Translations under genes and position numbers: made by a program
Notes under the pieces: generated by a model
The model's database searches: none
The model's input: only the letters and a program-made list of their open reading frames with translations
What the model was told of the DNA's origin: nothing
DNA from: Selenomonadaceae bacterium
Lineage (GTDB): Bacteria; Vulcanimicrobiota; Xenobia; Xenobiales; JADMJV01
Assembly (NCBI GenBank): GCA_037189585.1
Contig: JBBCJA010000012.1
Span: 58,693 to 122,692, forward strand
Direction: 5' to 3'
Length of the DNA stretch: 64,000 nucleotides
In this document: in pieces, positions 1 to 64,000 of the stretch
How the letters are laid out: each line of letters begins with the position of its first letter
Position numbering within the stretch: the first letter of the stretch is position 1

Positions 1-356
1 CGGGTTCCGAGAAACTTGCGATGTCTATCGACCGAGCTGTCGAGAAACAAAGAGTTGTGACACATGAAATCTTGACTCAGCTGGTTCTGCCCTGAGGCGT
101 CGACGATGGTGGCCCGGTATCCGGTCAGCCACAAAAGCTCCCGCTCTTTGGAGTTGCCTAAAAAGACTCCCCTCTTGACCTCTCCAGGTCCTTCCATGGA
201 GGCGTACACACGGTCCATCAGATACTCGCCGCTAGTGTACTCCCAAAAGTGTGTCTCCGGCGACGGTTCACCGAACCTCGACGCCAGCGGCATTGCCAAA
301 CAGGCCAGGAACAGGACGAAGGTCGCCAGTCGATGACACGTCTTAAACTTCGCCAC
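1..356 (-). CDS. Partial ORF running off the left window edge. Hypothetical secreted protein. Its 5' end is a GTG start at about 354-356, 13 bp downstream of the HTTM-1 stop.
   Basis: The minus-strand frame has no stop from 356 to position 1. The N-terminus MAKFKTCHRLATFVLFLACLAMPLASRF looks like a signal peptide. The ORF is absent from the supplied track because it has no ATG start and is truncated by the window edge. Confidence 0.35.
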   Translation of the reverse strand, partial: MAKFKTCHRLATFVLFLACLAMPLASRFGEPSPETHFWEYTSGEYLMDRVYASMEGPGEVKRGVFLGNSKERELLWLTGYRATIVDASGQNQLSQDFMCHNSLFLDSSVDRHRKFLGT

Positions 357-369
357 GCGACGCTCCAAG

Positions 370-1893
370 CTAGTAAGACTCGGGCAACGGTGCCCTAAGA
401 ACGACGGCCCTCGCGTGGGGGTCGGAAACGGGAAACGGCCCTCTCCAGTCAGATTTCGGTGACACCGCCCAGGCGACCTCCACTTCGTGAGTCGGTTGGC
501 GCCCGGGCAACAACGAACTTTCCGTCCGCAAGCTCCAGAGCCTCACCAGAATGACTTTCTGGTCCGGATGGGCTTCTTCCCATTTGACCGCCTGTCTTCT
601 CAAATATCGCATGCTGATAGCTCGTCCTGCCGACCATTCCAAAGAGTTGAGATAGTTTCGCTCATGCTGATTTTTGAAATCTAGATAGGCCGGACTACTC
701 TGTTGAAAACTGAAGTCACGACCCTCTCGGCGAAGATCGATCCGCCGGCCGTCTTGCAGTCGGGCTTCCAAGAAGTATCGAGAATCCACCACCCGGGGGA
801 CCGGAGAGAACAGATCCCAAAACTGGACCAGCCGCAAGGCGGAAAAAAGTCGAATCGGCCAGGATTGAGCCAGGCGTCCCGAAGGGGGAACTCCCGATCC
901 GGAAAGCATGACTAGATTCCAGGCCAGCGTCCCCAAGATGGCGAGACTTGCCAGAGCGCCGGTGATGGCACGGGTCGTCCATGCCAAGCTAGTGGATAAG
1001 TCCCCACTCTCGGTACCGGACGCCCTCCGCTCCCATACCAATGAGGGAAGACATCCCACCAGCGAAACTATGGAGACGAGCGGAAACAGCTCCAGATCCA
1101 TGGTCAGTCCGATCCCGATATGAAGAATCGCCAGCGAAATGATCGCCACCAACCGACCGCGTGAGTTGCCGCTAAAGAGCAGAAGAACCGGCGCTATCCA
1201 TTCCAATACAAAGGTGGCCAAAGTCAACCACTTCAAGAATTCGGGGAAACCAGCCAACCAGTATCCTAGAGGTTTCGTGAACTGATGGAGTTCATAGGTG
1301 CGAAACAAAGCCGTGCGTTCGGTGATCCAGACAGGGTGAACTTTCCAGACCGCGGCCATAAGGTAGACCTGGCAGACCTGAAGCAGATAGCCTGTTCCCC
1401 CCAAACAGTTGATGCGATAGGAGGGGGATAGCCTTTGGCCACGCCGAGAATCCAAGGACCAGACCTCCCCCCAGGGCAAAAAGTTTCCCCAAAAAAGTAA
1501 AATGAGAAGAAGGCGGTCCGCGGAGTCTAGAACGAACGGGTTGCGATTGTGCAGGGACAAGGTGAGAAGGTAAGCCGCGAAAGTGGACCAGCGGGTCTGC
1601 CATCCTAGTACCAAAGCCGCAGCGAACGCGATGTGGACCACAAAGAGCAGGCTGACCTCGACAGGGAAACCGCTACTAAGATGCAGCGACCACCAGACAT
1701 CATTCCAATACTGGCTAGTTAGCAAAAAACGAGGTAAAACCCCGACATCACTGTAAAATTCGGTCAAGTCACGAGCCCGGTCCAACAGATCGACCAGTAA
1801 AAGAGCTCCGAGACAGATCCGGAACAGAGCTAGCGACCGCAGGTCCAGGTCAAGAATCCTCGTCAAAGCTTCGCCTCGGCGATCAGGCTCCAC
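370..1893 (-). CDS. HTTM-domain integral membrane protein (vitamin-K-dependent gamma-carboxylase / SdpB-like fold) with a C-terminal soluble domain
   Basis: The N-terminal ~270 aa carry HTTM hallmarks: DLRSLALFRI..G.LLLVD, LSLHNRNPFVLDSADRLLLILLFWGNFLPWGEVWSLD, and multiple TM helices. Confidence 0.7.
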   Translation of the reverse strand: MEPDRRGEALTRILDLDLRSLALFRICLGALLLVDLLDRARDLTEFYSDVGVLPRFLLTSQYWNDVWWSLHLSSGFPVEVSLLFVVHIAFAAALVLGWQTRWSTFAAYLLTLSLHNRNPFVLDSADRLLLILLFWGNFLPWGEVWSLDSRRGQRLSPSYRINCLGGTGYLLQVCQVYLMAAVWKVHPVWITERTALFRTYELHQFTKPLGYWLAGFPEFLKWLTLATFVLEWIAPVLLLFSGNSRGRLVAIISLAILHIGIGLTMDLELFPLVSIVSLVGCLPSLVWERRASGTESGDLSTSLAWTTRAITGALASLAILGTLAWNLVMLSGSGVPPSGRLAQSWPIRLFSALRLVQFWDLFSPVPRVVDSRYFLEARLQDGRRIDLRREGRDFSFQQSSPAYLDFKNQHERNYLNSLEWSAGRAISMRYLRRQAVKWEEAHPDQKVILVRLWSLRTESSLLPGRQPTHEVEVAWAVSPKSDWRGPFPVSDPHARAVVLRAPLPESY

Positions 1894-3248
1894 TCCGCGC
1901 TCGAGCTGGGTCCAGGCAGCCTGGTCTCCACCCGCGCCTGCCAGACTCTCACCAGAACCGCTCGATTCTCGGGGTGACGCCTATTCCACTGTCGCGCGGC
2001 CCACTCCGCGAAGCCTTGTCGAAAAGGACTGTCCACGGGAAGAGTGGGCAAATTCATCATATACTTCCGCCACCGGTCGTCCGGATAGGTCGCGGAAACA
2101 AGAGGCGGGCGTTCCGCACTCCAGGCCCGATCTCCGCGCCAAGCATCGTAGTCGCGACCATCCTGGGCCTGAACCTGGACCGTGAACCAGCCGTCCTCTT
2201 CCAACCCCGGACCCGCGAACACTCCGAAATACTGCAAACTAGAGAAGACTGGAGCGATCCTTAAGACGAGGTCTGGTAAAAAGACCTTGCGACCCTTCCC
2301 CAGAGATTCCAAATTCACCGCGCAAGTCAACAAGCACACCGAGAGAAGAGCCATCGCGAGCGGCCCACCAAGGTGTATTCGTGGTTGCGACCGACCGTCG
2401 GCCCCAAAAAATCTACCTGGCACCAAAGCCAAAAGTCCCACCAGCGGAACGTAACGAAAGACCCCTATCTCTAGAAACAGTCCAAAGGTCAGATGCAGGA
2501 TGGCCGCGGTGCTGATCGCTAAAATACGCGGACGAGGTGTCGGGAGTAGGATCGCGAGTCCGAGACACAGCTCCATTAACCACACGACGCGTGTCAACAC
2601 CGCGAGAGCCTCGGGATGGTCCGTCAACGGCACGGCCCAAGCCGTGGAGTGGTGGCCGATATTTAAAGCATAATAGATGGCGCTGCCCTCACTTAACCAG
2701 TAAGGATGGAGCTTGTGCAGCGCGGCGAAAAGGTATAGACAGGCCATCTGAAGCGACCAGCCGATAGTCGCGGCGGAGAGAACCGTTTCGTCGAGGTGGC
2801 CCTCCCCTGACCTGGCCTTACTGTCGACAGACCAGACCGCGCCCCAGGGCAGAAAGATGCCCCAAAAAAGTAAAGCGGCCATCAGGGTATCGCCACTGTT
2901 GAGAAGTAAAGGATTGCGTTGGTGCAAGCTGAGCAAGAGCAGCCAGGATAAAGCGCTGACGGTCCGTGTCCGATAGCCCAGCAAAAGAGCGCCGGCTAGA
3001 CACAGTTGAATGATCAGGAGTAGGCTCTGATAGGTCTCCAGGTCGTTGGCCAGGTGAAGCGATGGTAAGAGATAGCTCGTCTGCGCGCGCAGGAGGACGA
3101 GTCGACTACAAAAACCATCGTCGGAATAAAATTCGCGGCAAAAACTTAAACGTATCAAAAGGTCGCTCAAGAGTACACAAGCCATGGCCATCCGTGCCAC
3201 AGCCATGGACCGCAAGCTCATCCCGAACCAAAGAACAAACGTCGACAC
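1863..3248 (-). CDS. HTTM-domain integral membrane protein, tandem paralog of the downstream gene
   Basis: Same motif set as the downstream HTTM gene: LLLSLHQRNPLLLNSGDTLMAALLFWGIFLPWGAVWSVD. The two genes overlap by 31 bp. Confidence 0.7.
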   Translation of the reverse strand: MSTFVLWFGMSLRSMAVARMAMACVLLSDLLIRLSFCREFYSDDGFCSRLVLLRAQTSYLLPSLHLANDLETYQSLLLIIQLCLAGALLLGYRTRTVSALSWLLLLSLHQRNPLLLNSGDTLMAALLFWGIFLPWGAVWSVDSKARSGEGHLDETVLSAATIGWSLQMACLYLFAALHKLHPYWLSEGSAIYYALNIGHHSTAWAVPLTDHPEALAVLTRVVWLMELCLGLAILLPTPRPRILAISTAAILHLTFGLFLEIGVFRYVPLVGLLALVPGRFFGADGRSQPRIHLGGPLAMALLSVCLLTCAVNLESLGKGRKVFLPDLVLRIAPVFSSLQYFGVFAGPGLEEDGWFTVQVQAQDGRDYDAWRGDRAWSAERPPLVSATYPDDRWRKYMMNLPTLPVDSPFRQGFAEWAARQWNRRHPENRAVLVRVWQARVETRLPGPSSSAEWSLIAEAKL

Positions 3249-3342
3249 CGCGACAAGAATTTCGCCTGTCCCGAAGTGAATCCCCCAAAGGTTCCCAAGG
3301 TCTGTTGCCAGTCGAAATATTCCTTGCTAAGCTATATGCTGA

Positions 3343-3816
3343 GTGACTTGGTACAAACATCACGGTCGGCGGAGCAGTCGCGGCCACAATCTCCTAGAGA
3401 TGCTGGTGGCGACGATGATCTTCGCCACTGTCATGATTACGTTCGCCTCTGTATTTCAGTATATCGCGATCGCGACCGGACGTAATCGAACACGCCTGGT
3501 CGGTCAGTACATCGCCAAAGGTGTCGTGGAGAAGTGCGTCGCTGCCAAATTTGTCAACGTCAGAAACTTGGAATCCATTGATTGTGGAGGCCCCATGACA
3601 TATGCTCCAACGACCATGACGTTTCGCCGCGAGGGTAAGGAAGTCGTCACCGAATACCTAACTCAAGTCGACGTGGAACCGTTGTCTCACCCTGCCTTCA
3701 CCGCTGTGCAAGCCCTCACGGTGCGAGTGCGCGTTTCATGGCGGGACAAAAATCGAGACACCGATGCCACCATGCCGTATTGTGAGTATCGAACTTACAT
3801 AGGTCAGAATTCATGA
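3343..3816 (+). CDS. Prepilin-type N-terminal cleavage/methylation domain protein (type IV pilin/pseudopilin-like), GTG start
   Basis: Basic leader followed by G-HNLLEMLVATMIFATVMI. This is the class III signal motif G|xxxxE followed by a hydrophobic helix. Confidence 0.6.
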   Translation: MTWYKHHGRRSSRGHNLLEMLVATMIFATVMITFASVFQYIAIATGRNRTRLVGQYIAKGVVEKCVAAKFVNVRNLESIDCGGPMTYAPTTMTFRREGKEVVTEYLTQVDVEPLSHPAFTAVQALTVRVRVSWRDKNRDTDATMPYCEYRTYIGQNS

Positions 3817-4511
3817 AACGTCACCGAGCCTCGAGAGCGACCACCCTTCCGGAGCTTCTCGTGGTCATGGCCGTCATGGGCGTTCTCCTTTACTTAGCCC
3901 AACGCGCCGTCGTCGCCGGGTTTGAATTCTATCGATTCACCGACGAGTCGATCACCCTTCAACGAGAGGGCCTTACCGCCCTGAGCTATATCACGGAAGA
4001 CCTGTTGGCCACTCATCAACGAAGCGTGGTTGTCAAGGACGTCCCAGTGGCCAGTCCCACACCCAGCCACGACGAGGACGAGTTGGTTATCCCTCTGCCC
4101 CAAAAACTTGACGGAACCTCCGAGATCAACAACGATTCCGGCGCCGTCAAATGGATGTCTGTCGTGGGGTATAAAATCGACACGACCAGAGACGACCGCC
4201 CGCTGATGCGACATCATGGAGACTCTCAGTACGACCCCGACAACGACTTCAAAGACCCGATCAGCGGTGACTACATCACCGACATCGAGATCATTACCCC
4301 GCCGGAACTCAAGATGCCGACTGTCGATGACATCGCGGGCTTCCCCGACACCGGGCGTCGATCTCGTGTGGTCGCTCGTAACGTTTTCTCTCTCGCCGTG
4401 GTCCGCCGAACCGATACCATTGACGTGGAACTAACCATTTTCTTGCCCGGCCGCTTTGTTAATGCGGACAATTCGATAACACTGGAAACGACGATCTTTC
4501 CTCGAAACTAG
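3813..4511 (+). CDS. Pseudopilin-like protein with a prepilin-type N-terminal helix and Ala at the -1 position
   Basis: RASRATTLPELLVVMAVMGVLLYLA has the Glu at +5 and a hydrophobic helix. Its start overlaps the upstream stop by 4 bp (ATGA). Confidence 0.5.
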   Translation: MKRHRASRATTLPELLVVMAVMGVLLYLAQRAVVAGFEFYRFTDESITLQREGLTALSYITEDLLATHQRSVVVKDVPVASPTPSHDEDELVIPLPQKLDGTSEINNDSGAVKWMSVVGYKIDTTRDDRPLMRHHGDSQYDPDNDFKDPISGDYITDIEIITPPELKMPTVDDIAGFPDTGRRSRVVARNVFSLAVVRRTDTIDVELTIFLPGRFVNADNSITLETTIFPRN

Positions 4512-4523
4512 TAGGAGACCATT

Positions 4524-6353
4524 ATGCGCAACACATACGACGATAAAGACAAGAGGGGGTCCGCGTTGATTCTCGTCGTGTTCACTCTCTTCTTGGTCAC
4601 TCTGGTCGTGTCCGCGATCTTCGCTCTCTCGCGGCAGAATTTCCTGGGCGTCAATAAAGACTATCACGGGAACAAGGCCGAGTACGGAGCCAAGGCCGGC
4701 ATCGAGCACGCCATCGCTCTGCTGACCAACGATCCCACCGTGGGCACTCAGGCCGGCGGATTTGAGCTCAATGACGAGCCACTCGACGGCGAGCCTGATG
4801 TCACCTACAGTCTTCACATCATCACCAACGGCTCCCCCCCACCGACCATCGTGACCGCTCCTGACGGATTGGCTATCCCACCCAGGGTCGCCTGGGTCAA
4901 GTCGACCGGGGTACTGCGGGATCGCGCGAATTCGTCCAGCTCTTCCCTGGTCAAGCTCGTGGGCCTTCAGCGCCCGATTCTCAAACAGGGACTCTTCGGG
5001 ATCAACTTCGTGGAAGTCAGCGACAACAGCACCGTTCAGGGATACAACTTCGCTCTCTCCGGCGCGGCTCGCAAACTCGACCGGAGGGGAGACATCGGAG
5101 TCAACGCCACGACGTTGTTTCCCAACCTCCTTGCTCCATCTCCTTCTCCCTACCCGGGAGTGAATCGCAGCGGAGTCGTGGTCGATTCAAGCTCCTCCAT
5201 CAAGGGGCAGGTGCGCGTGGGGGTGGGAAGTCCCTCCATCGGAACGGTCGCTCAGATCGCTCCGGGCACTGTAGTCAATAACGAGGACCCCACCAATGCG
5301 ACAGTGATCTCGCAAGAAGCGACTCAGGTCCCTCGCTTCATGCTACCGAGCGATCCCGCGTTGTCGAACTACCGTTTCATTCACAATCTGGTCACCCGGG
5401 ATACTGCCGTGGCCCCACCCTCTCCAGGCCCCTCCGCTAGCCCTATGGCCACATCGACGCCAGGGGGAAATACCTGGCGCATAGGTCCCTGGATCGCATC
5501 GTCACCGACCCCCGTACCGGCCTTCAACATCGACAACACCACGACACCTCCGGCCGGCGCCCAGTTACCCGACCCCGATCCGGCCACCACGGGCTACAAC
5601 GACCTGAAGGTCATCGCGCCCGGACTCTATGATCTCAACGATGTCGGCGGGGAGTTGACTCTCGAGAACGTGGTTCTCCGTGCCGGAGCACGCTACGAAT
5701 TTCGCGGCAACGTGACCTTCAAGGGTAACGTCAACATCTCGAATGTCCGCGCAAACGGCACCTCCTGGGACGACCCGGGTACCCCCGAAATCGAGTCTGT
5801 TCCCGCGACCTGTCTCTATGTTGATGGCGACGTCAAGTTTGAACCGGGCTGTAAGGTCAACATGGATCGTCTCGATGAAGACTCCGATGGAGATTCGGCT
5901 GAACCGATAGCTCCTCGTAGATTGCAGATATACACCTCGACCGGCCTTGGCGAGGATCAGTCGATTAGCTCCCACAACATCTTGGTGGGTGACTCCACAC
6001 CATCGCCAAAAGCGGAAGTATCGTGCGTCCTGGTGGGCTCGGCGATGCGAGTGAGACTTCGCAACACCGACTTCTACGGAGGAATTCAAGCTCTGGAAGT
6101 CATGGCGACCAACCATACCAATATCTACTTCGACGTCGACCTCTGGGGACAGCCCCTGGAAGGGCTCGGACAGATGGCGGTCCTGCTCAACACCGTCCAG
6201 GTTTATAGTCCGCCCATCTTACCGGCCGCTCCCGCTCCGGCGGCACCGGCCAGCGGGCCGGCGACCTCTCCTACCTACACGACCTATACGACCGGACCTG
6301 GATGGTGCTCCCCCATCATTCCGCTCCCGCAATCGGTTCAATGCTACTACTAA
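4524..6353 (+). CDS. GspK/PilX-like large minor pseudopilin with a Pro/Thr-rich C-terminus
   Basis: The N-terminus KRGSALILVVFTLFLVTLVVSAIFALSRQ resembles GspK, which lacks E+5. There is a strong SD (AGGAG) 8 nt upstream. The protein is 609 aa. Confidence 0.5.
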   Translation: MRNTYDDKDKRGSALILVVFTLFLVTLVVSAIFALSRQNFLGVNKDYHGNKAEYGAKAGIEHAIALLTNDPTVGTQAGGFELNDEPLDGEPDVTYSLHIITNGSPPPTIVTAPDGLAIPPRVAWVKSTGVLRDRANSSSSSLVKLVGLQRPILKQGLFGINFVEVSDNSTVQGYNFALSGAARKLDRRGDIGVNATTLFPNLLAPSPSPYPGVNRSGVVVDSSSSIKGQVRVGVGSPSIGTVAQIAPGTVVNNEDPTNATVISQEATQVPRFMLPSDPALSNYRFIHNLVTRDTAVAPPSPGPSASPMATSTPGGNTWRIGPWIASSPTPVPAFNIDNTTTPPAGAQLPDPDPATTGYNDLKVIAPGLYDLNDVGGELTLENVVLRAGARYEFRGNVTFKGNVNISNVRANGTSWDDPGTPEIESVPATCLYVDGDVKFEPGCKVNMDRLDEDSDGDSAEPIAPRRLQIYTSTGLGEDQSISSHNILVGDSTPSPKAEVSCVLVGSAMRVRLRNTDFYGGIQALEVMATNHTNIYFDVDLWGQPLEGLGQMAVLLNTVQVYSPPILPAAPAPAAPASGPATSPTYTTYTTGPGWCSPIIPLPQSVQCYY

Positions 6354-6383
6354 TGTCTAATAGGTCGATATAGTCTACTCCAA

Positions 6384-6441
6384 CAAAAAAACTGGCCAGT
6401 TCACCGCAGTAAAGGAACTGGCCAGTTTTTTTATTATTATT
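6384..6441. terminator. Bidirectional rho-independent terminator between convergent genes
   Basis: A-run, then two copies of the 12-bp palindrome AACTGGCCAGTT (6390-6401 and 6416-6427) separated by a 14-nt loop, then TTTTTTTATTATTATTT. Read on the opposite strand the structure again ends in a U-tract. Confidence 0.6.
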
Positions 6442-7216
6442 TCGCGGTCTTTACCGGGGCCTTCTTAGGAGTCGCCGAGGAGGCGGGCGTCGCGGCGGCG
6501 TCAGGAACTCGAGCAAGCATTTGCTGGATATCGGTCGGAGTCACTTTCCGATAGACCTTGGGAGGTCGTTTTCTTCCGCCTCCCCACAGCAGCTTGTTTC
6601 CCTCCAAGGCAAATTTGTGGGGAAGTGAGCCAGCCATCGTCGCGCTGCCCATCGTTCCTACCAGAAAAAAGGCACTAGACGACTCTCGGGAGACTCTACC
6701 CCAGCAGCCGAGCCGGTTCAAGGACTTCTTCTCATCGAGTCGTTGGAACATACCGACAAAAGTACCCGCGGGAGTAAATTCCACCACCTCGGGCTCTCTG
6801 TCGTCAGAACGCCAAAGCCCATCCAGACGTTTATCGAACAGGTCGTTCGCGCTGCTCCTCCGCGCTTTCTCGAACCGGCGTTTGAAAGCTTTACCACCAT
6901 CAATGATGAGTTCACCGTCATCAAAGGAACATTTCCAGGTGGTTCGCGCTTTCGCGATGAGGCTCTCTAAACTGACCTCATTTCCTTTCACCGACCAGAC
7001 ACCCACATCGACCGGCTCTCCATTGGTAACCACGGCGTACAGTCGATTGGGTGTGAACTCCACTCGACGATCAACCTGGTCCTCGGACCACGTCCCGATC
7101 AGAGCCTGGTCCAAAGGGACTCGTCCGCATCCACTCGCCCACAGCATAGCCCAGCCTAACAACCCGACGAGAATGAGCCTAGTTCTCACGGGGTCTCGTT
7201 CGCTCAACCAATTCAC
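6437..7216 (-). CDS. Hypothetical lipoprotein
   Basis: Signal peptide with lipobox LWASGC. No recognisable catalytic motifs. It lies immediately downstream of the S9 peptidase gene, so an operon is likely. Confidence 0.5.
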   Translation of the reverse strand: MNWLSERDPVRTRLILVGLLGWAMLWASGCGRVPLDQALIGTWSEDQVDRRVEFTPNRLYAVVTNGEPVDVGVWSVKGNEVSLESLIAKARTTWKCSFDDGELIIDGGKAFKRRFEKARRSSANDLFDKRLDGLWRSDDREPEVVEFTPAGTFVGMFQRLDEKKSLNRLGCWGRVSRESSSAFFLVGTMGSATMAGSLPHKFALEGNKLLWGGGRKRPPKVYRKVTPTDIQQMLARVPDAAATPASSATPKKAPVKTAK

Positions 7217-9130
7217 TTACCTGTTCTCTCCACTATCAATGGCGCGGCTCCACAAAAAATCCACCGCCGCCACCTGGTCCACCAAGCGGGAACCCAAGGC
7301 TCCGTGGATTCCTAGCTCCTGCTGCTGTAGATAAACCTTGTCGGCCAGACCTAGTTCTTGCGCGCGTTCAAGAAAGCGCCAACTGTGCCGGGGGTCGACG
7401 ACCGGATCCTCGGAAGATGTCGTCAGTAAAATTGTCGGAACTTTCTTATCGCGGCTCAGAAGGTTCAAAGGAGAAAGCCTCTTGAGTCGCTCAAGTTGAA
7501 CGGGATCTTGAGGATCCCCGTATTCACTCAACCACAGTTTTCCAGGGACTCTCGTCGGATACCCGACGAGGTCCGTCAGCCCCGCCTCGGCCCAAACCGC
7601 GCGAAACAGATCTGGATAGCGCAAAGCGACTATCAGTCCCAGAGTGGCGCCACTACTTCGCCCACGATAGACAACGGCTCGCCCGCCAAGATGCTCGGTC
7701 GCTTCAATCAAGCCTGTCACGGCAAGGTCCTGACCGAGAGGAGGTGTCTCCAACTGTACGATCTCGACGGAGCCACCACGCCTGAGCCACTCAAGACGCA
7801 CAGCATCGTAGTAGGGAAGAAGTTTCTGTCGAAAGGCTCCGTAACTTTCTAGCATCACTGGAGAGTTAGCAACTGGCTCTATCGCGTCCAACTTGACCGT
7901 CTCGGCCCCTACGGAGATCTGAAATCGCCGCGGGTCAATCCCCTCCAGGGGCATTGAAATGACCTCTTGAATAGCACCGTCCTTGAGATCGAGTAGAGCG
8001 GTGCCGCGCGGTTGAAAAGGCCCCTCGAAGTCAAGAGAGACTTTTGACCCCCCGGCTGGCCGAAATCGTCGGCCCTGTCCTGGTGTGGCGGGGAGACTCG
8101 TTGAGTGAATTTCTCCTGACGTGAGGTTCAGGATGGAGAGATGATGCCCCCAGGAGCCGGGAGACAGGATAGCCAGCCGGTCTGACCATTGATAGACATA
8201 GTCGGCCAGGCCTAATCGTGACACCAGCCGCCCTCTCAGCGAGAGAGTTCCCGACTTGAGATCTAGCGACTCTCTAGGAAGCGCCAGAACCCGAGAACTA
8301 CTGGGTCCGTCGCGAACGACCGCATAGAGCGTGGTTTGGCTCCATCCCGTCAGGCGAACCTGGTTTTCCTTAAGAGCAAAGCTTTGCCAAGGCGTATCCG
8401 CACGCCGGTCCATCCGAACCCATCCCCGTGTATCTAACGGTGCGCTACGGTCATATATGATGAGACCCTCGGGCGACATCGGCGCTACGGCGAGCCTGGG
8501 GAACTCCGCATCGCTAGTGGCGACCGTCTTGGATGTGCCTCCGATTTGGCTTTCCAGAACCTGGATCCGGCCTGGAAACATTTCGGCATAGAGGATCCGT
8601 TTCTCGTCCAGCCAGGTCGGTGAGAAGTGAAATGCCGCTCGAGAGGATATCGGAGTCACCGCCCCCGTGGAAAGATCCCAAAGTTCCAAGACGGCTATCT
8701 CAAGCGTGTTTGAGACCGTCGGCTCTCGACGCGATACTAAACAACGCTCACCTTCAGGTGACAAGTTGAGGTCAAAGGGGGCAACAGAGAAAGGAGACGC
8801 ACGAAGTAACTTCGCCGAGGCGAGAGCTCCATGAGTACCGTGCCAAAACGAAACCCCGTCAGAATCTTGCCTGAGCCAGGCTACCTTATCACCTCGAACG
8901 CTCGAGCATAAAAGTTCCCGTGAGGGAAGAGGCGTTGTGTCATCAGCCGTCGCCCTAAAGCGCTCCACCTGGGCCTGTTTCCACGCGGTGTCGGCCTCAG
9001 GGTCTGAAAGTGACGGGCCCGCGGACTGGCACCCGAGAACGAACAGACCCAGGGTGGCGAGCCCCTTAAGACGCCGGGACAAAGTAAAAGGCTCCGCCTT
9101 TCGGACGGAGCCTTTTACTTTGTCCCCCAA
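7217..9130 (-). CDS. S9-family serine peptidase (prolyl oligopeptidase / acylaminoacyl-peptidase-like) with an N-terminal beta-propeller. Lipoprotein, TTG start.
   Basis: Lipobox LFVLGC. The C-terminal alpha/beta-hydrolase part carries the nucleophile elbow G-R-S-S-G-A, then SEDPVVDP and GIHG. Confidence 0.6.
   Translation of the reverse strand: MGDKVKGSVRKAEPFTLSRRLKGLATLGLFVLGCQSAGPSLSDPEADTAWKQAQVERFRATADDTTPLPSRELLCSSVRGDKVAWLRQDSDGVSFWHGTHGALASAKLLRASPFSVAPFDLNLSPEGERCLVSRREPTVSNTLEIAVLELWDLSTGAVTPISSRAAFHFSPTWLDEKRILYAEMFPGRIQVLESQIGGTSKTVATSDAEFPRLAVAPMSPEGLIIYDRSAPLDTRGWVRMDRRADTPWQSFALKENQVRLTGWSQTTLYAVVRDGPSSSRVLALPRESLDLKSGTLSLRGRLVSRLGLADYVYQWSDRLAILSPGSWGHHLSILNLTSGEIHSTSLPATPGQGRRFRPAGGSKVSLDFEGPFQPRGTALLDLKDGAIQEVISMPLEGIDPRRFQISVGAETVKLDAIEPVANSPVMLESYGAFRQKLLPYYDAVRLEWLRRGGSVEIVQLETPPLGQDLAVTGLIEATEHLGGRAVVYRGRSSGATLGLIVALRYPDLFRAVWAEAGLTDLVGYPTRVPGKLWLSEYGDPQDPVQLERLKRLSPLNLLSRDKKVPTILLTTSSEDPVVDPRHSWRFLERAQELGLADKVYLQQQELGIHGALGSRLVDQVAAVDFLWSRAIDSGENR
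9077..9125. other. Perfect 20-bp inverted repeat (stem-loop) between the stop of the 9155..9568 gene and codons 2-18 of the peptidase gene
   Basis: GGACAAAGTAAAAGGCTCCG cctttcg CGGAGCCTTTTACTTTGTCC. Confidence 0.5.
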
Positions 9131-9154
9131 GGACTAGCCTTTAGCGAAGCGTAC

Positions 9155-9568
9155 TTACTTCGACTGACCGGCGAGCCACTTGTAGAACGGCACGGTGTGG
9201 ACCAGCTTGGCTTTCATTCCGTTGTCGGAAGCCACTTCAACCTTGGAGCCCACGCGGACACCCTCGACGCTGGGGTCGAAACGGGTGATACCGGGGTAGA
9301 GCCAGAAGGTGAGAAGGTCGCCGCTGCCATCAGCTTCGACAATCATGGCGAATCGGTCGAGGTAAACCACCTCACCCGAGTAGTCTTCATCGTACTGGAA
9401 GCCCAACATCGGGCTACCGTAGTCATCATGAGCCGGGCCGAGGTAAGGGTAGTACCAGGTCCCACCGGCTTGACGCTGATTGGGAACATCTTTGTTGTCA
9501 GCGTTGGCTGCTCCGCAGAGTCCAGCTACCAGCGCGGCCATAAGGGCCAGTTTTACCAACTTTTTCAT
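9155..9568 (-). CDS. Small secreted hypothetical protein
   Basis: Signal peptide MKKLVKLALMAALVAGLCGAANA. There is a strong SD AGGAGG 7 nt upstream of the ATG. Confidence 0.55.
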   Translation of the reverse strand: MKKLVKLALMAALVAGLCGAANADNKDVPNQRQAGGTWYYPYLGPAHDDYGSPMLGFQYDEDYSGEVVYLDRFAMIVEADGSGDLLTFWLYPGITRFDPSVEGVRVGSKVEVASDNGMKAKLVHTVPFYKWLAGQSK

Positions 9569-9701
9569 ATCGGTCTCCTCCTAAAGAATGGAATTGAAAC
9601 TCTTTCGAGATTCCTTCCAGCGACAGTCCGTTTCTCGTAGCCTTTAGGCATTCCTCCCAAATCAAAGGGGAGAGAATTATCTCTCGAAGAAACGTCTTAT
9701 T

Positions 9702-10910
9702 ATGGCGTCCTTCCCCAGTGTGCGTCCGCTTTCCCCCTTTCAGCTCCCTTCGGAAAACGGATCAGACCAACCAAAATTTGTTCTCCGCGACCCCGCCGAG
9801 CTAGCTCCCGACCAACTCCTGGTCAGCCTGCCGGCTCTTTATCTCATAGAACTTTCCGATGGAAGCCGAAGCAAGGACGAGGTTGTGGCTGAATTTGGCC
9901 GTCTGACCGGTACCCAAGTTCCGGTCGAACTTTTGAACCAGTTACTCGAGCGTCTGGACCGGAGCTATCTTTTGGATAATGAACGCGCTCGAGCCAGGTT
10001 GGGGAAAATCCAACCCCGCCCCTATCGGCTTTCCGGCTCGGCCTATCCCGCCGAGATGTCCCGTCTTCTCCCCTACCTCGACGATCTTATTGGCGCTGAC
10101 GACCCCGAAATCGTGAAACAGCCACTCTGTGCCTCCGTTTTGCCCCATATCGACTTTCATCGTGGCCGCGGCTCCTATCGGGCCGGATATCGGTTACTGC
10201 GGCATGGACTAGGCCCGGCCGACGCACCCATCACCGTGGTCATTCTGGGTATCTCTCATGCCATCGCGCGAGTGCCTTTCATTTTAACCCGGAAAGATTT
10301 CGCCACTCCCATGGGAGATGTGCGAACCGACCAGGACCTGGTCACTCGCCTGACCGAGAAACTTCCCTTCGATCCCTTTCTCGACGAATACAATCACTTG
10401 ACCGAGCATTCTATCGAGTTCCATGCGGTTCTGCTGCGCCATCTGGCCCAGGAGCGGTCACTTTCCATCGTCCCCATCCTCTGTGGGTCGTTCCACGACG
10501 CGCTACTAGGGAAATTCAGCCCCAAGGCTCTCCCTGGGGTTGGAGCTTTTCTGGAAAGGCTCCACAGACTCAAACAGGACCGTCCCGATGTCCACTTTCT
10601 GGCCAGCGTGGATCTCGCGCACATGGGTCTCAATTTCGACCAACCAGCGCTCGATGAGGGCCAATTGCGCGACCTGGGCCAGCAGGACCGGGAGACGCTG
10701 TCCCATCTGGAGCGAGGTGACGCCGACGGGTTCTTCGCCACCTTGCAAGCCGATCGAGGCGTTCGCAACTACTGCGGGACGCCCGCCATCTATACCCTGC
10801 TGGACCTTTTTCCTGAACCGTTCGATCTGGCCTCGTATCAACAATGCAGTGAAAGTGACCTGACCTCTACGGTGACCGTCTGTTCGGCGGTGTTGAAAGC
10901 CAAGCCTTGA
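9702..10910 (+). CDS. MEMO1 family protein (AmmeMemoRadiSam system protein B-like) with an ~80-aa N-terminal extension
   Basis: Motifs LPHIDFHRGRGSYRAGY, VVILGISHA, VDLAHMG and NYCGTPAIYTLL. Confidence 0.65.
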   Translation: MASFPSVRPLSPFQLPSENGSDQPKFVLRDPAELAPDQLLVSLPALYLIELSDGSRSKDEVVAEFGRLTGTQVPVELLNQLLERLDRSYLLDNERARARLGKIQPRPYRLSGSAYPAEMSRLLPYLDDLIGADDPEIVKQPLCASVLPHIDFHRGRGSYRAGYRLLRHGLGPADAPITVVILGISHAIARVPFILTRKDFATPMGDVRTDQDLVTRLTEKLPFDPFLDEYNHLTEHSIEFHAVLLRHLAQERSLSIVPILCGSFHDALLGKFSPKALPGVGAFLERLHRLKQDRPDVHFLASVDLAHMGLNFDQPALDEGQLRDLGQQDRETLSHLERGDADGFFATLQADRGVRNYCGTPAIYTLLDLFPEPFDLASYQQCSESDLTSTVTVCSAVLKAKP

Positions 10911-10918
10911 CCTCCCCG

Positions 10919-12274
10919 CTAACCGAGACTCTTGAAGCCAAGGACAACCCGCAGACCGGGGTGGTTGTCTTCCAAGGTGAGCTCCGCTTGGTGCAGCTCG
11001 GCGGTAGCCTTGACCATGGCTAGTCCCAGGCCGTTGCCCGGTGTCGAGCGCGCGTCCTCTAACCGGGAGAAACGTTCGAGAACGAATTCGCGCTTGTCGG
11101 GTGGTATGCCGGGCCCTCTATCAGACACTGTCACCACGGACCGGTTTTCCACTTTGTCAACCTCGATGGCGATCTCGTGGTTCTTGGAAAACTTGAGGGC
11201 GTTCTCCAAGAGATTACTCAAGGCCTGGCGCAACAAGTGAGGGTCTCCAAGGGTCAGAACTGCCTCCTGGGTTCGCGTTATGATGGGCTCGTTATCACTC
11301 TGGTACAACTCGGCCAACTCTGTGGCCAAAGCCCCGAGATCGACTAATTTGAGCTCTCGAGGTCCCGCTCCGGATTCCACCCGGGCGATCTGTAACAGCG
11401 AGTTGAAGGTCGCGATCACGTTGTCCGCCTCGAGCACGGCGTTCTCCATCGCCTGGCGATACTGCTCCGGCGTGCGCGTCTCCAACAGCGTCACCTCCAG
11501 TCCGCTGCGCAGGCGGGAAAGCGGTTTGCGAAGGTCATGGGCCACGTTGTCGCTGACCCGGCGCATCCCCAAGAGTAGCTTCTCGGTCTTATCCAGCATG
11601 GTGTTGAAATGGGAGCTGAGCTCGTCAAACTCATCTCCGCTACCGTCCATCGGAGCTCGCCGGCTAAGCTCGCCCGCCGTGACAGCCCGAGCCGTATCGT
11701 TGAGCACCTCCACCCTGGCCAGCATAATGCGACCGATGGAGGCCCCGAGCCAGAGCATTGTGATGACCAAGAGGACGCCGAGTACGACGATGGTCGGTAA
11801 GAGTTGATGGCGAAGCGCCTCGTTGATCTCCGAGTGAATGGAGATCAAAAGCGTACAGCCATCATCGAGGGGGACCACCATGGCGGGCCAGTATCCAGAC
11901 TCTTCCCTAACCAGGCCAGGAATATCGCGGTCGTCGACCCAGAGGTTGAAGACTTTACCTTCAGGATAAGAACTCCGCAGCCGCTCGGGAACCGGCTGTC
12001 CCCGTTGAGCGAGCGCAAACAGTCGCTCGATGTCCAGGCTCTGGCTTTGCAGTTCCGCGATCTCTTCCAAGAAGGCCTGGTGCGGTTGCGTGTCGTGAAT
12101 CTGTTTTAGGCGCTTGGCCTCGTGCCTCAACAGTTGGGCGACGTTGTCGTCGATGTAGCGCATCTGAGCGTAAAGGGTCAGACCGACGCACAGGCTCACC
12201 ACCGTGGAGAAGACGAGGGTATGGCGAAGGGCCGTTCGCCCGGCCGAGGTGCGAAGAAATCGAACCCAACTCAA
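10919..12274 (-). CDS. Sensor histidine kinase (2 TM, HisKA + HATPase_c)
   Basis: HisKA H-box NVAHDLRKPLSRL, the LSNLLENALKF N-box, and the G-boxes DRGPGIP and GNGLGLAMVK. Confidence 0.8.
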   Translation of the reverse strand: MSWVRFLRTSAGRTALRHTLVFSTVVSLCVGLTLYAQMRYIDDNVAQLLRHEAKRLKQIHDTQPHQAFLEEIAELQSQSLDIERLFALAQRGQPVPERLRSSYPEGKVFNLWVDDRDIPGLVREESGYWPAMVVPLDDGCTLLISIHSEINEALRHQLLPTIVVLGVLLVITMLWLGASIGRIMLARVEVLNDTARAVTAGELSRRAPMDGSGDEFDELSSHFNTMLDKTEKLLLGMRRVSDNVAHDLRKPLSRLRSGLEVTLLETRTPEQYRQAMENAVLEADNVIATFNSLLQIARVESGAGPRELKLVDLGALATELAELYQSDNEPIITRTQEAVLTLGDPHLLRQALSNLLENALKFSKNHEIAIEVDKVENRSVVTVSDRGPGIPPDKREFVLERFSRLEDARSTPGNGLGLAMVKATAELHQAELTLEDNHPGLRVVLGFKSLG

Positions 12275-12279
12275 AACGA

Positions 12280-12948
12280 CTAGCCTAGACGGTAACCGCC
12301 GCCACGGACGGTGCGGAGCAACGGACTAGGATGATCTTTGTCTATCTTTATTCGGAGACGGCAGATCTGAGTGTCCACCACGTTACTCTGGGGGTCGAAG
12401 TGGATGTCCCACACCTTTTCAAGCAACATCGTCCTAGTCAGGACACGTCCCGCGTTACGCATCAAAATCTCGAGGAGCTTCATCTCCCTGGGGAGAAGTT
12501 GAATCTCTTGACCGGCTCGAGTCACCCTTCGCTCCCAGAGGTCCATCTCCAGGTCCTCCACGATCAACACCGGAGAGCTCTCCGCCGCTCCCCGACGACG
12601 GGTCAGAGACTCCACCCGAGCCAGGAGCTCGGCGAAGGCGAAAGGCTTCACCAGATAGTCGTCCGCTCCGGCTCTAAGGCCGTCCACGCGGTCGTCCACT
12701 TCCCCCAGCGCGCTCAACAAAAGCACCGGCGTCTCGTTTCCATCGGTGCGCAACATCTTGAGCAGCTTCATTCCGTCTCGTTTGGGCAGCATGCGGTCGA
12801 GAATGATGACGTCGAACCTCGCGCCCAGAGCCTGGTGAAGCCCCTCCTCGCCATCAGGAGAGTGCTCCACCATGTGCCCGCTCTCTCCGAGGCCTTTCAC
12901 CAGATATCTCGCGACCTCTTGATCGTCTTCTATGAGAAGAATGTGCAT
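12280..12948 (-). CDS. OmpR/PhoB-family response regulator
   Basis: REC domain (MHILLIEDD ... DVIILDRMLP ... DDYLVKPF) plus a winged-helix domain (TRTMLLEKVW ... VRGGGYRL). Confidence 0.85.
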   Translation of the reverse strand: MHILLIEDDQEVARYLVKGLGESGHMVEHSPDGEEGLHQALGARFDVIILDRMLPKRDGMKLLKMLRTDGNETPVLLLSALGEVDDRVDGLRAGADDYLVKPFAFAELLARVESLTRRRGAAESSPVLIVEDLEMDLWERRVTRAGQEIQLLPREMKLLEILMRNAGRVLTRTMLLEKVWDIHFDPQSNVVDTQICRLRIKIDKDHPSPLLRTVRGGGYRLG

Positions 12949-12980
12949 GGGTTCTCGATCTGATTCTGGAAAGAGATCGG

Positions 12981-13014
12981 GGACCCTCCGCCCTCACATT
13001 GCAAGGCCGTAATC
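12981..13014. repeat. Dispersed intergenic repeat unit (copy A) directly abutting tandem array 1
   Basis: ccctcACATTGCAAGGCCGTAATC shares CACATTGCAAGGCyGTAATC with copy B at 15701-15756. Confidence 0.6.
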
Positions 13015-13026
13015 TTCGTGAAGTCA

Positions 13027-13390
13027 TTGCTATCAGCAAAACTGGCAGCACTGCCCGCTCAGAGTCCTCGCTATCAAGAAAACTGGCAGCACTGCCCGCT
13101 TAGAGTCCTCGCTATCAAGAAAACTGGCAGCACTGCCCGCTCGGATTCATTGCTATCAAAGAAAACCGGCAGCACTACCCGCTCGGATTCATTGCTATCA
13201 AGAAAACCGGCAGCACTGCCCGCTTAGAGTCCTCGCTATCAAGAAAACTGGCAGCACTGCCCGCTCGGATTCATTGCTATCAAAGAAAACCGGCAGCACT
13301 GCCCGCTTAGAGTCCTCGCTATCAAGAAAACTGGCAGCACTGCCCGCTCGGAGTCCTCGCTATCAAGAAAACTGGCAGCACTGCCCCCGC
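13027..13390. repeat. Tandem array of about 9 degenerate ~41-bp units (non-coding minisatellite-like array 1)
   Basis: The unit is GCTATCAAGAAAACTGGCAGCACTGCCCGCTyrGrkTCmTy. The period is not a multiple of 3. The array is the reverse complement of the one at 37950-38424. Confidence 0.8.
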
Positions 13391-13504
13391 GAGGTCTTCG
13401 GCCTGCTCTGAATCCGACATGACTCGGTCCTGTGGCTCTGACCACTTTAAAGACAAGGGCCCAGCTAGTGGCCGGGCCTTGTCCTACCGATGAGATGCCT
13501 TGGT

Positions 13505-14653
13505 CTAGGCGAACACGCCGCCACCGGAGGTAACTCGATTCTGGTTGTTGTTCCCAGAGGAGGGTTGTTGCATCCCCGGGGTAGTGACGTTTCCACCGCC
13601 ACCGCCGAGTTCAAGAGCCAGGCCGACCAGCTGGTGAGTTTCGGCCTTGATGCCCTGGTTCTGCTGTCCTCCGGCCTGCTGGTAGACCTGAGCCAGATTC
13701 TTGGTCAGGGCCCCGAGCGACTCTTGCCCACCACCGTTGCCGCCAAAGTTTCCTCGGCCGACGTTAGCCTGCACCGACCCACCGGCACTTCCGTTTTGTC
13801 CACCACCTAGGAAGCCTCCGAGGCCGGCTTGTGGCTGGACTTGTCCACCACCGGCGTTACCGTTTCCACCACCCGTCGCGAGGGTGATGATCTTGGTGGC
13901 CATCTGGGTCAACTGGGTGTCGAGTTGGTTGGCGCCGTTGATGGCGTTCATCGGATTGATGGCATTCGGGGCCTGTGCGGGTTGAGCAGCTTGAGCGGGC
14001 TGCGCGGCCTGAGGCTCGCCACCACCACTGGGACTTCCACCGCCGCTAGGACTTCCGCCACCCGACGATCCTTGACCTCCGGCCTGTTCTTCTTGAGCCT
14101 TGAAGTTCTCCATCAGGCCTTCGAGCAGACCCTTGATCTCTTCAATCTCCTTTTTCATATCTTCTCTTTCCCTGTCGACAGGCGGCTTCTCGTCAACAGG
14201 AGGTTTCTCGTCAACAGGCGGTTTGCCATCATCAGGCACGGGCATGATACCGTCCATTTCGTCATCGGGGTTGGGTTTTCTGGGTCCGTCCACCGGTTTG
14301 CCGTCACGAACTCGAGGGTCAGGAACGGGCTTGCCGTCGGCATCGGTGAAACCAGTGCTTTCGCGAGGGTCGAGCTCGACTATTCGGTTCTCGTCACCAG
14401 TGCGGCTTCTGCGACTCTCTGTCAGTTCGTTACTCAGGCTAACCCGATCTCCGGTAGAGGGAGACTTCGAGGTCTCCTCGCTCTTCTTGGTTTGTTGTTG
14501 AGCTTTAGGAGCTTCGGTCTTTTTGGCGGCTTCGCTCTTCTTGGGAGCTTGGGTGCGCTTGGGAGCGGACTTGACGCTGGAGCTGCTGGTTTTCTTGATC
14601 GACATAGTGGCCTCTTTCCTCGCGGGCTCGTGTCCCGTATTCTTCTTGACCAC
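13505..14653 (-). CDS. Low-complexity protein with a Lys/Ala/Pro-rich histone-H1-like N-terminus, a KPPVDE-repeat acidic middle and a Gly/Gln/Asn-rich prion-like C-terminus
   Basis: 382-aa ORF of extreme composition. AKKTEAPKAQQQTKK, then (KPPVDE)x3, then long GGQ/GGN stretches. No known catalytic motif. The start may be the internal MSIKK. Confidence 0.4.
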   Translation of the reverse strand: MVKKNTGHEPARKEATMSIKKTSSSSVKSAPKRTQAPKKSEAAKKTEAPKAQQQTKKSEETSKSPSTGDRVSLSNELTESRRSRTGDENRIVELDPRESTGFTDADGKPVPDPRVRDGKPVDGPRKPNPDDEMDGIMPVPDDGKPPVDEKPPVDEKPPVDREREDMKKEIEEIKGLLEGLMENFKAQEEQAGGQGSSGGGSPSGGGSPSGGGEPQAAQPAQAAQPAQAPNAINPMNAINGANQLDTQLTQMATKIITLATGGGNGNAGGGQVQPQAGLGGFLGGGQNGSAGGSVQANVGRGNFGGNGGGQESLGALTKNLAQVYQQAGGQQNQGIKAETHQLVGLALELGGGGGNVTTPGMQQPSSGNNNQNRVTSGGGVFA

Positions 14654-14764
14654 AAGATATCGCTTCGGTCCAAGGCGACCCCAAGATGGTCGCAGAGCTA
14701 TGTTGCGAAGTTGTTAACAGATGGACACGTTTTTGACTCAAGCAGTTCTGGAAGCTCTGAGCGA

Positions 14765-15694
14765 TCAAAGCGATGTCCTTCGGAGGACGACCAGGAGACT
14801 GGTGGAGCCCGAGCGCTCGGTCCAAAGGTCGTCAAGCTCTAGCAGCTCTCTGGTCAAGGCGATGATCAGCCGGCGATAGGCCCGCTTGAGCCAAGAACAC
14901 TTGAGAGCGCGCCTCGTCAGCCAGTCCGGTGCCGGTCCACCCTGCTTGAAATTGAGACTTTCGAACAGGCTCGCGACGGTCATGGCGTCTCTGGAGAAAA
15001 ACGGAGTGGCCGACACGAATTCCCACCGGTCATCGATATGTTCTCTCCACCAGGCGGCGCCAGGGACCAGGTTCTGCCGGCTGCTGGCGAGCTTGTCGTT
15101 GGCAAGTCTCCGGGCCAGGGCGTGCCGTCCCAAGCCTTCAGCCAGCCGTATGGTCCAGATGGAGTCGAGCCATCCGGCCGTGTTGTCGGTCAAAAGCAGT
15201 AGCCCTCCGGGGCGGAGTACCCTCGCGGCTTCCTCCATGACCGGGGAGCGCCGGTCGCTCTGATGGACCACGTTGTTGAGCCGGTAGACGTCTACCGAGT
15301 CGGCGGGAAGGGCCAGGGCCGCCGGGTCGAGCTGGTCCGAGAGTCGGCCCTCAGGAGGACTCCAGCCGAGTGACGAGGTGCCCACATTGAGACTCTCCCA
15401 CTTCGAGCCATCATCCTCGGCGGCGTACACCCGCGATTGAAGCATGAGAGTCAAGATGGGATACAAGCGGGTGGGATAGCGGGACCAAAGTTCCTCGAGA
15501 TATCCGTCGGGGGGCTCCCACAGCAGCTCGACCCGCTTTCTTGTTCGAGGAGCCAAGGCCAACAGAGCGGCGGAGTACAGTCCAGGCATGAGCAGGAGAG
15601 AAAAGGTCTTGCAGAGCCGAGCGACGGTCAGCGGAAGTTGGAGGGGAGGCCTCCCGTCGGAGGGATCAAACTTTATCAAGCCTTGGTCGACCAT
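14765..15694 (-). CDS. Class I SAM-dependent methyltransferase-like protein (type-11-like)
   Basis: Post-motif region DSVDVYRLNNVVHQSD...EEAARVLRPGGLLLL. The Gly-rich motif I is atypical. Confidence 0.45.
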   Translation of the reverse strand: MVDQGLIKFDPSDGRPPLQLPLTVARLCKTFSLLLMPGLYSAALLALAPRTRKRVELLWEPPDGYLEELWSRYPTRLYPILTLMLQSRVYAAEDDGSKWESLNVGTSSLGWSPPEGRLSDQLDPAALALPADSVDVYRLNNVVHQSDRRSPVMEEAARVLRPGGLLLLTDNTAGWLDSIWTIRLAEGLGRHALARRLANDKLASSRQNLVPGAAWWREHIDDRWEFVSATPFFSRDAMTVASLFESLNFKQGGPAPDWLTRRALKCSWLKRAYRRLIIALTRELLELDDLWTERSGSTSLLVVLRRTSL

Positions 15695-15700
15695 CCCGGT

Positions 15701-15756
15701 GAGCCTAACAGGCGCGCCTTACGACCAGCTTGCGCCCACATTGCAAGGCTGTAATC
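15701..15756. repeat. Dispersed intergenic repeat unit (copy B)
   Basis: GAGCCTAACAGgcgcgCCTTACGACCAGCTTGCGCCCACATTGCAAGGCTGTAATC. Confidence 0.6.
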
Positions 15757-15809
15757 CAAAGCGCGTCCTCCAAGGTTTTTCAGGAGGCTCGGATAAGCGA
15801 GCAAGGTTC

Positions 15810-17201
15810 ATGAAAACCTTTCGCAGCCGATTGACAACGGCCCTAGCGGGCTCTACCGCAGCCTTTCTCTCCCTCTTTTGCCTGTTGCTCTATCTCTGGT
15901 GTCGGGCGGCCTTTTTGGCCGATCTCGACGGCGACCTCGAAGCCATTCTCCGAGCCGATTTCGCCGCCCACGAGGCCCCCTCGAAAGAGCAGGCCAGGCC
16001 CGAGCGCAGGCCTCACGACAATGATGGGTCTCACCTCTTCAAGCTGCTGGTGGACCTCGAGGGCAAAGTGATGAGCTACTCAGGCCGTGACGGTGAGGCT
16101 CCTCCCGCACTGCCGCCGGGCTTGTTAAAGTCGGCTCTTCAGGGAGGTCCGACCTTCTTGGATCTGGAGTTCCACGACGATCTCTATCGAACTTTGACCA
16201 GTCCGGTGAAAGTCGACTCACGCCCCATGCTCGAGGTGCTGGGGATCTCCCAGGAACCGATGCAAGAGTCCCTGCGCGAGCTACGAAGAGTTCTTGGCGT
16301 GGCTCTTTTGGTCGGGATCGTTCTGGTCGCCCTAGTCTCCAATCGGGTCGCGGCCTACCTGACCAACCCCCTGGAACGCATCTTGAACCAACTCGAATCG
16401 GTCACCTCCACGGGGGACCCCGCCCTTCGGCTGACCGGGCGCTACGAGGACCGCGAGATGGTCGGCCTGCAGCGGCAGGTCAACGCCATGTTGGAACGGC
16501 TGGAGGCGAGCTTTCGCTCCCAGCAGCAGTTCATCTCCAACGCCTCTCACGAGCTCCGCGCGCCGCTGGCCAACTTGACCCTGGCCATCGACGTGTGTCT
16601 ACGGAGACCACGCGCCGCCCATGAGTATCGCGAGGCTTTGGAGACCTGCCTGGGCGAGACCAAGCGTCTGACGGAGATGTCCAACCAGCTCCTTCAACTG
16701 AGCAAGTCGGATGAAGGGGCTCTGGTGGTGCAGGCTGGGACCGTCGAGCTTCTTCAACTCTCTCGTTCGAGTCTCGCCCGTAAGGAGATGGCCGCCCGGG
16801 ACAAGGGAATTCGTCTGATCGTCGGTGGGGGTCAGGTAAGCTTGCCCGCGGACCCCGTGATGATCGCCCAGGTTCTGGACAACCTGCTCGACAACGCCAT
16901 CCGCTATTCTCCAGCCGGCTCCACCGTCACGGTCTTCACAGCCCGCCGGGCCTCGAGCGCCGAGATTTCGGTGAGCGACGCCGGGCCCGGCTTGAGCGCC
17001 GAGCAGATCGAGCACATTTTCGAGCGCTTCTATCGGGCCGACCCATCCCGCCAAAGGGGTACCGGAGGAACCGGCCTGGGCCTCGCCATTTCGCGAGCCA
17101 TCGCCCACGCTCACGGGGGAGAGCTGCTGGTGAAAAGCGTGCCTGGCGAGGGAACGACCTTCACCCTTCAGTTACCGCTATCCGAGCTCTCCAGCATATA
17201 G
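15810..17201 (+). CDS. Sensor histidine kinase (2 TM, HAMP-like, HisKA, HATPase_c). The likely start is the internal ATG at 15810, not the track ORF start at 15588.
   Basis: FISNASHELRAPLANL, VLDNLLDNAIRYS, DAGPGL and GTGLGLAI. The upstream part of the track ORF overlaps the opposite-strand methyltransferase gene and has no kinase features. Confidence 0.8.
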   Translation: MKTFRSRLTTALAGSTAAFLSLFCLLLYLWCRAAFLADLDGDLEAILRADFAAHEAPSKEQARPERRPHDNDGSHLFKLLVDLEGKVMSYSGRDGEAPPALPPGLLKSALQGGPTFLDLEFHDDLYRTLTSPVKVDSRPMLEVLGISQEPMQESLRELRRVLGVALLVGIVLVALVSNRVAAYLTNPLERILNQLESVTSTGDPALRLTGRYEDREMVGLQRQVNAMLERLEASFRSQQQFISNASHELRAPLANLTLAIDVCLRRPRAAHEYREALETCLGETKRLTEMSNQLLQLSKSDEGALVVQAGTVELLQLSRSSLARKEMAARDKGIRLIVGGGQVSLPADPVMIAQVLDNLLDNAIRYSPAGSTVTVFTARRASSAEISVSDAGPGLSAEQIEHIFERFYRADPSRQRGTGGTGLGLAISRAIAHAHGGELLVKSVPGEGTTFTLQLPLSELSSI

Positions 17202-17854
17202 CCCGAGCCTCGCACGGTTCGTAGCATCTCGGCGTGTTTTCCCAACTTCTTGCGCAGGTAGCCCACGTACACGTCCACCACGTTGGAATTCGGTTCGGCG
17301 TTCGACTCCCAGACCGCTTCCCAAAGTACCGTCCGGCTCACCACCTGGCGGGCCCGGCGGGCCAAAACCTCCAGAAGGTGCAGCTCGCGCGCGGTGAGCT
17401 CCAAGTGTTGCCCCTCCAGACTCGCCTCTTTGCGTAGCGGGTCCACCGTCAGAGGGCCGATGACCAGCCGGCTGTCGAGCTCTTCATTGTGGTGGAACGG
17501 GCGTCGTAGCAAGGCCCGAACACGGGCCAGCAGCTCCTCGAAGGCGAAAGGCTTGACCAGGTAGTCGTCGGCGCCCGAGTCCAGTCCGAAGACCCGATCC
17601 ACCACCGACTGCCGCCCCGATAAGATGAGAATGGGCGCCTTCAAACCCTGAGCCCTCCATTCCGAGCAGAGCTCGAAGCCATTCCGACCGGGCAGCATGA
17701 CGTCGAGAAGGATGAGATCGAACTCCTGCATGTGGACCGCCTCATCGGCCAGCTCCGCGCAACGGGCGACCTCCACCGAGTAGCCCTCCTCCGTCAGGCC
17801 GCGTCGAAGGTAGGAGGCGGTGATCGTCTCATCCTCGACGATCAAAATTTTCAT
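17168..17854 (-). CDS. OmpR-family response regulator. Start at MKILIVEDE. The last gene of the arn-like operon.
   Basis: REC domain (LILLDVMLPGRNGFEL, DDYLVKPF) plus a winged helix (VVDVYVGYLRKK). Its ATG overlaps the TGA of the LAB_N gene (ATGA). Confidence 0.8.
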   Translation of the reverse strand: MKILIVEDETITASYLRRGLTEEGYSVEVARCAELADEAVHMQEFDLILLDVMLPGRNGFELCSEWRAQGLKAPILILSGRQSVVDRVFGLDSGADDYLVKPFAFEELLARVRALLRRPFHHNEELDSRLVIGPLTVDPLRKEASLEGQHLELTARELHLLEVLARRARQVVSRTVLWEAVWESNAEPNSNVVDVYVGYLRKKLGKHAEMLRTVRGSGYMLESSDSGN

Positions 17855-18108
17855 GGGGACCTTCGCACCATCGTGAGATTGCGGATATAGATCACAAAGC
17901 CTGTCAACTGTCCCACCACAAACACCGGATCCCCCCGGTGGAGAGCGTAAACTAAAAGTCCGGCCGCGCCCAGCAAACTCCAGTACCAGAAGGAGACCGG
18001 GATGACGCTCTCCTTGCGACGCTCCGACTCGAGCCACTGAACAAGAAAGCGCATGAAAAAGCAACCCTGGGCCAACAGCCCCAGCCAGGTCCAGGCGGTC
18101 TCGCTCAT
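17851..18108 (-). CDS. Small 2-TM protein with a LAB_N (lipid-A-disaccharide synthase N-terminal-like) domain
   Basis: FMRFLVQWLESERRKESVIPVSFWYWSLLGAAGLLVYALHRGDPVFVVGQLTGFVIYIRNL matches the FxxRFxxQWxxSE...PxxFW...DPVF..GQ..G..IYxRNL pattern. The start is ATGA-coupled to the GT2 stop. Confidence 0.5.
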   Translation of the reverse strand: MSETAWTWLGLLAQGCFFMRFLVQWLESERRKESVIPVSFWYWSLLGAAGLLVYALHRGDPVFVVGQLTGFVIYIRNLTMVRRSP

Positions 18109-18797
18109 CCTCCCATCTCCTCGGCGTCGTAGACGGGATAGCGGCTCTTGAGCCAAAGAAATCCTAACAGGTCCGGTATGGTGGCCTTCAGCCTCTGCCA
18201 ACTTCCGTACTTGGTCCGTCCCGCCGTTCTGGCTCGGTGGGAGACCGGAACCTCCAGCACGCGGTATCCCTCCAGCTGAGCCAGGGCCGGCATGAAGCGG
18301 TGAGCGCCGTGAAAAAAGAGCAGCTCGTCGGCCAGTCGCCCGGTCATGACTTTCAAGCTGCACCCGGTGTCGCTGATACCGTCGCCCGTCAATCCAGATC
18401 GAATGAGGTTGGCCGCGCGTGAGACCAGGCGGCGCCAAGCGTTGTCCTGACGCTGGCCACGAAGGCCACAGACCATGTCCGCGCGGTCAAGATAGCAGAG
18501 CATCATGGGAAGGTCGGCCGGATCGTTCTGGCCGTCTCCATCCATGGTGGCGACCGTCTCGTAGAGGGAGGCTCGCAGGCCCACCAACAGGGCGGTCGAC
18601 TGTCCCCGGTTGCTCTCGAGCCGAATCGCTCGCACGTTGGTCGAGCAAAGGGAGGCCAGCTCTCGCGGCGTGTCGTCGGAGCTGCCGTCGTCGACGAGCA
18701 CAAGCTCCCAGGGCCGGTCGAGTGCCCTTAAGGCGTGGCTAACCTCTCCCACCAGAGGGGCGAGGTTCTCCGCCTCGTTGAAAACCGGCACCACCAC
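18105..18797 (-). CDS. GT2 polyprenyl-phosphate glycosyltransferase (ArnC/DPM1-like). The probable start is a GTG at about 18797. The track ORF extends to 18923 and overlaps the upstream gene.
   Basis: VVVPVFNEAENL, VLVDDGSSDDT and DGDGQNDP. Confidence 0.75.
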   Translation of the reverse strand: MVVPVFNEAENLAPLVGEVSHALRALDRPWELVLVDDGSSDDTPRELASLCSTNVRAIRLESNRGQSTALLVGLRASLYETVATMDGDGQNDPADLPMMLCYLDRADMVCGLRGQRQDNAWRRLVSRAANLIRSGLTGDGISDTGCSLKVMTGRLADELLFFHGAHRFMPALAQLEGYRVLEVPVSHRARTAGRTKYGSWQRLKATIPDLLGFLWLKSRYPVYDAEEMGG

Positions 18798-18813
18798 CGA
18801 CAGACCGGGCTCC

Positions 18814-20436
18814 CTAGGGAGACGCGGCGCGCGACAGGTCAGGCGTTGCCTGGGGCCACGGACGTAGCAGTATCCAGTGGCCAATCTCCTGGTGGGTCCA
18901 GGCTGGGTTGGCGTAAGTTCCATAGTCGGATCTCCTCACAACGATCAAAGTGGATGGGTCCGCTCGGCGAGAGGCGAAATAAGCGGAGAGGTCGGGATAC
19001 AAAAAATCTTGGTAATCTTCGGGGTTCTGGAACCAGGTTTCGCGAGGATAGGAGACCTGAACCAGACGCCGTCCCAGGTAGTAGGGCAACCCGTGGAGAT
19101 GGTCGGCCACCTCCACAATCTCGCCCACAGGGCATTCTCGCTGAATGGTCTGAGCTAGACGACGGGCGCTGTAGGCTCCGTCACAGAGGCCCAAGGAGGA
19201 GGCCAGCAAGAGAAGCCCCGCCGCCCAACTACAGGCAGGCCATGCGAACCAGACCAACGCCCCGGTTCGTGAGCGAAAGGCCAGAGCAGCAAGACATGAC
19301 ATCCCCAGCAGAGCGGCCAGAGCGCTCAAGTGGTGGTAGGCTGGCTGAAGCTCGGGGGCAACACCGATGACCAGGTAGACCGAAAGAGCTAAGGTGAAGA
19401 GCGCCAGGGTGAAAAGCGCGGTCGTTCCTAGTGCGCGCAGCCGCCGCGGCTCTTGTCGCGCCGTCAGCAAAGCCAGCGCCGGGAAGATCGGCAGAAGATA
19501 GGTGGGCAGCTTAGAGCCGGCGCAAGAGAAGAAGAGCACGGGAACGATCAGCCAGAGAAGCAAGAATCGGTCGAGCTCGTTTCTTCTCTTCCAGGCCGCC
19601 GCCAGCGTGAGCGGTAGCCCGGTGGACCAAGGGAAGAACCCGGCGGCCAACACCGGAAGGTAGAACCACCATGCTCCCGGCCTTCCGTGCACCGTGGTCA
19701 GCATGCGTTGAGTCGTTTGAAAACGGAGAAAATAGTCCAGTAGACCCTCGTGCTGGAGGCAGACGATGACGTACCAGGGTAGCGCGAGGGCTAAGAACAA
19801 GGGGAGGCCGAGCCTCGGTCGCAGATTCCAAGAGAGCTTGCCCTGCATGCTCAGATGAAAGAGAGCAAGGACCGGTAGAACGATGACCAAACCTATCGGA
19901 CCTTTGACCATGAAGCCCGCTGCGAGAGAGAGCCAGAATCCCAGCCAGAATTTCCCTTCCGGGTGGTTCCTGGAGCGCCAGGCGCAGTAGAGGGCCGAAG
20001 TGACCGCCGCGGTCAAGAACATGTCGGTCAGCACCAGGCGGGAGAGGAACCAGAATTCGAGCGAGGTGACCAAGACCAGCACCGCGCGGCAGGCCTGCCC
20101 GCGACCTCCCTCTTGGGCAGCCCAGTACCAAGTCAGCCCCACGGTCCAAAGAGCCGCCAGCGCTACCGGAAGCCGCCCCGCCCATTCCGAGGTGCCCAAC
20201 AGCTTCAGGGAGCCTCCCACCAACCAGAACGTTCCCGGCGGCTTATGAAAGTGATCGATGAAGTTCAAACGAGGGGTCAGCCAATCGCCGCTTTGGGCCA
20301 TCTCCCAAGAGATCTCGAAAAAGCGGGCCTCGTTGTCCTCGAGCAGACCGTACGAGCCGAGTCCGAACAGGAGCAAGAGAAGCGATAGCGCCGCCACGGC
20401 GAGGGTGGGAAGATGAAAGCCGGGTCCTCTTCTCAA
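18814..20436 (-). CDS. ArnT/PMT-like GT83 glycosyltransferase (undecaprenyl-phosphate-sugar:lipid A/glycan transferase-like), copy 2
   Basis: An 11-13-TM protein with the periplasmic-loop motif EARFFEISWEMAQSGDWLTPRLNFIDHFHKPP. Confidence 0.7.
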   Translation of the reverse strand: MRRGPGFHLPTLAVAALSLLLLLFGLGSYGLLEDNEARFFEISWEMAQSGDWLTPRLNFIDHFHKPPGTFWLVGGSLKLLGTSEWAGRLPVALAALWTVGLTWYWAAQEGGRGQACRAVLVLVTSLEFWFLSRLVLTDMFLTAAVTSALYCAWRSRNHPEGKFWLGFWLSLAAGFMVKGPIGLVIVLPVLALFHLSMQGKLSWNLRPRLGLPLFLALALPWYVIVCLQHEGLLDYFLRFQTTQRMLTTVHGRPGAWWFYLPVLAAGFFPWSTGLPLTLAAAWKRRNELDRFLLLWLIVPVLFFSCAGSKLPTYLLPIFPALALLTARQEPRRLRALGTTALFTLALFTLALSVYLVIGVAPELQPAYHHLSALAALLGMSCLAALAFRSRTGALVWFAWPACSWAAGLLLLASSLGLCDGAYSARRLAQTIQRECPVGEIVEVADHLHGLPYYLGRRLVQVSYPRETWFQNPEDYQDFLYPDLSAYFASRRADPSTLIVVRRSDYGTYANPAWTHQEIGHWILLRPWPQATPDLSRAASP

Positions 20437-22100
20437 CGGGTATCCCCTCGACGATGGTACAGAAGGGCCCAGCGAGCGTCGCGGAAGACGACCGTCTCGC
20501 CGAGCTGGCTGGCCAGGGAGTCCGCCAAGGGAAGGGGGACGATGAGAAAACGATCCTTATCCCCTTTTTGAAAGGTAGGCAGATAAGTCGGTAGGTCTGG
20601 GGACAAGAGTGCTCGGAAGTCGTCGTTGTCCTCAAATTGGGTCTCTCGCGGGTCTCCGATGTGGATGATGTTCTGTCGCGTGTAGTAAGGAAGGCCGAAA
20701 AGGTAGCCGTCCCACATTCCGATCTCGTAGGGTCCCTGGCTATGCTGACGGATGGACTCGACTATGGGGAGAGCGCTGTTATGACGAAGCTTAGGCAGGC
20801 CGGGCAGAGCGATAGCCACGACCCCCAACATGGCCACCACGGGGGCTATCAAGACCGCCTCCTGGCCGCCTCTGATCCAAAGGACCAGACCGACCAGAGA
20901 GACCACGGCAAGCCAGGCCGCCGCGGTGGCGAGCTCGTGGGAGTAGGTCAGAACTTTTGGGGAAAGAGACCAGCGAGTTAGGGTTGCGCAAGCCAGGGAG
21001 AGCAAGGTCAGAGCCCCCAGAGGATAGGCCCGGGCGCGGGGGGACATGGCCGCGAATTGACGGGACACCAAGAGGGCCAAGGCGGGAAAGAGAGGCAGCA
21101 CGTAGGTGGGGAGCTTCGAGCCCATCATCGAGAAGAAGAGGGTGGGTCCGACAATCCAGGCCAAAAGTAGCGCGTCGGGACTCAACTCGCCTTTTCGGAT
21201 AAGACCCACGGCACGGCGTATCGAGCCGGGAAGCCAGACCGACCAGGGAAGAAAGCCGCCCAGCAGCACCGGCAGGTAGAACCAGGGAGGGCCTGTTCTT
21301 TCGTGGACGGTGGTGAACACCCGGTCAGCGGTCTGAAACTTGAGAAGATAGGACAGCAGTCCCGGATTTTGGGACACGATCCAGAGGTACCACGGCAGTC
21401 CAATGGCGGCGGCCAGAACCAGTCCCGGTCCCGGCGCGAGAACCCGCCAGGACACCTTGGCTAGGAGCATAGTGGGAAGCAGGGCCATGGCCACGATCAA
21501 GGGGCCCACCGGGCCTTTGGCGAGAAAATTCAGACCCAGAGCGGCCCAGAAAATCACAAGGCTTATTCGATCCGGACCTTCACTGAGCACCTTCCAGGCC
21601 ACGGCGAGCGAAACCGTCACCAAGAACGTGACCAGCATGTCGGTCACCGCCACTCGACCCATCTCCCAGAAGAAGGGAGAGGTGGAAAGACAGGCCGGAA
21701 CGAGCCAGGGGTGTGAGCAGCCCATCTCCGGGCGCTTGGCCCACCAGCCGACAACCGCGAGGGTAGCCAAGGCCGCCAGGGCGCAGGGAAGACGGGCCGC
21801 TTCCTCACTCTCCCCCAAGATCCCCATGCTGCCGGCGGTCAGCCAGTAGAAAAGAGGCGGTTTATGAAGATGCTTGATGCCGTTGTAGCGTGGGGTCAGG
21901 TAGTCTCCGGAGCGCAGCATCTCCCAGGCCACACCGGCGTAGCGGGCCTCGCTTCGCTCGGTCAGAGGATAGGAATTGAGGCCCGCCAGATAGGCCCAAA
22001 CCACCAGGCCGGCAAAAGGGAGAAAAGCGGCTCTATGTCCCTGTGACCACACCGACCCGAGTCTAGAATTTTCGATGTGAAACAAAGATGAGAAATTCAT
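20433..22100 (-). CDS. ArnT/PMT-like GT83 glycosyltransferase, copy 1
   Basis: EARYAGVAWEMLRSGDYLTPRYNGIKHLHKPPLFYW. It overlaps copy 2 by 4 bp. Confidence 0.7.
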   Translation of the reverse strand: MNFSSLFHIENSRLGSVWSQGHRAAFLPFAGLVVWAYLAGLNSYPLTERSEARYAGVAWEMLRSGDYLTPRYNGIKHLHKPPLFYWLTAGSMGILGESEEAARLPCALAALATLAVVGWWAKRPEMGCSHPWLVPACLSTSPFFWEMGRVAVTDMLVTFLVTVSLAVAWKVLSEGPDRISLVIFWAALGLNFLAKGPVGPLIVAMALLPTMLLAKVSWRVLAPGPGLVLAAAIGLPWYLWIVSQNPGLLSYLLKFQTADRVFTTVHERTGPPWFYLPVLLGGFLPWSVWLPGSIRRAVGLIRKGELSPDALLLAWIVGPTLFFSMMGSKLPTYVLPLFPALALLVSRQFAAMSPRARAYPLGALTLLSLACATLTRWSLSPKVLTYSHELATAAAWLAVVSLVGLVLWIRGGQEAVLIAPVVAMLGVVAIALPGLPKLRHNSALPIVESIRQHSQGPYEIGMWDGYLFGLPYYTRQNIIHIGDPRETQFEDNDDFRALLSPDLPTYLPTFQKGDKDRFLIVPLPLADSLASQLGETVVFRDARWALLYHRRGDTR

Positions 22101-22128
22101 GAGAGACTTCTCATAGAGAACTCCCCCG

Positions 22129-23271
22129 CTACCAGGCCACCTGGTAGCGAAGGCGCGGACCTTGAGTTCGCAAGGCCGGCCCGCTCAAGGTGTCCTTGAT
22201 CTCGTAGTTGAGCATGACCCGATGTGTCTTCGCCCGGTCGATGTGGTAGGTGATTCCCGCGACCTTGCGGTCTCGAGAGTTGCTGGCATTGTTCGGGGAC
22301 ATAGCGTCGGTACGGTCAAGATCGGGATCGAAGCGGTCGTAGGAAAGGACCAGGTCCAACGGCTCGCTAACGCGATAGACGACGATGCCCTGATATCCGA
22401 AGGCCCGAGAATCGAGCCCGGAAAACGGATTGTAACCGTCACTCCAGATCGTTTCGGCGTCCAGGCTCCAGCGACCGGACGTCCACTGAAGGTCGGTTCC
22501 CGCACGTCGAACAGGTAAGTCGAGAGTGGTGCCGTTGGGTCGAAAGGTCCCGACATGACCGGAGGCACCCAGCTTCAAGCCATCAGCTAAGTTGAAGGAG
22601 GCCCGCCCGACCAGATCATACTGATTGTTAAAGCCACCCACACCTCGGGGCTGACCCAAAAACGCTCCCAAGGTCCCCTCTCCCCAATCCCCTTTGTTGG
22701 TCACAGACAGACCGATGTCACGCTCGGGATAGAGAGCCACGGTCATATCACTGCGCTCGACCGTGTGGGTCGTGCGCGAGCTCCGCAAGCCTTCCCAACC
22801 GAAGGGAACTTTGAAGCGTCCGGCCGAGAGCTTCCATTGGTCGCTCACTCGATAGTCGAGACGCAGGTCCAAAACCTGAATCTGGCTCTCCAGAAAATCG
22901 AGATTGAGCTCGTTGAAAAGACTCCAGCGGGAATCGATCTTGAGATCGAAGGCGGTCCGGAAACGTCGGAACAAGAGACGTTCCGTCGCTGGGAAGGGTG
23001 CGATTCCGTTGGCGGCCGGGAACGCTCCGTCGGCCTTCGAGGCGCCTAGAGAGCCGCCATCGAACTGGAACTGAAAGTAACCTCGATGACGCAGCAGCAG
23101 AGTGCTCGGTGCGTTGGAGGATGGCTCCGAAGGCCTCGCTGGCATCTGATTTCGCTCGGCTAGGCAGGCGGTAGCCAGAATTCCGGCCGCCAAACCAGCG
23201 AGTAAGCTCCTGCCCGCCAAGCGAAAACAGAGTCGTCCAAATCTCGTTGCCCTCTGGCCCAAATGAAACAT
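22129..23271 (-). CDS. Outer-membrane beta-barrel porin, OprO/OprP (phosphate-selective porin O/P) family-like
   Basis: Signal peptide, alternating beta-strand pattern, C-terminal RYQVAW ending in an aromatic residue. It sits in the operon with PiT and DUF47. Confidence 0.55.
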   Translation of the reverse strand: MFHLGQRATRFGRLCFRLAGRSLLAGLAAGILATACLAERNQMPARPSEPSSNAPSTLLLRHRGYFQFQFDGGSLGASKADGAFPAANGIAPFPATERLLFRRFRTAFDLKIDSRWSLFNELNLDFLESQIQVLDLRLDYRVSDQWKLSAGRFKVPFGWEGLRSSRTTHTVERSDMTVALYPERDIGLSVTNKGDWGEGTLGAFLGQPRGVGGFNNQYDLVGRASFNLADGLKLGASGHVGTFRPNGTTLDLPVRRAGTDLQWTSGRWSLDAETIWSDGYNPFSGLDSRAFGYQGIVVYRVSEPLDLVLSYDRFDPDLDRTDAMSPNNASNSRDRKVAGITYHIDRAKTHRVMLNYEIKDTLSGPALRTQGPRLRYQVAW

Positions 23272-23277
23272 CCTGGC

Positions 23278-23333
23278 GAGCCTACCAGAGGTTTCTTACC
23301 GCGAACTTTCGCCACCATTACCGGGCTGTAATT
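23278..23333. repeat. Dispersed intergenic repeat unit (copy C) between the PiT and porin genes
   Basis: GAGCCTACCAGAGGTTTCTTACCGCGAACTTTCGCCACCATTACCGGGCTGTAATTC. Confidence 0.6.
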
Positions 23334-23346
23334 CAAAATGCGGCGA

Positions 23347-24411
23347 CTAGGACATCAAAGCGTTGAAGACATATCCCATCACGATACCCAGAATCACCGT
23401 CACCGGGAAGGTGAAAACCCAGGCCAAGAAGATCTTGGCTCCGGTGCCCCATTTGACACTCCTCGGATTTCGTACCGAACCAACCCCGAGAATCGCTCCG
23501 GTGATAGTGTGCGTGGTACTCACCGGAACCCCCGCCGTGGCCGCCATCTCCAGAACCACACCCGCGCTCGCTTCAGCCGCGAAGCCTTCCACCGGACGAA
23601 TGTGGGCAAGCTTTGCGCCTAAGGTCCGGATCACTTTCCAGCCTCCGGCAGCCGTTCCGACCGCCATCATGGTGGCGCAGGCCAGCATCACCCAAAGCGG
23701 AATCTCGGGACTGCCGTCGACCACAAGCGGAGCGAACCACTCGGGGAAAACTTGAAGAGCGGCGGTGGGAGCTGTCATCAAGGCGAGGGTGATCACACCC
23801 ATCACCTTCTGAGCGTCGTTTTTCCCATGCTGATAAGCCATCATCGAGGCCGACAGGATCTGTAGCCCAGCGAACAGTCTTTTGCCTGGCTTGGCCCGAA
23901 GTTTGGCAGTGTGACTGAGCCAGACGGTGATCACCAGGCAGATGTAGGCTAGGATAAATCCCAACAGTGGCGACATGAACATCGCCACGAAAGCCGGCAG
24001 AATTCCACCCCACTTGAGGATCCCATCAGCTCCACCCATAAAAAAGGCGGTCCCTAAGGCTGCCCCGACAATCCCGCCCATCAGCGAATGCGATCCACTG
24101 ATCGGCATGCCTATCACAGAACAGTAGGCGACCCAGACCGAGGCCGCCGTCATCGCGGCCCCCACACCAGCCACGGTCATCAGATTCTCATCCACAAAGT
24201 TACCCGCGATGGTTTTGGCCACGGCGGTACTAGCCAAGGCCCCGATGAAGTTGAGTACCGAATTCATCAAGACCGCTTGCCATGGCCTCATAACCCTGGT
24301 CGACACGACCGTGGCGATAGCATTGGCGGAGTCGTTCCATCCGTTGCAGAAATCGAAGATCAGAGCAACGGCGATGACAAAAAGAATAAGGGTCGCCCCT
24401 GATTCAAGCAT
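23347..24411 (-). CDS. Inorganic phosphate transporter, PiT (PHO4) family
   Basis: NGWNDSANAIAT signature and 10-12 TM segments. Confidence 0.85.
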   Translation of the reverse strand: MLESGATLILFVIAVALIFDFCNGWNDSANAIATVVSTRVMRPWQAVLMNSVLNFIGALASTAVAKTIAGNFVDENLMTVAGVGAAMTAASVWVAYCSVIGMPISGSHSLMGGIVGAALGTAFFMGGADGILKWGGILPAFVAMFMSPLLGFILAYICLVITVWLSHTAKLRAKPGKRLFAGLQILSASMMAYQHGKNDAQKVMGVITLALMTAPTAALQVFPEWFAPLVVDGSPEIPLWVMLACATMMAVGTAAGGWKVIRTLGAKLAHIRPVEGFAAEASAGVVLEMAATAGVPVSTTHTITGAILGVGSVRNPRSVKWGTGAKIFLAWVFTFPVTVILGIVMGYVFNALMS

Positions 24412-25021
24412 ACTTCACCACAAGCGTCTCGAGCGTGAGGAAGAAATCCTCACAACGATCCAAGAGGCTTTCCATGCGCTCATATAGCTCTTTCCATTTG
24501 AGGAGCTCATAGATCTCGACTCGCTCTTCGAACATTCGTCCGATGGCGCGCCGGCAAAGTTCATCCGAACGCTGCTCACAATTTTTGACCGTTTCCCGGT
24601 ACTCTGCGACGGATGCTCCAGTCTGTAAGCAGCTCAGCGCGCTCCCCAAGGCGGTGATGGCCGTCTTGGCAAGTTTGAGCATCTCCAGAGCATCTTCAGG
24701 CGCTTTCTCAACTCGGAAATAGATCGCGCGGTGAGCCGAGCCGTGGAGAGCATCCAGCACACCATCGAGTCCGGAAGCGAGTTTATGAATGTCTTCTCGG
24801 TCTAAAGGGGTGATAAAAGCATTGGCGAGCTTGAGATTGAGATCAACGATGAGTTGATCCCCTTTGGACTCTAAGCCTGAGATGGTCGCGGCGTCAGCTT
24901 CCGTGATGGGAAGATGACCGAAGAGTCGTAGAAGTTCGTCGGCGGCTTGATTGGCCAAATTTGCGAGTTCATGGAAGACTGAATAGAAAGCGTCCTGCTT
25001 TCTCAAAACTTTATAGATCAC
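24404..25021 (-). CDS. DUF47 (TIGR00153) PhoU-like phosphate-transport regulator partner of PiT
   Basis: 205-aa all-helical protein immediately upstream of PiT, overlapping it by 8 bp. This is the typical PiT-associated gene pair. Confidence 0.65.
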   Translation of the reverse strand: MIYKVLRKQDAFYSVFHELANLANQAADELLRLFGHLPITEADAATISGLESKGDQLIVDLNLKLANAFITPLDREDIHKLASGLDGVLDALHGSAHRAIYFRVEKAPEDALEMLKLAKTAITALGSALSCLQTGASVAEYRETVKNCEQRSDELCRRAIGRMFEERVEIYELLKWKELYERMESLLDRCEDFFLTLETLVVKYA

Positions 25022-25260
25022 GTGTTTCTCCTTGGTCCGTCCTCTATCGCGGGCACGGACGGCTTAGAATCTGTTTTCAGCGAAACCGTCGTCTAGCAAA
25101 CGAAAAGTGAGCGATAATAAACTTAACGCTATGCCGTTCAGCGCGACCTAACAGACCTCACCTGGTGAAGTTCCCACTTCCAATAGCGCACTCTTTCACC
25201 ACGCACGAGCCGTAAGGTTGAGGAAAACTTCCTGCAATGTAGCTATCCTAGCTTGGGACC

Positions 25261-25840
25261 ATGTTGGTCTCTCGTCGCTACTGGCTCCTTGTTCTTCTTT
25301 GGATTCTATCGCTGGCGACGGTGAGCCCCTACGATCAAACCCTGTCAAGACAACTGAGCTCTCCAAGCTCATACTTTGGCCGATTCATCCAGGATTGGGC
25401 CGCGGCTCCCGCCTACATCGCCGTCGCCTTCGCCCTTCTCGCCAGATACAGAAATCCGGGCAGTCTGTGGGCCAAAGCCGTCTTGGCCCAAGGCCTGCTC
25501 CACTCTCTGCTGTTCACTCATCTTCTGAAGTTTCTTTGGGGTAGAGCTATACCGACTTCTTCCTCCCCTCAAGTCAGTTTTGTGGAGAATCCTTTCCCTC
25601 AGGCCATGTCGCCGCGACTTTGGTTTTAGCCCCACTACCGTTCTTGTACTGGAGGACGAAACGATATTTTCCGTGGTGTCTTTCTTTTGTCGCCGTGGGA
25701 GCACTTTGCCTCGCGACTTGCTACGGCCGCGTGCTCTTTGGGGTCCACTATCCCACGGATTGCCTTTTCTCCTTAGGCCCGGGCTACTGAGCGCCTATCT
25801 CATCGTAGGATGGTTGACGCCTCCATCGATCCCCGGATGA
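25261..25840 (+). pseudogene. PAP2-family (type 2 phosphatidic-acid phosphatase) gene disrupted by at least two frameshifts
   Basis: Motif 1 K-x6-(R)P (LKFLWGRA) is in frame 1. Motif 2 SFPSGH and motif 3 GRVLFGVHYPTD are in frame 3. The terminal TM helix LLSAYLIVGWL is in frame 2. Confidence 0.5.
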
Positions 25841-25843
25841 AGG

Positions 25844-25891
25844 GTGTATCCACCGCGGCGTGGATACATCGCCAGCTTTCGGTGGATACAC
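25844..25891. promoter_or_regulatory. 11-bp perfect inverted repeat GTGTATCCACC ... GGTGGATACAC with an internal third half-site. Candidate operator or structure upstream of gene 26002.
   Basis: GTGTATCCACCGcggcGTGGATACATcgccagctttCGGTGGATACAC, followed by an AT-rich stretch and an AGGAGA SD. Confidence 0.35.
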
Positions 25892-26001
25892 GACCCGAGT
25901 GATGAATTCTCAAATGAAACTATTTGAAGATGTTAGCAAGTTGTAACATCTGGTCATTCAGGTTCCTTTTTCATCCCATTTAGAGGAGATATCTTTTTCG
26001 T

Positions 26002-26712
26002 ATGACCACCATCTCATCACTATCGAACTACAATGAAGCCTCCTTCACTATTCGCTCCAAGCAAATTGGCAGCCCCAAACCGGATACGGAGTCTCCTGAT
26101 CCCACGGACGTACGAGACTTCGTGTCCGGCTCCAGCGCTCCAGGATTTAAATTAGCATCCCTTCAGCCGGGCAAATTGGGGTACACGGGATTTTCCGGAA
26201 CATCGATGGCCGGGCCACCGGTTTCAGGAATGGCTATTTTGGTCGGTAGTACCTTTGGGGAAAAAGAAGAATATGTGCCTAAGAACACATCGGATGTTCT
26301 CAATATGGACGCGGTGGGTGCCGCTGTCGAAGAAGTGCGTGCCACTCGAAGGCTCCTTGATCGAATGCAAGAAGACTTTGGAGTCACCGAGTGGACAGAG
26401 AAACCTGTAGTGGAGAAGCTAACAGTTCCGACCAGCGACATGGGTCTCCATGTCACGGGCGAGCAAGCCTTTACGATATCTGAAAGGGTGCGTAGTGTTC
26501 AGCTTCAAACCAAGACCCACAATTTTCTTATGAGAGAAAGTCTGGATACTGACAAAACCACCATAGCCGTGTGGAACGTGGGTGATCGAATGCCGGATGT
26601 TTGGGAGCGCGATTCGGAAAAGAAGAACGTGCTCATGGGACCGAGCACGAAGCCGGTCGAGCCTACGCCGAACGAGGGTAGACTTCCGGACGAGGGTAGA
26701 TTAGCCTTCTAA
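26002..26712 (+). CDS. Hypothetical protein in a low-GC region (~51% versus the ~60% background)
   Basis: An AT-rich promoter-like region and an SD lie upstream. No recognisable domain. It ends in a short direct repeat (NEGRLPDEGRL). Confidence 0.45.
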   Translation: MTTISSLSNYNEASFTIRSKQIGSPKPDTESPDPTDVRDFVSGSSAPGFKLASLQPGKLGYTGFSGTSMAGPPVSGMAILVGSTFGEKEEYVPKNTSDVLNMDAVGAAVEEVRATRRLLDRMQEDFGVTEWTEKPVVEKLTVPTSDMGLHVTGEQAFTISERVRSVQLQTKTHNFLMRESLDTDKTTIAVWNVGDRMPDVWERDSEKKNVLMGPSTKPVEPTPNEGRLPDEGRLAF

Positions 26713-26719
26713 GACGGCC

Positions 26720-26775
26720 GAGCCTACCAGAAGTTCTTAAGGCGAACTTTCTTCACCACCGGATGGCCTGCCTCC
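26720..26775. repeat. Dispersed intergenic repeat unit (copy D)
   Basis: GAGCCTACCAGAAGTTCTTAAGGCGAACTTTCTTCACCACCGG is closely related to copy C. Confidence 0.55.
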
Positions 26776-26787
26776 GAACAGCGAACT

Positions 26788-29700
26788 CTAACCCGGATTT
26801 CTCTTGCCCAGGCGCAGGTAGAAGGCGGGTAGGAGAAACAGGCTCAGCACGGTGGAGGATGCCATGCCGCCGAGGATGACCAGCGCCATGGGGTACTCGA
26901 TCTCGTAGCCGGGAAGGTTGCCCCCCAGGGCGATGGGCAGCAGGGCCAGGATCTGAGTCAGCGCGGTCATCAGGACCGGGACGACCCTCTCACATGAGCC
27001 GCGGACCACCAGGTCCGGTCCGAAGGCGTAGCCTTCCTCCTCCTCCAGATGCCGGTAGTGACTGACCATCATGATCCCGTTGCGCGCGGCGATTCCGATG
27101 ACCGCCACGAATCCGACCAGGGAGCCGAGGGAGATGACTCCTCCTCCCCAGACGATCCCCGCCATCCCTCCGATCAAGGAGAAGGGTAAGGAGAGGAAGA
27201 TGACGGCCACCATGCGCGGCGACTCGAAGTCGGACTGCAGCAGTACCAGGATGAGGACCAGTGAAAGAATCGCCAAGGCTGAAAGACGCTTGAAGGCAGC
27301 CTCCTGAGCCTCGAACTCGCCCAGCGTTTCCGGATAGTACCCCGGTTCGAACTCCACCGACTTGAGCTTCTCGCGGATCCCCGCCGCCACACTGCCGAGG
27401 TCTTGCCCCTTGACATTGCAGGTCACGTCGATGCGGCGGGTGGCTCCTTCTCGAACGATGGCGTTGGGAGCGGAAACGATAGCGATCTCGGCCACCTCCG
27501 CTAAAGGAACTCGGTCCCCCGTGGGGGTCTCTACTAAAATCTCTCGAAGAGACTTGAGATCGCCGCGGACCGACCCTTCACTCCAGACGACCACGTCTTG
27601 GATGGCTTGCCCCTCGTAGAGCTCCCCAACCTTCAAGCCGCTGAGAAAGACGCTCTCCGCGCGCCGGATGTCCTGCTCGGTGATCCCATAGAAGGCCGCT
27701 TGCTCCGGACGCATACGAACCGAAATCTGAGGGACCAAAACTTGAGCCTCGACTTTGAGGTCGACCACCCCGGGCACTCCGGAGATGGCTGCCGCGACCT
27801 TGTGGGCCGAGTTGCGCAGGCCCTTCAACTCGGGGCCGGAGATGCGAACCACGATACTGGCATCGGCGCCGCTCAACACCTCTTTGACCCGCTCACGCAG
27901 ATAGGTGAGCACGTCGCGATGAAGGCCGGGATAGCCGTGGACCACCTCCTGAATTTTCTCCACCGTGGCGTCATAGTCGACGTTCGGCTCGATGCTGATC
28001 CAAAGCTCGGTGAAGTTGGGACCCACCACTTCGTCGGCCGCCTCGGCTCGCCCGATGTGAGCCCCGAAATTCCTGACCCCGGGGATCGACATCAGCTCTT
28101 CGCTGCCCTTGATGGTGATTCTGCGCATCGCCTCCAGGGACGTTCCCGGCTTTTCCACCCAGTGCATCAGAAAGTCGTTCTCTTTAAAGTGAGGCAAGAA
28201 CTCCTGACCGAATCGTCCGAAGGAGACGAAGGTCCCTATCAGACAGACGACGAGAAGGACCGCGGCCAGACCCGCTCTCTCCATCGTTAGAGCCAGAAGA
28301 CGACGGTAAACTTTTTGAATCCATCCTGCCAATACCCCGGTGTGGGACGAATCCGCCTCAACCTTAAGGCCCATCATGCAAAGTGCCGGTGTCACCGTGA
28401 GGGCCACCACCAAAGAGACCAGAATGGCCAGGGCGTAAGCGAAGGCTAAAGGTCGAAAGAACGCTCCGGCCAGGCCGTCCAGAAAAAACACGGGGATGAT
28501 GGTCACGATCACGATAGCGCTGGCGTAGACGATGGCCGAGCGGACCTCGACCGAAGCGTCCAGGATCACCTTCATCTTCGGCTCGGGATGCTCCAGCGCA
28601 GCGTTGAGGCGCAGGCGGCGGTTGATGTTCTCCACGTCGATGATGGCGTCGTCCACCACCGAGCCTAAAGCGATGGCGAAGCCCGCGATGACCATGGTGT
28701 TCACCGACTGCCCCATGGCGACGATAATCAGGATCGCGGCAAGTAATGAGATCGGAATGGCGACCGCGCTGATCAGAGCGCTTCTTAGGTCCGAGAGAAA
28801 GACCAGCAACACCACGACCACCATGACGCAGCCCAATCCTAGTGCCCAGGAGAGATTGTCCAGGGCCGTCTCGACGAAGGTGGCGGGTCGAAAGATGGTG
28901 GTGTCAAACTCCATGTCGGGAAGACCGGGACTCAAAGCTTGTAGGGCTTCCTCGATGCCCCGCGTGACCTCCAGGGTGTTCCCCCAAGGATACTTCTCCA
29001 CGATCAAGAGAAGGCCGGGCTGGCTGTTGATCACGGCGTCGCCGATGGCCGGCGGGGAGCCGATCTGAACCTTCGCCACGTCTCCCACCGTCACGGGGGT
29101 GCCGTTTCTGGAGGTCACCACGGCGCGGGTCAAGTCCTCGGGTGATCGAACCCAGCTCTGATGGCGAACGGGAAGGCGCTGGTTAGGGGTGTCGATGAAT
29201 CCTCCCCCACCCAGCGAGACGGCTCCGGCCACCGCGGTCATGACCTCCTGCAGGGAGACGTTCTGTTGGGCCAGGCGACGTGGTTCGACCATGACCTGGT
29301 ACTGTCGATTGTTCTGCCCCCAGATGGCGACGTTGGCCACCCCCGGCACGGCCATCAAGCGCGGACGGATGACCCAGCGGGCTGACTCGGACATCTCCAT
29401 CTGAGACAGTTTTTCAGAGGTGATACCCACCTTGAGAACTCGGCTGGTGGAGGACAACGGTGGAAGGATGACAGGCGGTCGAGCCGCCGCCGGCAGTCGC
29501 GGAGCGACCTGGGCCAGCCTCTCCTGAACGTTCTGCCTGGCAACCTCGAGATCGGCCCCGCGCTCTAAGATGAGAGTCACGGAGGAGAGTCCGAGAACCG
29601 ACTTAGAGCGCAAGGTCTCGACAAAAGGGGTGCTGGTCAGCGCGTTCTCGATGGGGATGGAGATCAGCTGCTCCATCTCTTCGGTGGATAGCCCCGGACC

Positions 29701-29856
29701 TTCCGTCTGCACCTCGACTCGAGGCGGGGCGAACTCGGGAAAGACGTCCATTTGAGAGTGTTGAAGGGAGATCACTCCCAGGCCGACCACCGCGAGTGCG
29801 GCGGTGACCACCAGGAGTCGGAAACGCATGGAGCTTTCAATCAGTGCGGCTAACAT
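26788..29856 (-). CDS. RND efflux transporter permease subunit (CzcA/CusA-like heavy-metal-efflux family)
   Basis: 1022 aa, 12 TM, two large periplasmic loops. The N-terminus [20 protein letters not shown] is typical of HME-RND. Gene order is OMF-MFP-RND. Confidence 0.85.
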
Positions 29857-31103
29857 CAGTCGTTACCAAACTCCACTCCGAAAATTTCCGCCGCCCCGTC
29901 GGCCACCACCTGAACTCCAAGCTCGGGCCCCTCGGACAACACCGCGAGACCATCTCTCAAGCTTTCGACCACGACTCGAACTCTTCGGTAGGTCTGTGGC
30001 TCGGTGCGAACGTAGACCCAGGCTCCGCCGTGAATGTCGTAGAGGATCGAAGCCGCCGGAACCACCAGGTACTGCCCCGCGCCTTTGAGAGCCAGAGTCG
30101 CCATCACGCGCTGATCGGGTCCCAAGGATTCCCGCGAGTTCTCCACCTGGTAGTAAAGATCGAAGGTCGAGGTCAACTGGTCGGCCGTGGGCGGACCCTT
30201 GACCGGTTTGGCTTGGAACTTTTTCCCCGAGACCGAGATCGCGGCGACCTCCTGGGGAAGCACCTCGGAGGCCTCGCTTTGCGGCACACGCACTCGAATC
30301 CAGAGCTGTCCCAGATCGACCAAGTCGAGCAGCGGTTGGCCGGCCGACACGGACTGGCCGGAGGAGACCATCACTCTGAGGATGGTTCCGCTCAGGGGAG
30401 CGACCTGGCTCAGCGGTGTGGGAGACCATGGTTTGGGGGCGTGGTCGACGCGCCGGATGGTCTGTTTCTCCCGTTGGGCCGCTTCCACGGTTTTTTGAGC
30501 GATGTTGCGGCGGGCCACGGCGTCGTCGACTCTTTTGCGACTCCCGACCTGTTGCTCGAAAAGCTCATTTGACCGTCGTAGCTCGATCTCGGCGGCCTCG
30601 AGCTCGGCTTCGGCCACGGCGATCCGTGTGGCGATGGCCGCGGCGCTTTGCTCCACGATGATTCGATTAGCGTTCAGCTGATCTATTTGAGCCGGGCCCA
30701 TAGCGAAGTCTCCCGCTGTTTGTAGAGGAACCAGGGAGAACAAGGACTGTCCTTTGGCCACGACGGTTCCCACCGCCAAGGGCTGGGGTCCCGTGTACTC
30801 CACCGTTCCGGCGGCCGGGGCCAGAAGCGTGGTCTGGCTCTGGGGCGGAAGCACGGTCACACCGGGATAGGTCCGGTGGTCAGAGATAGCCTGCCGCTTC
30901 GCTGGGACGACGGAGACCCCCAGGCGCTTCTCCGCCTTCTCCGTCAAACGAACGCTGGCAAGCTCCAGCTCGTCGGAGATCTGCATGACCGCGGCCGGCG
31001 GCGTCATGTGGGATGAGGGAGCGTGCGCTCCGCCTGCCCCTCCGCAACCGGACAGCGGAACAAGTGTCAATAAAGTCGCCAAAATAATTCTCACTATCAT
31101 CAA
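29856..31103 (-). CDS. RND efflux periplasmic adaptor (membrane fusion protein) lipoprotein
   Basis: Lipobox LSGCGG, a coiled-coil hairpin, and barrel-sandwich/beta-barrel regions. Its start and stop overlap the neighbouring genes. Confidence 0.8.
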   Translation of the reverse strand: MMIVRIILATLLTLVPLSGCGGAGGAHAPSSHMTPPAAVMQISDELELASVRLTEKAEKRLGVSVVPAKRQAISDHRTYPGVTVLPPQSQTTLLAPAAGTVEYTGPQPLAVGTVVAKGQSLFSLVPLQTAGDFAMGPAQIDQLNANRIIVEQSAAAIATRIAVAEAELEAAEIELRRSNELFEQQVGSRKRVDDAVARRNIAQKTVEAAQREKQTIRRVDHAPKPWSPTPLSQVAPLSGTILRVMVSSGQSVSAGQPLLDLVDLGQLWIRVRVPQSEASEVLPQEVAAISVSGKKFQAKPVKGPPTADQLTSTFDLYYQVENSRESLGPDQRVMATLALKGAGQYLVVPAASILYDIHGGAWVYVRTEPQTYRRVRVVVESLRDGLAVLSEGPELGVQVVADGAAEIFGVEFGND

Positions 31104-32365
31104 TCCTCTCTCGTGAAACGAACGTTGACCGCCAACTCCAGCTCGCCCAGGGCTCTATGCAAGAGCGCGATATCGGCTAAGAAAGCTTGGCGTTGTCGCT
31201 GCACCGACTGCCCGGCCAGCAAAACATCGGTAATGTCGCCCTGACCGAGTTCGTAGGTCTTGTGAGCCAGTTCCAGCACTCGGTCGGCCTGGGGCTGCAG
31301 CACCTGCAAATCATGGCTCACCTGGCGGCGAGCGTTTTGAAAGTTGGTCCAAGCCAGGGCCACGGCTTGCTCAGCCGCTACCAGCGTGGCCTGATGGCGA
31401 AGCAGCGCTTCTTGCTCGCGAGAGCGCGCCTGCCGCACCTCCCCACTCCGGTCACTGCCCAATGGGATCTCCACCTGCACCCCCGCCTGGTAAGTGAAAG
31501 CCGGGTAGATCGGGTCGTAGAGCAGCGCCGCCTGGAGGGAAAGGTCGGGAGATTGGTTGGCCCGGGCCAGATCCACTCGGTGGCGGGCCGTTTCTACCTG
31601 CTGAACGGCCAGGGCCAGGTCAGGCCGGTTTTCTCTGGCCAGCTCCTGAAGTGTGAACAGGTCCGGCAGGTCCCATTCCGGCCCCTCGATGGAGACTTCG
31701 GTGGGAAAGAGCGCACCGTCGCTCACCACGTCAAGCCGCATCTCGAGGGGCTGGCCCAGCAACCGGTTTAGGGTCAGAAGGGCGGTTTCCACGCGGTTCT
31801 CCGCAGGATAGATGAGGCGCTGGTTCTGCTCTTTCTCGAAGACCCCCCGAATGACATCGGCCTCGGCGATGTCGCCCGCCTGAAACCTTCGGGTCGCCGC
31901 TTCCACCAAACGATCATAAAATTCCAGGTCGCGCCGACTCTGCTCTAAGACAGCCCCCGCGATGGCGAGCTCCACGAAAGCGTTACGGGTTTGGTTCAAA
32001 ACGACCAGGCGAGCCTGAGAGCGGGAAAGCGCGGCCTCCTTGACGCCGTCCTCGGCCACCGTCACGCGGGCTCTCCGCCGCCCTCCGGTCTCTAGAGGGA
32101 CGTCGAAGGTCAGTCTCTGCTTACGCTCCGCCGGTCCGATCGGAAAGGCGTAACTCAAGCTAGGGTTCGGTCGCTGCTCGGCGATGGAGATGGCGTCTCG
32201 GGCGACCTCGATACCTTGCTCTACGACCAGGAGATCAGGGTTGCGACTCTCGGCAAGTTCCAGTGCCTGCCCCAAGGTCAAGCGCACGCCCTCCTCCGAG
32301 GGAGCGCCCATCGCTTTAGGCGGGCAGATGCCGACCAACAGAAGAAGAAAGAGAAGGAGCTTCAC
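31100..32365 (-). CDS. TolC-like outer membrane efflux factor (CzcC-like). The probable GTG start is at about 32365. The track ORF runs to 32455 and would read through repeat copy E.
   Basis: Signal-peptide-like VKLLLFLLLLVGIC follows the alternative start. There are two helical/beta-repeat halves with TolC-family patterning. Confidence 0.75.
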   Translation of the reverse strand: MKLLLFLLLLVGICPPKAMGAPSEEGVRLTLGQALELAESRNPDLLVVEQGIEVARDAISIAEQRPNPSLSYAFPIGPAERKQRLTFDVPLETGGRRRARVTVAEDGVKEAALSRSQARLVVLNQTRNAFVELAIAGAVLEQSRRDLEFYDRLVEAATRRFQAGDIAEADVIRGVFEKEQNQRLIYPAENRVETALLTLNRLLGQPLEMRLDVVSDGALFPTEVSIEGPEWDLPDLFTLQELARENRPDLALAVQQVETARHRVDLARANQSPDLSLQAALLYDPIYPAFTYQAGVQVEIPLGSDRSGEVRQARSREQEALLRHQATLVAAEQAVALAWTNFQNARRQVSHDLQVLQPQADRVLELAHKTYELGQGDITDVLLAGQSVQRQRQAFLADIALLHRALGELELAVNVRFTRED

Positions 32366-32371
32366 GCCCCC

Positions 32372-32426
32372 GAGGCTAGCAAAGCTTCCTTGCGGCCAGC
32401 TTTCGTCTATATTACGGAGCGGTAAT
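32372..32426. repeat. Dispersed intergenic repeat unit (copy E)
   Basis: GCAAAGCTTCCTTGCGGCCAGCTTTCGTCTATATTACGGAGCGGTAATC. Confidence 0.6.
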
Positions 32427-32624
32427 CTCCGCCTTAGGTGGCCAAGGTCGACCAACTCCGCGGCGACTCGGAGCGAGTGGACGTGACTCGAGCTGGCTGG
32501 ACTCTCGTATCGGTTGGAGAGGCGACGAGGGTTCCATCAGCGACACCTGACCCAGAAGGCAGGAGCCGGACAGCAACCTCGACGTGCGACAGGCATCGAC
32601 TGTAGGTGACTCGAAATCCAAGCG

Positions 32625-33539
32625 ATGAGGACAGCTCTCCTGTTACTTCTTGCTCTCTTTTTCGTGCCGCCGGCGTCTGCCCAGGGCACGCCCGAGGCCA
32701 CCGTGGAACAGTTCTACCGTGACTGGCTGGCATGGCACAGCGGCCAGGGGCAACCCAGGGAAGATTGGGTAGCCCAGCACCGCTCGTTGCTGACTCCTTC
32801 GCTCTACAAGCCTCTGCACAAAGCGCTTTCGATCCATCCCAAGTACGGCTTGCCTCCCATCGATTTCGACCCCTTCACGAGTAGCCAGGTGAGCTTTGTG
32901 AGCTATCAGGTTGGACAGGCCAAGCTGGAGGGGGACACCGCCACCGTGCCGGTCGCGATGCGCCTCCAGACCCGCGTCTCAGAGCCGGGGACGGTCCATT
33001 ACCGCAAGATGCGTCTAGAAAGAACCGGCGGTGAATGGCAAATCTCGGACATCGTCTACCGGGAGGGCTCGCAGCTCTCCAGCGTCCTGGAAAGTCTGCG
33101 CGACTGGAAGCCGGTAAAACCCAGGGTCACCAACCAGGAAGCGGTCCAACGACTCTTTGACGGCTGGCTGGCGGAGAACCGAAAAGGCCAGCCGACGCCC
33201 GGGATGACGATCGCCTTCCTAGAGCGTCATCGAGATCTGCTGGCTCCCGAGACCGCCGACCTCCTTCTCGAAGCCTTAAGAACCTCACCCCCATTGGACC
33301 GTAACCTCTTTTGTAATGGCTCCTACAGGATGGTCAGCTACCAACTCGGCACCTCCTACGGCGGTGAATCCTTCTCAGTCCAAGTGCGACGGGAGGGGAA
33401 GGACGGCCAGAGCCATGTGCAGGGGCTGATGGTGGATGCGGCGGACGGGCGAGTGACGAACGTGATTTATGGACTGCCCGACGCTAACATGCTAGAGGTA
33501 TGCCGAAAGCACCTGGACCTGGCGCGCGCGCACCCCTGA
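32625..33539 (+). CDS. Secreted protein made of two internally duplicated ~130-aa domains
   Basis: Signal peptide MRTALLLLLALFFVPPASAQG. Repeat 1 is EQFYRDWLAWHSGQGQ...HRSLLTPSLYKPL. Repeat 2 is QRLFDGWLAENRKGQP...HRDLLAPETADLL. Confidence 0.5.
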   Translation: MRTALLLLLALFFVPPASAQGTPEATVEQFYRDWLAWHSGQGQPREDWVAQHRSLLTPSLYKPLHKALSIHPKYGLPPIDFDPFTSSQVSFVSYQVGQAKLEGDTATVPVAMRLQTRVSEPGTVHYRKMRLERTGGEWQISDIVYREGSQLSSVLESLRDWKPVKPRVTNQEAVQRLFDGWLAENRKGQPTPGMTIAFLERHRDLLAPETADLLLEALRTSPPLDRNLFCNGSYRMVSYQLGTSYGGESFSVQVRREGKDGQSHVQGLMVDAADGRVTNVIYGLPDANMLEVCRKHLDLARAHP

Positions 33540-33597
33540 GGCCGGCAAAGCTTCTTTACCGCCAGCTTTCGCTTATATTAAGTTAAGGAGCGGCAAT
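33538..33597. repeat. Dispersed intergenic repeat unit (copy F)
   Basis: GGCAAAGCTTCTTTACCGCCAGCTTTCGCTTATATTAAGTTAAGGAGCGGCAATC is nearly identical to copy E. Confidence 0.6.
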
Positions 33598-33619
33598 CTT
33601 GGGGGCTGAGTCCCGGTTC

Positions 33620-34528
33620 TTAACCCCGACGCTCGGCGCTTGCCTCTTCCAGGCGCTCGGCGCGTGCCTCTTCCAGGCGCTCAGCGTAGCCTTCGTTGGC
33701 CCACTCCGGAGGAGCGACATCGGGGTAGCGGTCCACCAGGTCCAAAATGACATCACGAGTCTCAGGGGTCGTCGCGTGGTCTAGAAGAAAGTCCACCGCT
33801 TCGTGGTCAAACCAGTCGAACATTCCCGAAATCGCGTTGTTGGCGGCAAGGTGGTGGTCAAGGTCGATCCGATAGGCATCGAGTCCAGAGAGAAAATCTG
33901 CCCGGGAAGGGGAGTGTTTTTCATGCTGTTTGGCTTGTTCCAACAGCATCTTCGCGACTTGAGAATGGTCTTGAGAGTCAGAAAATCTGAAAAGCTCCTC
34001 AGAGCGGCTATGAAAACTTGAGGGGGTGAGCTGTTGGCTAGAAATCCGTGCAAACTGAAGCTTGTCGGAAAGAGAGGTCGACTCGAGGTTAGCCGCCGTA
34101 CGCGCAATCACATCATCGCTACTCCCAGCGATCTGCTCGAAAGCCTGCTCGAGAGGGGCCTGCAGTGGTCCCCGGCGGTTGCTGAGAGAGAGCAGGTCGC
34201 CCAGCACCTGGAGAGGGCCTTGAATACTCCCAAAGCTAGTTCTCGTGGCTTGAAAAGCCACCGAGTCGAGAAGGGCGCGATTAAAGTTAAGCTTGTCCTT
34301 GCCGGTAAGTTCGGAGCCGACCGAGCGGAGGTGAGAAAGATTTTTCGCCAGAGCCGGGTCAGACTCGTAGCTCGTCACAGAGATCCGGTCGAGAGCCTGG
34401 TCTGCCGCGCTCTGATTCTTTTCCGTCGAGCGTAGAATATGAAATCGATTGGCCTCGCCGACGCCTTGTCTGGCCAATCCGGCAATGGAGTATCGGAGAG
34501 CGTTATTTGAGTTGAGTGAAGCGGTCAT
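33620..34528 (-). CDS. Hypothetical protein in a low-GC islet. It ends in the tandem peptide repeat AERLEEA(R/S)AERLEEA.
   Basis: 302-aa Ser/Leu/Ala-rich ORF with no signal peptide and no recognisable domain. Local GC is about 50-52%. Confidence 0.4.
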   Translation of the reverse strand: MTASLNSNNALRYSIAGLARQGVGEANRFHILRSTEKNQSAADQALDRISVTSYESDPALAKNLSHLRSVGSELTGKDKLNFNRALLDSVAFQATRTSFGSIQGPLQVLGDLLSLSNRRGPLQAPLEQAFEQIAGSSDDVIARTAANLESTSLSDKLQFARISSQQLTPSSFHSRSEELFRFSDSQDHSQVAKMLLEQAKQHEKHSPSRADFLSGLDAYRIDLDHHLAANNAISGMFDWFDHEAVDFLLDHATTPETRDVILDLVDRYPDVAPPEWANEGYAERLEEARAERLEEASAERRG

Positions 34529-34585
34529 CTGTCCTTGTCCTTTAGGGGTCTGACGTCAGACTAACCAGAAGGCGTTAAGATAGCG

Positions 34586-35239
34586 TTAAAGACTGGATAA
34601 AGAGCTATTGAGCCGGTTGGGTCTATGCACTCTTTTTTGCTGGTGGTCGTAGAAGACGGCGTCGGGATGTGAGTATATGATGGAGCCTCGATTTTGGGCA
34701 GTTTCTATCGAGTGATAGATCGCGAGCGTATCATAGTTGAGGAGGCTCACAAGGACATTATCGCCGTCAGTGAAAGCGAGCAGGAGAGATTCCATGCCAA
34801 GAACTTCACGGTCGTGTCCAAACCAGTGATTCCAGGCATAGAACGGAGTCAGGCTAGAGAGTTTCCTTGGCCTCGTTGATATCCAGCGCTCGGTGACATC
34901 CCACTCCTGGTATTGGGATTTGCTGTCGAAAAAGGTCTCGATAAAGGGACCTAGCTCCACACAAAGTGATTGTAGGAATCGCATCCAACAGACGGAAAGC
35001 CGCTGGCCATCCACCAAAACGAGTTCCAGTCCGTAGTCCAGTTCGTCAAACTCTTCTTGTTGCCATCCATGCTGTGTCCACTCGCAGTCTCCCTCAACTT
35101 TGATTCCAAAGTAGCGAACCTGGCAGACCTCAGAGCCGATGAGACTGTGAAGGCAAACGGAGGCAGATTCGACGTCCTGATAGCAGTCTGCATAAGCAAC
35201 CGAATTGGGAGAGAGCTCCAGATGCGGGGCTCGACTCAT
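34586..35239 (-). CDS. Hypothetical cytoplasmic acidic Trp-rich protein in a low-GC islet
   Basis: 217 aa with no known motif. It is co-oriented with and upstream of the 33620..34528 gene. Local GC is about 50%. Confidence 0.4.
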   Translation of the reverse strand: MSRAPHLELSPNSVAYADCYQDVESASVCLHSLIGSEVCQVRYFGIKVEGDCEWTQHGWQQEEFDELDYGLELVLVDGQRLSVCWMRFLQSLCVELGPFIETFFDSKSQYQEWDVTERWISTRPRKLSSLTPFYAWNHWFGHDREVLGMESLLLAFTDGDNVLVSLLNYDTLAIYHSIETAQNRGSIIYSHPDAVFYDHQQKRVHRPNRLNSSLSSL

Positions 35240-35266
35240 TCTTGACAGAGTATCAGAGAATGAGTT

Positions 35267-35655
35267 TTACGTGGAGGTATCCCAGAAGTTGGCTTCAACT
35301 TTGTTGCCGTCGGGGTCAAGGATAAAACAGCCGTAGTAGGGTTCTCCGTAGTGAGGTCGAGGTCCCGGTAGGCCGTTGTCTCGTCCACCGGCATCGAGCG
35401 CCGTCTTATAGAACAGGTCGACCTCTTCTTTCGAAGAGGCGGTGAAGCTAAAGTGGATACCATTTCCGGGATTCGCGGGCTGACCATCGAGCGGGGTTTG
35501 CACCCAGAACTCGGGAAACAGCTTTCCATAGGCGACCGCGCCCGGATGCTCGAGAATACGGTGGGCCCCGACTACGGCGAGCACACGATCATAAAAATCG
35601 GTCGCCCGGGCAAAGTCGTTGGTGCCCAATGAGACGTGATTGATAATGCTAGGAT
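35267..35655 (-). CDS. VOC-family (glyoxalase/bleomycin-resistance/dioxygenase) protein. The probable GTG start is at about 35655. The track ORF extension to 35947 is rejected.
   Basis: NHVSLGTNDFARATDFYDRVLAVVGA ... YGCFILDPDGNKVEA. There is an AGGAG SD upstream of the GTG. Confidence 0.6.
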
Positions 35656-35672
35656 TGTCCACGGCTGCTGTT

Positions 35673-36182
35673 TTACTCCTCCGCCGGTGCGGTCGTGGAC
35701 GGCTCCAGACCGAAGACTTGAATGGATTTGAGGCCATAGACGGAGCGGCTAGGCCTTTCATCACCGGTGACCAGCAGGCGAACTTTCTCGCCGTCCTCAG
35801 ACCATACGATGTAGGCCGGGCGGTTTCCGAAAGTGGGCAAAAGCTCGCCCAGGGCCACGGTGGCCAGGTAGCCATCTTCTCCCACGGCCAGACAGACGAA
35901 GGCCAGGTTGGCGTTCTTCCTGTCAGAAGGTGTGTCCAACTGAGCAAAGTCCAGGCACTGCAAGAGTTCCAGTGCGTAGCCTGACTCCTGGCGGTCCTTG
36001 ATCGGATAAGTCATAAGTTGAACCTTATCCGGCCAGCGCTTTTGGGCCGACCGCAAGGTCAGCTCCAAGGGTTGCTTGAGCTTACCGGTGATAGCCACGG
36101 AGGCGGGGTCCGCTTGAGCCGCGCCAAGAGAGAGCAGAACGACAAATCCCAGGATGAAACTTCTCACTGACTTGAAACCCAT
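35673..36182 (-). CDS. Hypothetical secreted protein starting at MGFKSV, not at the track ORF start 36272
   Basis: Signal peptide MGFKSVRSFILGFVVLLSLGAAQA. A GAGGAGGA SD lies 7 nt upstream. Confidence 0.45.
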   Translation of the reverse strand: MGFKSVRSFILGFVVLLSLGAAQADPASVAITGKLKQPLELTLRSAQKRWPDKVQLMTYPIKDRQESGYALELLQCLDFAQLDTPSDRKNANLAFVCLAVGEDGYLATVALGELLPTFGNRPAYIVWSEDGEKVRLLVTGDERPSRSVYGLKSIQVFGLEPSTTAPAEE

Positions 36183-36357
36183 GCGGGTAATCCTCCTCGA
36201 GAACCTGGACCTATTTTGGAATCCGTCTCGCGAATCCGTTCCCAGATCGGACCAAACCCTCCTTCGTTTCAAAATCGTTTCGAATGTTTCAAAGTTTTTT
36301 CAGAACGTTCCGTTAAATTGATGCCACAAGAACATCAAATATATAGAGGATACGAAA

Positions 36358-36729
36358 ATGCTTACTGCTCTGAACAACTCACCCACCCTCGGCTCCAACT
36401 ACAAATTCGACCGCACCCAAAACTCCGACCCCGCCACCAATCCGAACCGGGCTCCCGCCGAGAGCTTCCGCTCCAGCGAATCGGTCGACGCCGGTCTGAT
36501 GCCCCGCGGATTCGCCCAGTCCAAGGATGTCGCTAAGAGCGAAGAAGCTCAGCCCACCAAAGAATCTTTCTGGGATCGCTTCGGCACCGGCGCCGGCATT
36601 GGTGCTCTCATCGGAGGCATCGCCCCAGGTGTAGTCCTTCCCTTCATCGGCTTCGCCCTGGCTCCGGTAGGAATGGCCACCGGCGCGCTGATCGGCGGAA
36701 CTGTGGCTGGTTTTTGCGGCAAAGAGTAA
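36358..36729 (+). CDS. Small glycine-zipper membrane protein
   Basis: The C-terminus GAGIGALIGGIAPGVVLPFIGFALAPVGMATGALIGGTVAGF carries GxxxG zipper motifs. An AGAGGA SD is present. A TTGATG(N9)CATCAA palindrome lies in the upstream AT-rich region. Confidence 0.5.
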   Translation: MLTALNNSPTLGSNYKFDRTQNSDPATNPNRAPAESFRSSESVDAGLMPRGFAQSKDVAKSEEAQPTKESFWDRFGTGAGIGALIGGIAPGVVLPFIGFALAPVGMATGALIGGTVAGFCGKE

Positions 36730-36770
36730 CCTTCTACTTCCACCTTTGACATAACAGACACCGGCAAGGC

Positions 36771-37892
36771 CTACTCACTGGCCGCGCTGGTGTCGGTTCT
36801 ATTTTCTGCCAAAGACTCATCGTCAAAAAGAGTCAGCTGAAGGGGTCTATCGTCGTGGAGCAGCCCGGAGAGACCGACCCCCAGAAGTCGCACCGGTCTT
36901 TGGTGATAGTCAGTCTTGCTCAAAAGTTCCATTCCCACCGCCAGGATCTCCCCAGTCGCTCGGGTGGGATGGGGCAAAGTGAAGCTACGCGTGATGGTCG
37001 AAAAGTCATCGTAGCGCAGCTTGAGAACGACGGTCGATCCACTAAGACGCGCCCGCCGGCAGCTCTCCGCGACCTCTTCAACTTGTTTGAGCAAGTGCTC
37101 ATGCAGAACCTCCGCCTCCCGGATATTCTGGGCAAAGGTGCGCTCAGTCGACAACGACTTTGCCTGCCCGCGGCGCTCGACGGGACGGTCGTCTTGCCCT
37201 CGAGCCAGTCGATAATACAAAAGTCCGGTCTTTCCGAACAGCTTGAGCGCCTCTTCCAACGACAGCGCGCGGAGCTGGGCGATGGTGTGGATCTCTAGTT
37301 TAGCCAATCGATCCACCGTGGCCGGTCCGATCCCCCAGATCCGTCCTACCGGCAAGGGGTCGAGAAATTCCCTCACCTGATCGGGCAGGACCACTGTCAA
37401 TCCGTTGGGTTTTCGCATGTCCGATGCGACCTTTGCCAAAAACTTGTTCGGTGCTACTCCAGCCGAGGCGGTGAGCCCGGTACTGTGAAAAATCTCGGCC
37501 TTGAGGTCGGCGGCCAGCCGGGTGGCGGTGATACCGAGTCGAGCCGAAGTTTCGGTTAGATCCAGGAACGCCTCGTCGATGGAGAGCGGCTCCACCAACG
37601 CGGTGTAGCGCTCGAAGATCTCCCGGACCTGGCGAGAGGTCTCCACATAGACCTCCATCCTCACGGGCTGGCGATGGAGCGGGGGACAGCGGCGGAAGGC
37701 CTCCCCCATGCTCATGGCGCTTCGGATACCATACCGCCTGGCTTCGTACGAGGCGGCCGCCACCACTCCGCGCCGGTCCTGACTTCCTCCGACCACCACA
37801 GGCAAGCCCTTAAGATGAGGGAAATCACGCTGCTCGATGGAGGCGTAAAAGGCGTCCATGTCCAGGTGGACGATCTTGCGAAGCATGCTCAA
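36771..37892 (-). CDS. dinB: DNA polymerase IV (Y-family translesion polymerase)
   Basis: IVHLDMDAFYASIEQRD, PVVVGG, SYEARRYGIRSAMS and the little-finger domain. Confidence 0.9.
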   Translation of the reverse strand: MSMLRKIVHLDMDAFYASIEQRDFPHLKGLPVVVGGSQDRRGVVAAASYEARRYGIRSAMSMGEAFRRCPPLHRQPVRMEVYVETSRQVREIFERYTALVEPLSIDEAFLDLTETSARLGITATRLAADLKAEIFHSTGLTASAGVAPNKFLAKVASDMRKPNGLTVVLPDQVREFLDPLPVGRIWGIGPATVDRLAKLEIHTIAQLRALSLEEALKLFGKTGLLYYRLARGQDDRPVERRGQAKSLSTERTFAQNIREAEVLHEHLLKQVEEVAESCRRARLSGSTVVLKLRYDDFSTITRSFTLPHPTRATGEILAVGMELLSKTDYHQRPVRLLGVGLSGLLHDDRPLQLTLFDDESLAENRTDTSAASE

Positions 37893-37932
37893 GTGTCCAT
37901 TCTGAATCAGAAATGCGATCCGAGCAAGAGAG

Positions 37933-37966
37933 TCGCCGCCAGCTTTCGCGCGGTAGCGCTGCCAGT
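37933..37966. repeat. Dispersed repeat unit (copy G) abutting tandem array 2
   Basis: GTCGCCGCCAGCTTTCGCGCGGTAGCGCTGCCAG shares the CCGCCAGCTTTCGC core with copies E, F and H. Confidence 0.5.
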
Positions 37967-38424
37967 TTTTCTGATCGCGCGCACCTCACGCGGGCAACGC
38001 TGCCAGTTTTCCTGATAGCGCGCACCTCGCACGGGCAACGCTGCCAGTTTTCTGCGATAGCGCGCCCTTCGCGCGGGCAACGCTGCCAGTTTTCTTGATA
38101 GCACGCACATCGCGCGGGCAACGCTGCCAGTTTTTCTGATAGCGCGCCCCTCACGCGGGCAACGCTGCCAGTTTTCTGCGATAGCGCGCACCTCACGCGG
38201 GCAACGCTGCCAGTTTTTTTGATAGCGCACCTCGCGCGGGTAGCGCTTCCAGTTTTTTTGATAGCGCACCTCGCGCGGGTAACGCTACCAGTTTTTTGAT
38301 AGCGCACCTCGCACGGGCAACGCTGCCAGTTTTCTGCGATAGCACGCCCCCTCGCGCGGGTAACGCTGCCAGTTTTCTGCGATAGCACGCCCCTCACGCG
38401 GGCAACGCTGCCAGTTTCCGCGAT
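37950..38424. repeat. Tandem array of about 12 degenerate ~41-bp units (array 2), the reverse-complement orientation of array 1
   Basis: The unit is GCGGGCAACGCTGCCAGTTTTyCTGATAGCGCGCACCTCrC. The reverse complement of its constant half, AAAACTGGCAGCGTTGCCCGC, differs from array 1's AAAACTGGCAGCACTGCCCGC by 2 nt. Confidence 0.8.
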
Positions 38425-38437
38425 AGGTGGGAAGGGA

Positions 38438-39319
38438 CTAGCCTGAGATGGCTTTGGTCATCTGATGGAGCGCTGCCTTCTGGCGAAAGCCCAACGAGGT
38501 GTAGAGCTTGAGAAATTCCGGGTTGTCCGTCTTCCAGATCTGGCGAATCAGCTTCACTTCTGGCTGTTGCCAGGCGAATTCCAAAGCGGAGCACAAAAGA
38601 GCCACGCCGTAGCCGTGACGCCTGTAGTCAGAGCGAATTCCAAAGGATTCGATGATGGCTGTCTCTTCGGCTAACTCCAGCTCCAAGAATCCAACCATCT
38701 GGCTCTCACGTTCGGCCACGAAGATATGATAATCGGGGAGCGACAGAAGGAGGTCCAGAAACTGTCGGCTGCGAGGTTGAAATATCTTGCCGTGCAACGC
38801 GATATAAGCATCGCGATCAAAAGCCTTCCCTCCAACCACGTGGCGCAGGGTCAAGCCGGGAACTTCCGGCTTCCCGCCCTGATACGGCTGGTCGCAAGTC
38901 ACGATAAGCTGAGTGCTTCCCTGCTTGAAACCCAATCTTTTCAGAAACTTCTCGCCCAGCCTGTTCTCGTCTTCTAAAAGAACGGAGACGGTGGAGACCC
39001 GCCGCGAGCGCATCAGGTCGGCGAGTTCGTGCCAGAGCCTCTCCCCCAATCCCTGGCCTCGCTCGGAATAAGCCACAACCGGCCCATCCATACGGGCGTG
39101 CCCGTCAGATGGGGTGGAGTAACCGCAGAAGCCTAATAGGTCGCCCTTTTGGCTTTCCACTACGAGATAGTCTTTTTTGGGATCGCCACCTCTTTCAGAG
39201 ATCTCGGCCTTGAGGCGATCAGGAGTCAAACCGGAAAGTCTAGCGGAATCCCGGTAGGTCTGATTAAGAAGGTCGGCGACGGGCAGATAATCGGAGGCTT
39301 GGAAATGACGGATGATCAT
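38438..39319 (-). CDS. Tandem-GNAT N-acetyltransferase (MshD-like architecture)
   Basis: Two acetyl-CoA-binding motifs: RGQGLGERLWHEL and RRHGYGVALL. Confidence 0.7.
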   Translation of the reverse strand: MIIRHFQASDYLPVADLLNQTYRDSARLSGLTPDRLKAEISERGGDPKKDYLVVESQKGDLLGFCGYSTPSDGHARMDGPVVAYSERGQGLGERLWHELADLMRSRRVSTVSVLLEDENRLGEKFLKRLGFKQGSTQLIVTCDQPYQGGKPEVPGLTLRHVVGGKAFDRDAYIALHGKIFQPRSRQFLDLLLSLPDYHIFVAERESQMVGFLELELAEETAIIESFGIRSDYRRHGYGVALLCSALEFAWQQPEVKLIRQIWKTDNPEFLKLYTSLGFRQKAALHQMTKAISG

Positions 39320-41241
39320 GGCTTGAGTCTGATTCTTTTTCTCACCGGCTCGGACTGTCCTGTCGCCGGGTCGGCCAGTCCGGGCGGTTTGGGCCCAGGA
39401 TATTGAAAGAGTTCACAGGGGATCGTACCGTTGTAGATTTTGCGGACTCGTTCCGGCTCTTTCCCATAATGAGAGACGAAATTTTCAAACCCCGTATAAA
39501 AGTAAAGCGACCAAGTCTCGTGAAGCGGCTCGAAAACCTCAGCCATGGTTTCAGTCAACGCGGCCACCTCATCTTGAGAGGAGAGGCGTTTTCCATAGGG
39601 CGGGTTGGTGATCAACACGCCGTAACGCCGAGACGTCTCGAAGTCCGCCACATCTCGAGTTTGAAAGTGCAACCCAAGTCCCTCAAAGCCGGCTTGAGTC
39701 ACGTGTTCGCGAGCCAGTTTGAGGACGCGTCCGTCGACATCGCTACCGTAAAGACGGAGGTGCGCTCGTCGCACCTGGAGGTCACGCGCCTCTTTGTGGA
39801 CCTCCTCCCACGGCTTGCGTCCCAACCAGTCCCAGCGCTGGGAGGCAAACGAACGGTCCAAGCCGGCCGCTTTTCTCAGGCCGATACTGGCCGCTTCCAA
39901 GAGGATGGTTCCACTGCCGCACATCGGGTCGTACAATTCGCGCTCCGGGCTCCAATGGGAAAGCAGAACCAGAGCCGCGGCCACCGTCTCGCGCAGGGGC
40001 GCCTTGGCGTTGTAAGTGCGATAACCACGCCGATGGAGACCTTCACCCGAGGTGTCGATGAAAACCCGAGCCCGATTGTAGACGATAAAGACACGAATAG
40101 CGAATTTCGCACCGCTTTCCGAAAAGGCGGCTCGACCGTAGGTCTCGGACATCTTTTGAATGGCGGCCTTTTTCGCTACAGCCTGACAGGAGGAGACACT
40201 TTCGAGCTTCGACTTGGTGGTGATCGCCTCAACGGGGAACCAGGCGTCGCGTGGCAGCATGGCGGCCCAGTCGATGGCGAGCACGCCCTGGTAGAGCTCC
40301 TCGAAGTCACGACACGGAAACTCGGCCAACTGTAGCCAGACGCGGTCGGCCGTGCGCAGCCAGTAGTTGGCTTTGGCCAGGTTGTAAGGAGAGAAAGGGA
40401 AAGAGACCTGGGCGTTCTGGCGCGAGATCGGACCCAAATCCAAAGCTTCGAGCTCTCGTCCGACGGTCAATTCCAGTCCTAGAGCGCATGTCGCAACCAG
40501 CTTGAGCTGCTGATCGGCTGGAGGCTGGTTGAATTTCTCGGAGTCGGGGGCACGATAGTGCTCTCCGTCGCGGCGTCGGCTGTAACCGCCCTCGCGTCTT
40601 GCCACCGGCGCATTCTGGTTCTCGTGTCTTTGTCCGTGTTCTCGTTGGGGCGGTCGGCGAAAATCATCCCGACGCGGCCCGTCATCGCTACGAGGACCTC
40701 CATCGCGGGTATAGCCACCCTCGCGGCGCGGACCGCCCTCGCGGTTATAGCCTCCACCCTCACGGCGGGGACCACCCTCGCGGTTATAGCCTCCACCCTC
40801 GCGGCGCGGACCACCCTCGCGGTTATAGCCTCCACCCTCACGACGGGGACCACCCTCTCTGCGCGGACCGCCCTCACGATTGTAACCTCCATCCTCGCGG
40901 CGGGGTCCGCCCTCGCGGTTATAGCCTCCACCCTCACGACGGGGACCACCCTCGCGGTTATAGCCTCCGCCTTCACGACGGGGACCACCCTCGCGGTTAT
41001 AGCCTCCACCCTCGCGGCGGGGACCACCCTCGCGATTATAGCCGCCGCCCTCGCGGCGCGGACCGCCCTCCCGACTGTAGCCGCCGCCCTCACGACGGGG
41101 ACCACCCTCTCTGCGCGGGCCGCCTTCACGGCCATAGCCGCCGCCTCGGTCCTGACCTCCTTCTGGAGGTGAGCTTCTCCTCTGGCCTCGAGAGGGTCGA
41201 CGGGGGGCGTCGCCCTTGGGATCTCTATCGTGTGGCTCCAT
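39316..41241 (-). CDS. THUMP-domain class I SAM-dependent RNA methyltransferase (RlmL/UPF0020-like) with a ~230-aa N-terminal Arg/Gly-rich tandem-repeat extension
   Basis: The C-terminal part carries DPMCGSGTILLEAA (motif I) and NPPYGKRL (motif IV). The N-terminus is about 13 copies of REGGPRREGGGYN. No alternative start is available at the THUMP boundary, which is encoded CTC-AAG-CTG. Confidence 0.65.
   Translation of the reverse strand: MEPHDRDPKGDAPRRPSRGQRRSSPPEGGQDRGGGYGREGGPRREGGPRREGGGYSREGGPRREGGGYNREGGPRREGGGYNREGGPRREGGGYNREGGPRREGGGYNREGGPRREDGGYNREGGPRREGGPRREGGGYNREGGPRREGGGYNREGGPRREGGGYNREGGPRREGGYTRDGGPRSDDGPRRDDFRRPPQREHGQRHENQNAPVARREGGYSRRRDGEHYRAPDSEKFNQPPADQQLKLVATCALGLELTVGRELEALDLGPISRQNAQVSFPFSPYNLAKANYWLRTADRVWLQLAEFPCRDFEELYQGVLAIDWAAMLPRDAWFPVEAITTKSKLESVSSCQAVAKKAAIQKMSETYGRAAFSESGAKFAIRVFIVYNRARVFIDTSGEGLHRRGYRTYNAKAPLRETVAAALVLLSHWSPERELYDPMCGSGTILLEAASIGLRKAAGLDRSFASQRWDWLGRKPWEEVHKEARDLQVRRAHLRLYGSDVDGRVLKLAREHVTQAGFEGLGLHFQTRDVADFETSRRYGVLITNPPYGKRLSSQDEVAALTETMAEVFEPLHETWSLYFYTGFENFVSHYGKEPERVRKIYNGTIPCELFQYPGPKPPGLADPATGQSEPVRKRIRLKP
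40650..41165. repeat. Coding tandem repeat with a 39-bp period (about 13 copies) encoding the REGGPRREGGGYN array
   Basis: The 39-nt unit ACCCTCGCGGTTATAGCCTCCACCCTCGCGGCGCGGACC is reiterated. The overlapping ORFs on other frames and strands are artefacts of the repeat. Confidence 0.7.
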
Positions 41242-41782
41242 GCGCTTTCAACCATTCCACTACGTTCGGGAAGCCCTGATCTCGAGCCTGAGACAGCGGA
41301 GTCCATCCTTCGTAGTCGCGAGAATTTACGTTGGCTCCGGCCGCGACCAGAACCTTCACTACCGAAAGGTGACCGTTGAAAGCCGCAACGTGCAGCGGCG
41401 TGCCTCCGTTCACCGATTCTTTAACATTGGGCGAGGCGCCCGCTTTCAAAAGCGCCCGCATAGCTTTGTCCAATCCAGACAGAGCCGCCTCGTGCTGGGG
41501 TGTCCAGCCCTTCTCCTGGGTCACCGGCCAACCCGCGGCCAGAGCCTGACTCCAAAACTCTTCCCCCCGCGGTAGAACCAGATGAAGCAGCCCGTGTCCG
41601 CCCCGACGCACTCGAAAGAGGTCCCCGATACTGTGAGTTCGCAGAACTTCTCCGAACTGTTCCGCCGTTCCGTCTTCAGCCACAGCCATGGCCTCAGGCC
41701 CGGTCAAAGCCCAACATGTCCGCTCTGTCCCCCACAGGAGAAGAAAGGACAAAGCGTAGATTATCAACCGGCGAATGAACAC
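41225..41782 (-). CDS. Secreted ankyrin-repeat protein
   Basis: Signal peptide, then at least three ANK repeats: GWTPQHEAA, GGTPLHVAAFNGHLSVVKVLVAAGANVN and EGWTPLSQA. Confidence 0.7.
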   Translation of the reverse strand: MFIRRLIIYALSFLLLWGTERTCWALTGPEAMAVAEDGTAEQFGEVLRTHSIGDLFRVRRGGHGLLHLVLPRGEEFWSQALAAGWPVTQEKGWTPQHEAALSGLDKAMRALLKAGASPNVKESVNGGTPLHVAAFNGHLSVVKVLVAAGANVNSRDYEGWTPLSQARDQGFPNVVEWLKAHGATR

Positions 41783-41937
41783 GTTTGGTCAATATATAGG
41801 CCCGAGTGCAACCTGGCAACACAAAAGGTGATCGGTTGGCCACGACGTAAACGGGCCCCATCAATCGTGGCTCTCAAAGCGCTGACCTAGATGGTGGCCT
41901 GAACTTCGAGTTTTTTCGCGCCAACCTGGGCAACCTT

Positions 41938-43098
41938 ATGGTGTTGACCGGGAGCGTCATGTTCGTGCTGCTTCCCGATTATCTTCAAGCTCAACATATG
42001 ACCAAGTCCAAGATTGGGCTTATTGATGGAAGTTTTTGGCTCATCTCCATTTTCGTCCAACCCTGGCTAGGCCAACGCCTCGATAAAGATGGACGTAAGC
42101 TGTACCTGCTTCTAGGCTCCTTCCTGATGGCGTTGGCGGCGGCCTCCTACGCCTTTGTTCCGGTCGAGTTAGTTCCGATGCTCGTAGCACGCCTTATTCA
42201 TGGCTTCGGTTTCGCGTGCTATCTCACCGCCAGCTGGACCTGGGTGGCGGATTTCTCTCCGCCTAGCAAGGTGGGTCAATTCTTTGGAATCTTTGGGATC
42301 TCTGGAATGTTGGCTGGTGCCATCGGCCCAGGCGCGGCCGAATACGTGGTCGCGCGTGACAATTTCGACCACCTCTTTTTCTGGGGTGCTGGCGCCATCT
42401 TCACCGGATGTCTGGTCCTCACGACCCTATCGGATCGAGTTCCAGAGCCTACGAGCAAGGTCAAACCGCCGGACTTTTTCAGCCTGGTTCGAGCTCAGAG
42501 TCTGCGCGGGATGGTTATAGGCTCGATAGCTTTCGGGATCGCGATAGGCAGCCTTTTCGCTTTCATCGCTCCTTACCTGACAACTCTGGAACTCGATGGA
42601 GTCGGTTGGATGTTCGCCGCCACCACTCTGGCCTCGGGGGCTAGCCGCATTTACGCCGGTCAAATGACCGATCGCCTGGGCCCGGCCAAAATGATCGGAC
42701 CATCGATTTTTCTACTGGCCGTCGGATGCTATGGGCTCGCCCACGTGGGTGATGCCGGTAGGTACGCCATGGCAGTCCTCGTCGCCTCAGGCCTCTCGGC
42801 CGGACTAGGTTACGGGGTGATCTACCCAGCGCTCAACGCCGTGGCCATCGAGCGACTGGACTCGGCGACACGGGGACGCGGTCTGGCTTTGGTCACCGCC
42901 TCCGTCGACTCGGGAAGCTTCACCGGAGCGGCGGTGTCGGGCTTTGTCGCCGACCATTGGGGTTTCCCTGTGGCTTTCCAGACCATCTCTATACTGCTAG
43001 TTTTGTTTCTCGTGGGTTTCGCGAACGCGGAAAGGCGTAGCGGAAAACTTCGTGTCGCTACGTCCGATGAGGAGGAAACATCCCCTCCAGGCGAATGA
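41938..43098 (+). CDS. MFS transporter
   Basis: 12 predicted TM segments and MFS loop motifs (GQRLDKDGRK between TM2 and TM3). Confidence 0.75.
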   Translation: MVLTGSVMFVLLPDYLQAQHMTKSKIGLIDGSFWLISIFVQPWLGQRLDKDGRKLYLLLGSFLMALAAASYAFVPVELVPMLVARLIHGFGFACYLTASWTWVADFSPPSKVGQFFGIFGISGMLAGAIGPGAAEYVVARDNFDHLFFWGAGAIFTGCLVLTTLSDRVPEPTSKVKPPDFFSLVRAQSLRGMVIGSIAFGIAIGSLFAFIAPYLTTLELDGVGWMFAATTLASGASRIYAGQMTDRLGPAKMIGPSIFLLAVGCYGLAHVGDAGRYAMAVLVASGLSAGLGYGVIYPALNAVAIERLDSATRGRGLALVTASVDSGSFTGAAVSGFVADHWGFPVAFQTISILLVLFLVGFANAERRSGKLRVATSDEEETSPPGE

Positions 43099-44050
43099 GC
43101 AGAGTCTTGAGATTGCAGGACTCCGTGACCGCTCCCAGATCTTCGGCCGCCTTCGGCATGGCGGAAACGCCCGCCGTCAGGGAAGACTGGCCCAAAGTTA
43201 AGCCTCCTGCTTGGCGTAGCTCCAGAAGGCCCTGTGCTCCGTCCCGTCCCATCCCGGACAGAACCACCCCCACGGTGGAATGAGGATGAGAGATAGCAAG
43301 AGATTGAAACAGCCGACTGGCCGAGGGACAATGGCCGTCCTGCTTTCGACTGTCGGTCAAAGAGACGGTGAAGTTTCCCACTTCCAAATGACGCCCATGC
43401 GGAGCCACCAGGCATTTCCCTGTGGCGATAGGGGCTCCGCTGGTCGCCACTTCGACCTCCCAGCCCGTGGTGCGGGAAAGCCAACGTGCGAAGTTTTCCT
43501 CGCCCCCCTCGGGAAGATGCTGTACCACAAAACAGGACAGATCCCGACCGACCAACCGCGCCAGAATGCTTTCCAGAACTTGAGGGCTTCCCGAGGAAGC
43601 TCCGACGGCCAAAATTCTCCGATTTCCAGGAGGGCCGCGACGCGGGTCGCGGCGACGAAAAACCTTGACCGAGCTCATGATCACGAGCTGGTTGAGGAGC
43701 TGCTCCAACGCCTCCTCACTCGGCTCGAGCGAAAGCCCTTTCTCCACCACCGAAACCACCCCGGCCTCCTCCGCCGAGGGAGACCAAAACGAGGCTGAGG
43801 CGGAGAACAAGACGACCGGGACGGGATAGAGGCGGAGAAGCTTCTGTACTGTTTCCGGTCCGGACATCCCCGGAAGCTGGGCATCCATGGTGACGACATG
43901 AGGCTGGACGAAACCGACGGACTCCAAGAGCTCCTCCCCTCGCGAGTAGGCTCCAACAACCATCAGACGAGGATGAGAGTCGATACAGGCCCGTAGGTAC
44001 TCGCGCTGAAAAGCGGAGTCCTCGACGATGGCGACTCGGATCCTCTTCAC
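43058..44050 (-). CDS. cheB: Chemotaxis response regulator protein-glutamate methylesterase
   Basis: N-terminal REC domain (VAIVEDS ... TMDAQLPGMSG) plus a CheB methylesterase domain (GASSGSPQ ... TAGVSAMP). Confidence 0.85.
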   Translation of the reverse strand: MKRIRVAIVEDSAFQREYLRACIDSHPRLMVVGAYSRGEELLESVGFVQPHVVTMDAQLPGMSGPETVQKLLRLYPVPVVLFSASASFWSPSAEEAGVVSVVEKGLSLEPSEEALEQLLNQLVIMSSVKVFRRRDPRRGPPGNRRILAVGASSGSPQVLESILARLVGRDLSCFVVQHLPEGGEENFARWLSRTTGWEVEVATSGAPIATGKCLVAPHGRHLEVGNFTVSLTDSRKQDGHCPSASRLFQSLAISHPHSTVGVVLSGMGRDGAQGLLELRQAGGLTLGQSSLTAGVSAMPKAAEDLGAVTESCNLKTLLIRLEGMFPPHRT

Positions 44051-45912
44051 AAAAGCTCCTCCACCAGTCCGATAAGGCGCTCTTGAGAGAAGTTCTGCTT
44101 GCCCAAGCAGCGGTCGGCCCCCAGAGCGGAAGCTTTCTCGAAAGTCGCCACATCATCGATGGAAGTCAGTAAGATAAAGGGGACATCGGCTGTTCGAGCG
44201 TCGGCCCGGAACTGCTCCAAAAATTCCAATCCGTCGAGGTTGGGCATCTGGTAGTCGCTAACCACCAGAGCCACGTTCTCGCTTCGTGACGTCTCCAGGC
44301 CCTCCAAACCATCACGAGCGACCAGGACCCGGTATCCTTGACTAGTCAGAATCCCGCTTACCAGGGTTCTGGTAGTGACCGAGTCATCGACCACCAGCAG
44401 CAGCGGTCCGGCAGCCTCCGCAACCCCTCCCCCGGAATATACTGGAACTTCTCGACCTTCCTCTTGTAAGGCCCTCAGGGAGATCACCGGGACGGGACGC
44501 CCACGGGTCGGTGTGACCCCAATGATGGCTCTGTCTAGACTGGAAAAGCCGACCAAAGGTCGCACTAAAGCCTCGTCGAAGTCACCCAGGACGTCGATAC
44601 CGACAGCCGCTGACTCATCCTCGTCATGTTTCCAAAGCAAGGCGTAATGGCTCTTAGCGGGCACGGCGGGGTAACCCAGGACGCTGGCCAACTCCCCCAG
44701 CCAGCGCATCTTTCCTTGGGACGATTTGACGTCGCTTACCGCCAAAAGCTCGGAACTCAGAACCGCCAGCTCTTGCCCGCCTGAGGTAACCCGCAACACC
44801 GAGCGCATCTGCCAACCCGCGGGAATTTCGAGACGAAAGGTGGTGCCGCTCGGTCCGCTATCCACCGCGACCGTACCGTTGAGTCGCTGTGCTGTTTCAG
44901 CCACCACCGAAAGACCCATACCGCGCCCGGCGGTCAGGTCGGCCTGTCCTCTAGTGGAAAGCCCGGGAAAAAAGATCCATTGCTGACGCTCCTGGACCGT
45001 CAATTCGTTCCAGCCCGCCTCGTCGAGGTGTCCAGCTCCAATCACCGCGGACTTGAGACGTTCCAGGTTCAACCCTCCACCGTGGTCGGAAACGGAGAGC
45101 TCGAGAAACGAATCTCGGCGCCGATAGTCAAGTTCCAACCCGCCCGAGTCCCCCGGTGTCCCATGGCTTACCGCGTTTCCGACCAGATGGATCAGAGCCG
45201 GGCGTAGAGCTAGCACGGTCTCTCTTTCGAGCTGGTCAGGCGCGACCCTGACCGTCACCCGCACCTGCTTAGCGTTCTCGACAGCCACTCTTCGAGCCAA
45301 CTCGGGAAGACCCGAAAAGAGCTCATAAGAGGGAACGAGAGCCATTTTCCTAGCTCCCTCACGGATCGCCTTCATCCGTTCGATGAGCAACGTCAAGGAG
45401 GCGCTCACGACTTGCGTCGAGGGCGCCTCGTTCTCGTTTAACCCCTCGGCCAGCTCCTCACCCATCCCCAAAAGCTCGTCGAGCGCCAACAGGAGCTCAT
45501 AGGCCGAGGTTCCGCTAGCTTCCCTAGGGCGACCCGTGACAGCCTTCATTTCCATCGAGTCTCCGAAGACTTCTTCGGATCCATCCGTCTCTTGATCATC
45601 GAGGGCGGAAGCCACCGCCTCTTCCAGATCCCACAACTCATCGAGAAAACGCTCCGGTTTTGTCCGCGTTTTCAAGGCCCCCATCACCAACTCCTCAAGG
45701 GCGTGAACCCTCTCCGGCAGACCGGGAAGCTGGAGCAATCTCACACTTCCCTTGATGGTATGAAGCTCACGGCGAAGATCGGGCAAGCCGGTCATCTCGG
45801 TCTGGGCATCTGGCGAATAGGCGTCCCAATCCCTCCGAACAGCGGCCATTTGACCTGCGAACTCCCCACGAAAGGCCTCAAGGAGCGAACTCTGGACCTG
45901 CTCCCTTTTCAT
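44047..45912 (-). CDS. cheA: CheA-type histidine kinase with a C-terminal receiver domain (CheA-REC hybrid). Start at MKREQVQ, ATGA-coupled to the upstream cheW.
   Basis: HPt domain (LHTIKGSVRLL), HATPase (HLVGNAVSHGTPG ... DHGGGL ... GRGMGLSVV), a CheW-like domain, and a REC domain (LLVVDDSVTTR ... DYQMPNLDG). The 123-aa N-terminal extension of the track ORF overlaps cheW and is rejected. Confidence 0.85.
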   Translation of the reverse strand: MKREQVQSSLLEAFRGEFAGQMAAVRRDWDAYSPDAQTEMTGLPDLRRELHTIKGSVRLLQLPGLPERVHALEELVMGALKTRTKPERFLDELWDLEEAVASALDDQETDGSEEVFGDSMEMKAVTGRPREASGTSAYELLLALDELLGMGEELAEGLNENEAPSTQVVSASLTLLIERMKAIREGARKMALVPSYELFSGLPELARRVAVENAKQVRVTVRVAPDQLERETVLALRPALIHLVGNAVSHGTPGDSGGLELDYRRRDSFLELSVSDHGGGLNLERLKSAVIGAGHLDEAGWNELTVQERQQWIFFPGLSTRGQADLTAGRGMGLSVVAETAQRLNGTVAVDSGPSGTTFRLEIPAGWQMRSVLRVTSGGQELAVLSSELLAVSDVKSSQGKMRWLGELASVLGYPAVPAKSHYALLWKHDEDESAAVGIDVLGDFDEALVRPLVGFSSLDRAIIGVTPTRGRPVPVISLRALQEEGREVPVYSGGGVAEAAGPLLLVVDDSVTTRTLVSGILTSQGYRVLVARDGLEGLETSRSENVALVVSDYQMPNLDGLEFLEQFRADARTADVPFILLTSIDDVATFEKASALGADRCLGKQNFSQERLIGLVEELL

Positions 45913-46388
45913 CCGGCGGTCTCCTCGGAGGCGAATCTCTCCAAGAAAGCCACCCGGGCCCCTTCCGAAGTTCGCCCCGAAGACCAGGGATGGCTGTCCT
46001 TGGTGAGAGCCTCGGGGTCGACCGACACCGCGATCAGGTCTTCCGAGACTCGGACGGCTACTGGCGCGTGGCGCAAAAGGAGAAGCAGACCTTGAGATGT
46101 CGGACTTCTGAGCTGGTGTCCCCCGACCAGCGTCTGCCAGCACAAAACCGGCAGCGCCGTCGTGCCGTGGCATACCATTCCCAGACAAGGCCAGGATTCC
46201 CATCGAGCGCCGTCCGGGAAGCGGGTGAACTTGTCGAGTTTGACCAACTGGAGAACCTGGCTCTTGGGAAAGAGCCAATCCGTACCCGTTTGCTGGACCT
46301 TCAGATAACGCGCCTCGCTTCGCAGGGCGGGAGCCGCGGTCCGGGCATACATCCTGGCCCGCTCGGCGAGGATCTCTTCCTCCATCAC
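45909..46388 (-). CDS. cheW: CheW-like coupling protein
   Basis: A ~150-aa CheW fold pattern (ARYLKVQQTGTDWLFPKSQVLQLVKL ... PVLCWQTLVGG) flanked by ATGA overlaps. Confidence 0.65.
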   Translation of the reverse strand: MMEEEILAERARMYARTAAPALRSEARYLKVQQTGTDWLFPKSQVLQLVKLDKFTRFPDGARWESWPCLGMVCHGTTALPVLCWQTLVGGHQLRSPTSQGLLLLLRHAPVAVRVSEDLIAVSVDPEALTKDSHPWSSGRTSEGARVAFLERFASEETAG

Positions 46389-47464
46389 GCTCTTCCCTTC
46401 TCCAGACGCTCTCGCAGGCGAGCGGCGGCCGAACTCAACTGGTCGACGGACAGTCCGTTGCGCTCGGTGAAGGCTAAAATACTGGGATCATCCTCTCGAT
46501 AGAGGGCGAAAAACTTTCTTAAGGCCGACACGGCCTCATTGGACTGGTGCAATTCGTCGTGAAGACGGGCGGAAAAATAGAAGACCAGCGAGGAATGCGG
46601 GTCCGAATCCTCGGCTTCTTGAAACTTTCGCCCAGCTTCCTCCAACTTGCCCATGGCGTGTAGGCGCAACCCTTCCTGAAAGGGGCCGGGACACAAAGCT
46701 AGCGGCGCAACTCTTCCCGATTCGGGAAGGAGCTTTGGAGGTGAAACGAATGCCGACCGAGGTTCCTTGACGAAAATCGCGCTTCTGGCCGACCACATGC
46801 GGAGTTCGGGGTGCTGCAGTCCGAAAAAAGCCTCGGGAAACCCGAGCACCAGCAGCCCACCCACCTCGAGACGCTCCACCAGGCGAGACAGAATCTCCCG
46901 AGCTTTAGCTTCGTCGAAGTAGATCAGGACGTTGCGACAAAAAATAACATCCCAACGTCGGGCCATGCCTGGTCCGTGATCGAGATTGAGATTTTCCAAC
47001 TCGAAGGTCACCAGACTCGCCAAATGAGGCTGAACTTTCCACTGATTCTCCAAGGGCCGAAAATACCGTTGCCGCTCCTCTGAAGTAAGGCGCTCTAGTC
47101 GGCTCTCTCTGTACACTCCCTCTCGAGCCTCAGCGATGCGCGCCGCGGAGATGTCCGTTCCCAGGACACGACCCATTCGACGGGTTCGGTCTAGCATAAT
47201 GGCGATGCTATAGGCCTCGCAGCCTGTAGAGCATCCGGCCGACCAGAGGCGAAGCGAAGAGGTCGCGCTCAGGTCCCGTAAGTAGCCTTCGAAGGCTTTG
47301 CACTGATCGGGATGACGGAAAAAGTAAGTCTGGCCGTTAGTCAGGTGCGCCAGTAGCTCCTCGCGGCTCGCGTTCGGTAGTTTTCTAGCCAGGATGGCCC
47401 GTGTCTGATCGGGAACGACCAATCCCAGCTCACATTCTAAGCCTTCGAGGACTTGATCAAACAT
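46385..47464 (-). CDS. cheR: CheR-type MCP methyltransferase with a C-terminal TPR-like extension
   Basis: TYFFRHP ... LRLWSAGCSTGCEAYSIAIML ... FCRNVLIYFD. Confidence 0.85.
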   Translation of the reverse strand: MFDQVLEGLECELGLVVPDQTRAILARKLPNASREELLAHLTNGQTYFFRHPDQCKAFEGYLRDLSATSSLRLWSAGCSTGCEAYSIAIMLDRTRRMGRVLGTDISAARIAEAREGVYRESRLERLTSEERQRYFRPLENQWKVQPHLASLVTFELENLNLDHGPGMARRWDVIFCRNVLIYFDEAKAREILSRLVERLEVGGLLVLGFPEAFFGLQHPELRMWSARSAIFVKEPRSAFVSPPKLLPESGRVAPLALCPGPFQEGLRLHAMGKLEEAGRKFQEAEDSDPHSSLVFYFSARLHDELHQSNEAVSALRKFFALYREDDPSILAFTERNGLSVDQLSSAAARLRERLEKGRA

Positions 47465-47948
47465 CGTCCGAGCCCACCCGTTCCAAAGCCTCGAGACGTT
47501 TCTGTTTGAGCTCGCCCGCCTTGCGCAGCCTTTCCCGCTCCTCCACCAACATCAGACCGCCCACGTTAAGTAAAAAGACGGTTTGTCCGTCCCGTTCAAA
47601 AGATGCGACATAGCATGGGGTGGGCTCGCAGGAGTGCTCGATCATGGACAGGTCATCCCAGCCGACTTCGTCGAGTCCGACGACCCTTCGCACCCGCCAG
47701 GCCATCCGTCCCTGAGGAGTGGTCACCACAAGATGGTCGCTAAGCCGAGACTCCTCAGCCTTCATACCAAGAATCCCCGCCAGCGACATCGTGGGCAGGG
47801 ACTCTTCCCCTAAGCGAAACCAGCCCTCCAGCATCTCCATGTCGCCAGGTCGCCGTTCCAGACGGGGTAAAAGTGTGACGATCTCCACATCCGCCCGGCG
47901 AAATGCGAAGGCGTGCTCCTCGGTAGAGACCAGCAGCACCGGAATCAC
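47457..47948 (-). CDS. cheW: CheW-like coupling protein (second copy)
   Basis: A 163-aa single CheW-domain-sized protein placed between the MCP and cheR genes, overlapping both by 4-8 bp. Confidence 0.6.
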   Translation of the reverse strand: MIPVLLVSTEEHAFAFRRADVEIVTLLPRLERRPGDMEMLEGWFRLGEESLPTMSLAGILGMKAEESRLSDHLVVTTPQGRMAWRVRRVVGLDEVGWDDLSMIEHSCEPTPCYVASFERDGQTVFLLNVGGLMLVEERERLRKAGELKQKRLEALERVGSDDV

Positions 47949-49570
47949 GCCGGGCCACTGCTCCCACTTTCGTAGCGTGCCATGGCGGTGTGAAGCTCCT
48001 TGGAAAGCGCGGTAAGTTCGTGGGAATCTCGCTCAAGCTCACGACTACCATTTTCGGCAGCTGTCGCGGTTTCCTGAATAGAGACCAGAGCCTCTTCCAC
48101 TTGCTTGAAGGCGTGACTCTGTTGGCGTGTGGCCGCGACGATCTGCTGAAAGGCGTCGTCACCCTTTTTAAAGGACTCCACCAGGGTTCGAATCGTCTCC
48201 TCTGTCAGCCGGCTGTTCTTGTCGCCGGACTGAGATCTCTTGACCGCTTCCTCGGCCAACATCACGGTCTTGTGAATTCCGTTACGGATTTCGGCCAGGG
48301 CGCCCTTGACTTCTACGGTGGCTTCTTTAGAACGATTTGCCAACATTCGCATCTCACTAGCCAGAACCGCGAAAGTCACACCCTCGGCACCCGCCGCGGC
48401 CGCTTGGATAGAGGCGTTGATGGCCAGAATATTGGAGCGTTCGGCCAACTCGTTAACCGAAGCCACGATGGCCTCCAGGTCCTGAGCCTTCTGGCTGAGC
48501 GCCACGATGGTGGAAGCGACTTCCTCCACGCCCTGGCGAGATTTCTCGGACAGACGAATACTTTCCTGAACCGCTTGTAGCCCTTGTCGCCCCTGGGCGC
48601 TGGTCGCACGGGACTCGCTACCGACCTCGGAGGCCCGCTCGGCGATCTGGGTGGCTGACTGAGACAGCTCTTCTAAAGTGACGGCGGTCTCCTGGACAGC
48701 GGTTGCCTGCTGAACCGAAGATGAAGCCTGTTCGGCCGAGGAGCGGGCAAGGCGAGAGCTGATCTCGCGAATTTTGGTCTCGGCTTCGGTCGTACGGGCG
48801 AAAATTTTCCGTAAACCGTCGAGCATGGCGTTATAAGCTTCGGTCACGATGCCGATCTCATCGAGCACGCTGATGGCCAGCGGCTTGCCGGTCAAGTCGC
48901 CTTGCGAGATCTGACCGGCCCGTTCGACAAGGGTGTGCAGAGGGGTAAAACGTGCCGCGATCTTCCGATAAGTGACGATGGTGAAAACGGCGAATCCCAA
49001 CAGGCCTAGCGCGATAAAACCTTGGAGCCATCCTACAAGGCGACTGCTCTGGGAACGCGCGGCCACAATGGTGGAAAGAAACTCCTCTTGCATAGCGTCG
49101 ATCGCTCTGTTGATCTGATCCATCAGCTCCTTACCCTCGTTGTCGAGGACGCGCGCCCTGGCCTGCTCGGCCTTACCCGCTTCTTTCAGCTGGATGGTCT
49201 CGCTCATTTCCTGGAGCTTGGCTGTCACCCGAGGTCGCAATTCGCCGAGCCTGCGTTTTTGAGTCTCCGAAAGATTCGCCTGGCCGAGTTCTGAAAGGAG
49301 GGTCTCCGCTTCCGCTCCATAGTCGGAAATCGAAATCAGATAGTTGCGCTGTCCGGTATACAGGTAGCCACGTTGAGCGGATTCAACCAACAGCATGACG
49401 TTTCGCACCCGGGTCACTTTTTGATGGGCCTGGTTGGCGCTCACGGTCTGGTCGAAAGACTGGCTTATCGTCTGAATCAAAAGTGAGCCCAGGATTCCAA
49501 AGATCGTGAGATAGGCCAAGATCGCCAAAAACGCTCCCTGAAACAGTCGCAGAAGCGAGGTGGAATTCAT
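47945..49570 (-). CDS. Methyl-accepting chemotaxis protein (N-terminal sensor, HAMP, MCP signalling domain)
   Basis: The highly conserved signalling hairpin [22 protein letters not shown], plus 2 TM and a HAMP domain. Confidence 0.85.
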
Positions 49571-51432
49571 GCACGGTACTCCTTGATCAGCCGATTCATC
49601 GTCTCCACCAGCTCTTCAATGACGGGCGGCTTGGTCGCCACCACGTCAAAACCGGCCTGGCGGCACGCGAGGTGGTCTTCTTCGAGAATTCTAGCTGTGA
49701 GGGCCATCAAAGGCAGGCGAGGGCCCCCACGTCCTAGGAAATGGGACCTGATTTCGCGAGCCGCGGACATTCCATCGAGCTCCGGCATCTGTAGGTCCAG
49801 GATCGCCATATCGAAAACATCGGTGTCGGAAGCGCTCAGAGCATCCACGGCTTGACGGCCATTTTCCACCAGCGAAACCTCGAAACCCTGGCGCTCCAAC
49901 GAAAGCTTGAGAACCTGCCTGTTGATCGGATTGTCCTCCGCCACCAGAACACGTGGTGCACGCTCCTGGGCCGAAACGGTTGACTCCAGATGGGGCCCGA
50001 CAGACGTGACCATCCCCTCGGGGGAGAAGTCGAGAACGTTCGGATGGATCCGCGCGGTGGTGGCCACATAGCCCAAAATCTTCCGGTTTGTCCCACTCCG
50101 AAAGGAAAGTCCCCTCTCATCCCATGTCAAGGTAACGAGATCCGAGACAGGAGCGCTCTGTGAGGGCCAGTCGGCAACTCTACGGATAGCGCTTGCCAAG
50201 CCCACGTTGTCGGCCACAACTTCCAAGGCGGGCCATGACGATGAGTCCTCGGCGACCTGACGATGGCCTCGGGGCAGGTGCACCCGGAACGTCGCGCCCT
50301 GTCCTACCACTGAGTCCACCTCGATAGAACCGCCCATCAACTCCACCAGCGAACGCGTGATGGCAAGACCAAGCCCTGTCCCCTGAAAACTTCGATTGAA
50401 AGAGTCGTCGGCTTGGCGAAAAGCCTCGAAGATCTTAACTTGGTGCTCCTGAGGGATGCCCGGTCCGCTATCGGAAACTTCGATCAGAGTCGAGCCGTCC
50501 TCTTCGGAAAAGGCCAGCAAAACAAATCCCGATTCGGTGAACTTGACCGCGTTGCCGATCAAGTTGATCAAAACTTGCCGTAATTTGACTTCGTCGCCGT
50601 TTCCGAGATCGTCCCATTGACGTGGGAAAGCGGCGCCGAGAAAAAGTTTCTTGGCTCCGACCAAGGCCGGAAAGGGGGCAAATGCCTGTTCGATGAGACG
50701 AGACCAGGAAAAGCCCTGGGGAGAATACTCCATCCCTTTAGCCTCGAGCTTGGAAAAGTCAAGAACTTTGTTGATCACGTCCAGCAGATTCTCCGCGCTT
50801 TGGCGGATGTAGCGGACGTACTGGGCCGTCTCCGGCGCCAGATGGGCATCTTCGAGCAACAACCCGGAAAGTCCCAGAATACCGGTCATGGGGGTCCGAA
50901 TCTCATGCGAGACATTAGCCAAAAAAGTATCCTTGGCCCGATTGGCTTCCTCGGCCGCCGATCTCGCGGCCGCCAGCTCCACGTTCGTCTGAGTCAACGT
51001 TCGATTGGCCTTGTCCGACTGGTCCAACTGGTCTTGCAATCTAGCCTCGAGGTTTATCAACCTCTGAGCAACCCGAAGTTGAAGCTCGAGCTCCGCGGCG
51101 TCCAGAGTTTTGGAGACGAATGCATCGGCGCCAGCTTGCAGCGCCGCGAGATGGTCCTCGTGACCTTCGCGCGCGGTCATCACCACCAGATAAAGGTCAG
51201 TCAAAGAGCTTTGCTTGCGAACCCAGCGACACAGGTCCGGTCCGCTCATCCCCGGCATGACCCAATCCGTGATAACCACCTGGACAGACGGCTCACTACC
51301 AAGCGCGGCCATGGCTTCCAAAGCGTCGGCCGCTTGATGAACCACATGACCCCAAGAGCTGATCAGATCGGCAAAGGCCGTCCTAGTCGCTAGGTGGTCC
51401 TCCACCAAAAGGATGACAAGATGTCGGGTCAT
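49567..51432 (-). CDS. Hybrid sensor histidine kinase / response regulator (REC-HisKA-HATPase-REC). First gene of the chemosensory operon.
   Basis: N-terminal REC (ILLVEDH ... DWVMPGMSG), H-box [15 protein letters not shown], HATPase (GTGLGLAI), and C-terminal REC ([11 protein letters not shown] ... DLQMPELDG). Confidence 0.8.
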
Positions 51433-52078
51433 GACGCGCGATTAACTCCAGGCCAAGCGTTCCCTCGCCTGACTATTCCATCACACCGAAACGAAAACGA
51501 AGCTTTACCGAAGCGGTAGCGCCTATCGGCTTGCAAGCCACAAGCGCTACGCAGTCCGCTCCGTTTACCCTACCCACAAATCCCTTCTGGATGAGTCGAC
51601 GATGATCCTAGAAGCTCAGCCGGAAAGTCACTTGACAACCGAGTGGCTCGGTGCCGTTCGTCGGTGAGCCCCGACTGAATCCCTGTAATGGTTGAGCTTC
51701 AGGGTTCCGGCTTGCCTCACAGGCAGACGCACCACACTTCTTCGTCGACTCGGTATCCTACTACCTAACCTCTCCGACTTGCAAGCGGGACCGAGGTACC
51801 TCTTCTTCCGAACCCTAAACAATACACCAATAAATCCTAAGCCAGACGTCGCTTTTCTTTTTGGCCGAAGGACAGTTCCACCAGACGGCGTTCGGAAAAG
51901 AAACGACGAGACCGAAGACGACGCGGGCGCGGGGAACATTGGGGGCAAGGCAGCCACATCGCTCCCGGAAGATATTCGCAACGAGTCTCTTTGTGGCCCT
52001 TGCAGGTTGGGCAGCTTGATTTTTTTTCCATGTCGGGAGGTTCTCCTAGGTCCGACTCCTCCCTACTCCGTGCCTTTT

Positions 52079-52558
52079 TTAATTTGGACGACGAGAATCG
52101 CTCGCCCCTACCACCGTCAACCGGGGAATCCGGCTCGAGATCGGGGGGCTCGGACTGAGACGAGGAAGTTCCGGTTCTCGGCGCAGTTGATGCAGCCAGC
52201 TATAACGAGAAAAGCGTTCCGGTGAAGACAAGTGGACTCCGATCTCGATCCGGCCGCGCCGACTTTTGCTGTAAGCTACGGTCCCCATCGCGATATCGAG
52301 AGGTAAAGGCTCGACGGAATCAACAGGCTTGGGCAAGACTCGAATGGGCCGCCCGGCCAGGACGGCATGGTCGGTAAAAAGACGCAAACCCGTGGAGGAG
52401 ACTTCGCGCAACTGACCTTCTCCTCGCCGACCCTGGGACTCCCAGATCACCTCACAACAACAGATAAGCCGTGGCTCGGATCGCCGGTCTCTAGAAGCCG
52501 TTCGGCCTGTCCATCGTGCGATGACTCTTGAGATTCTGTTCCACAATGTCGCCATCAT
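52079..52558 (-). CDS. PilZ-domain-like (c-di-GMP-binding) protein
   Basis: RTASRDRR (RxxxR) followed about 30 aa later by EVSSTGLRLF, which resembles (D/N)xSxxG. The C-terminus is low-complexity and Pro/Ser-rich. Confidence 0.4.
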   Translation of the reverse strand: MMATLWNRISRVIARWTGRTASRDRRSEPRLICCCEVIWESQGRRGEGQLREVSSTGLRLFTDHAVLAGRPIRVLPKPVDSVEPLPLDIAMGTVAYSKSRRGRIEIGVHLSSPERFSRYSWLHQLRREPELPRLSPSPPISSRIPRLTVVGASDSRRPN

Positions 52559-52675
52559 TTACCCTCGCTTTTGAGAGAGAACCTTTGGAGGCTCTTTGTT
52601 ATATTTAAGCGGAAACTCCTAAGGATCCTGCGAATCTCGGAGGATCTCCCAGAGGGTTCCGAAAAAAACTTTGAC

Positions 52676-54064
52676 GTGAAAAGACTCGTGGCATCGTGCT
52701 CGGTTGTGATGCTAGCCTGTTTCGTTCATCCCGCCTCAACACTGCTTGCGAAGAACGCGGTCGATCTCTTCGCCCACGGCTACAGCCCCGTCAAGGCCGG
52801 GCTGTTGCCTCTATTTCTGCTCCTGGTGCTCGCACTGGACCGATCCAAGCTGCCGGCGCCTCCCTCCGTGGTTTTTCCGCTCTTTCTCGTTAACGCCGGC
52901 CTGGCTCACCTGCTAGCGGTTTTAGAACAGGTCTGGTTCACCCGACAGTTTCATCTCGAAATTTGGGAGCCAGCGATGGTCCTCAAGGACGGCTACTTCA
53001 CCGTTACCGGGATGACCCACATCCACGCCTCCAAGGTTCTCCTGTCACCACTATTTGGCGAAGTCCGAGATGTCACCGACGCCGGCTATCCTCTTAATCT
53101 CGTCTTCGGAGCCGTCCTGGCCCGCTTGCACCTACTGCTCTTCCTGTTTCTTTTGATTCTGGCTCTACTTGGTTCTGTCCGGGCTTACCGAACCTTGACG
53201 CCCGGTAAGGCGACAAGTCTTTCTTTGATCATCTTCGCCATCAGCAAGACAGCTCTCGACGGCGGGCCGTTCAGTTCTGAATTCTTGAGCGCTCTGGTCG
53301 TTCTCGTCTGGCTTCATCTCGGATATCGGAAGGCATTTGGTATGCTTGTGGTGATAGCGCTTCATCTCTGGTTGGTGGAACTGACACCCTGGGTCATGCT
53401 AGTCTGGGGATATCCCAGCAACATCTTGGCACTCTCCCTTCCAGCATTGTGGGAAAAGATACCAGCCCGAGCGAATCGTTGGCCGTTATGGGGACTGATG
53501 GGAACGGCCCTCTTTTTCTCGCCGCTCGCCGTGGGAGCTTTTTGGCCTTCCTTCGACGAGCAACCCTACGGTTTGAATCTTCTGCGCTATGGTTTGACCG
53601 AACTGCCTCCCGGGACTCGGCTCTGGATGCTCACCTCCGAGAGACCGCGGACTTCTTCCCTACTCGATGTCAGGCGGACGGCTTCGGTGGGTCCCTACAC
53701 TCAAATCGAGGGAACGGTCACAAAGCCGACGAGAGTGTTGGACCTGTGCGAGGAATATCGACTCGCGATCAGCCGAGCACCCATCGTCTGGAGCCCACAA
53801 GAATTCTCATTTTCCGCGGAGGTGCTAGCGCTCAACGAGCCGCGAAGTTCACTTGAGGATTCCCCGCTCTTGGTTTCCAGAGAAACTCTTCCAGCGGCCG
53901 ACGGATATTCTAGGGTCAAATTTCAGCTCAGGCCCGGTGCCAACCGAAGTCTCGCCTATGCCCTCCTGGGCCCACAACTGATGGTCGTTCGCCGAGGAGG
54001 CTTCCTTCCTGGCTCCACTTCACGACAGGGTCACCCAGGTTCTCGGACAAAGTCATCCCCGTGA
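52676..54064 (+). CDS. Polytopic membrane protein of unknown family (paralog A). The probable GTG start is at about 52676, not at the track ORF start 52571.
   Basis: About 8-10 TM plus a ~150-aa C-terminal soluble region. It shares the blocks AVDLFAHGYSP, VLKDGYFTVTGMTHIHASK and AISKTALDGGPFSSEFL with paralog B. Its N-terminal length matches paralog B when the start is placed at VKRLVAS. Confidence 0.5.
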   Translation: MKRLVASCSVVMLACFVHPASTLLAKNAVDLFAHGYSPVKAGLLPLFLLLVLALDRSKLPAPPSVVFPLFLVNAGLAHLLAVLEQVWFTRQFHLEIWEPAMVLKDGYFTVTGMTHIHASKVLLSPLFGEVRDVTDAGYPLNLVFGAVLARLHLLLFLFLLILALLGSVRAYRTLTPGKATSLSLIIFAISKTALDGGPFSSEFLSALVVLVWLHLGYRKAFGMLVVIALHLWLVELTPWVMLVWGYPSNILALSLPALWEKIPARANRWPLWGLMGTALFFSPLAVGAFWPSFDEQPYGLNLLRYGLTELPPGTRLWMLTSERPRTSSLLDVRRTASVGPYTQIEGTVTKPTRVLDLCEEYRLAISRAPIVWSPQEFSFSAEVLALNEPRSSLEDSPLLVSRETLPAADGYSRVKFQLRPGANRSLAYALLGPQLMVVRRGGFLPGSTSRQGHPGSRTKSSP

Positions 54065-54255
54065 GATTTTCGGAGAGAACATGGAGGCTTACCGGCAAGT
54101 GCCTCCTACTGATCGTGGGGCTAACTTTTCTGCGCTCGGCTCATCTCTTCACGCAGACCGAGCCGCGTTGGGTAGTGGCGGGCTGGCTAACGGTCCTGGG
54201 ACTGTCAGCCTGTGCCGTCTCCGTGCGAGGTCTACTCGATGGTCAGAGCGAGTAG
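54061..54255 (+). CDS. Putative 2-TM micro-protein, GTG start, GTGA-coupled
   Basis: 64 aa, hydrophobic (LLLIVGLTFL, VVAGWLTVLGLSACAV). It fills the gap between paralogs A and B exactly. Confidence 0.3.
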   Translation: MRFSERTWRLTGKCLLLIVGLTFLRSAHLFTQTEPRWVVAGWLTVLGLSACAVSVRGLLDGQSE

Positions 54256-54261
54256 ACTCCT

Positions 54262-55647
54262 GTGGCCTCTCGCTGGAAAGCTCTCATTCCGGCCCTACTG
54301 CTCCTGGTGGCCTGGTTCAGCACCGACTTCCTGCTAGTACTTAAAAGCTACGTGGATCTTCTGTGCATCGGATACTCCTCCAGTAAGACCTTGACGTTCT
54401 TACTCTTTCTCACCCTCTTGGGGGTGTTTTCGTGGATGCCGCCACTCGGGGCCGTCCGTTGGCATCGCGCCTATGCCGGGGGCCTCGGCCTTCTGCACGG
54501 ATTAGCACTAGTCGAACACACGCTCTTCGTTCGTGCCGTGGGAAGGCCGTGGTGGTCTCAGTTGATGGTGATCGGAGACGGTCACCTCACCAGCACCAAA
54601 CCCACCCATCTGCACGAACCGAAAGCCGCTCTGGCCTGGTTGACCGGATACCGCGGTGACATGCTTGATAGCGGCTCTAGCTTTCTGCCCTACTTTCCGA
54701 CCGCGCTTTTGGTCGTCCACGCCGCTCTGATCCTTTTGGTGGCCCTGCTCGGCTTTCTGATGGCTCACCAGTTTCTACGAAATCACCCGAGTGGGGCGGG
54801 ACTAACCATGGCGATGGCCGTCTTCGCGGCGGCCAAGGCGAGCATCGACGGTGGACCTTTGTCCAGCGAATCGCTCTTGCCGCTGCCCTTTATGCTACTT
54901 CTTCTCCAGGGTCGTGGCTGGCTGGTTCCCGTCCTCTCCCTCGCCACTCCGGCCATCGCCCTCTCGCTTTGGGCCTACGGAGGGGACCCGGTCTTCCAAT
55001 TTCTCAAAATTACCGGGGCGCTAGCACTTCTAGGAGCCCCTCTCCTATGGGACGTTTGTCATCGCCAGCCAGACTCCAAAAGTTTTCTGCTCGCGACCGC
55101 CGTCACGTTATGGGTCCTCGCTGTTCCACTGCTGACCTTCCTCGGATCGGGACAAGCCAGGCGTCCACCTTTCCCTCTGGGAACGTTGCGCTACTTACAC
55201 CGGCGCCTGGAACCGGGACAGACGGTCTATCTCCATCATCGACAACCTCTCAAGCCACGGGCGGACGCTCCCTACCAACCGGTCCGGACCTACCGCGGTC
55301 GCCACCTGTGGACCAGCGAGGTCAAGCTTACCCGGTCGACAACAACGGCGGAGTTGACTCGAGACTTTGCCAACAATCCGCATCACTTTCCCGCCACCTG
55401 GGCCTCCGGTACCACCACTTACGAATTTGTCGCAAATGTCTCGCCAGACCAACTGAGAAGCTGGAAACCCACCGAGCATATCACCGAGTCTCACCTGACG
55501 AGCGCCGGTCCTGGACTTTCAAAGCTCGAATTGTCTCTGCGGGGTGGTGCCAACATGGATGTCGCGGTCGATAGTCTCCCGCCCGGTAACTACGTGCTCA
55601 CCCACTTTCGAATTCTCTCTCATCGGCCGGACTCCGACCCCGAATGA
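54262..55647 (+). CDS. Polytopic membrane protein of unknown family (paralog B)
   Basis: Conserved blocks YVDLLCIGYSS, VIGDGHLTSTKPTHLHEPK and AAKASIDGGPLSSESL. Same TM architecture as paralog A. Confidence 0.5.
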   Translation: MASRWKALIPALLLLVAWFSTDFLLVLKSYVDLLCIGYSSSKTLTFLLFLTLLGVFSWMPPLGAVRWHRAYAGGLGLLHGLALVEHTLFVRAVGRPWWSQLMVIGDGHLTSTKPTHLHEPKAALAWLTGYRGDMLDSGSSFLPYFPTALLVVHAALILLVALLGFLMAHQFLRNHPSGAGLTMAMAVFAAAKASIDGGPLSSESLLPLPFMLLLLQGRGWLVPVLSLATPAIALSLWAYGGDPVFQFLKITGALALLGAPLLWDVCHRQPDSKSFLLATAVTLWVLAVPLLTFLGSGQARRPPFPLGTLRYLHRRLEPGQTVYLHHRQPLKPRADAPYQPVRTYRGRHLWTSEVKLTRSTTTAELTRDFANNPHHFPATWASGTTTYEFVANVSPDQLRSWKPTEHITESHLTSAGPGLSKLELSLRGGANMDVAVDSLPPGNYVLTHFRILSHRPDSDPE

Positions 55648-55898
55648 GGAATCGTCCCCGCATTGACGAAACGGAACTCATCTTGGAAGAGCACAATCCA
55701 GAAACGCCTCCAACCGGTGGATTCCAAACCGTGGAATGGTCTCAAGCCGGAAAGTCCCTGGCCGCCTGCACTGGTTTCGCCTGCGTCGCGCTAGCTCTTT
55801 ATCGCGGCGACGACCTGATCGGGGAGCTTCTTCGAACCTGGGTCGGCCTCTTCGGGGTTCTGGTCGTCGTCATCTCGTTTCGCTCCGGCCGAGCTTAA
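55644..55898 (+). CDS. Putative single-TM micro-protein, ATGA-coupled to paralog B
   Basis: 84 aa with the hydrophobic segment LAACTGFACVALALY ... VGLFGVLVVVISF. Confidence 0.3.
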   Translation: MRNRPRIDETELILEEHNPETPPTGGFQTVEWSQAGKSLAACTGFACVALALYRGDDLIGELLRTWVGLFGVLVVVISFRSGRA

Positions 55899-55902
55899 AG
55901 TT

Positions 55903-56394
55903 ATGAGCTACGCCTACTTCGTGGCCTGGTATTTCGCTCCGGCGATGCTATTCAATCTGCTGGCTTACCTGTCTGGCTGGTGGTTCGGCCCGCGGGCGCT
56001 TCTCCCCCTCGATTTACGGGCGAAACTCCACCACCGCCGTATCATCGGAGATGGTCGGGGTTATACGGGGTTTGCCTGGTTGCTTCTTTCGGCCATCCTC
56101 TGCTCCATCTTTCAAGAACGAGGGAATGAAACTCTTGTTCTGGCCATCGGAGCCCAACTAGGAACGATATCCATGAGCCTGATCAAGCGTCGTCTCGGAC
56201 ACGCTCACGGAGCGGCATTTCGCCCCTGGGAGCACATCGATTTTATCCTGGGAGCAGTGGTTTTGCAGGCGTTCTCCGGCGGAATCGACCTCTATCTGGC
56301 CCTTTCCGGGATTCTGCTCTGCGGCTCGCTCCATTGGCTCGCCGGCGGACTCATCAAGGCCTGGCTCGAGCCGAGTTCTGAGCCTAACCTTTAG
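55903..56394 (+). CDS. CDP-archaeol synthase (CarS, PF01864/DUF46)-like CTP-transferase membrane protein
   Basis: RRIIGDGRGYTGF and SLIKRRLGHAHGAAFRPWEHIDFILGAVVL match the CarS signature blocks DGRRILGDGKTYRGF and SFIKRRLG ... DQLDFVLGALL. About 5 TM, 163 aa. Confidence 0.55.
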   Translation: MSYAYFVAWYFAPAMLFNLLAYLSGWWFGPRALLPLDLRAKLHHRRIIGDGRGYTGFAWLLLSAILCSIFQERGNETLVLAIGAQLGTISMSLIKRRLGHAHGAAFRPWEHIDFILGAVVLQAFSGGIDLYLALSGILLCGSLHWLAGGLIKAWLEPSSEPNL

Positions 56395-56524
56395 CTATCG
56401 CTAATTGAGACTCAGCGCACTGAGCTTGGCTCGAGGATTTCTGGTCGACCATTCGGAAAGCTCATCCCCTGGTCATGCCTTTGCCGAAACGCCTTCATAA
56501 CAGCTCCAAGGCTCGGTCCACAAC

Positions 56525-58810
56525 TTGAGTTCCCCTCGTCTGGATCTGGGTGCGACGATGATGAATCGCTACAAGGTCGTGCGATTCATCGGCCGAGGCG
56601 GAATGGGCGCGGTCTATCTGTGCGAGGACCTCCGACTGCCTGGAAAACAATGGGCTCTTAAGGAGATGATCCTGCACGAGCCTGGTGTGGCCGAGCAAGT
56701 CCGGGAAAGCTTTCAACGCGAAGCGCAATTTCTGGCCGGCCTACGACACCGCAGCTTGCCTTTGATCGTCGATGTCTTTTCCCTTGAGGATCGTCAATAC
56801 ATCGTCATGGAGTACATCCATGGGGAGACGCTGGCTCAACGGGTCGAAAATCAAGGAATCCCAAGCGACACGATGGCGCTATCCTGGGCCCTTGAACTAG
56901 CCCAGGTTCTCGACTATCTGCATCGACAAGAGCGACCTATCATCTTTCGCGATCTCAAACCCGAGAATATCATCATCACTGATGACGGCCACGTTAAGGT
57001 GATCGATTTTGGGCTAGCCAGACACTTCGAGCCAGGGAAACGTCGGGACACACAGGCCAGCGGAACGGTAGGGTACGCCCCACCCGAACAGTGGGAGGAT
57101 TCCGGACAAAGCGATCCTCGCTCGGACATCTACTCCCTGGCCGCCACGCTCTTCTACGTGTTGACAGGGAAACCCCCGAGTCCCATCTATGGAAGCCATC
57201 GAATTCGCCCTTTTCGGCCCGACATCGACCCGGGGATCGAAGCGCTCGTTCTGCGCTGCCTACAACCGGACCCCTCGCAGCGCTATCGCTCAGCGGCCGA
57301 GCTCATTCGGGACCTACTTATTCTACTCAGTGAAGAGCGCCACCAGGGCGCTATGCAGCGACCGGAACTTTCCGACAGTGTGTCCTCCACACCGGTGGCA
57401 CGTGCGGCCAAGGTCAGAAATGGGCATCGTCCGGCCCCACTCAAAGCTCCTCTCAAATATCCAGACAAACTCCCGTACCTACTCGGAACAGGTCTGATTC
57501 TCTTTCTTATCGGCGCCCTGATGCCATTCGTCAGTTGGAATCCCAACGCGGTTCCCGTCGGTTACACGCATCACGACGGAATCACCGACCTTCTGGACGA
57601 AACCGAGCGGAGTAAAGACGACATCCGAAGTTTGATGAATGCTGGAAACTACGGTCAGGCCATCTCTATCCTGGACGGACTCCTGACTCGACATCCCCAA
57701 GATGCCGAAGCCCACATCCTCAAAAACAATGCCTACGTAGCCATGTCCGGACAGGAACCCGTGACCATCGGCGTCGTCAGCTCTTGGCACGGCGTGGAAA
57801 GAGAAGGGTTCCAGCTTCTCTACGGATATGCGCTCGCTCAGTCCGAACTCAACGCTGAACGAGCCGGCAAAAAGAAGCCCTTACTGTTGCAGCTCCACGA
57901 CGATCGATCCGACAACGAGCGACTGCTTGAAATCGTGCAAAATCTGGCCAAGGACACCAACATTCCCGTGGTGGTCGGCCCTTACACCTCTCAGGAGGCT
58001 CGACTAGTGGCACCGATCCTCAATAGCCAGGGGCTGCCGGCGGTCACTCCTGTGGCCTCCGACCCCCAACTGCTATCCACCGGACGCTTTCTTTTCTGCG
58101 TTTCCGATACCGACATAAAAAAGGTCCAGGCTCTGGCCGAGCGCCTCTACGCTGACGGATGCCGACAGGCGGCGGTCTTCGCCAACGAAGGGAGCATTCT
58201 GTCTCGCTCGCTGGCCGAGGTGTTCGTGGAAACCTTCCAATCCAAGGGAGGAAAAATCGCCATCAATGAAACCTACCCTCCCAATCAGTTGGACTACTCT
58301 TCCCAGGTAGCCCGGATCGGAGAGAAGAATGCCGACTGCGTCTTCCTCGGAGAATATCGCGTTCAACCGGTGATCGGATTCTGCGAGACACTCAAGCGGA
58401 TGGGAGTAGGCGCTCTCGTCGCGGCACAGACTCCGGGGTACGCCGAAGCCATATTCCGAAATGGCACGGAAGGAGTCGACGGGCTCTACGTCTCCACCTA
58501 TTATGTCCCGGAAGGCGGCCCCGCCAGCAATCCCGCTTTTGTCCGAGAATTTCGCCAAACCTTTGGGGGACGCTCACCGAGTCATCGAGAGGCACAGGCC
58601 TACGATAGTCTGCGCGTGGCCGTGGAAGCCGTGGACGCGGTCGGGCCCGATCGCGCTAAGATCGTCGAGTATCTCGAGTCCTTGGGTACCAAACAACCGC
58701 CCTACGCCGGGGTGAGCGGAACTTTCGCTCCTAGCAAAAACCTCGATCTTCGCGAACCCCACATCCTACGGCTTGAAAAGGGCGTCTACCGCTTGCTGAA
58801 AGGCTCCTAA
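56525..58810 (+). CDS. Hanks-type Ser/Thr protein kinase fused via one TM to a periplasmic type-I (LivK/amino-acid-binding-like) solute-binding domain. The probable start is the MMNRYK ATG at about 56558.
   Basis: GRGGMGAVY ... ALK, HRDLKPENIII, DFGLAR and GTVGYAPPE. The C-terminal ~400 aa has periplasmic-binding-protein fold patterning. Confidence 0.8.
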   Translation: MSSPRLDLGATMMNRYKVVRFIGRGGMGAVYLCEDLRLPGKQWALKEMILHEPGVAEQVRESFQREAQFLAGLRHRSLPLIVDVFSLEDRQYIVMEYIHGETLAQRVENQGIPSDTMALSWALELAQVLDYLHRQERPIIFRDLKPENIIITDDGHVKVIDFGLARHFEPGKRRDTQASGTVGYAPPEQWEDSGQSDPRSDIYSLAATLFYVLTGKPPSPIYGSHRIRPFRPDIDPGIEALVLRCLQPDPSQRYRSAAELIRDLLILLSEERHQGAMQRPELSDSVSSTPVARAAKVRNGHRPAPLKAPLKYPDKLPYLLGTGLILFLIGALMPFVSWNPNAVPVGYTHHDGITDLLDETERSKDDIRSLMNAGNYGQAISILDGLLTRHPQDAEAHILKNNAYVAMSGQEPVTIGVVSSWHGVEREGFQLLYGYALAQSELNAERAGKKKPLLLQLHDDRSDNERLLEIVQNLAKDTNIPVVVGPYTSQEARLVAPILNSQGLPAVTPVASDPQLLSTGRFLFCVSDTDIKKVQALAERLYADGCRQAAVFANEGSILSRSLAEVFVETFQSKGGKIAINETYPPNQLDYSSQVARIGEKNADCVFLGEYRVQPVIGFCETLKRMGVGALVAAQTPGYAEAIFRNGTEGVDGLYVSTYYVPEGGPASNPAFVREFRQTFGGRSPSHREAQAYDSLRVAVEAVDAVGPDRAKIVEYLESLGTKQPPYAGVSGTFAPSKNLDLREPHILRLEKGVYRLLKGS

Positions 58811-58862
58811 AACTGAAGCCTTCTACTTTCGATTTCAAGACAGTTAAGCAAAAGGAGATCCT

Positions 58863-59783
58863 ATGAGATCACTAATTCTGCTCCTACTGCTGTTCTCGAC
58901 TGCCGCTATGGCTACGCCGTGGCAGCCGCCGGCTGGCATTCCCCAGGTGCCGATCTGGCCGGCCAACTCACAGATTCTGGTTGGTGGCATTCGAAAGCTT
59001 GAGGACAAAGAACTCCTTGCCAAAGAGCCGTTCACAAATGTGGATATCCCCACCTATATGGTCTATCAGCCCAAAAAAAGAAACCCATCGGGCACTTGCA
59101 TCCTCATCTTCCCCGGTGGGGGATACCTGGGACTAGCCATGGATTTGGAGGGAACCGAGGTTGCCGAGTGGTTGGCCAAGTCCGGAATTACCGCCGTTTT
59201 AGTAAAGTACCGTGTTCCCTACTCCGGATGCTACTGGGATCGCAACCTGAAAAAACACGTGACTCCCAAAGTTCCGATGGCTTTGCAGGACGCCCAGAGA
59301 ACGCTCTCCACCATACGGTCTCGGGCTCGTGAACTTGGGGTCAATCCGAACAAGATCGGCGTGATGGGGTTCTCAGCCGGCGGGAACGTGGCGGTGCTCA
59401 CGAGCACGGCCTTCGCTCAACGCTCCTATACTCCGATGGATCCGATCGACAAAGTCAGTTGCCGGCCGGATTTTGCCATTCCCGTCTTCGCGGGACATAT
59501 GGTGATGACTCACAAGAACCTGAACTCCAGAGCCTTAAACAGCGACATTGTGATCTCCAAGGATATCCCTCCCACTCTTTTAGTGCATGCCAAGGACGAT
59601 CCGGTCAACCCGGTCTGGTATTCCGAGGTTTACGCCGAAGCCCTTAGGAGCTCCGGTTTGAACGTCAAGCTCAAACTCTATGAGACCGGCGGCCATGCCT
59701 TCGCGGTGCGAAAACAAGGCAAGCACTCCGACCGATGGACTAAGGATGCGCTTTCCTGGCTAGTCCAGATCAAGATGCTCTAA
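58863..59783 (+). CDS. Secreted alpha/beta-hydrolase (esterase/lipase-type)
   Basis: Signal peptide, oxyanion HGGG-like FPGGGY, nucleophile elbow GFSAGG, and C-terminal GGHAF. An AGGAGA SD is present. Confidence 0.75.
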   Translation: MRSLILLLLLFSTAAMATPWQPPAGIPQVPIWPANSQILVGGIRKLEDKELLAKEPFTNVDIPTYMVYQPKKRNPSGTCILIFPGGGYLGLAMDLEGTEVAEWLAKSGITAVLVKYRVPYSGCYWDRNLKKHVTPKVPMALQDAQRTLSTIRSRARELGVNPNKIGVMGFSAGGNVAVLTSTAFAQRSYTPMDPIDKVSCRPDFAIPVFAGHMVMTHKNLNSRALNSDIVISKDIPPTLLVHAKDDPVNPVWYSEVYAEALRSSGLNVKLKLYETGGHAFAVRKQGKHSDRWTKDALSWLVQIKML

Positions 59784-60015
59784 GCTCTCAGAAACAAATC
59801 GAGTAGTCCTTCCAGAAATACTTCGGGACTCTCAAGACCCCATATATTCAACAGGTTTGGCTATGCAGGACCGTCGCGCGGCGAATAGTCTTGACAACCC
59901 TTGTTGATCTTGATAACAATTTGTGTGAAAATTTGTTCACTCAACACACTATCAATGTCCGATACGGTATGTGGAGGAGAGTACCTCCATCAATTGTACC
60001 GAGAAGGGGTCAATA

Positions 60016-61515
60016 ATGAACCTTATCAAGCAAGGTCCGGTGAATCCAACGGTCTGGTCGACGGCGACTTTAGTGTCTTTAGGCGACCATGTCATTCATG
60101 AACTCGCTCTCAATTCCGTCGGTATCGACACGGCTTACCGGGTCACTCTCGGCCGATGCCTCTTAGCTGTCGAGGAAACGAAACTGTATCAACGATTCGG
60201 TTGTTCCGGAGCGGTGCACTATGGAACGTCGCGGCTCGGCATCGGGGTGCGCCACGCTCGAACCGTCCGCCGCGTGGCCAAGGCCTTGGAAGGGCTCCCA
60301 CGGCTCTCGATCGCCGCCGAGCGAGGAGAGATCGCCTGGGGGAAACTTCGCGAGATCGTCAGCAAGGCCAGTGCTGAAACGGAAAGCACATGGCTAACTC
60401 TCGCCCACGAGCGCTCCTACACCGAGATCGAACGCTTAGTGCGAGCCACAGAGCTAGGAAAGCTTCCCTGGGACCCGTCAGCGGTGCCTGAGCCGGAGAC
60501 GAAACTGCGTTTGCACTTTGCTTCTGAAACTGGAGAGATTTTCGAGCGGGCCAGGGCGCTTCTCTCGGAGCGATTCGAGAAACCGATCTCGATATCGGAA
60601 GCGCTAGAACATCTCTCCTTGGAATTCTTAGCCGGAAAGAAGCTAACCGCCGAGAAAGTGAAAAACGCCAAAATCGAGGCCAGACGTGGCTCTTGCGCGG
60701 CCAAGCGTAGAGATGCTCGATTGGTGGAGAAGGCCAAGGAGGCGGTCGAGACCCGAGGCGAGCAGGCAATTCTAGCTCACGCGCTGGGGGCGTCATCGTT
60801 AGCGGAGGACGACCCGCACGGGACATCGTCCGAGGCGGACCATCAATCAGCGGGAAGCTCTCCTCCTCAACCTGAGGTTGCCGATAGTCGGTGTAAGAAT
60901 TCTTCTCAAGAGAGTCCCAATCAGCACGTCCTGAAATTCGAACGTCCCGCACGGGTCACCACCGAACCAAATATCAAGGAGCAAAATTTCGATGAGCGAG
61001 AAGCTCAGGAGCGAGAGAGCAATCTCCCCACATCCCCCGTCAAAGTGCCCAGCGGGCAGGAAACGGTCACCCGTGGTTCCCATGAGCCAGAGCTCGCCGC
61101 CCACAGTCAAACCCATGACTGGAAGAATCCTCGTCTGCGATTCAATGTGAAGGCCCGCTCCGCGACACCCGCGCAACGCCGAGAGATTCTGCGTAGAGAT
61201 GCATATTGCTGCAGCACTCCGGGATGCCCCAACCGTCATTGGCTAGAACTGCATCACGTAGTACCGTTCTCTCGAAAAGGAGAGACCTTGCCCCGCAATC
61301 TGATCACTCTCTGCTCTCGTTGTCATAAGCATTTTCACGACGGTCACCTTCGAATTGAAGTCGCCTCGAACTCGGGATACATCTTTAAAGACGCCTATGG
61401 ACGCGACTTGGAGCGGGAAGCCCGAATCGAGATCGCCGGGTGGGTCAACTTCTGGCTCGGCTGGGAGGGTGGACCCGAAAACTGTTACATACGACGCTGG
61501 GCTATGGCCGCCTAA
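60016..61515 (+). CDS. HNH endonuclease with an N-terminal DUF222-like domain (mobile/selfish-element type). The likely start is MNLIKQ. The track ORF starts at 59971.
   Basis: C-terminal HNH motif CCSTPGCPNRHWLELHHVVPFSRKGET ... CSRCHKHFHDGHL. An AT-rich promoter-like region lies upstream. Confidence 0.7.
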   Translation: MNLIKQGPVNPTVWSTATLVSLGDHVIHELALNSVGIDTAYRVTLGRCLLAVEETKLYQRFGCSGAVHYGTSRLGIGVRHARTVRRVAKALEGLPRLSIAAERGEIAWGKLREIVSKASAETESTWLTLAHERSYTEIERLVRATELGKLPWDPSAVPEPETKLRLHFASETGEIFERARALLSERFEKPISISEALEHLSLEFLAGKKLTAEKVKNAKIEARRGSCAAKRRDARLVEKAKEAVETRGEQAILAHALGASSLAEDDPHGTSSEADHQSAGSSPPQPEVADSRCKNSSQESPNQHVLKFERPARVTTEPNIKEQNFDEREAQERESNLPTSPVKVPSGQETVTRGSHEPELAAHSQTHDWKNPRLRFNVKARSATPAQRREILRRDAYCCSTPGCPNRHWLELHHVVPFSRKGETLPRNLITLCSRCHKHFHDGHLRIEVASNSGYIFKDAYGRDLEREARIEIAGWVNFWLGWEGGPENCYIRRWAMAA

Positions 61516-61551
61516 GTTATCAGCATCCCAAGTATAGAGTCGGTCCGCCTT

Positions 61552-61640
61552 CAGATGAAAGACACGCACCGCGTGCAGTCGAGCAATGGGCGTCGCGCGC
61601 AGATGAATGACACGCACAGCGTGCAGTCGAGCAATAGGCG
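61552..61640. repeat. Two ~41-bp direct repeats with a 48-bp period between the HNH gene and the convergent histidine kinase
   Basis: CAGATGAAAGACACGCACCGCGTGCAGTCGAGCAATGGGCG and CAGATGAATGACACGCACAGCGTGCAGTCGAGCAATAGGCG. Confidence 0.55.
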
Positions 61641-61652
61641 CCGTTTCGACCC

Positions 61653-63923
61653 TTACGCGGGAGTGTCTTCCGTAGGGGGCGGTTGTGTCGGCAAAGTGAA
61701 AAGGAAGGTGCTGCCTTTTCCGATCACGCTTTCAACCCACAAACTACCACCGTGCTGTTCCACGATAGTCTTACAGATGGGTAAGCCTAGCCCGGTTCCC
61801 CCCTTTTCGCGAGAATCCGAGGCGTCGACCTGTCCGAAACGTTCGAAAATTTTGCCGACCTTTTCCATCGGAACGCCGCGACCATTGTCAGCCACTGAAA
61901 TCTGAGCCCACTGTCCATTTTCATTCTCCACGGTCTCGGCGAACAGCTTCACCTCGCCATCGCGGTTAGAGAACTTAATAGCGTTGGAAAGCAGGTTGGT
62001 CAAGACTTGCAGGCAGCGGTCAGAATCAGCCCAGACCTTGACCGAGAAAGGCTCGACTACAAGTTTCACGCCGTTGTCGTTGGCCATAGCCTGCATCGTC
62101 TCGCTAGCACCCAACATCAGGTTCGCCAGGTCGCACTCGATCTGTTCGACCGTGACCTTACCCGACTCGAGTCGCTCGATATCGAGAATATCGTTGATCA
62201 AGCGGACCAAGCGATCGGTATTCTCCACCGCGATCTTGAGCATCTTTTCGGCCTTGTCGGGGAATTTCTTCAATAGTCCGCTGGCTAGAAGGCCGAGCGA
62301 ACCACGAATTGAGGTCAAAGGTGTTCTCAACTCGTGACTGACAATAGAAATAAACTCGTTCTTCATCTGCTCGATGGCACGACGCTCGGTGATATCCTGG
62401 AAAGTCACCACCGCGCCAAGAATCCGCTCGTCTTCTTCCACGATAGGAGTGACCACGTAGTCCACCGGGAAGCTCGCGCCGTCTTTTCGCCACATGAGAT
62501 CGCCTTTGACGCGACGAACCTCTCCGTCGTTGAGAGTCGCGTAAGTGGGAGACTCTTCCCAGGGATATTCCGAACCATCAGCCTTTCGAGGCTGTAAAAT
62601 CTCGTGCATTGTGTGGACGGCCTTCATCAGCTCCTCTCGAGAGTGACCGGTGAACGACAAGGCCGCTGGATTCACGAAAGAGCACTCGCCCGCCAAGTTG
62701 ATCCCATAAACACCTTCTCCGACCGATTCAAGAATCAGTTCGTTTCGACGAGACAGTCGCTCGAGCTCTCGTTCGGCCTGTTGGCTCTCCGTGACATCCA
62801 AGGCGTGACAGCGGATAGAGATATCCCCAGCCTCTTCCGAGAGACTGGTTTGATACATCCAAAACCGAGTAGCTCCGTTCTTGGTGTAAAGCTTGAGCAG
62901 TCCACGGCTCGTTTCCTGAGTGCGGCACCGCTCGAGGTACTGGGGAAAAGTATGACGTTCCGTCGGAATGATGAAATCCTTGAGACTCCGCCCTTGCATT
63001 TCGCTAGTTTTGTATCCCAGCGAATCCGCCGAGGCAGGATTGAGCGACTGCAGGACACCTTTCTCGTCCTGGGTCCAGATCAGAGCCTGGCTCTTTTCGA
63101 AAAGGTCTCGGTAGCGCTCTTCCGCCTTCTCTAATCGACTCATCGAGTCTTTATAGGCTTGCTCTTTGATCTTCAAAGACTGGGCGCTCTCGTTGGCTCG
63201 GTCCTGGTGCTCCGCGGCTCGAGCAAACAAGTAGCGACAGTAACCCGCCACGGTCAAGGTACAGAACAGACCCAGAAGTCCAGCCAAGGCGGCTTCCCAA
63301 TGCACTGCGGGCGTCGCCTCTGATGAGGAAAACTCCGCTGACCAACGCTGGTCTCCAACTTGAATCGGAACGGAAGCGACCTCCTGGCTCTGACTCGAAG
63401 TATTGCCATCGGACCAAATTCGACCCTGGTCGGAAGCCTCTAGAGAGAGAGCCAGCGGTTCAGAAAGATCGCCGCGCGCTCTGGCCATCAGCTTCGAAAG
63501 GTCGAGCTCGCCGGCCAGAATACCGCGCCCCTCTCCGTTGTCAAAACTGACCGGGGTCAAGAGAACGACGCGACGCTGATTCCCCTCGCTGACCACACAT
63601 GTCGCGACCCCACCACTATTCAAGGCGCGCTCGACGCCGGCCGCTAGAGATGCCTGGGTGGTAAGATCTAAACCTTGTTGGAGATTGCCCGAGATTCCGG
63701 CAGCCATGACGACCGGAAAAAGATGAGGAAAATTCTGCAGACGGTCAGTCAGAAGACGGCGGTCAACATTGGGATAAGTCTTTAGAACTCGGTCTAGAGT
63801 TTGTTCCGTCAGCTCTGGAGCCCAGGCTGTAGCGGTGATGCTTCCGTCGGAGGAACTGGTGTCGGCCACGGAAGAGAAAAGTCCCGGTTGGACCGAGTCG
63901 AGCTGGGCAAAAACGGATCCCAT
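61653..63923 (-). CDS. PAS-domain sensor histidine kinase with an N-terminal extracytoplasmic sensor domain. The reading frame stays open to the right window edge, so the N-terminus may extend beyond 64000.
   Basis: H-box VSHELRTPLTSIRGSLGLL, N-box LTNLLSNAIKFS, DNGRGVP and GGTGLGLPICK. PAS/PAC blocks lie upstream of the kinase core. Confidence 0.8.
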   Translation of the reverse strand: MGSVFAQLDSVQPGLFSSVADTSSSDGSITATAWAPELTEQTLDRVLKTYPNVDRRLLTDRLQNFPHLFPVVMAAGISGNLQQGLDLTTQASLAAGVERALNSGGVATCVVSEGNQRRVVLLTPVSFDNGEGRGILAGELDLSKLMARARGDLSEPLALSLEASDQGRIWSDGNTSSQSQEVASVPIQVGDQRWSAEFSSSEATPAVHWEAALAGLLGLFCTLTVAGYCRYLFARAAEHQDRANESAQSLKIKEQAYKDSMSRLEKAEERYRDLFEKSQALIWTQDEKGVLQSLNPASADSLGYKTSEMQGRSLKDFIIPTERHTFPQYLERCRTQETSRGLLKLYTKNGATRFWMYQTSLSEEAGDISIRCHALDVTESQQAERELERLSRRNELILESVGEGVYGINLAGECSFVNPAALSFTGHSREELMKAVHTMHEILQPRKADGSEYPWEESPTYATLNDGEVRRVKGDLMWRKDGASFPVDYVVTPIVEEDERILGAVVTFQDITERRAIEQMKNEFISIVSHELRTPLTSIRGSLGLLASGLLKKFPDKAEKMLKIAVENTDRLVRLINDILDIERLESGKVTVEQIECDLANLMLGASETMQAMANDNGVKLVVEPFSVKVWADSDRCLQVLTNLLSNAIKFSNRDGEVKLFAETVENENGQWAQISVADNGRGVPMEKVGKIFERFGQVDASDSREKGGTGLGLPICKTIVEQHGGSLWVESVIGKGSTFLFTLPTQPPPTEDTPA

Positions 63924-64000
63924 CGTGGCTAGCTTGTTCTCGTCGGTCCGAAGCTCTTGACTGATCCGGTGACCCCAGGCCTCGGCAGCCCGGACTGAAG

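What the first reader, a model, noticed from the sequence alone, without database searches (positions are those of the whole stretch)
1..6353. Tandem HTTM-domain paralogs followed by a signal-peptide protein and facing a divergent pseudopilin trio
Two adjacent, overlapping HTTM membrane proteins each carry the extra C-terminal soluble domain (370..1893 and 1863..3248). HTTM is the vitamin-K gamma-carboxylase / SdpB fold used for post-translational modification of secreted peptides. Immediately downstream, an unannotated minus-strand ORF that runs off the window encodes a protein with a signal peptide. This mirrors the sdpB-sdpC logic of a modifying enzyme followed by a secreted substrate. On the other side, three prepilin-like genes are transcribed divergently (3343..6353). 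Together this looks like a possible secreted-protein maturation and export module.
Basis: inference. Interest (0 to 1): 0.5.

Follow-up and report, generated by a model that had tools for sequence, protein, structure and literature searches.

The report
Carboxylase-like membrane pair with secreted copper-enzyme-like protein
The "secreted substrate" next to two vitamin-K-carboxylase-like membrane proteins is a 376-residue protein with the fold of the animal peptide-amidating copper enzyme PHM; it belongs to a large unannotated bacterial family that is fused to such a membrane protein in one distant lineage, so this looks like an undescribed multi-enzyme module, not a toxin-maturation pair.

Summary
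All the reported ORFs exist. Two overlapping paralogous HTTM genes lie on the minus strand. Downstream is a signal-peptide ORF that runs off the window. Three prepilin-like genes are transcribed divergently.

HTTM-B models onto human gamma-glutamyl carboxylase over nearly its whole length. It keeps the catalytic Lys218 equivalent.

A sulfatase-family lipoprotein with Thr, not Cys/Ser, at the nucleophile position follows.

HTTM and the PHM-like protein are neighbours across rearrangements in a Xenobia-like clade. In a distant metagenomic contig the same parts recur, differently fused (HTTM–PHM-like fusion, a second HTTM, a free soluble domain). Across the wider family the link is rare (2 of 80 genomes).

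I read this as a periplasm-facing oxidative protein-modification complex. The substrate, copper binding and the pseudopilins' role are unproven.

The parts
1..356 (-). 5' part (118 of 376 codons) of the gene for the secreted PHM/DBH-fold protein. It starts at GTG 356 and runs off the left edge. The full gene is L001:11538-12668.
282..356 (-). Predicted Sec signal peptide (aa 1-25, MAKFKTCHRLATFVLFLACLAMPLA). The public gene call starts at ATG 293 and cuts it off.
   Evidence: Read directly from the sequence. GGAG lies 6 nt before the GTG. A hydrophobic N-terminus is present in all complete homologs. No signal-peptide predictor was available.
57..62 (-). Codons for Cys99-His100 (Cys78-His79 in P0001 numbering), invariant in 150 of 150 family representatives.
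370..1893 (-). HTTM-B, a GGCX-like polytopic membrane protein with a C-terminal soluble alpha/beta domain (507 aa).
1342..1344 (-). Lys184 of HTTM-B, aligned to the GGCX catalytic base Lys218. Trp189 aligns to Trp223.
   Evidence: hhalign at 95.8% probability, E 8e-9. The GGCX fragment was verified against PDB chains. Codon checked. Role of Lys218: PMC13187478.
373..891 (-). C-terminal part of HTTM-B (aa about 335-507): the last TM-proximal helices plus the soluble alpha/beta domain (strands 369-379, 447-458, 468-477; helices 409-441). It has no Pfam match.
   Evidence: A stand-alone 135-aa homolog exists in L095.
1863..3248 (-). HTTM-A, paralog of HTTM-B (461 aa from the longest ORF; the public call gives 447 aa from window position 3206). 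The Lys218-equivalent, Lys179, is at 2712..2714.
   Evidence: Pfam HTTM 35.3 bits, above the gathering score. Paralogy. Lys position.
3343..3816 (+). Pseudopilin-like protein 1 (157 aa, weakly GspI-like), RG|HNLLEMLVA.
3813..4511 (+). Pseudopilin-like protein 2 (232 aa), RA|TTLPELLVVMAV. The prepilin N-terminal methylation domain is just above the NCBIfam cut-off.
4524..6353 (+). Pseudopilin-like protein 3 (609 aa, GspK/PilX-like N-terminus KRG|SALILVV without Glu5, Pro/Thr-rich C-terminus).
   Evidence: No family hit.
6437..9130 (-). Conserved neighbours: an S9-family peptidase (7217..9130) and a 259-aa putative lipoprotein (6437..7216), convergent on the pseudopilin trio. It is uncertain whether they belong to the module.
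   Evidence: The same neighbours are present in L091 and L092.

Best explanation
The locus is a four-gene minus-strand operon, of which the window shows the first two and a third genes. The order is HTTM-A, HTTM-B, a Sec-exported PHM/DBH-fold protein, and a sulfatase-family lipoprotein.

Proposed mechanism.
1. The two paralogous HTTM proteins are GGCX-type polytopic membrane enzymes. Their active site, with the conserved Lys that in GGCX deprotonates vitamin K hydroquinone, faces the periplasmic side. This step is shown at the level of sequence and fold.
2. The exported PHM-like protein docks on them as a second catalytic subunit. In a distant lineage it is covalently fused to the HTTM membrane domain, in place of the HTTM C-terminal soluble domain. 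The fusion and synteny are shown; the physical complex is inferred.
3. The PHM-like protein binds copper through His-x-His...Met in its C-terminal jelly-roll. It hydroxylates a C-H bond of an exported protein or peptide. Its unusual invariant Cys-His site replaces the His-His electron-entry site of PHM. This step is inferred from fold, residue pattern and spacing.
4. The HTTM pair either activates or matures the PHM-like protein (for example at its clade-specific acidic [DE][DE]xC tail), or acts with it on the same exported substrate, using menaquinol and O2. This step is inference.

The substrate is unknown. The downstream protein is a partner enzyme, not an SdpC-like substrate peptide.
For: Operon anatomy. 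There is a 31-nt overlap, a 13-nt gap and a 1-nt gap between the four genes.

PHM-like protein.
- AF2 model pLDDT 88.
- Foldseek: the top 30 PDB hits are all PHM or DBH, E 7e-9 to 4e-7.
- The family has 1,143 representatives at E<=1e-3 and no Pfam model.
- Conservation over 150 representatives: Cys78 150, His79 150, His243 149, His245 150, Met313 146, His238 148, His211 144.
- The HxH-to-Met spacing is 68 residues, against 70 in PHM (His242/244 to Met314). The PHM sequence was verified.
- Fusion partners point to protein substrates and redox chemistry: cyclophilin in 13 of 118, FKBP in 1, AhpC/Redoxin in 1.

HTTM proteins.
- GGCX is the only PDB fold match with E <= 0.01.
- Lys184 aligns to Lys218.
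- The Lys is also kept in HTTM-A and in the fusion protein.

Linkage.
- The HTTM pair and the PHM-like gene are adjacent in L001, L002/3/4 and L011.
- In the rearranged L010, one HTTM gene lies divergent to the PHM-like gene and a second sits next to the sulfatase gene.
- In a myxobacterial locus (L015), HTTM, a Ser/Thr kinase and the PHM-like gene lie on one strand.
- In L095, an HTTM-PHM-like fusion of 676 aa is a continuous ORF on a 19.6-kb contig. It is followed by a stand-alone copy of the HTTM soluble domain and a second, TM-only HTTM.
Against: - No sequence-level homology to PHM could be shown. hhalign against a 109-sequence PHM alignment gives probability below 1%. No family member hits Pfam Cu2_monooxygen.
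- I could not superpose coordinates, so the equivalence of the conserved His and Met residues with the CuM ligands is unverified.
- The PHM CuH triad is not conserved as such. His-His is Cys-His, and the third His (His151) is present in only 87 of 150 representatives.
- The window's protein lacks His294, which 140 of 150 representatives have.
- Across the wider family HTTM is not the usual neighbour. It occurs in only 2 of 80 species-representative loci; a Ser/Thr kinase is the commonest neighbour, in 16 of 80.
- HTTM-B orthologs in L091 and L092 are followed directly by the sulfatase-like gene, with no PHM-like gene in between.
- HTTM homologs of the same architecture at 34-35% identity stand alone.
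- The synteny evidence within the Xenobia-like clade is phylogenetically non-independent.
- The GGCX Glu-binding residue His160 does not appear to be conserved.
Confidence: 0.5

Rival explanations
1. SdpB/SdpC-type logic. The HTTM proteins process a small secreted toxin or peptide encoded immediately downstream.
For: HTTM-A gives a weak hit to the SdpB family model (45 bits). The downstream ORF has a signal peptide.
Against: The SdpB score is far below the family cut-off of 178.4. No SdpA or SdpC is present. The downstream product is a 376-aa, two-domain, confidently folded PHM/DBH-like protein from a family of more than 1,100 representatives that mostly occurs without HTTM.
Confidence: 0.03
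2. The PHM-like protein is chiefly a substrate, or client, of the HTTM pair. The GGCX-like enzymes carboxylate or otherwise modify its clade-specific acidic C-terminal tail ([DE][DE]-x-Cys-[GAS]). The protein may or may not be an enzyme itself.
For: - The tail is present in all 13 members of the HTTM-linked clade, including the second paralog in L002.
- Only 3 of the other 126 short-tailed representatives have it.
- Among the 90 loci analysed, the strict motif occurs only in the 6 that also carry HTTM; the seventh HTTM locus, L015, lacks it.
- The tail is disordered in the model (pLDDT 41-55).
- GGCX and MloH carboxylate Glu and Asp residues of protein or peptide substrates (PMC12647623; preprint 10.64898/2026.08.19.745780).
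Against: The correlation is effectively one evolutionary event in one clade. L009 has the tail, but no HTTM lies in the 8 kb available. The HTTM-PHM-like fusion protein and L015 lack the tail. No propeptide-like recognition element has been identified.
Confidence: 0.15
3. The true partner of the HTTM pair is the sulfatase-family lipoprotein. The HTTM proteins would act as an LMF1-like maturation factor or co-enzyme for an exported alkaline-phosphatase-superfamily hydrolase or transferase. The PHM-like gene would be an independent insertion into the operon.
For: - HTTM-B and the sulfatase-like gene are directly adjacent or overlapping in L091, L092 and L010.
- The best Pfam hit of HTTM-B is LMF1, though below cut-off.
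- A sulfatase-TPR gene lies near a distant PHM-like gene in L007.
Against: - The HTTM-PHM-like fusion locus L095 and the L015 locus contain no sulfatase-like gene.
- L002 and L003 have HTTM-A, HTTM-B and PHM-like genes but no sulfatase-like gene in the cluster.
- A sulfatase-like gene lies within 6 kb of the PHM-like gene in only 1 of 80 genome loci.
- The two readings are not mutually exclusive.
Confidence: 0.17
4. The PHM-like protein is not a copper monooxygenase. It would be a PNGase-F-like or other double-jelly-roll binding or sensor domain, for example a periplasmic ligand sensor working with Ser/Thr kinases. Its position next to HTTM would then have no redox meaning.
Confidence: 0.15

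Closest known systems
[quoted passage not shown]
   Same: Both are HTTM polytopic membrane domains followed by a soluble domain on the extracytoplasmic side. GGCX is the only PDB fold match with E <= 0.01. The profile match is 95.8%. The catalytic base Lys218 and Trp223 are conserved (role of Lys218 from PMC13187478). GGCX-like enzymes are reported to be widespread in bacteria (PMC12647623).
   Different: Here there are two paralogs in tandem. The soluble domain is much smaller than the three GGCX luminal subdomains. The Glu-binding residue His160 appears not to be conserved. No Gla-type substrate with a propeptide is evident. The partner is a PHM-fold protein, which has not been reported for GGCX or MloH.
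Peptidylglycine alpha-hydroxylating monooxygenase (PHM) and dopamine beta-hydroxylase
   Same: Both have the two-jelly-roll catalytic-core fold. Both are located in the secretory or extracytoplasmic compartment. Both have a conserved His-x-His ... Met pattern with nearly the same spacing (68 vs 70 residues).
   Different: There is no detectable sequence homology. The electron-entry His-His motif is an invariant Cys-His, and the third His is variable. Additional conserved His residues are present (211, 238). The protein is bacterial, and ascorbate is not expected to be the reductant. Fusions occur to PPIases, HTTM, VanZ and redoxin.
SdpABC (SdpB is an HTTM protein needed for SdpC toxin maturation in Bacillus)
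   Same: An HTTM membrane protein is encoded next to a signal-peptide protein.
   Different: The SdpB family score is far below cut-off. There is no SdpA. The neighbour is a 376-aa enzyme-like protein, not a toxin precursor of about 200 aa.
HTTM-DUF5819 two-gene complex (preprint 10.64898/2026.08.19.745780)
   Same: A bacterial HTTM protein works with a separately encoded or fused soluble domain that occupies the position of the GGCX luminal domain. In L095 the soluble domain of our HTTM type is likewise a separate gene.
   Different: Our soluble domain gives no Pfam hit, DUF5819 included. Our proteins have no DCC domain. A PHM-like component is not part of that system.
Cytochrome b561 plus PHM/DBH in secretory vesicles (from my own knowledge)
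   Same: A membrane protein supports a lumenal copper monooxygenase. This is a functional analogy for the idea that the HTTM pair services the PHM-like protein.
   Different: The membrane proteins are unrelated (haem b561 versus the quinone-binding HTTM fold). Electron supply by HTTM is speculation.
GspI/GspJ/GspK or PilV/W/X minor (pseudo)pilin sets
   Same: There are three consecutive genes with class-III-signal-like N-termini. The third is large and lacks Glu5, as GspK does.
   Different: No GspG/GspH-like major pseudopilin, ATPase, platform protein, secretin or prepilin peptidase is found in the 64-kb window. Family-model scores are at or below cut-off.

Membership tests
HTTM / GGCX-like (Pfam PF05090) | Match to the HTTM profile above the gathering score | tested here: met
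   HTTM-A scores 35.3 bits against 27.7. HTTM-B itself scores below threshold (only LMF1, 21 bits). It is 31% identical to HTTM-A, and its orthologs carry PF05090.
HTTM / GGCX-like (Pfam PF05090) | GGCX-type fold (multi-pass TM domain plus extracytoplasmic domain) | tested here: met
   The HTTM-B model has pLDDT 91. Foldseek hits 1-16 are all human GGCX (the top 14 at E 4e-8 to 5e-7), with 485-552 aligned columns. The next hit has E above 1.
HTTM / GGCX-like (Pfam PF05090) | Catalytic base Lys218 (deprotonates vitamin K hydroquinone) | tested here: met
   Lys184 (HTTM-B) aligns to Lys218 and Trp189 to Trp223 in hhalign at 95.8% probability. Lys179 is in the same motif in HTTM-A.
HTTM / GGCX-like (Pfam PF05090) | Glu-substrate and quinone-binding residues (Asn159/His160, His287/Asn290) | tested here: inconclusive
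   In one search, His160 falls next to a gap and aligns to Ala125. A conserved His258 lies one column off His287. The alignment is not reliable at this resolution.
HTTM / GGCX-like (Pfam PF05090) | Vitamin K (menaquinol)- and O2-dependent carboxylation activity | not testable with these tools
   This needs biochemistry.
SdpB family (TIGR04033) / SdpABC system | Score above the family cut-off, with SdpA and SdpC neighbours | tested here: not met
   The score is 45 bits against a cut-off of 178.4. The neighbours are a PHM-fold protein and a sulfatase-family lipoprotein.
Copper type II ascorbate-dependent monooxygenases (PHM/DBH; Pfam PF01082 + PF03712) | Sequence match to the family profiles | tested here: not met
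   The query has no hit at E<=1, and neither Cu2_monooxygen model is among the 25 families listed for the 118 members scanned. hhalign against a 109-sequence PHM alignment gives probability below 1%.
Copper type II ascorbate-dependent monooxygenases (PHM/DBH; Pfam PF01082 + PF03712) | Two-domain jelly-roll catalytic-core fold | tested here: met
Copper type II ascorbate-dependent monooxygenases (PHM/DBH; Pfam PF01082 + PF03712) | CuM site His-x-His ... Met | tested here: inconclusive
   His243-x-His245 and Met313 are conserved in 149, 150 and 146 of 150 representatives. The spacing is 68 residues against 70 in PHM. No coordinates were available to confirm that these residues occupy the CuM position.
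Copper type II ascorbate-dependent monooxygenases (PHM/DBH; Pfam PF01082 + PF03712) | CuH site His-His ... His | tested here: not met
   The candidate motif is an invariant Cys-His, not His-His. The candidate third ligand His151 is present in only 87 of 150 representatives.
Copper type II ascorbate-dependent monooxygenases (PHM/DBH; Pfam PF01082 + PF03712) | Copper binding and reductant-dependent hydroxylase activity | not testable with these tools
   This needs metal analysis and enzymology.
Type IV pilin-like / T2SS pseudopilins | Class III signal: short basic leader, Gly/Ala at -1, Glu at +5, hydrophobic helix | tested here: met
   The motif is read directly in ORFs 1 and 2. ORF 3 lacks Glu5, as GspK does. 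The motifs are conserved in L002 orthologs. TIGR02532 is above cut-off only for ORF 2.
Type IV pilin-like / T2SS pseudopilins | Associated assembly machinery (ATPase, platform protein, secretin, prepilin peptidase) | tested here: not met
   None is found among the 33 window ORFs scanned (essentially all long ones). The rest of the genome was not available.
Formylglycine-dependent sulfatases (within Pfam PF00884) | Pfam Sulfatase domain | tested here: met
   143.9 bits.
Formylglycine-dependent sulfatases (within Pfam PF00884) | Cys/Ser-x-Pro-x-Arg motif at the nucleophile position | tested here: not met
   The motif is SPW-T-K-P-S-V in the window's protein. Thr is present in all four orthologs and relatives aligned. 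This suggests a Thr-nucleophile phosphotransferase or phosphodiesterase-type member of the alkaline phosphatase superfamily.

The most novel reading that the evidence does not exclude
Two GGCX-type (vitamin-K-enzyme-fold) membrane proteins and a periplasmic PHM-fold copper protein form one complex, and this complex performs a previously unknown oxidative post-translational modification in bacteria. In the strongest version, the quinol-using HTTM pair activates the copper enzyme or supplies it with electrons. Its electron-entry site has been rebuilt around an invariant Cys-His. That would be an ascorbate-independent bacterial counterpart of the cytochrome b561/PHM system. Alternatively, the HTTM pair carboxylates the acidic Cys-containing tail of the PHM-like protein.
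Probability: 0.2. Interest if true: 0.85.

Novelty: new variant of a known kind. Interest (0 to 1): 0.6.

Why it matters
Bacterial HTTM/GGCX-like proteins are widespread. Apart from MloH and SdpB, their substrates and partners are unknown.

PHM and DBH are regarded as animal and eukaryote enzymes that depend on ascorbate. This locus brings two things to light:
- A large bacterial family with the PHM fold (about 1,100 cluster representatives across many phyla). It has a distinctive invariant Cys-His / His-x-His / Met residue set, no Pfam model, and no paper that I could find.
- Genomic and gene-fusion evidence that in some lineages this family works together with GGCX-like membrane enzymes.

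If confirmed, this would give an experimentally tractable bacterial system for two enzyme classes of medical importance. It would also point to a new extracytoplasmic protein modification. The frequent fusions to prolyl isomerases and the pairing with Ser/Thr kinases elsewhere in the family suggest protein substrates and possibly signalling roles.

Tried and rejected
1. Sequence searches of the downstream protein against Pfam, NCBIfam and PDB sequences gave nothing. Only fold comparison identified it.
2. Profile-profile alignment to PHM was not significant. I tried a single verified sequence and then a 109-sequence alignment. I therefore do not claim residue-level equivalence of the copper ligands. 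The low-confidence alignments disagreed about which His residues align.
3. I considered whether the PHM-like protein could be a novel formylglycine-generating enzyme for the co-transcribed sulfatase. Supporting hints were FGE-sulfatase genes downstream in 4 Nitrospinota loci and the proline in the sulfatase motif combined with PPIase fusions. I rejected this for the present locus, because the sulfatase-like protein has Thr, not Cys/Ser, at the nucleophile position.
4. Pfam scans of the isolated HTTM C-terminal domains and of the free L095 domain gave no hit, DUF5819 included.
5. PDB sequence searches with HTTM-A and with the HTTM profile missed GGCX. hhalign and Foldseek found it.
6. The lookup of the 100%-identical NCBI protein P0016 (on a 303-kb contig) failed. 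The source genome beyond L001 could not be examined.
7. The AFDB fold library was unavailable.
8. The promoter and terminator scan of 1..7400 gave nothing above the shuffled expectation.
9. The search for T2SS/T4P machinery in the window was negative.

Full report
**Observation**

- HTTM-A is at 1863..3248(-), 461 aa. HTTM-B is at 370..1893(-), 507 aa. They overlap by 31 nt.
- They are paralogs over their full length, including the C-terminal part (31% identity, E 1e-48).
- HTTM-A passes the Pfam HTTM gathering score (35.3 vs 27.7 bits).
- HTTM-B hits only LMF1 and DUF3556, below cut-off. Its orthologs carry PF05090.

Thirteen nucleotides after the HTTM-B stop, a minus-strand ORF starts at GTG 356, with GGAG 6 nt upstream. 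It runs off the window after 118 codons. Its N-terminus, MAKFKTCHRLATFVLFLACLAMPLA|SR, has the layout of a Sec signal peptide.

The three plus-strand ORFs (3343..6353) have prepilin-type N-termini: RG|HNLLEMLVA, RA|TTLPELLVV and KRG|SALILVV. The third lacks Glu5, as GspK does. The motifs are conserved in orthologs. Family-model support is marginal.

**Extending the locus**

The exact HTTM-B protein is encoded on a 25.7-kb public assembly contig (L001). This contig continues past the window's left edge.
- The downstream gene is 376 codons from the GTG. The public gene call starts 21 codons later and removes the signal peptide.
- One nucleotide after it comes a 751-aa sulfatase-family protein (Pfam PF00884, 143.9 bits). 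It has a lipoprotein signal (…ILVSGC).
- Genes on the opposite strand follow (YkuD, IF3).

The unit is therefore a four-gene operon: HTTM-A, HTTM-B, the exported protein, and the sulfatase-like lipoprotein.

At the position of the formylglycine Cys/Ser, the sulfatase-like protein has Thr (SPW-T-K-P-S-V). The same is true in three relatives. It is therefore not a formylglycine sulfatase. It is more likely a Thr-nucleophile member of the alkaline phosphatase superfamily.

**What the downstream protein is**

Sequence searches against Pfam, NCBIfam and PDB sequences found nothing. The word-indexed protein search found only 15 relatives. They share:
- a hydrophobic N-terminus;
- the invariant residues Cys99-His100, His172, His232, His259, His264-x-His266 and Met334, in full-length numbering.

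An AF2 model built on these sequences is confident (pLDDT 88, pTM 0.88) and all-beta.
- Foldseek against the PDB returns PHM and human dopamine beta-hydroxylase as the top 30 hits (E 7e-9 to 4e-7). Viral double-jelly-roll capsid proteins follow only from E 2e-5.

An exhaustive profile search of 1.84 billion cluster representatives finds 1,143 relatives at E<=1e-3, and 468 at E<=1e-30. The protein therefore belongs to a sizeable family with no Pfam model.

Conservation over 150 diverse representatives, in P0001 numbering (add 21 for full length):

| Residue | Conserved in (of 150) |
|---|---|
| Cys78 | 150 |
| His79 | 150 |
| His245 | 150 |
| His243 | 149 |
| His238 | 148 |
| Met313 | 146 |
| His211 | 144 |
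| His294 | 140 (absent from the window's protein) |
| His151 | 87 |

The His-x-His to Met spacing is 68 residues. It is 70 in PHM, from His242/244 to Met314 (PHM sequence verified against PDB chains).

The fold and the residue chemistry point to a PHM-like copper protein with a CuM-like site. The other site appears remodelled: an invariant Cys-His stands where PHM has His-His.

I could not establish sequence homology to PHM (hhalign probability below 1%). I also had no coordinates to superpose. The ligand equivalence is therefore an inference.

**The HTTM proteins**

- The AF2 model of HTTM-B (pLDDT 91) matches only human GGCX structures in the PDB with E <= 0.01 (16 chains; the top 14 at E 4e-8 to 5e-7). 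The aligned length is 485-552 columns, essentially the whole protein.
- A 37-sequence profile aligns to GGCX residues 63-308 at 95.8% probability. The GGCX fragment was verified.
- In that alignment, Lys184 falls on Lys218 and Trp189 on Trp223. [quoted passage not shown]
- HTTM-A has the same motif, with Lys179.
- The C-terminal alpha/beta domain has no Pfam match. It is conserved between the paralogs and among the many bacterial HTTM proteins of about 500 aa.
- The SdpB family model scores 45 bits against a cut-off of 178.

**Is the neighbourhood meaningful?**

The closest species-representative genome is a Candidatus Xenobia MAG (phylum Vulcanimicrobiota), at 52% identity.

Within this clade the genes stay together through rearrangements:

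| Locus | Arrangement |
|---|---|
| L002 / L003 | HTTM-A, HTTM-B, two tandem PHM-like paralogs |
| L011 | HTTM-A, HTTM-B, a divergent PHM-like ORF, PHM-like |
| L010 | one HTTM overlapping the sulfatase-like gene; a second HTTM divergent from the PHM-like gene |
| L091 / L092 | HTTM-A, HTTM-B, then the sulfatase-like gene directly; L091 also has a third HTTM-like gene |

Two findings outside the clade are decisive.
- **L015.** In this Nannocystaceae locus, an HTTM gene, a Ser/Thr kinase and the PHM-like gene lie on one strand.
- **L095.** This 19.6-kb metagenomic contig encodes a continuous 676-aa fusion of an HTTM membrane domain (Lys conserved) with the PHM-like domain (33% identical to ours, E 8e-54). 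After it come a 135-aa stand-alone homolog of the HTTM soluble domain (E 3e-7 in a 7-sequence search, signature QxWxMF.P.P) and a second, TM-only HTTM.

L095 therefore contains the same parts list as the window: two HTTM membrane domains, the soluble domain, and one PHM-like domain. The parts are cut and joined differently. This is the classic signature of subunits of one complex.

**Limits of the association**

- Among 80 species-representative loci of the PHM-like family, only L011 and L015 have HTTM within 6 kb.
- The commonest neighbour is a Ser/Thr kinase immediately downstream, in 16 of 80 loci. FGE-sulfatase-domain genes follow in 4 loci.
- Among 118 representatives, fusions are to cyclophilin (13), FKBP (1), AhpC/Redoxin (1), GDSL lipase (1), VanZ (1) and HTTM (1).
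- More distant HTTM proteins of the same architecture, such as the one in Verrucomicrobium spinosum, stand alone.

HTTM is thus one of several alternative partners of the PHM-like family. The PPIase fusions suggest protein substrates.

**A clade-specific tail**

All PHM-like proteins of the HTTM-linked clade end in a disordered acidic tail with the motif [DE][DE]-x-Cys-[GAS].
- Only 3 of the other 126 short-tailed representatives have it.
- Among the 90 loci analysed, the strict motif occurs only in the 6 that also carry HTTM. The seventh HTTM locus, L015, lacks it.
- This is essentially one evolutionary event.

GGCX and MloH act on Glu and Asp.

**Pseudopilins**

The trio lies divergent to the HTTM pair, and is convergent with a lipoprotein and an S9 peptidase. 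This arrangement is conserved in L001, L002, L091 and L092. In the rearranged L010, three pseudopilin-like ORFs lie downstream of an HTTM gene on the same strand.

None of the 33 window ORFs scanned (essentially all long ones) is a pilus or T2SS ATPase, platform protein, secretin or prepilin peptidase. A functional link is possible but undemonstrated.

**Conclusion**

The SdpB/SdpC interpretation is not supported. The best reading is a periplasm-facing module of two GGCX-like, quinone-type membrane enzymes with an exported PHM-fold, probably copper-dependent, partner enzyme. A Thr-nucleophile sulfatase-family lipoprotein is co-transcribed.

My confidence, by claim:
- The fold assignments are secure: about 0.9.
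- The functional HTTM/PHM-like link is likely: about 0.6-0.7.
- Copper monooxygenase chemistry is plausible: about 0.5.
- The substrate and the direction of the interaction are unknown.

Literature searches found no description of a bacterial PHM-fold family or of an HTTM/PHM pairing. The searchable library is incomplete, so this absence is weak evidence.

Noticed in passing
L011-L090 (PHM-like family loci), e.g. L053:7096-8127, L017, L046, L014, L022: In 16 of 80 species-representative genomes, a Ser/Thr protein kinase gene lies immediately downstream of the PHM-like gene on the same strand, or overlaps it. This is the commonest neighbour of the family and hints at a signalling role.
   Followed up: partly
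L023, L026, L030, L037 (Nitrospinota), e.g. L037:6997-7656: An FGE-sulfatase (SUMF1-like) domain gene sits 10 nt downstream of the PHM-like gene in four Nitrospinota genomes.
   Followed up: partly
P0139, P0140, P0143, P0159, P0160, P0163 and others (family representatives): 13 of 118 PHM-like representatives are fused to cyclophilin. One each is fused to FKBP, AhpC/Redoxin, GDSL lipase and VanZ. In L005/L006 a VanZ gene overlaps the start of a PHM-like-cyclophilin fusion.
   Followed up: partly
window 293..356 and 3343..3400; L001 gene calls: The public gene calls start the PHM-like gene at ATG 293 and the first pseudopilin gene 19 codons late. In both cases this cuts off the signal sequence. 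Annotation pipelines would therefore miss that both proteins are exported.
   Followed up: yes
L002:11125-12240; L011:2974-3843; L091:10800-11825: Related genomes carry extra copies of the parts. L002 has a second full PHM-like paralog. L011 has a divergent 290-aa PHM-like ORF (E 2.5e-9). L091 has a third HTTM-like gene on the opposite strand (E 1.2e-14).
   Followed up: partly
L001:12670-13570 (N-terminal ~300 aa of the sulfatase-like lipoprotein; left of the window): The sulfatase-family protein has a conserved N-terminal region of about 300 aa with no Pfam match. This region is shared by the L010, L091 and L092 orthologs but not by the L007 relative.
   Followed up: no
window 52571..54064 (+) and 54262..55647 (+): Two long ORFs (497 and 461 aa) have no Pfam match at E<=1e-4.
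   Followed up: no
window 18814..25021 (-): Two tandem PMT_2-type glycosyltransferase paralogs (540 and 555 aa) lie next to a phosphate cluster (Porin_O_P, PHO4 transporter, PhoU-like).
   Followed up: no
window 43058..51432 (-): A complete-looking chemosensory cluster: CheB, a CheA-like hybrid kinase with receiver domain, CheR, CheW, a CHASE3-HAMP MCP, and a hybrid histidine kinase.
   Followed up: no
window 59971..61515 (+): A 514-aa protein with a C-terminal HNH endonuclease domain and an otherwise unannotated N-terminal 400 aa.
   Followed up: no

Follow-up and report, generated by a model that had tools for sequence, protein, structure and literature searches.

Dispersed intergenic repeats beside two inverted 41-bp minisatellites in an uncultured Vulcanimicrobiota bacterium: probable copies of a single compact promoter

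Introduction

What is a family of short repeats doing in the spacers of a bacterial genome, when some of its members stand alone and others are stacked head to tail? The question is raised by a 64-kb stretch of DNA (the window) from an uncultured Vulcanimicrobiota/Eremiobacterota bacterium, for which an earlier note had described two 41-bp tandem arrays in inverted orientation together with dispersed single units, and had proposed a REP/MITE-like element, iteron-like binding sites or the inverted ends of a recombining segment as possible explanations. Tandem Repeats Finder and nhmmer recovered both the arrays and the dispersed units. Judged from their sequence, the dispersed “repeats” most probably represent a single compact promoter present several times over, with a predicted response-regulator site of the copper/zinc type, and they most likely precede genes of the envelope and of metal efflux. 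We consider it moderately probable that the two halves of the family belong together in this way, the single units being copies of an activator-dependent promoter and the 41-bp arrays being minisatellite by-products.

Anatomy of the arrays and the single units

The two arrays (Table 1) are 370-480 bp long and lie 24.5 kb apart. Tandem Repeats Finder gives a period of 41 for both, with 8.9 copies and 88% matches in array 1 (13022-13386) and 11.6 copies and 86% matches in array 2 (37946-38417), as well as higher-order periods of 83 and 124 bp in each. The arrays are 72-82% reverse-complementary over up to 224 nt, the longest exact stretch common to both is 21 bp, and the last unit of array 1 (13358-13395) retains an array-2-like tail; in both, the cores are far better conserved than the linkers. 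Array 1 is flanked by a terminator-like hairpin (13478-13458) 3' of a 382-aa ORF and by the promoter region of RR1, and array 2 is placed between the stop codon of a GNAT gene (38438) and the start of dinB (37886). A module fragment abuts the left side of both arrays, each of which is immediately distal to a fragment upstream of a gene, RR1 in one case and dinB in the other. A second assembly, made independently from the short reads of one sample (Logan SRR27999909), is interrupted precisely in the outer-side first unit of each array, and the arrays are therefore not an artefact of one assembly.

The arrays are non-coding, as the earlier note had it, in agreement with a period that is not a multiple of 3 and with the lack of any Pfam match for the mechanical 190-aa ORF spanning array 2; nor are they CRISPR. 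As the earlier note had supposed, the family corresponds to no described repeat, nor to any described RNA family: the units have no matches in Rfam even at E<=1 and none in plasmid and phage collections. The array pattern gave eight single matches, about the number expected by chance, in 185,579 species-representative genomes. The arrays are real, lineage-restricted minisatellites beside fragments of the promoter module.

An nhmmer profile run on the window finds five full copies of about 65 nt, all on the plus strand (15701, 23278, 26720, 32372 and 33538; E 3e-12 to 2e-17), and no further match; another 8 kb beyond its left end contain no unit either. The five are confined to 18 kb of the ~72 kb sampled. 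At least seven single units had been counted previously, of which those at 12981 and 37933 turn out to be significant fragments abutting the arrays. The fragment listed at 25869 does not hold up, since it has 2 mismatches to the 14-mer CCGCCAGCTTTCGC, a similarity that chance alone would produce about once, and its nhmmer E is 9.3; the same 14-mer is present exactly at 37936-37949 and is common to 33559-33572. The copies are mostly intergenic, as was claimed for all of them, but three units end exactly at a start codon and one begins inside the last codons of ORF 32625-33539.

Table 1. Features of the locus, in window coordinates
Feature	Position	Strand	Description
RR1/HK1, OmpR-family two-component system	10919..12948	-	RR1 12280-12948; HK1 10919-12202
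RR1 operator-type 6-4-6 inverted repeat, alone	12998..13013	-	ATTACGGCCTTGCAAT on minus strand
Array 1	13022..13395	+	9 units of 41-42 bp, GCTATCAAGAAAACTGGCAGCACTGCCCGC + 12-nt variable linker
Intact module	15692..15755	-	Box, CGCAAG, CGTAAG, TGT, TAGGCT, 7 nt, ATG of methyltransferase-like gene 14765-15694
HK2	15810-17201	+	280 bits vs TIGR01386 (cutoff 292.6)
RR2	17168-17854	-	203 bits vs TIGR01387; second-best PmrA, 195 bits
Intact module	23269..23332	-	Ends at ATG of porin O/P-family gene 22129-23271
Decayed module	26714..26773	-	TGG-TAGGCT and CTTAAG/AGAAAG half-sites kept; box lost
RND efflux operon	26788..32365	-	Order outer-membrane factor, adaptor, permease (C-B-A)
Intact module	32363..32426	-	Ends at GTG of outer-membrane-factor gene, RND operon 26788-32365
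Decayed module	33532..33597	-	Box broken by 5-nt duplication (CTTAA); -10 degenerate (CGGCCT)
Module fragment	37919..37949	-	GCGAAAGCTGGCGG... on minus strand; between array 2 and dinB leader
Array 2	37946..38426	-	12 units of 38-43 bp; orientation as single units

The single units as promoter modules

Read on the minus strand, an intact unit can be divided into blocks that a promoter would be expected to have. At the distal end there would be an operator, a 16-bp 6-4-6 inverted repeat of the form ATTACA-N4-TGTAAT, followed by two putative half-sites in helical phase (CGMAAG and SGYAAG, with an 11-bp period) and 7 nt; the proximal part would be an extended -10 (TGn-TAGSCT), 7 nt and the start codon. 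With the start codon only 7 nt after the -10, the messages would be leaderless or nearly so.

Several counts speak for this division. With up to 2 mismatches allowed, the box consensus ATTACANNNNTGTAAT has 4 matches in the 64 kb where 0.31 would be expected, and none of 100 shuffles reaches 4; all four matches lie in units or upstream of RR1. The pattern TGnTAnnnT-N7-ATG/GTG also has four occurrences in the window, each at the first start codon of a long ORF (309, 380, 421 and 217 aa), one of them without a unit. Among the three intact copies, 29 of 40 motif positions are invariant compared with 5 of 24 spacer positions (p = 8e-5), and in the orthologue of 15692..15755 at the sister locus L130 all 40 motif positions are identical compared with 19 of 24 in the spacers (p = 0.006), both p-values being optimistic because the block boundaries were drawn after the sequences had been seen. 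Past the box, the non-coding flank in L130 is identical at only 24 of 54 positions. The three intact copies are homologous to one another, so they do not count as independent confirmations of the 7-nt spacing.

If the modules act as promoters, a methyltransferase-like operon, a porin gene and a czcCBA-like efflux operon would each be transcribed from one of the three intact copies. The copy at 15692..15755 is divergent from the sensor-kinase gene HK2 (ATG at 15810), and that at 23269..23332 fills the spacer after a PiT (PHO4) gene. Two other copies would be decayed relics. The one at 26714..26773 is followed by no start codon, sits between two convergent gene ends and has no counterpart in L130; the one at 33532..33597, which overlaps the stop codon of ORF 32625-33539 and may have been left beside it, is 83% identical to the 32367-32414 copy and is the copy nearest to the array unit. 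All other pairs of units are 63-67% identical, a similarity that may partly reflect a shared motif and not shared descent. The module fragments beside RR1 and dinB hold no -10 in register. The fragment beside RR1 is the palindromic part of a unit, an inverted repeat that matches the ATTACANNNNTGTAAT consensus with 2 mismatches and agrees with the copy at 15740-15755 in 19/20 positions; its distance is 49 nt to the RR1 ATG downstream and 8 bp to array 1. Such an operator, standing alone upstream of a regulator gene, suggests autoregulation.

Candidate regulators

The proposed mechanism is that a local two-component system of the heavy-metal type binds the box and brings RNA polymerase to promoters without a -35, which would make the downstream genes responsive to metal. 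Two such systems are found inside the 26-kb variable island that holds the units, RR1/HK1 and HK2-RR2 (the latter region listed as 15810..18064), with RR2 closing an ArnT/ArnC-like glycosyltransferase operon. For the two response regulators and the two kinases, the best-scoring families are heavy-metal subfamilies (for RR1/HK1, TIGR01387 with 247.5 bits, cutoff 279, and TIGR01386), and for the RND permease it is CusA/CzcA TIGR00914 (634.8 bits, cutoff 701), while the adaptor of the same operon also matches CzcB/NccB; all of these best NCBIfam matches fall below the curated cutoffs, and the heavy-metal assignment is to that extent approximate. RR2/HK2 is the likelier of the two to bind the box, because a sister lineage without RR1/HK1 keeps it.

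Comparison with relatives and the origin of the arrays

One difference from L130 falls exactly on the units. ORF 32625-33539 together with one unit is precisely present in one of the two loci and absent from the other, where a single hybrid unit is left, and this could be the outcome of unit-to-unit recombination; elsewhere, the breakpoints that distinguish the window from L130 fall inside genes, away from the units. The spacer of array 2 can be followed across relatives too. Loci L142 and L144, whose GNAT is 90% identical, lack an array in the GNAT-dinB interval, the genes being at most 37 bp apart, and in a 96% sister lineage the GNAT-dinB spacer contains a family unit, seen on six contigs.

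Arrays and single copies are linked physically and by sequence, as had been thought. The array 2 consensus aligns to the region 33523-33551 (z = 5.5), the homology consisting of this one alignment, which includes a GC-rich run, plus the adjacency of arrays and fragments. Its consensus unit is similar to the promoter-proximal portion of decayed module 33532-33597, without the operator and the -10 and, in a hand alignment, with an 8-nt internal deletion. We infer that the arrays are by-products of module turnover, which would have grown through multi-unit duplication.

Alternative explanations

The arrays could instead be functional, a possibility raised by the conserved cores and by the persistence of a unit with a stronger palindrome at the sister-lineage site. 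They would then be cis-elements that insulate or tune the RR1 and dinB promoters, either as an iteron-like landing pad for a dimeric protein on CNGGCAG-NN-CTGCCCG every 41 bp (about four helical turns) or as a stack of weak intrinsic terminators. Both arrays do lie directly upstream of a promoter region, and when the units are compared by eye, the two arrays have diverged in the 12-nt linker but are near-identical in a core of ~29 nt. The sister-lineage unit at the matching GNAT-proximal site has its palindrome improved to 7+7 nt; read in reverse, each unit forms a GC hairpin followed by TTTTTCTT, reaching -10 kcal/mol in the sister unit, and a scan for terminators picks out one unit of array 2. 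However, the window's own units have hairpins of only 4-5 bp with fold z-scores that are not significant, no gene for a candidate binding protein or for replication was found among the nearby ORFs scanned, and the conserved cores could come from recent amplification of two founder units plus gene conversion. The arrays also face opposite ways relative to the genes downstream, which leaves no room for a single directional function, such as termination, acting in both. Iteron-like binding is conceivable for the arrays, not for the dispersed units, and a functional role of this kind seems to us unlikely, though worth keeping in mind.

More improbable still is a selfish or neutral REP/MITE-like element that spreads in spacers and seeds satellite arrays. 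The units are short, intergenic and repeated, like REP/BIME and MITE, and they are lineage-restricted, with those at 26720 and 33538 lying between convergent gene ends; the near-absence of the array pattern from other genomes would suit a young selfish family, and two units exactly bracket a gene-sized insertion/deletion. But unlike REP/BIME the units have no stable imperfect palindrome (fold z-scores -1.35 to +0.56; consensus structure energy about -0.7 kcal/mol on either strand, with no conserved RNA structure), and unlike MITE the copies, read by eye, show no terminal inverted repeats or target duplications; a search of the scanned ORFs against Pfam/NCBIfam finds no REP-associated or other transposase domain. 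All five copies keep one orientation within their 18 kb, three stop exactly 7 nt plus a -10 before a start codon, and the conserved blocks coincide with operator, half-sites and extended -10 at a fixed register, the first of these matching a known operator.

Two forms of recombination have even less to recommend them. A reading of the arrays as inverted termini of a flipping ~24.5-kb segment, or as the ends of a mobile island, is suggested by their being inverted repeats of several hundred bp, by a Memo-dinB region that measures 0.86 kb in L144 and 25.9 kb here, and by the kinase-to-glycosyltransferase block of L142, which is inverted relative to dinB. The L142 breakpoints, though, are near 15.7 and 36.8 kb, away from the arrays; the island ends at 10911 and 36770, which puts array 1 2.1 kb inside it and array 2 1.2 kb outside. 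Between 9 and 36 kb the window and the sister locus L130 remain collinear, the array flanks have no homology to each other, perfect identity between the arrays stops at 21 bp, and no integrase or transposase domain is seen among the island ORFs scanned, so that flipping is very improbable. We would give no more credit to the units being cassette recombination sites of the integron attC kind, with each gene module ending in a unit of fixed orientation. By our own reading, seven consecutive gene modules do have a unit or array at their right-hand end, and ORF 32625-33539 with its unit makes a precise presence/absence difference from L130. But homologous recombination between two 83%-identical direct repeats explains that single clean case, the remaining L130 differences ignore the units, and the modules hold several genes each and are of mixed orientation. 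The units, moreover, show neither the paired inverted core sites of attC nor any folded structure that we could find, and no integrase domain was seen among the ORFs scanned (Pfam/NCBIfam).

Relation to known systems

The arrays themselves have much in common with bacterial minisatellites or VNTR loci, being head-to-tail, non-coding 41-bp units with higher-order periodicity, intergenic, upstream of genes and restricted to one lineage. They differ from ordinary ones in that the unit of array 2 is apparently derived from a promoter module, that module pieces flank both arrays, and that two arrays of the same family are inverted 24.5 kb apart. For the single units, a precedent can be seen in the putative mobile promoters surveyed by Matus-Garcia, Nijveen and van Passel in 2012 (PMC3488235), which are homologous upstream regions of 50-100 nt before non-homologous genes of the same genome, some of them orphaned. 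That survey required at least 80% identity, and here only the pair 32367/33533 (83%) would qualify.

The closest likeness is to the operators of the OmpR-type copper, silver and zinc regulators CopR, CusR, CzcR, PcoR, AgrR and HprR, to which the 6-4-6 repeat of the units appears to belong by type. In Cupriavidus metallidurans the AgrR box is ATKACANNNNTGTMAT, and the targets of AgrR include czc genes, cop genes and an ompC-like porin (PMC7380067); the Pseudomonas CusR, CopR and CzcR sites are ATTCATnnATGTAAT, CTGACAn5GTAAT and GAAACn6GTAAT, with the GTAAT half-site common to all (PMC11195947). The units would share with these systems the 16-bp imperfect inverted repeat with ATTACA/TGTAAT arms, the extra half-sites in helical phase, a reasonable -10 without a -35, a site in front of the regulator gene itself, predicted targets among which are a porin and a CBA-type metal-efflux operon, and cognate-looking two-component systems next door. 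They differ in coming from another phylum, that of the uncultured Vulcanimicrobiota/Eremiobacterota, and in a start codon so close to the -10 that it implies leaderless messages. Should transcription begin at the start codon, the centre of the box would fall near -53.5, one turn of the helix upstream of the position that AgrR's own box takes (-43.5), with the two half-sites filling the gap. Finally, some copies here share the whole 65-nt module and not the box alone.

Genomic Setting

The nearest named relatives of the proteins encoded in the window are found in MAGs labelled Vulcanimicrobiota or Candidatus Eremiobacteraeota; PiT, for one, is 71% identical to its counterpart in a Vulcanimicrobiota MAG and 61% to that of Candidatus Xenobium. 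Proteins identical to those of the window also occur in Logan sample SRR27999909; two look-ups with exact proteins gave no match. The region is chromosomal and its gene content is ordinary. It includes two local two-component systems, each with a response regulator (RR1, RR2) and a sensor kinase (HK1, HK2). The repeats consist of dispersed units of about 65 nt, here called modules, and of two tandem arrays.

Genes, modules and arrays of the region, with positions in the window
Feature	Position	Remarks
RR1/HK1	10919-12948	OmpR-type regulator and kinase
382-aa ORF and methyltransferase-like gene	between RR1 and HK2	
HK2	15810-17201	
RR2	17168-17854	HK2 and RR2 attached to ArnT/ArnC-like glycosyltransferase operon
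Porin O/P-family gene	island	with PiT and PhoU-like gene
RND efflux operon	26788-32365	C-B-A order
Other genes of the region		several unknown ORFs; dinB, GNAT gene, RlmL-like gene
Intact module	15701	start codon of methyltransferase-like gene, 15694
Intact module	23278	start codon of porin gene, 23271
Intact module	32372	start codon of first RND-operon gene, 32365
Decayed module	26720	copy 26714-26773
Decayed module	33538	copy 33532-33597
Array 1	13022-13386	period 41, 8.9 copies, 88% matches
Module fragment at array 1	8 bp from array	box; 49 nt before RR1 ATG
Array 2	37946-38417	period 41, 11.6 copies, 86% matches
Module fragment at array 2	directly at array	GCGAAAGCTGGCGG; 48 nt before dinB ATG

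Other repeats are present in the window as well. The 382-aa ORF at 13505-14653, which has no family match and encodes a low-complexity, possibly secreted protein, carries several 18-bp (6-codon) tandem repeats at 13970-14550; it has the same orientation as the methyltransferase-like gene that follows the module at 15692-15755. A 39-bp (13-codon) coding tandem repeat of about 10 copies occupies 40694-41109, in the N-terminal part of the RlmL-like ORF 39316-41241. The 514-aa ORF at 59971-61515 gives a weak local match to the model of IscB, an RNA-guided endonuclease (E = 2.7e-9, residues 402-464 only), probably no more than an HNH-type domain. Just after this ORF (61552-61643) come two direct repeats of 44 nt that are 91% identical and 48 nt apart. 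Near the HTTM-domain gene there is a 45-nt direct repeat, with copies 89% identical and 1.4 kb apart (1457-1501 and 2830-2874). Finally, the 980-bp spacer at 25022-26001, of lower GC, holds three copies of GTGGATACA/TGTATCCAC at 25850-25905, two of which make a hairpin with a 9-bp stem, TGTATCCAC-CGCGGC-GTGGATACA, and whose TATCCAC core is DnaA box-like. Since GCGTGGATACATCGTCAG is found at a different junction of the sister locus L130 (about L130 1860-1900), these repeats may represent a second small repeat family.

The Dispersed Modules

The earlier note had counted at least seven dispersed single units and proposed a genome-wide search for more. A profile search of the window finds five full copies, all on the plus strand (E 3e-12 to 2e-17), and none beyond these. 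The supposed units at 12981 and 37933 are fragments: 12998-13013 is the palindromic part of a unit, 19/20 identical to the copy at 15740, and 37936-37949 is an exact 14-mer common to 33559-33572. A further fragment claimed at 25869 is no better than roughly one match expected by chance.

On the minus strand, the three intact copies can be aligned with two copies in L130 without a gap. The module starts distally with ATTACA-N4-KGYAAT, a 6-4-6 inverted repeat of the operator type (the box), and continues with N5, CGMAAG, N5 and SGYAAG; the proximal end is made of N7, TGn, TAGSCT, N7 and ATG or GTG. In all five of these copies the half-sites CGMAAG and SGYAAG each follow 5 nt on, with an 11-bp period, and the distance from TAnnnT to ATG/GTG is exactly 7 nt in five copies. 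The decayed copies both point into the 3' ends of plus-strand genes; the one at 26714-26773 has lost the box, while that at 33532-33597 has a degenerate -10 and a box interrupted by a duplication of 5 nt. The motif positions, or blocks, are more conserved than the spacers between them, with 29/40 against 5/24 positions invariant among the paralogues (p = 8e-5) and 40/40 against 19/24 identical in the orthologue (p = 0.006), although both p values are generous because the blocks were drawn after inspection.

The box can be tested for by count. With the palindromic consensus ATTACANNNNTGTAAT, taken from PMC7380067, and up to two mismatches, the window has four matches where 0.31 would be expected, all of them in units or upstream of RR1; the box upstream of RR1 is a candidate autoregulatory site. 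At the other end of the module, the pattern TGnTAnnnT-N7-start codon occurs four times in the 64 kb, always where a long ORF has its first start codon. The modules also have the character of leaderless promoters, in that the start codon sits at the expected position of the predicted transcription start, 6-8 nt after the -10, and lacks a Shine-Dalgarno sequence, whereas other genes of the window have GGAGG-type sites. Together with the start-codon pattern, this makes the modules look like promoters for leaderless messages. A scan with the sigma-70 consensus found no -35/-10 pair in the units, as is expected for a promoter that has no -35. One of the four start-codon matches does not involve a unit: the gene at 34586-35239 (minus) has TGA-TACTCT, 7 nt and ATG at 35239-35262, without the operator, and is an independent example of the predicted promoter type.

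The gene families may point in the same direction, with scores below their cutoffs. TIGR01387 is the best family of both RR1 and RR2 (247.5 and 202.8 bits, cutoff 279), TIGR01386 is that of HK1 and HK2 (176 and 280 bits, cutoff 292.6), and the RND permease has its top score against CusA/CzcA. The operator match is supported by the box count, the start-codon pattern, the conservation of the blocks and these best-scoring, sub-cutoff heavy-metal families. The best reading of the dispersed family is a small regulon whose promoters depend on an activator, are of the leaderless type and carry an operator of the CopR/CusR/CzcR/AgrR type; some copies would have arisen by copying and some would be decayed. 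From this reading we infer regulator binding, transcription starts and a metal response of the modules.

Alternative Readings of the Units

A number of other classes had been proposed or could be considered. That the repeats are not CRISPR was borne out, as the whole 41-bp unit repeats; the near-identity of the "spacer" halves holds within each array. The REP-like and MITE-like elements suggested in the earlier note fit poorly. Fold z-scores range from -1.35 to +0.56, the consensus structure has an energy of about -0.7 kcal/mol on either strand, the copies keep to one strand, and no transposase domain was found among the ORFs scanned; the ends of the unit (GAGCC... / ...GTAATC) do not form inverted repeats, and the copies, read by eye, show no duplication at their flanks. 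Single-sequence folds of units and arrays, as well as consensus folds of both strands, gave no signal of RNA structure, and Rfam gave no matches at either threshold. Integron attC sites were rejected on the lack of a folded structure, of an integrase domain among the ORFs scanned, and on the multi-gene, mixed-orientation arrangement of the modules. The iteron suggestion is disfavoured by annotated neighbours that include no replication gene and by the absence of similarity to plasmid or phage records; the viral contig scan, plasmid BLAST and phage BLAST were all without matches.

Other promoter types were compared by eye. For sigma-54, TGGCA and TTGC of the array core are 3 nt too close together, and an ECF-sigma promoter is disfavoured by the lack of conservation of the CGT in the -10. 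The in-phase half-sites could be likened to a PmrA-type direct-repeat box (PMC3973317), but for the inverted repeat the copper/zinc subfamily is the better match.

The Two Arrays

The two arrays of about 41 bp in inverted orientation, as first described, were confirmed both by Tandem Repeats Finder and by their pairing as inverted repeats, with 72-82% complementarity over up to 224 nt and a longest common exact stretch of 21 bp. The array 1 unit consists of GCTATCAAGAAAACTGGCAGCACTGCCCGC and a 12-nt linker; that of array 2 is its reverse complement, in which GCGTTGCCCGC is joined to another linker. Neither operator nor -10 is included in the unit. The arrays have the features of a minisatellite or VNTR, namely head-to-tail non-coding units, unit variants, and a higher-order structure with 83- and 124-bp periods in both. 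They are real and not an artefact of one assembly, since in both of them the short-read contigs of the same strain end within the first unit, counted from the outer side. In the sister lineage, whose GNAT is 96% identical, contigs break in the same manner: of six, from six samples, five end within a family unit, GCTATCAAGAAAAACGGGCAGTGCTGCCCG, 51 nt past the stop codon of GNAT, and the sixth ends 23 nt past it, before the unit. A unit, and probably an array, would therefore have been at the GNAT-proximal site before the lineages split.

Searches with array patterns covered a wider range of genomes. The pattern AAAACTGGCAGCNNTGCCCGC had only eight single matches in a genome collection whose species representatives do not include the source genome, about the number estimated for chance. 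A two-core gapped pattern, which was too permissive, was used on metagenomes, and the array was absent among the matches listed (at least 120 loci), which carries little weight as to its absence.

As for the origin of the arrays, the array 2 consensus can be aligned (z = 5.5) with 33523-33551, where the promoter-proximal part of the decayed copy at 33532-33597 and its flank are located; in a hand alignment that leaves out 8 nt, the remainder of the unit matches the GCCAG-TTTC segment that comes next. A fragment of the module lies beside each array, towards the downstream gene, and the flanks of the arrays are otherwise unrelated to each other. An inverted segmental duplication was rejected because the flanks are not homologous. 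The last unit of array 1 has kept an array-2-like tail (pair I20), which, with the multi-unit periods, indicates growth by unequal exchange from diverged founder units. The arrays are best read as lineage-restricted minisatellites linked to the modules, in that each abuts a fragment and the unit of array 2 is similar to a portion of a decayed copy.

It may also be that the arrays serve as a binding-site or terminator-like element. Between the arrays, conservation is much higher in the core than in the linker, as judged from units read by eye, and the sister-lineage unit has a stronger palindrome, CGGGCAG-TG-CTGCCCG, which in the reversed unit gives a -10 kcal/mol hairpin followed by TTTTTCTT; however, the hairpins of the window's own units have only 4-5 bp, and the two arrays are oppositely oriented relative to their downstream genes. 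A bolder version, which we regard as unlikely, would make them functional, length-variable control elements built from recycled promoter pieces, in the manner of stacks that bind proteins or resemble terminators. Through their copy number they would set how strongly RR1, as a metal-sensing regulator, and dinB, the gene of an error-prone polymerase, are expressed. They would form a contingency locus by which envelope or metal stress is linked to mutagenesis in an uncultured phylum, and array 2 would have split dinB from an ancestral GNAT-dinB operon.

A perfect palindrome, TTCTGAATCAGAA, is located at 37901-37913, in the leader that separates array 2 from the start codon of dinB, and may be an SOS operator of the LexA type in this phylum; the leader is wholly absent in two more distant relatives, L142 and L144.

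Comparison with Related Loci

The sister locus L130 is collinear with window 9080-36129 at about 86-90% nucleotide identity. It has an orthologue of the unit at 15701 and no counterpart of that at 26720, and a single hybrid unit takes the place of unit, ORF 32625-33539 and unit. This is a clean unit-to-unit difference. The remaining differences have their breakpoints inside genes, the RND operon being internally deleted, the porin mostly deleted and 10897-15438 replaced. The idea that indels occur at units was rejected, with only 1/6 differences coinciding with units and the RND, porin and RR1-region breakpoints falling inside genes. In L130 1569-1892 and 4781-4815, the RND operon is down to the last 104 residues of the permease and only remnants of the porin are left; the methyltransferase gene is truncated. 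Such decayed island genes suggest ongoing gene loss in L130.

L144 and L142 are about 75% identical in nucleotide sequence, with DinB 86% and GNAT 90% identical. Their distance from GNAT stop to dinB start is at most 37 bp, and probably about 4 bp, so that array 2, together with its leader (about 545 bp in all), is an insertion in the lineage of the window. Memo and dinB of L144 are separated by 0.86 kb that carries a PIN-domain toxin-antitoxin-like pair, so that window 10911-36770 (about 25.9 kb, with array 1 and every single unit) is a variable island. In L142 the neighbour of dinB is the kinase/regulator/glycosyltransferase block, which is inverted, and GNAT has been truncated by an IS21-family element. 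Neither the island ends nor the L142 inversion breakpoints are at the arrays, which speaks against the recombining segment of about 24 kb that the earlier note had listed as one possibility. A terminator follows PiT in strains whose PiT is at least 90% identical, and these strains have no porin and no unit.

Significance and Relation to Known Systems

If the promoter reading is true, it would provide the first concrete promoter and operator model for an uncultured member of the Vulcanimicrobiota/Eremiobacterota, comprising an extended -10, leaderless starts and a CopR/CusR/CzcR-type box, and it would define a small candidate metal or envelope regulon. It would also be a clean case of promoter reuse, in which one module is placed before unrelated genes and decayed copies mediate gene gain and loss, and it would suggest that a decayed promoter copy can seed minisatellites. 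On the practical side, the arrays break every short-read assembly of the lineage at the same two points. The features of interest are the promoter model for an uncultured phylum, the reuse and decay of promoters, and the persistence of the arrays.

Putative mobile promoters have been described as upstream regions of 50-100 nt with at least 80% identity before non-homologous genes (PMC3488235). One pair of our units is 83% identical, and the others are 63-67% identical to the reference copy. A further parallel is with the operators of the copper/silver/zinc subfamily of OmpR regulators (CopR/CusR/CzcR/AgrR). AgrR of Cupriavidus binds ATKACANNNNTGTMAT, and its promoters, which include its own and those of the czc genes, the cop genes and an ompC-like porin, have a good -10 and no -35 (PMC7380067); the half-site GTAAT is common to CusR, CopR and CzcR of Pseudomonas (PMC11195947). 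The first element of the modules resembles this operator type and matches ATKACANNNNTGTMAT. Shared with operators of this type are the 16-bp imperfect inverted repeat of 6-4-6 form and the in-phase half-sites, and shared with their target promoters are a recognisable, conserved -10 (TGn-TAGSCT) and the lack of a -35.

Follow-up and report, generated by a model that had tools for sequence, protein, structure and literature searches.

The reverse strand of the window (the whole 64-kb stretch of DNA analyzed) carries a genuine monocistronic protein-coding gene at 13505-14605. Its product is the founding window member of a previously undescribed protein family, all assignable members of which are in the Vulcanimicrobiota (Eremiobacterota/WPS-2). 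The protein is probably neither a histone nor a prion but a scaffold that self-associates and is regulated. In the reading that we prefer, with a probability of about 0.4, it would be a cytoplasmic, inducible scaffold with a polyanion-binding head, switched by a two-component system.

The gene and its family

An ORF of 382 amino acids (aa) at 13505-14653, with its own stem-loop downstream, had been proposed in the preliminary description, and both features were found, the ORF reading from a GTG on the reverse strand. The start codon is almost certainly, or at least probably, the ATG at 14605 rather than this GTG, giving 366 aa, since a Shine-Dalgarno (SD) sequence (GGAAAGAGG; 14611-14619, reverse strand) ends 5 nt ahead of the ATG, relatives have the N-terminus M-x-I/V-K-K, and the same 366-aa product was called independently in the Logan assembly SRR27999909. 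The coding sequence (13505-14605, reverse strand; 366 aa plus stop) begins MSIKK and ends GGGVFA. The in-frame extension up to the GTG (14606-14653, reverse strand) contains the SD, lies ahead of the point at which the homologues begin, and is probably 5' UTR, not coding. In the relatives L007, L001, and L006, GAAAGAGG is kept. At the other end, an intrinsic-terminator-like hairpin (13444-13483, reverse strand) starts 22 nt past the stop codon, with 10-bp GC-rich arms (hairpin at 13452-13483) followed by the T-rich tail CTTGTCTTTA. Equivalent hairpins with T-tracts were observed 3' of the gene in L007, L001, L008, and L009, making five loci with the window.

The frame has a GC3 of 0.62, compared with 0.69 to 0.77 in neighboring genes, and the opposite strand carries an overlapping 337-aa ORF (13829-14842, forward strand). 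Both could suggest that there is no gene here at all but a chance ORF in GC-rich repetitive DNA, the real feature being the opposite-strand ORF. The low GC3 is explained by the content of Lys, Gln, Asn, and Gly codons. This extremely improbable reading was refuted by the conservation data: full-length homologues with 34 to 47% identity were found in frame, every indel was a multiple of three, the tandem paralogs L007a and L007b had a dN/dS of 0.23 (dS 0.70), and the SD, N-terminus, promoter, and terminator were all conserved. A frameshifted or absent ORF in close relatives had been named at the outset as the outcome that would speak against the gene; instead, the homologues were intact and under purifying selection.

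Approximately 13 relatives were identified, and all those with a taxonomic assignment were Vulcanimicrobiota MAGs; the phylum has a single cultured representative. The relative P0001 shared 34% identity across 90% of the length (E 3.6e-21). When 1.84 billion representatives were searched with a profile, 8 true relatives emerged, and a scan of species-representative genomes returned 3 loci, all of them in Vulcanimicrobiota MAGs. A word-indexed search with the full family alignment recovered P0001 and P0002 only, as low-complexity words swamped it, and the same kind of search with a 41-aa alignment of the signature module described below gave zero matches. Zero relatives also came from an initial genome scan, from the two metagenome scans, and from one viral scan.

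The window protein had no match in Pfam or NCBIfam even at E≤10. Scans of the protein and its relatives against Pfam, NCBIfam, and PHROGs gave either nothing or noise at E>0.01 on the first helix, and the PDB sequence search with the family profile gave only artefacts driven by GS linkers, such as an engineered FliS-flagellin fusion. No Rfam family was found in the window, and an exact-protein search with the PHO4 transporter encoded there gave no record. The variant P0009 was also modeled from its single sequence for an extra C-terminal domain, which was uninformative (pLDDT 39). Several specific identities were rejected. A phage structural protein was one of these. For FlgM anti-sigma-28 there was no match, the likeness was limited to a D-V-LS-E motif, and flagella and flagellin are absent from the cultured member of the phylum (PMC9758169). 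For an Hpt domain there was no match at E≤10, and the invariant His lies in E-T-H-Q-L-V with no K-G after it.

Conserved helices in a low-complexity chain

The protein had been described as low in complexity and tripartite, with a Lys-rich head, an acidic Pro/Asp linker containing a KPPVDE repeat, and a Gly/Gln/Asn-rich C-terminal half, and this layout held up. Among the 29 ORFs of the window it had the lowest complexity: its mean 25-aa entropy was 2.93 bits (median, 3.40), and 51% of the 25-aa segments fell below 3.0 bits (median, 4%). The whole protein has no Cys and no Trp, a pI of 5.4, a net charge of -4, a Gly content of 16.7%, and a GRAVY of -0.92. Neither a signal peptide nor a transmembrane segment was detected in it (Kyte-Doolittle maximum over 19 residues, 0.66), and the product would therefore be expected to remain cytoplasmic.

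The head (aa 1 to 52; 14450-14605, reverse strand) is basic and rich in Lys, Ser, Thr, Ala, and Pro (K 23%, S 21%), with a net charge of +9 and APK(K/R) motifs, and is a candidate binder of polyanions, be it DNA, RNA, or polyphosphate. L007a/b, P0001, P0002, and P0007 have kept the Lys-rich A/P/K head; the L008 relative has none. A short linear motif, D-x-V-x-L-S-x-E ... R-(T/A)-G-D (aa 53 to 72; 14390-14449, reverse strand), follows and is common to the window protein, P0001, L007a/b, and P0009. The acidic linker (aa 73 to 145; 14171-14389, reverse strand) is rich in Pro (22%) and Asp (19%), has a net charge of -7, and consists of DGKPV units and the KPPVDE repeat (14174-14237; 18 nt × 2.8 to 3.3). 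Among relatives the linker differs in length and sequence; the KPPVDE repeat is lineage specific, its counterpart in L007 being DENGKP (21 nt × 4.3).

The earlier statement that the protein has no globular motifs did not survive structure prediction, which placed four conserved helices within the disorder; for three of these the AF2 pLDDT exceeded 90. The helices span aa 142 to 175, 219 to 245, 297 to 310, and 321 to 334, with pLDDT >90 for the last three and <50 for the rest of the chain, in a model built from only 8 sequences (pTM 0.32). Helix 1 (14081-14182, reverse strand; pLDDT about 80 to 87) is an amphipathic heptad helix, E-x-E-x-M-K-K-E-I-E-E-I-K-G-L-L-E-G-L-M-E-N-F, with hydrophobic residues at 7 of 10 a/d positions in one register. 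It is conserved in seven relatives, with the family form E-E-I-K-x-L-L-x-G-L-x-E-N-F found at aa 146 to 168 of the window protein, and may serve as a coiled-coil oligomerization element. A Gly/Ser tract, GGSPSGGG, and a Gln/Ala/Pro spacer (aa 176 to 218; 13952-14080, reverse strand), predicted to be disordered by AF2, lead to helix 2 (13871-13951, reverse strand; pLDDT about 94), which carries the conserved motif L-D-x-Q-L-T-Q-M/L-A-x-x-I; its core L-D-x-Q-L-T-Q-M/L-A lies at aa 228 to 236.

Beyond an uncharged Gly/Asn/Gln-rich loop (aa 246 to 296; 13718-13870, reverse strand; pLDDT about 40), which is of variable length and has repeated (Q/N/G)FG motifs in its counterparts, the last two helices form a signature helix-turn-helix module, L-x-x-L-x-x-x-Y-Q-Q-A-G-G-x-x-N-x-x-I-x-x-E-T-H-Q-L-V-x-L-A-L (aa 297 to 334; 13604-13717, reverse strand). 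Ten of its positions were invariant across 11 sequences, including H324, the only His of the protein. In short form, the module is YQQAGG-x7-ETHQLVxLAL, about 35 aa near the C-terminus (aa 297 to 331 in the window protein). This family signature, absent from Pfam and NCBIfam, will be useful for annotation whatever the function proves to be. The Gly/Asn-rich tail (aa 335 to 366; 13508-13603, reverse strand) ends in GVFA; the tail motif (N)PNFGG is conserved in relatives and degenerate in the window copy.

The head had also been likened to histone H1 and AlgP, and the tail to prion-forming domains, which would make the product a nucleoid-associated protein with an amyloid-forming C-terminal half. 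The composition agrees in part: the head is Lys-rich with APK(K/R), that of P0001 is very H1-like (KAPKKPASKAPAKKSKPAK), and the tail is G/Q/N-rich and almost uncharged (the C-terminal 194 aa contain 26% G, 13% Q, and 9% N, with just 11 charged residues). The basic character of the head and the Gly/Gln/Asn richness of the tail thus stood, but membership in either class did not. The HMM searches tied the protein to no family, linker histone and Hc1 included (no Pfam or NCBIfam match at E≤10 and no relevant PDB hit), only about 50 residues are basic in a protein of pI 5.4, and the L008 relative does without a Lys-rich head. The Michelitsch-Weissman criterion reportedly requires at least 30 Q+N per 80-residue window; the maximum here was 22 per 80 aa, beginning at residue 279, and Gly dominates with up to 27 per 80 aa. 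In addition, the tail has three conserved, confidently predicted helices and is not a featureless Q/N tract. We therefore regard an H1-like, amyloid-forming protein as unlikely, and the original framing as mainly a compositional curiosity.

Putative upstream regulatory unit and gene neighborhood

The genes of the family share a common unit of two TTAACA-like boxes 11 bp apart, a -10-like hexamer, a leader of about 90 nt, a strong SD, and a terminator. The two-box element lies about 95 to 125 nt ahead of the start codon before all family genes for which upstream sequence is present, and the conserved blocks stand out in otherwise diverged upstream DNA. In the window, the direct repeat is TTAACA-N5-GCAACA (14701-14717, reverse strand), with 11-bp periodicity, and is the sole match to KYHACA-N5-KYHACA in the 64 kb. 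A second two-box-like site at 25930-25947 was rejected; with its 2 mismatches it is of a kind expected by chance, and no clear ORF follows it. The hexamer CATCTT (14683-14688, reverse strand), which is GATCTT in relatives, lies 12 nt 3' of box 2, is followed by a conserved GG(G), and may act as a -10 element; the hexamer is weak, and a generic sigma-70 scan found no promoter. In the leader, the conserved element TCAAGAA (14643-14649, reverse strand) could pair with a conserved TCTTGG at 14680-14685. The predicted stem TCTTGG/YCAAGA is invariant, so that covariation speaks neither for nor against pairing.

By analogy, the repeat is a putative site for a tandem winged-helix activator of the OmpR/PhoB/SARP type. 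The DNA-binding domains of SARP and OmpR recognize direct repeats in adjacent major grooves that overlap the -35 element, and in SARP promoters the 3' repeat is about 8 bp from the -10 element, with 11-bp periodicity (PMC11301090). Used as a probe, this candidate cis-regulatory motif correctly led to an unnoticed second paralog in L007, and it can be used for annotation regardless of function.

The gene neighborhood as a whole was poorly conserved, with no informative neighbors in L008. An OmpR-type RR/HK pair (RR at 12280-12948) adjoins the gene in the window, and regulators of the form REC-wHTH-BTAD, with a weak wHTH, are encoded near it in L001 (for example at 6944-9334), L004, and L007; given the abundance of response regulators in these genomes, this adjacency could be due to chance. 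No SARP-like regulator, pilin, PilC, or YcaO gene was found in the 64-kb window. Between the terminator of the gene and the start of the OmpR-type RR/HK operon lies a tandem array of 41 nt × 8.9 (13022-13386, forward strand). The gene had been noted as sitting beside this array. The adjacency is real, but a related array at 37946-38417 makes a link to the gene look incidental; the array is probably outside the unit of this gene, its adjacency is probably coincidental, and a functional link was rejected. The Logan contig L010 breaks within the 41-nt array.

Pseudopilin-like ORFs and a PilC-like T2SSF gene adjoin the gene in L004 and L009. The product could be an exported one: a substrate resembling harpins, a component of the matrix or surface, or a client of the neighboring type IV filament machinery in some relatives. 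A harpin-like composition (Gly-rich, Cys-free, and acidic, with short amphipathic helices) would fit such a role, as would the C-terminal PNFGG...F motif of the relatives, a possible sorting signal that also occurs in a second L004 protein behind the same type of promoter. Against this, the protein carries neither a Sec, Tat, or lipoprotein signal nor a prepilin motif, the window has no T3SS, T1SS, or T2SS genes, and PNFGG is degenerate in the window copy. The phylum is not known to have a T3SS or flagella, and its only cultured member has no flagella and no flagellin (PMC9758169). Export is accordingly considered rather improbable.

In L001, a YcaO gene is the divergent neighbor, and in L009 one lies at a distance of 4.3 kb. 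It could be proposed that the protein is a YcaO substrate, either a giant Gly/Ser-rich RiPP-like product or a backbone-modified protein, given also the conserved GGSPSGGG tracts and the Cys/Gly/Asn-rich tracts of the L008 relative, which we take to resemble the microcin B17 core. Yet no YcaO was found near the window gene, in L007, in L004, or in the scan of ten L008 ORFs; RiPP precursors are much shorter than this protein, most members have no Cys, and no recognizable partner (E1-like, TfuA, or dehydrogenase) was found beside the YcaO gene. We judge this reading very unlikely.

A candidate scaffold and its likeness to known systems

For the preferred reading, a cytoplasmic inducible scaffold, the following sequence of events can be proposed. 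A tandem winged-helix activator of OmpR/SARP type, and hence a two-component phosphorelay, would start transcription. The product would self-associate via the coiled-coil helix and the helical bundle, with weak cohesive contacts contributed by the uncharged, FG-containing Gly/Gln/Asn loops. The basic head (+9) and acidic linker would together form a block polyampholyte, the head being able to bind nucleic acid or polyphosphate, and partners would be recruited by the conserved short motifs, D-V-LS-E...RTGD and, in relatives, PNFGG. The outcome would be a multivalent scaffold, hub, or condensate former, whose action in some relatives may be tied to the type IV filament machinery. Self-association, polyanion binding, and condensate formation are predictions from composition and from the structure model of eight sequences (pTM 0.32); hydrogel or condensate behavior would be a reasonable reading of such a sequence.

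A more specific version of the scaffold appears doubtful. Here, REC-fused SARP-like regulators acting on the two-box promoter would induce, by phosphorelay, an FG/Gly-Gln-Asn-rich hydrogel or condensate scaffold peculiar to one lineage of the Vulcanimicrobiota. Its folded three-helix core with the invariant Tyr, His, and Gln and its D-V-LS-E...RTGD and PNFGG motifs would either organize the machinery of type IV filaments (pili or pseudopili) or tether a polyanionic body, the nucleoid or a polyphosphate granule. If true, this would be a new bacterial membraneless-organizer system with its own dedicated regulon.

The Gly-rich, hydrophilic character of the product and its monocistronic, putatively inducible, tandemly duplicated gene are accommodated equally well by a stress protectant. 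On that account, the protein would be a bulk hydrophilin-, LEA-, or CAHS-type protectant, abundant and inducible, which shields macromolecules or vitrifies or gels the cytoplasm in desiccation, freezing, or osmotic stress, its helices forming or extending only on water loss. Gly at 17%, a GRAVY of -0.92, and the lack of Cys and Trp are in keeping with this, as are the monocistronic gene with its strong SD, terminator, and activator-type promoter and the tandem duplication in L007, with a possible gene-dosage effect. Members of the phylum are also typical of cold, dry, oligotrophic habitats. For V. alpinum, adaptation to polar and fumarolic environments has been described (PMC9758169). Nevertheless, no LEA, KGG, or CsbD Pfam match was found, the GRAVY is narrowly short of the hydrophilin threshold (relatives, -0.64 to -0.93), and the strong conservation of polar residues (T-H-Q, Y-Q-Q), together with the short linear motifs, points to specific partners more than to a bulk, solvent-like role. 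The family is also rare even in the phylum, occurring in 3 of the species-representative genomes scanned. A protectant is thus a possible but less probable explanation.

If the scaffold reading is right, the family would represent a new phylum-restricted disordered organizer protein of bacteria. In its unusually clear design, a basic head is followed by an acidic spacer, a coiled coil, and finally a helical core that cohesive Gly-rich loops break up. A recognizable dedicated promoter accompanies this modular design. It would, if true, offer an entry point to cell organization and signal-controlled expression in the Vulcanimicrobiota (Eremiobacterota).

The upstream element resembles SARP and OmpR/PhoB promoters in having two direct-repeat boxes one helical turn (11 bp) apart that replace the -35 element and lie immediately upstream of a weak -10-like element, and REC-wHTH-BTAD regulators encoded nearby in three relatives recall SARP systems. 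It differs in the distance from box 2 to the -10-like hexamer, 12 nt and not 8 bp, and in its box sequence, TTAACA, which is unlike known SARP boxes. Unlike SARPs, the nearby regulators have an N-terminal receiver domain, a large middle region, and a wHTH below the Pfam cutoff.

The high Gly content, strong hydrophilicity, and disordered termini around helix-forming segments are shared with hydrophilins, LEA, and CAHS proteins, which are encoded by inducible stand-alone genes that are sometimes duplicated, an arrangement that would hold for the present family as well. The Garay-Arroyo criteria for hydrophilins are said to be a Gly content above 6% and a mean hydrophilicity above 1; the Gly content here (16.7%) is well within the first, and the GRAVY (-0.92) narrowly misses the second. 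Invariant polar residues, suggestive of specific binding, set the present family apart from these proteins.

AlgP, PhaF/PhaM, and chlamydial Hc1 are H1-like bacterial proteins with Lys/Ala/Pro tails, and PhaF/PhaM combine a basic segment with amphipathic helices and a zipper and tether a PHA or polyphosphate granule to the nucleoid. A Lys/Ala/Pro-rich segment with APKK-type motifs is common to these proteins and the window protein. The basic segment here is, in contrast, about 50 aa long, N-terminal, Ser/Thr-rich, and followed by an acidic block (pI 5.4), and there was neither a phasin or linker-histone HMM match nor an adjacent granule gene. The only cultured phylum member makes PHA and polyphosphate granules (PMC9758169).

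In composition, the protein agrees with the harpins (Gly 16.7%, no Cys, pI 5.4). HrpN, HrpZ, and HrpW, the harpins of plant-pathogenic bacteria, share with it a high Gly content (17% here), the absence of Cys, an acidic character, and a chain that lacks a Sec signal and is unstructured apart from short amphipathic helices. Harpins, however, have neither a Lys-rich head nor the THQLV module, and here there is no T3SS/hrp context. This identity was rejected, with no harpin Pfam match and no T3SS genes in the 64-kb window or the loci of the relatives.

PopZ (Pfam PopZ/DUF2497) of the Alphaproteobacteria is a polar hub and condensate-forming scaffold that recruits clients via short motifs. Its layout is similar to that of the window protein: a region for interactions at the N-terminus, then a long disordered linker that is acidic and rich in Pro/Glu/Asp, then three short C-terminal helices, which oligomerize in PopZ; both are also Cys-free and acidic, and both cytoplasmic if the predicted location of the window protein is correct. 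There is no sequence or HMM similarity (Pfam, E≤10), and the likeness is only architectural. The Lys-rich basic head, the separate heptad helix, and the long Gly/Gln/Asn loops within the helical domain are differences from PopZ, as is the phylum.

Finally, the TDP-43 C-terminal domain and the GLFG-type FG nucleoporins are eukaryotic cohesive low-complexity domains with embedded helices. The C-terminal half is similar to them in its almost uncharged G/Q/N/(M/F)-rich sequence with embedded conserved helical segments and, in relatives, to the FG nucleoporins in repeated xFG, with six FG in P0001 and five in P0009. The window copy has only one FG, Gly outweighs Q/N, and there is no homology.

Reading frame, composition and relatives

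The minus-strand ORF 13505..14653 was confirmed (382 aa counted from GTG). The ATG at 14605 is favored as the probable start, giving a 366-aa protein (13505-14605) with the N terminus MSIKK, because GGAAAGAGG lies 5 nt upstream of it, the equivalent M-x-I/V-K-K position is the N terminus of relatives, and an independent gene call in Logan assembly SRR27999909 gave exactly the same 366-aa protein. That short-read contig, from a public assembly, is 100% identical to window positions 13357-16605 and terminates inside a 41-nt tandem array, evidence that the array breaks assemblies. The PHO4 protein of the window had no public record on look-up, and the organism is thus represented just fragmentarily in public data.

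As the preliminary description had proposed, composition was tripartite, with a Lys-rich head (residues 1 to 52; K 23%, S 21%, net charge +9), an acidic linker (residues 73 to 145; P 22%, D 19%, net charge -7) containing an 18-nt tandem repeat coding KPPVDE (14174-14237), and a C-terminal part of 194 residues (G 26%, Q 13%, N 9%) with just 11 charged residues. The protein contains no Cys or Trp and 1 His, has a pI of 5.4 and a GRAVY of -0.92, and lacks a hydrophobic segment (19-residue Kyte-Doolittle maximum, 0.66). The stem-loop claimed for the gene was also found, as a hairpin at 13452-13483, GC-rich and followed by a T-rich tail, 22 nt past the stop codon. Among 29 large window ORFs the protein ranked lowest in complexity (mean 25-aa entropy, 2.93 bits; median, 3.40). 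Second lowest was an RlmL/RlmK-like rRNA methyltransferase (THUMP plus UPF0020; 39316-41241, minus strand) with an N-terminal extension of ∼200 aa made of REGGPRREGGGYN repeats (40694-41109); the extension is Arg/Gly-rich and GAR/RGG-like, recalling the N terminus of eukaryotic fibrillarin.

No Pfam or NCBIfam family matched the window protein, even at E≤10. A word-indexed search returned P0001 (34% identity across 90% of the length, E 3.6e-21), and seven more relatives (P0002-P0004 and P0006-P0009) came from searching 1.84 billion cluster representatives with a profile; P0005 was discarded as a low-complexity artefact. Scanning 185,579 species-representative genomes with the most conserved peptide yielded three loci (L007, L008 and L009), all annotated as Vulcanimicrobiota MAGs, while scans of metagenome and viral contigs yielded no relatives. 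Vulcanimicrobium alpinum, the only cultured species (68.4% GC, versus ∼60% in the window), was not among the matches of the genome scan, which confines the family to a sub-lineage. V. alpinum makes PHA as well as polyphosphate granules and has type IV pili but lacks flagella (PMC9758169). The window, from a lineage in which the cultured relative uses type IV pili and not flagella to move, carries a complete chemosensory cluster (43058-51432) of CheB, a CheA-like Hpt-HATPase-REC hybrid, CheR, a CHASE3-HAMP MCP and a double-REC hybrid kinase.

A second tandem paralog in L007 (1512-2486), which surfaced only through a promoter-motif search, shares 73% protein identity with the copy at 3208-4158 (dS 0.70, dN 0.16). 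The resulting dN/dS of 0.23 shows that the reading frame is under purifying selection, low-complexity parts included. Each paralog comes with a two-box promoter, a leader and a terminator of its own, and the two are separated by an unrelated 62-nt tandem array of 4.1 copies (2589-2842). The L007 contig also encodes Cas1 and an AEP-TOTE conflict-system gene (5972-8304). The preliminary description had made the ORF depend on its presence in relatives; relatives exist, and these comparisons show a conserved protein under purifying selection. The GC3 of the window frame is lower than that of its neighbors (0.62 versus 0.69 to 0.77) because of amino acid bias, and a non-coding artefact is extremely improbable. 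The ORF is a real gene; the overlapping plus-strand ORF 13829..14842 is a shadow ORF.

Conserved modules of the family

The preliminary description had seen no globular motifs; this did not hold, as the protein was shown to combine disordered blocks with four conserved helices. In the family alignment, a Lys/Ala/Pro/Ser head with APK(K/R) motifs (in the window protein, both L007 paralogs, P0001, P0002 and P0007) was followed by the short motif D-x-V-x-L-S-x-E...R-(T/A)-G-D and an acidic Pro-rich linker of varying length, in which the KPPVDE repeat is confined to the window lineage and its L007 counterpart is a DENGKP repeat. Next came a conserved amphipathic helix, E-x-E-x-M-K-K-E-I-E-E-I-K-G-L-L-E-G-L-M-E-N-F, with 7/10 a/d heptad positions hydrophobic in one register, then a GGSPSGGG tract, a Q/A/P spacer and a helix with the motif L-D-x-Q-L-T-Q-M/L-A. 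The uncharged Gly/Gln/Asn loop beyond it is variable and carries repeated xFG motifs in several relatives (six FG in P0001, five in P0009). It precedes the signature module, L-x3-Y-Q-Q-A-G-G-x2-N-x2-I-x2-E-T-H-Q-L-V-x-L-A-L, which has ten invariant positions, including the sole His of the protein. In relatives the Gly-rich tail carries (N)PNFGG and its last residue is hydrophobic; the window copy retains just ...GGGVFA.

The head had been likened to histone H1 and AlgP, and the tail to prion-forming domains. The Lys-rich basic head and the G/Q/N-rich tail support this as a description of composition only; HMM searches showed no similarity, the pI of the whole protein is acidic, and the tail reaches 22 Q/N per 80 residues where 30 are required. 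A nucleoid protein of the H1 type with a prion-like tail is therefore improbable.

The divergent L008 member (9155-10255), whose true start is likely the second ATG (MAGSRG...) with AGGAGG ahead of it, has no Lys-rich head; its N-terminal half instead carries Asn/Gly/Cys-rich tracts, NGNCNNNGNCNGGGCDGGG...DCGGGGGECGGGG, that recall microcin B17-type cores by composition. YcaO also recurs beside relatives (L001, divergent and adjacent; L009, 4.3 kb away). None was found among ten ORFs scanned around the L008 member, whose neighbors were not informative, and a YcaO substrate is very unlikely.

Upstream unit and genomic neighborhood

When ∼145 nt upstream of the family genes were aligned, conserved blocks stood in otherwise diverged sequence, showing a conserved cis-regulatory unit. 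Two TTAACA-like hexamers 11 bp apart, TGTTAACAA-N4-G(T/C)(T/A)AACAT, are followed after a 12-nt spacer by a -10-like block, (G/C)ATCTT, and GG; YCAAGAA lies ∼30 nt beyond, and GAAAGAGG and the ATG a further ∼20 nt. Intrinsic-terminator hairpins were found 3' of the gene in the window, L007, L001, L008 and L009. With the upstream unit, they make the gene a self-contained monocistronic unit.

The degenerate pattern KYHACA-N5-KYHACA had a single window match, at 14701-14717 (minus strand) ahead of the gene (chance expectation, 0.49), and occurred in the corresponding place ahead of each family gene with upstream sequence, a partly circular result since the pattern was derived from these sequences. 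Its independent value is in pointing to the L007 paralog and to a 245-aa protein in L004 (4425-5273), both previously unseen. The latter is a different protein and partly disordered, with NPNVFGG near its N terminus, a basic disordered region rich in Ser, Arg, Lys and Pro, and, at the C terminus, a small domain without a Pfam match. Its promoter is of the same two-box type, which suggests a small regulon whose partly disordered products have a PNFGG-like motif in common. A weak two-box-like site at 25930-25947 (2 mismatches) was within chance expectation.

OmpR/PhoB-type and SARP winged-helix activators are known to bind direct repeats that are spaced by one helical turn and take the place of a -35 element. 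Their paired DNA-binding domains occupy adjacent major grooves, overlapping the -35 element and lying 8 bp from the -10 (PMC11301090). The family promoters share the direct repeats one helical turn apart but differ in the longer distance, 12 nt, to the -10-like hexamer. The two boxes are a candidate site for an activator of this type. A generic sigma-70 scan found no promoter ahead of the window gene, consistent with activator dependence.

A protein of ∼750 to 800 aa that combines a receiver domain and a BTAD domain with a weak Trans_reg_C match, by its domains a receiver-fused SARP-like regulator, recurred near relatives (L001, adjacent and convergent; L004, 5.5 kb away; L007, 1.8 kb upstream), with orthologues at 31 to 61% identity. 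Adjacency to receiver-domain genes is weak evidence because such domains are very common in these genomes; the recurring orthologue together with a SARP-compatible promoter is more telling. Unusual signalling fusions near relatives (L004 14655-16397; L001 6944-9334; L004 16430-18694) were of two kinds. In one, a receiver domain is joined to a T2SSF platform protein of the PilC-like type; the others, receiver-(HD_5)-wHTH-BTAD proteins with 750 to 800 aa, are receiver-fused SARP-like regulators.

Pseudopilin-like ORFs (N_methyl motif, GLSLLE/GMSLLE) and a PilC-like T2SSF protein directly adjoin the family gene in L004 and L009, in differing order. Export of the protein, as a harpin-like or pilus-associated factor, is nevertheless quite improbable, with both a signal sequence and a T3SS context absent. 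Genes for pili, secretion, YcaO or BTAD proteins are absent from the 64-kb window.

Here the gene is flanked upstream by a Methyltransf_11 gene and downstream by a tandem array and an OmpR-type response regulator/histidine kinase operon; another histidine kinase/response regulator pair lies further upstream. The remainder encodes glycosyltransferases, an RND efflux system, DinB, the chemosensory cluster, a Ser/Thr kinase, and a phosphate transporter and phosphate porin. Beside the PHO4 transporter, a 205-aa ORF (24404-25021) was PhoU-like as judged by eye only. Between it and a 236-aa ORF that weakly matched subtilase, almost 1 kb (25022-26001) had no convincing ORF and included a possibly degraded plus-strand ORF (25261-25629).

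The preliminary description had placed the gene immediately beside the array, and the 41-nt array of 8.9 copies does lie there (13022-13386). The adjacency was treated as incidental because the array lies beyond the gene's terminator, upstream of the regulator/kinase operon, because a related 41-nt array of 11.6 copies occurs in opposite orientation at 37946-38417, and because relatives' loci have unrelated 40- to 62-nt arrays elsewhere. The second array (unit GCTATCA..AAAACTGGCAGCGTTGCCCGCG, with a short GGCAG..CTGCC palindrome) is flanked by DinB (36771-37892) and by a gene for a GNAT acetyltransferase. The 41-nt arrays look like a genome-wide family of intergenic arrays.

Proposed function and comparison with known proteins

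The simplest model, to which a probability of about 40% was assigned, is an inducible multivalent scaffold, acting as a hub or condensate-former. The protein would be cytoplasmic, since it lacks a signal peptide. The heptad helix and helical bundle would drive self-association, with the uncharged Gly/Gln/Asn (FG) loops adding weak cohesion; the basic head would bind polyanions and might interact electrostatically with the acidic linker, and partners would be recruited through the conserved short motifs. The main rival, a bulk stress protectant of the hydrophilin/LEA/CAHS kind, fits the gene structure, the gene duplication and the habitat, but invariant polar residues and linear motifs fit it less well, and it was considered unlikely. 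The scaffold model follows a logic like that of PopZ or PhaF/PhaM-type proteins. The family is novel as a family (real, well defined and orphan); at the level of the system, it varies a theme already known from disordered scaffold or protectant proteins in bacteria.
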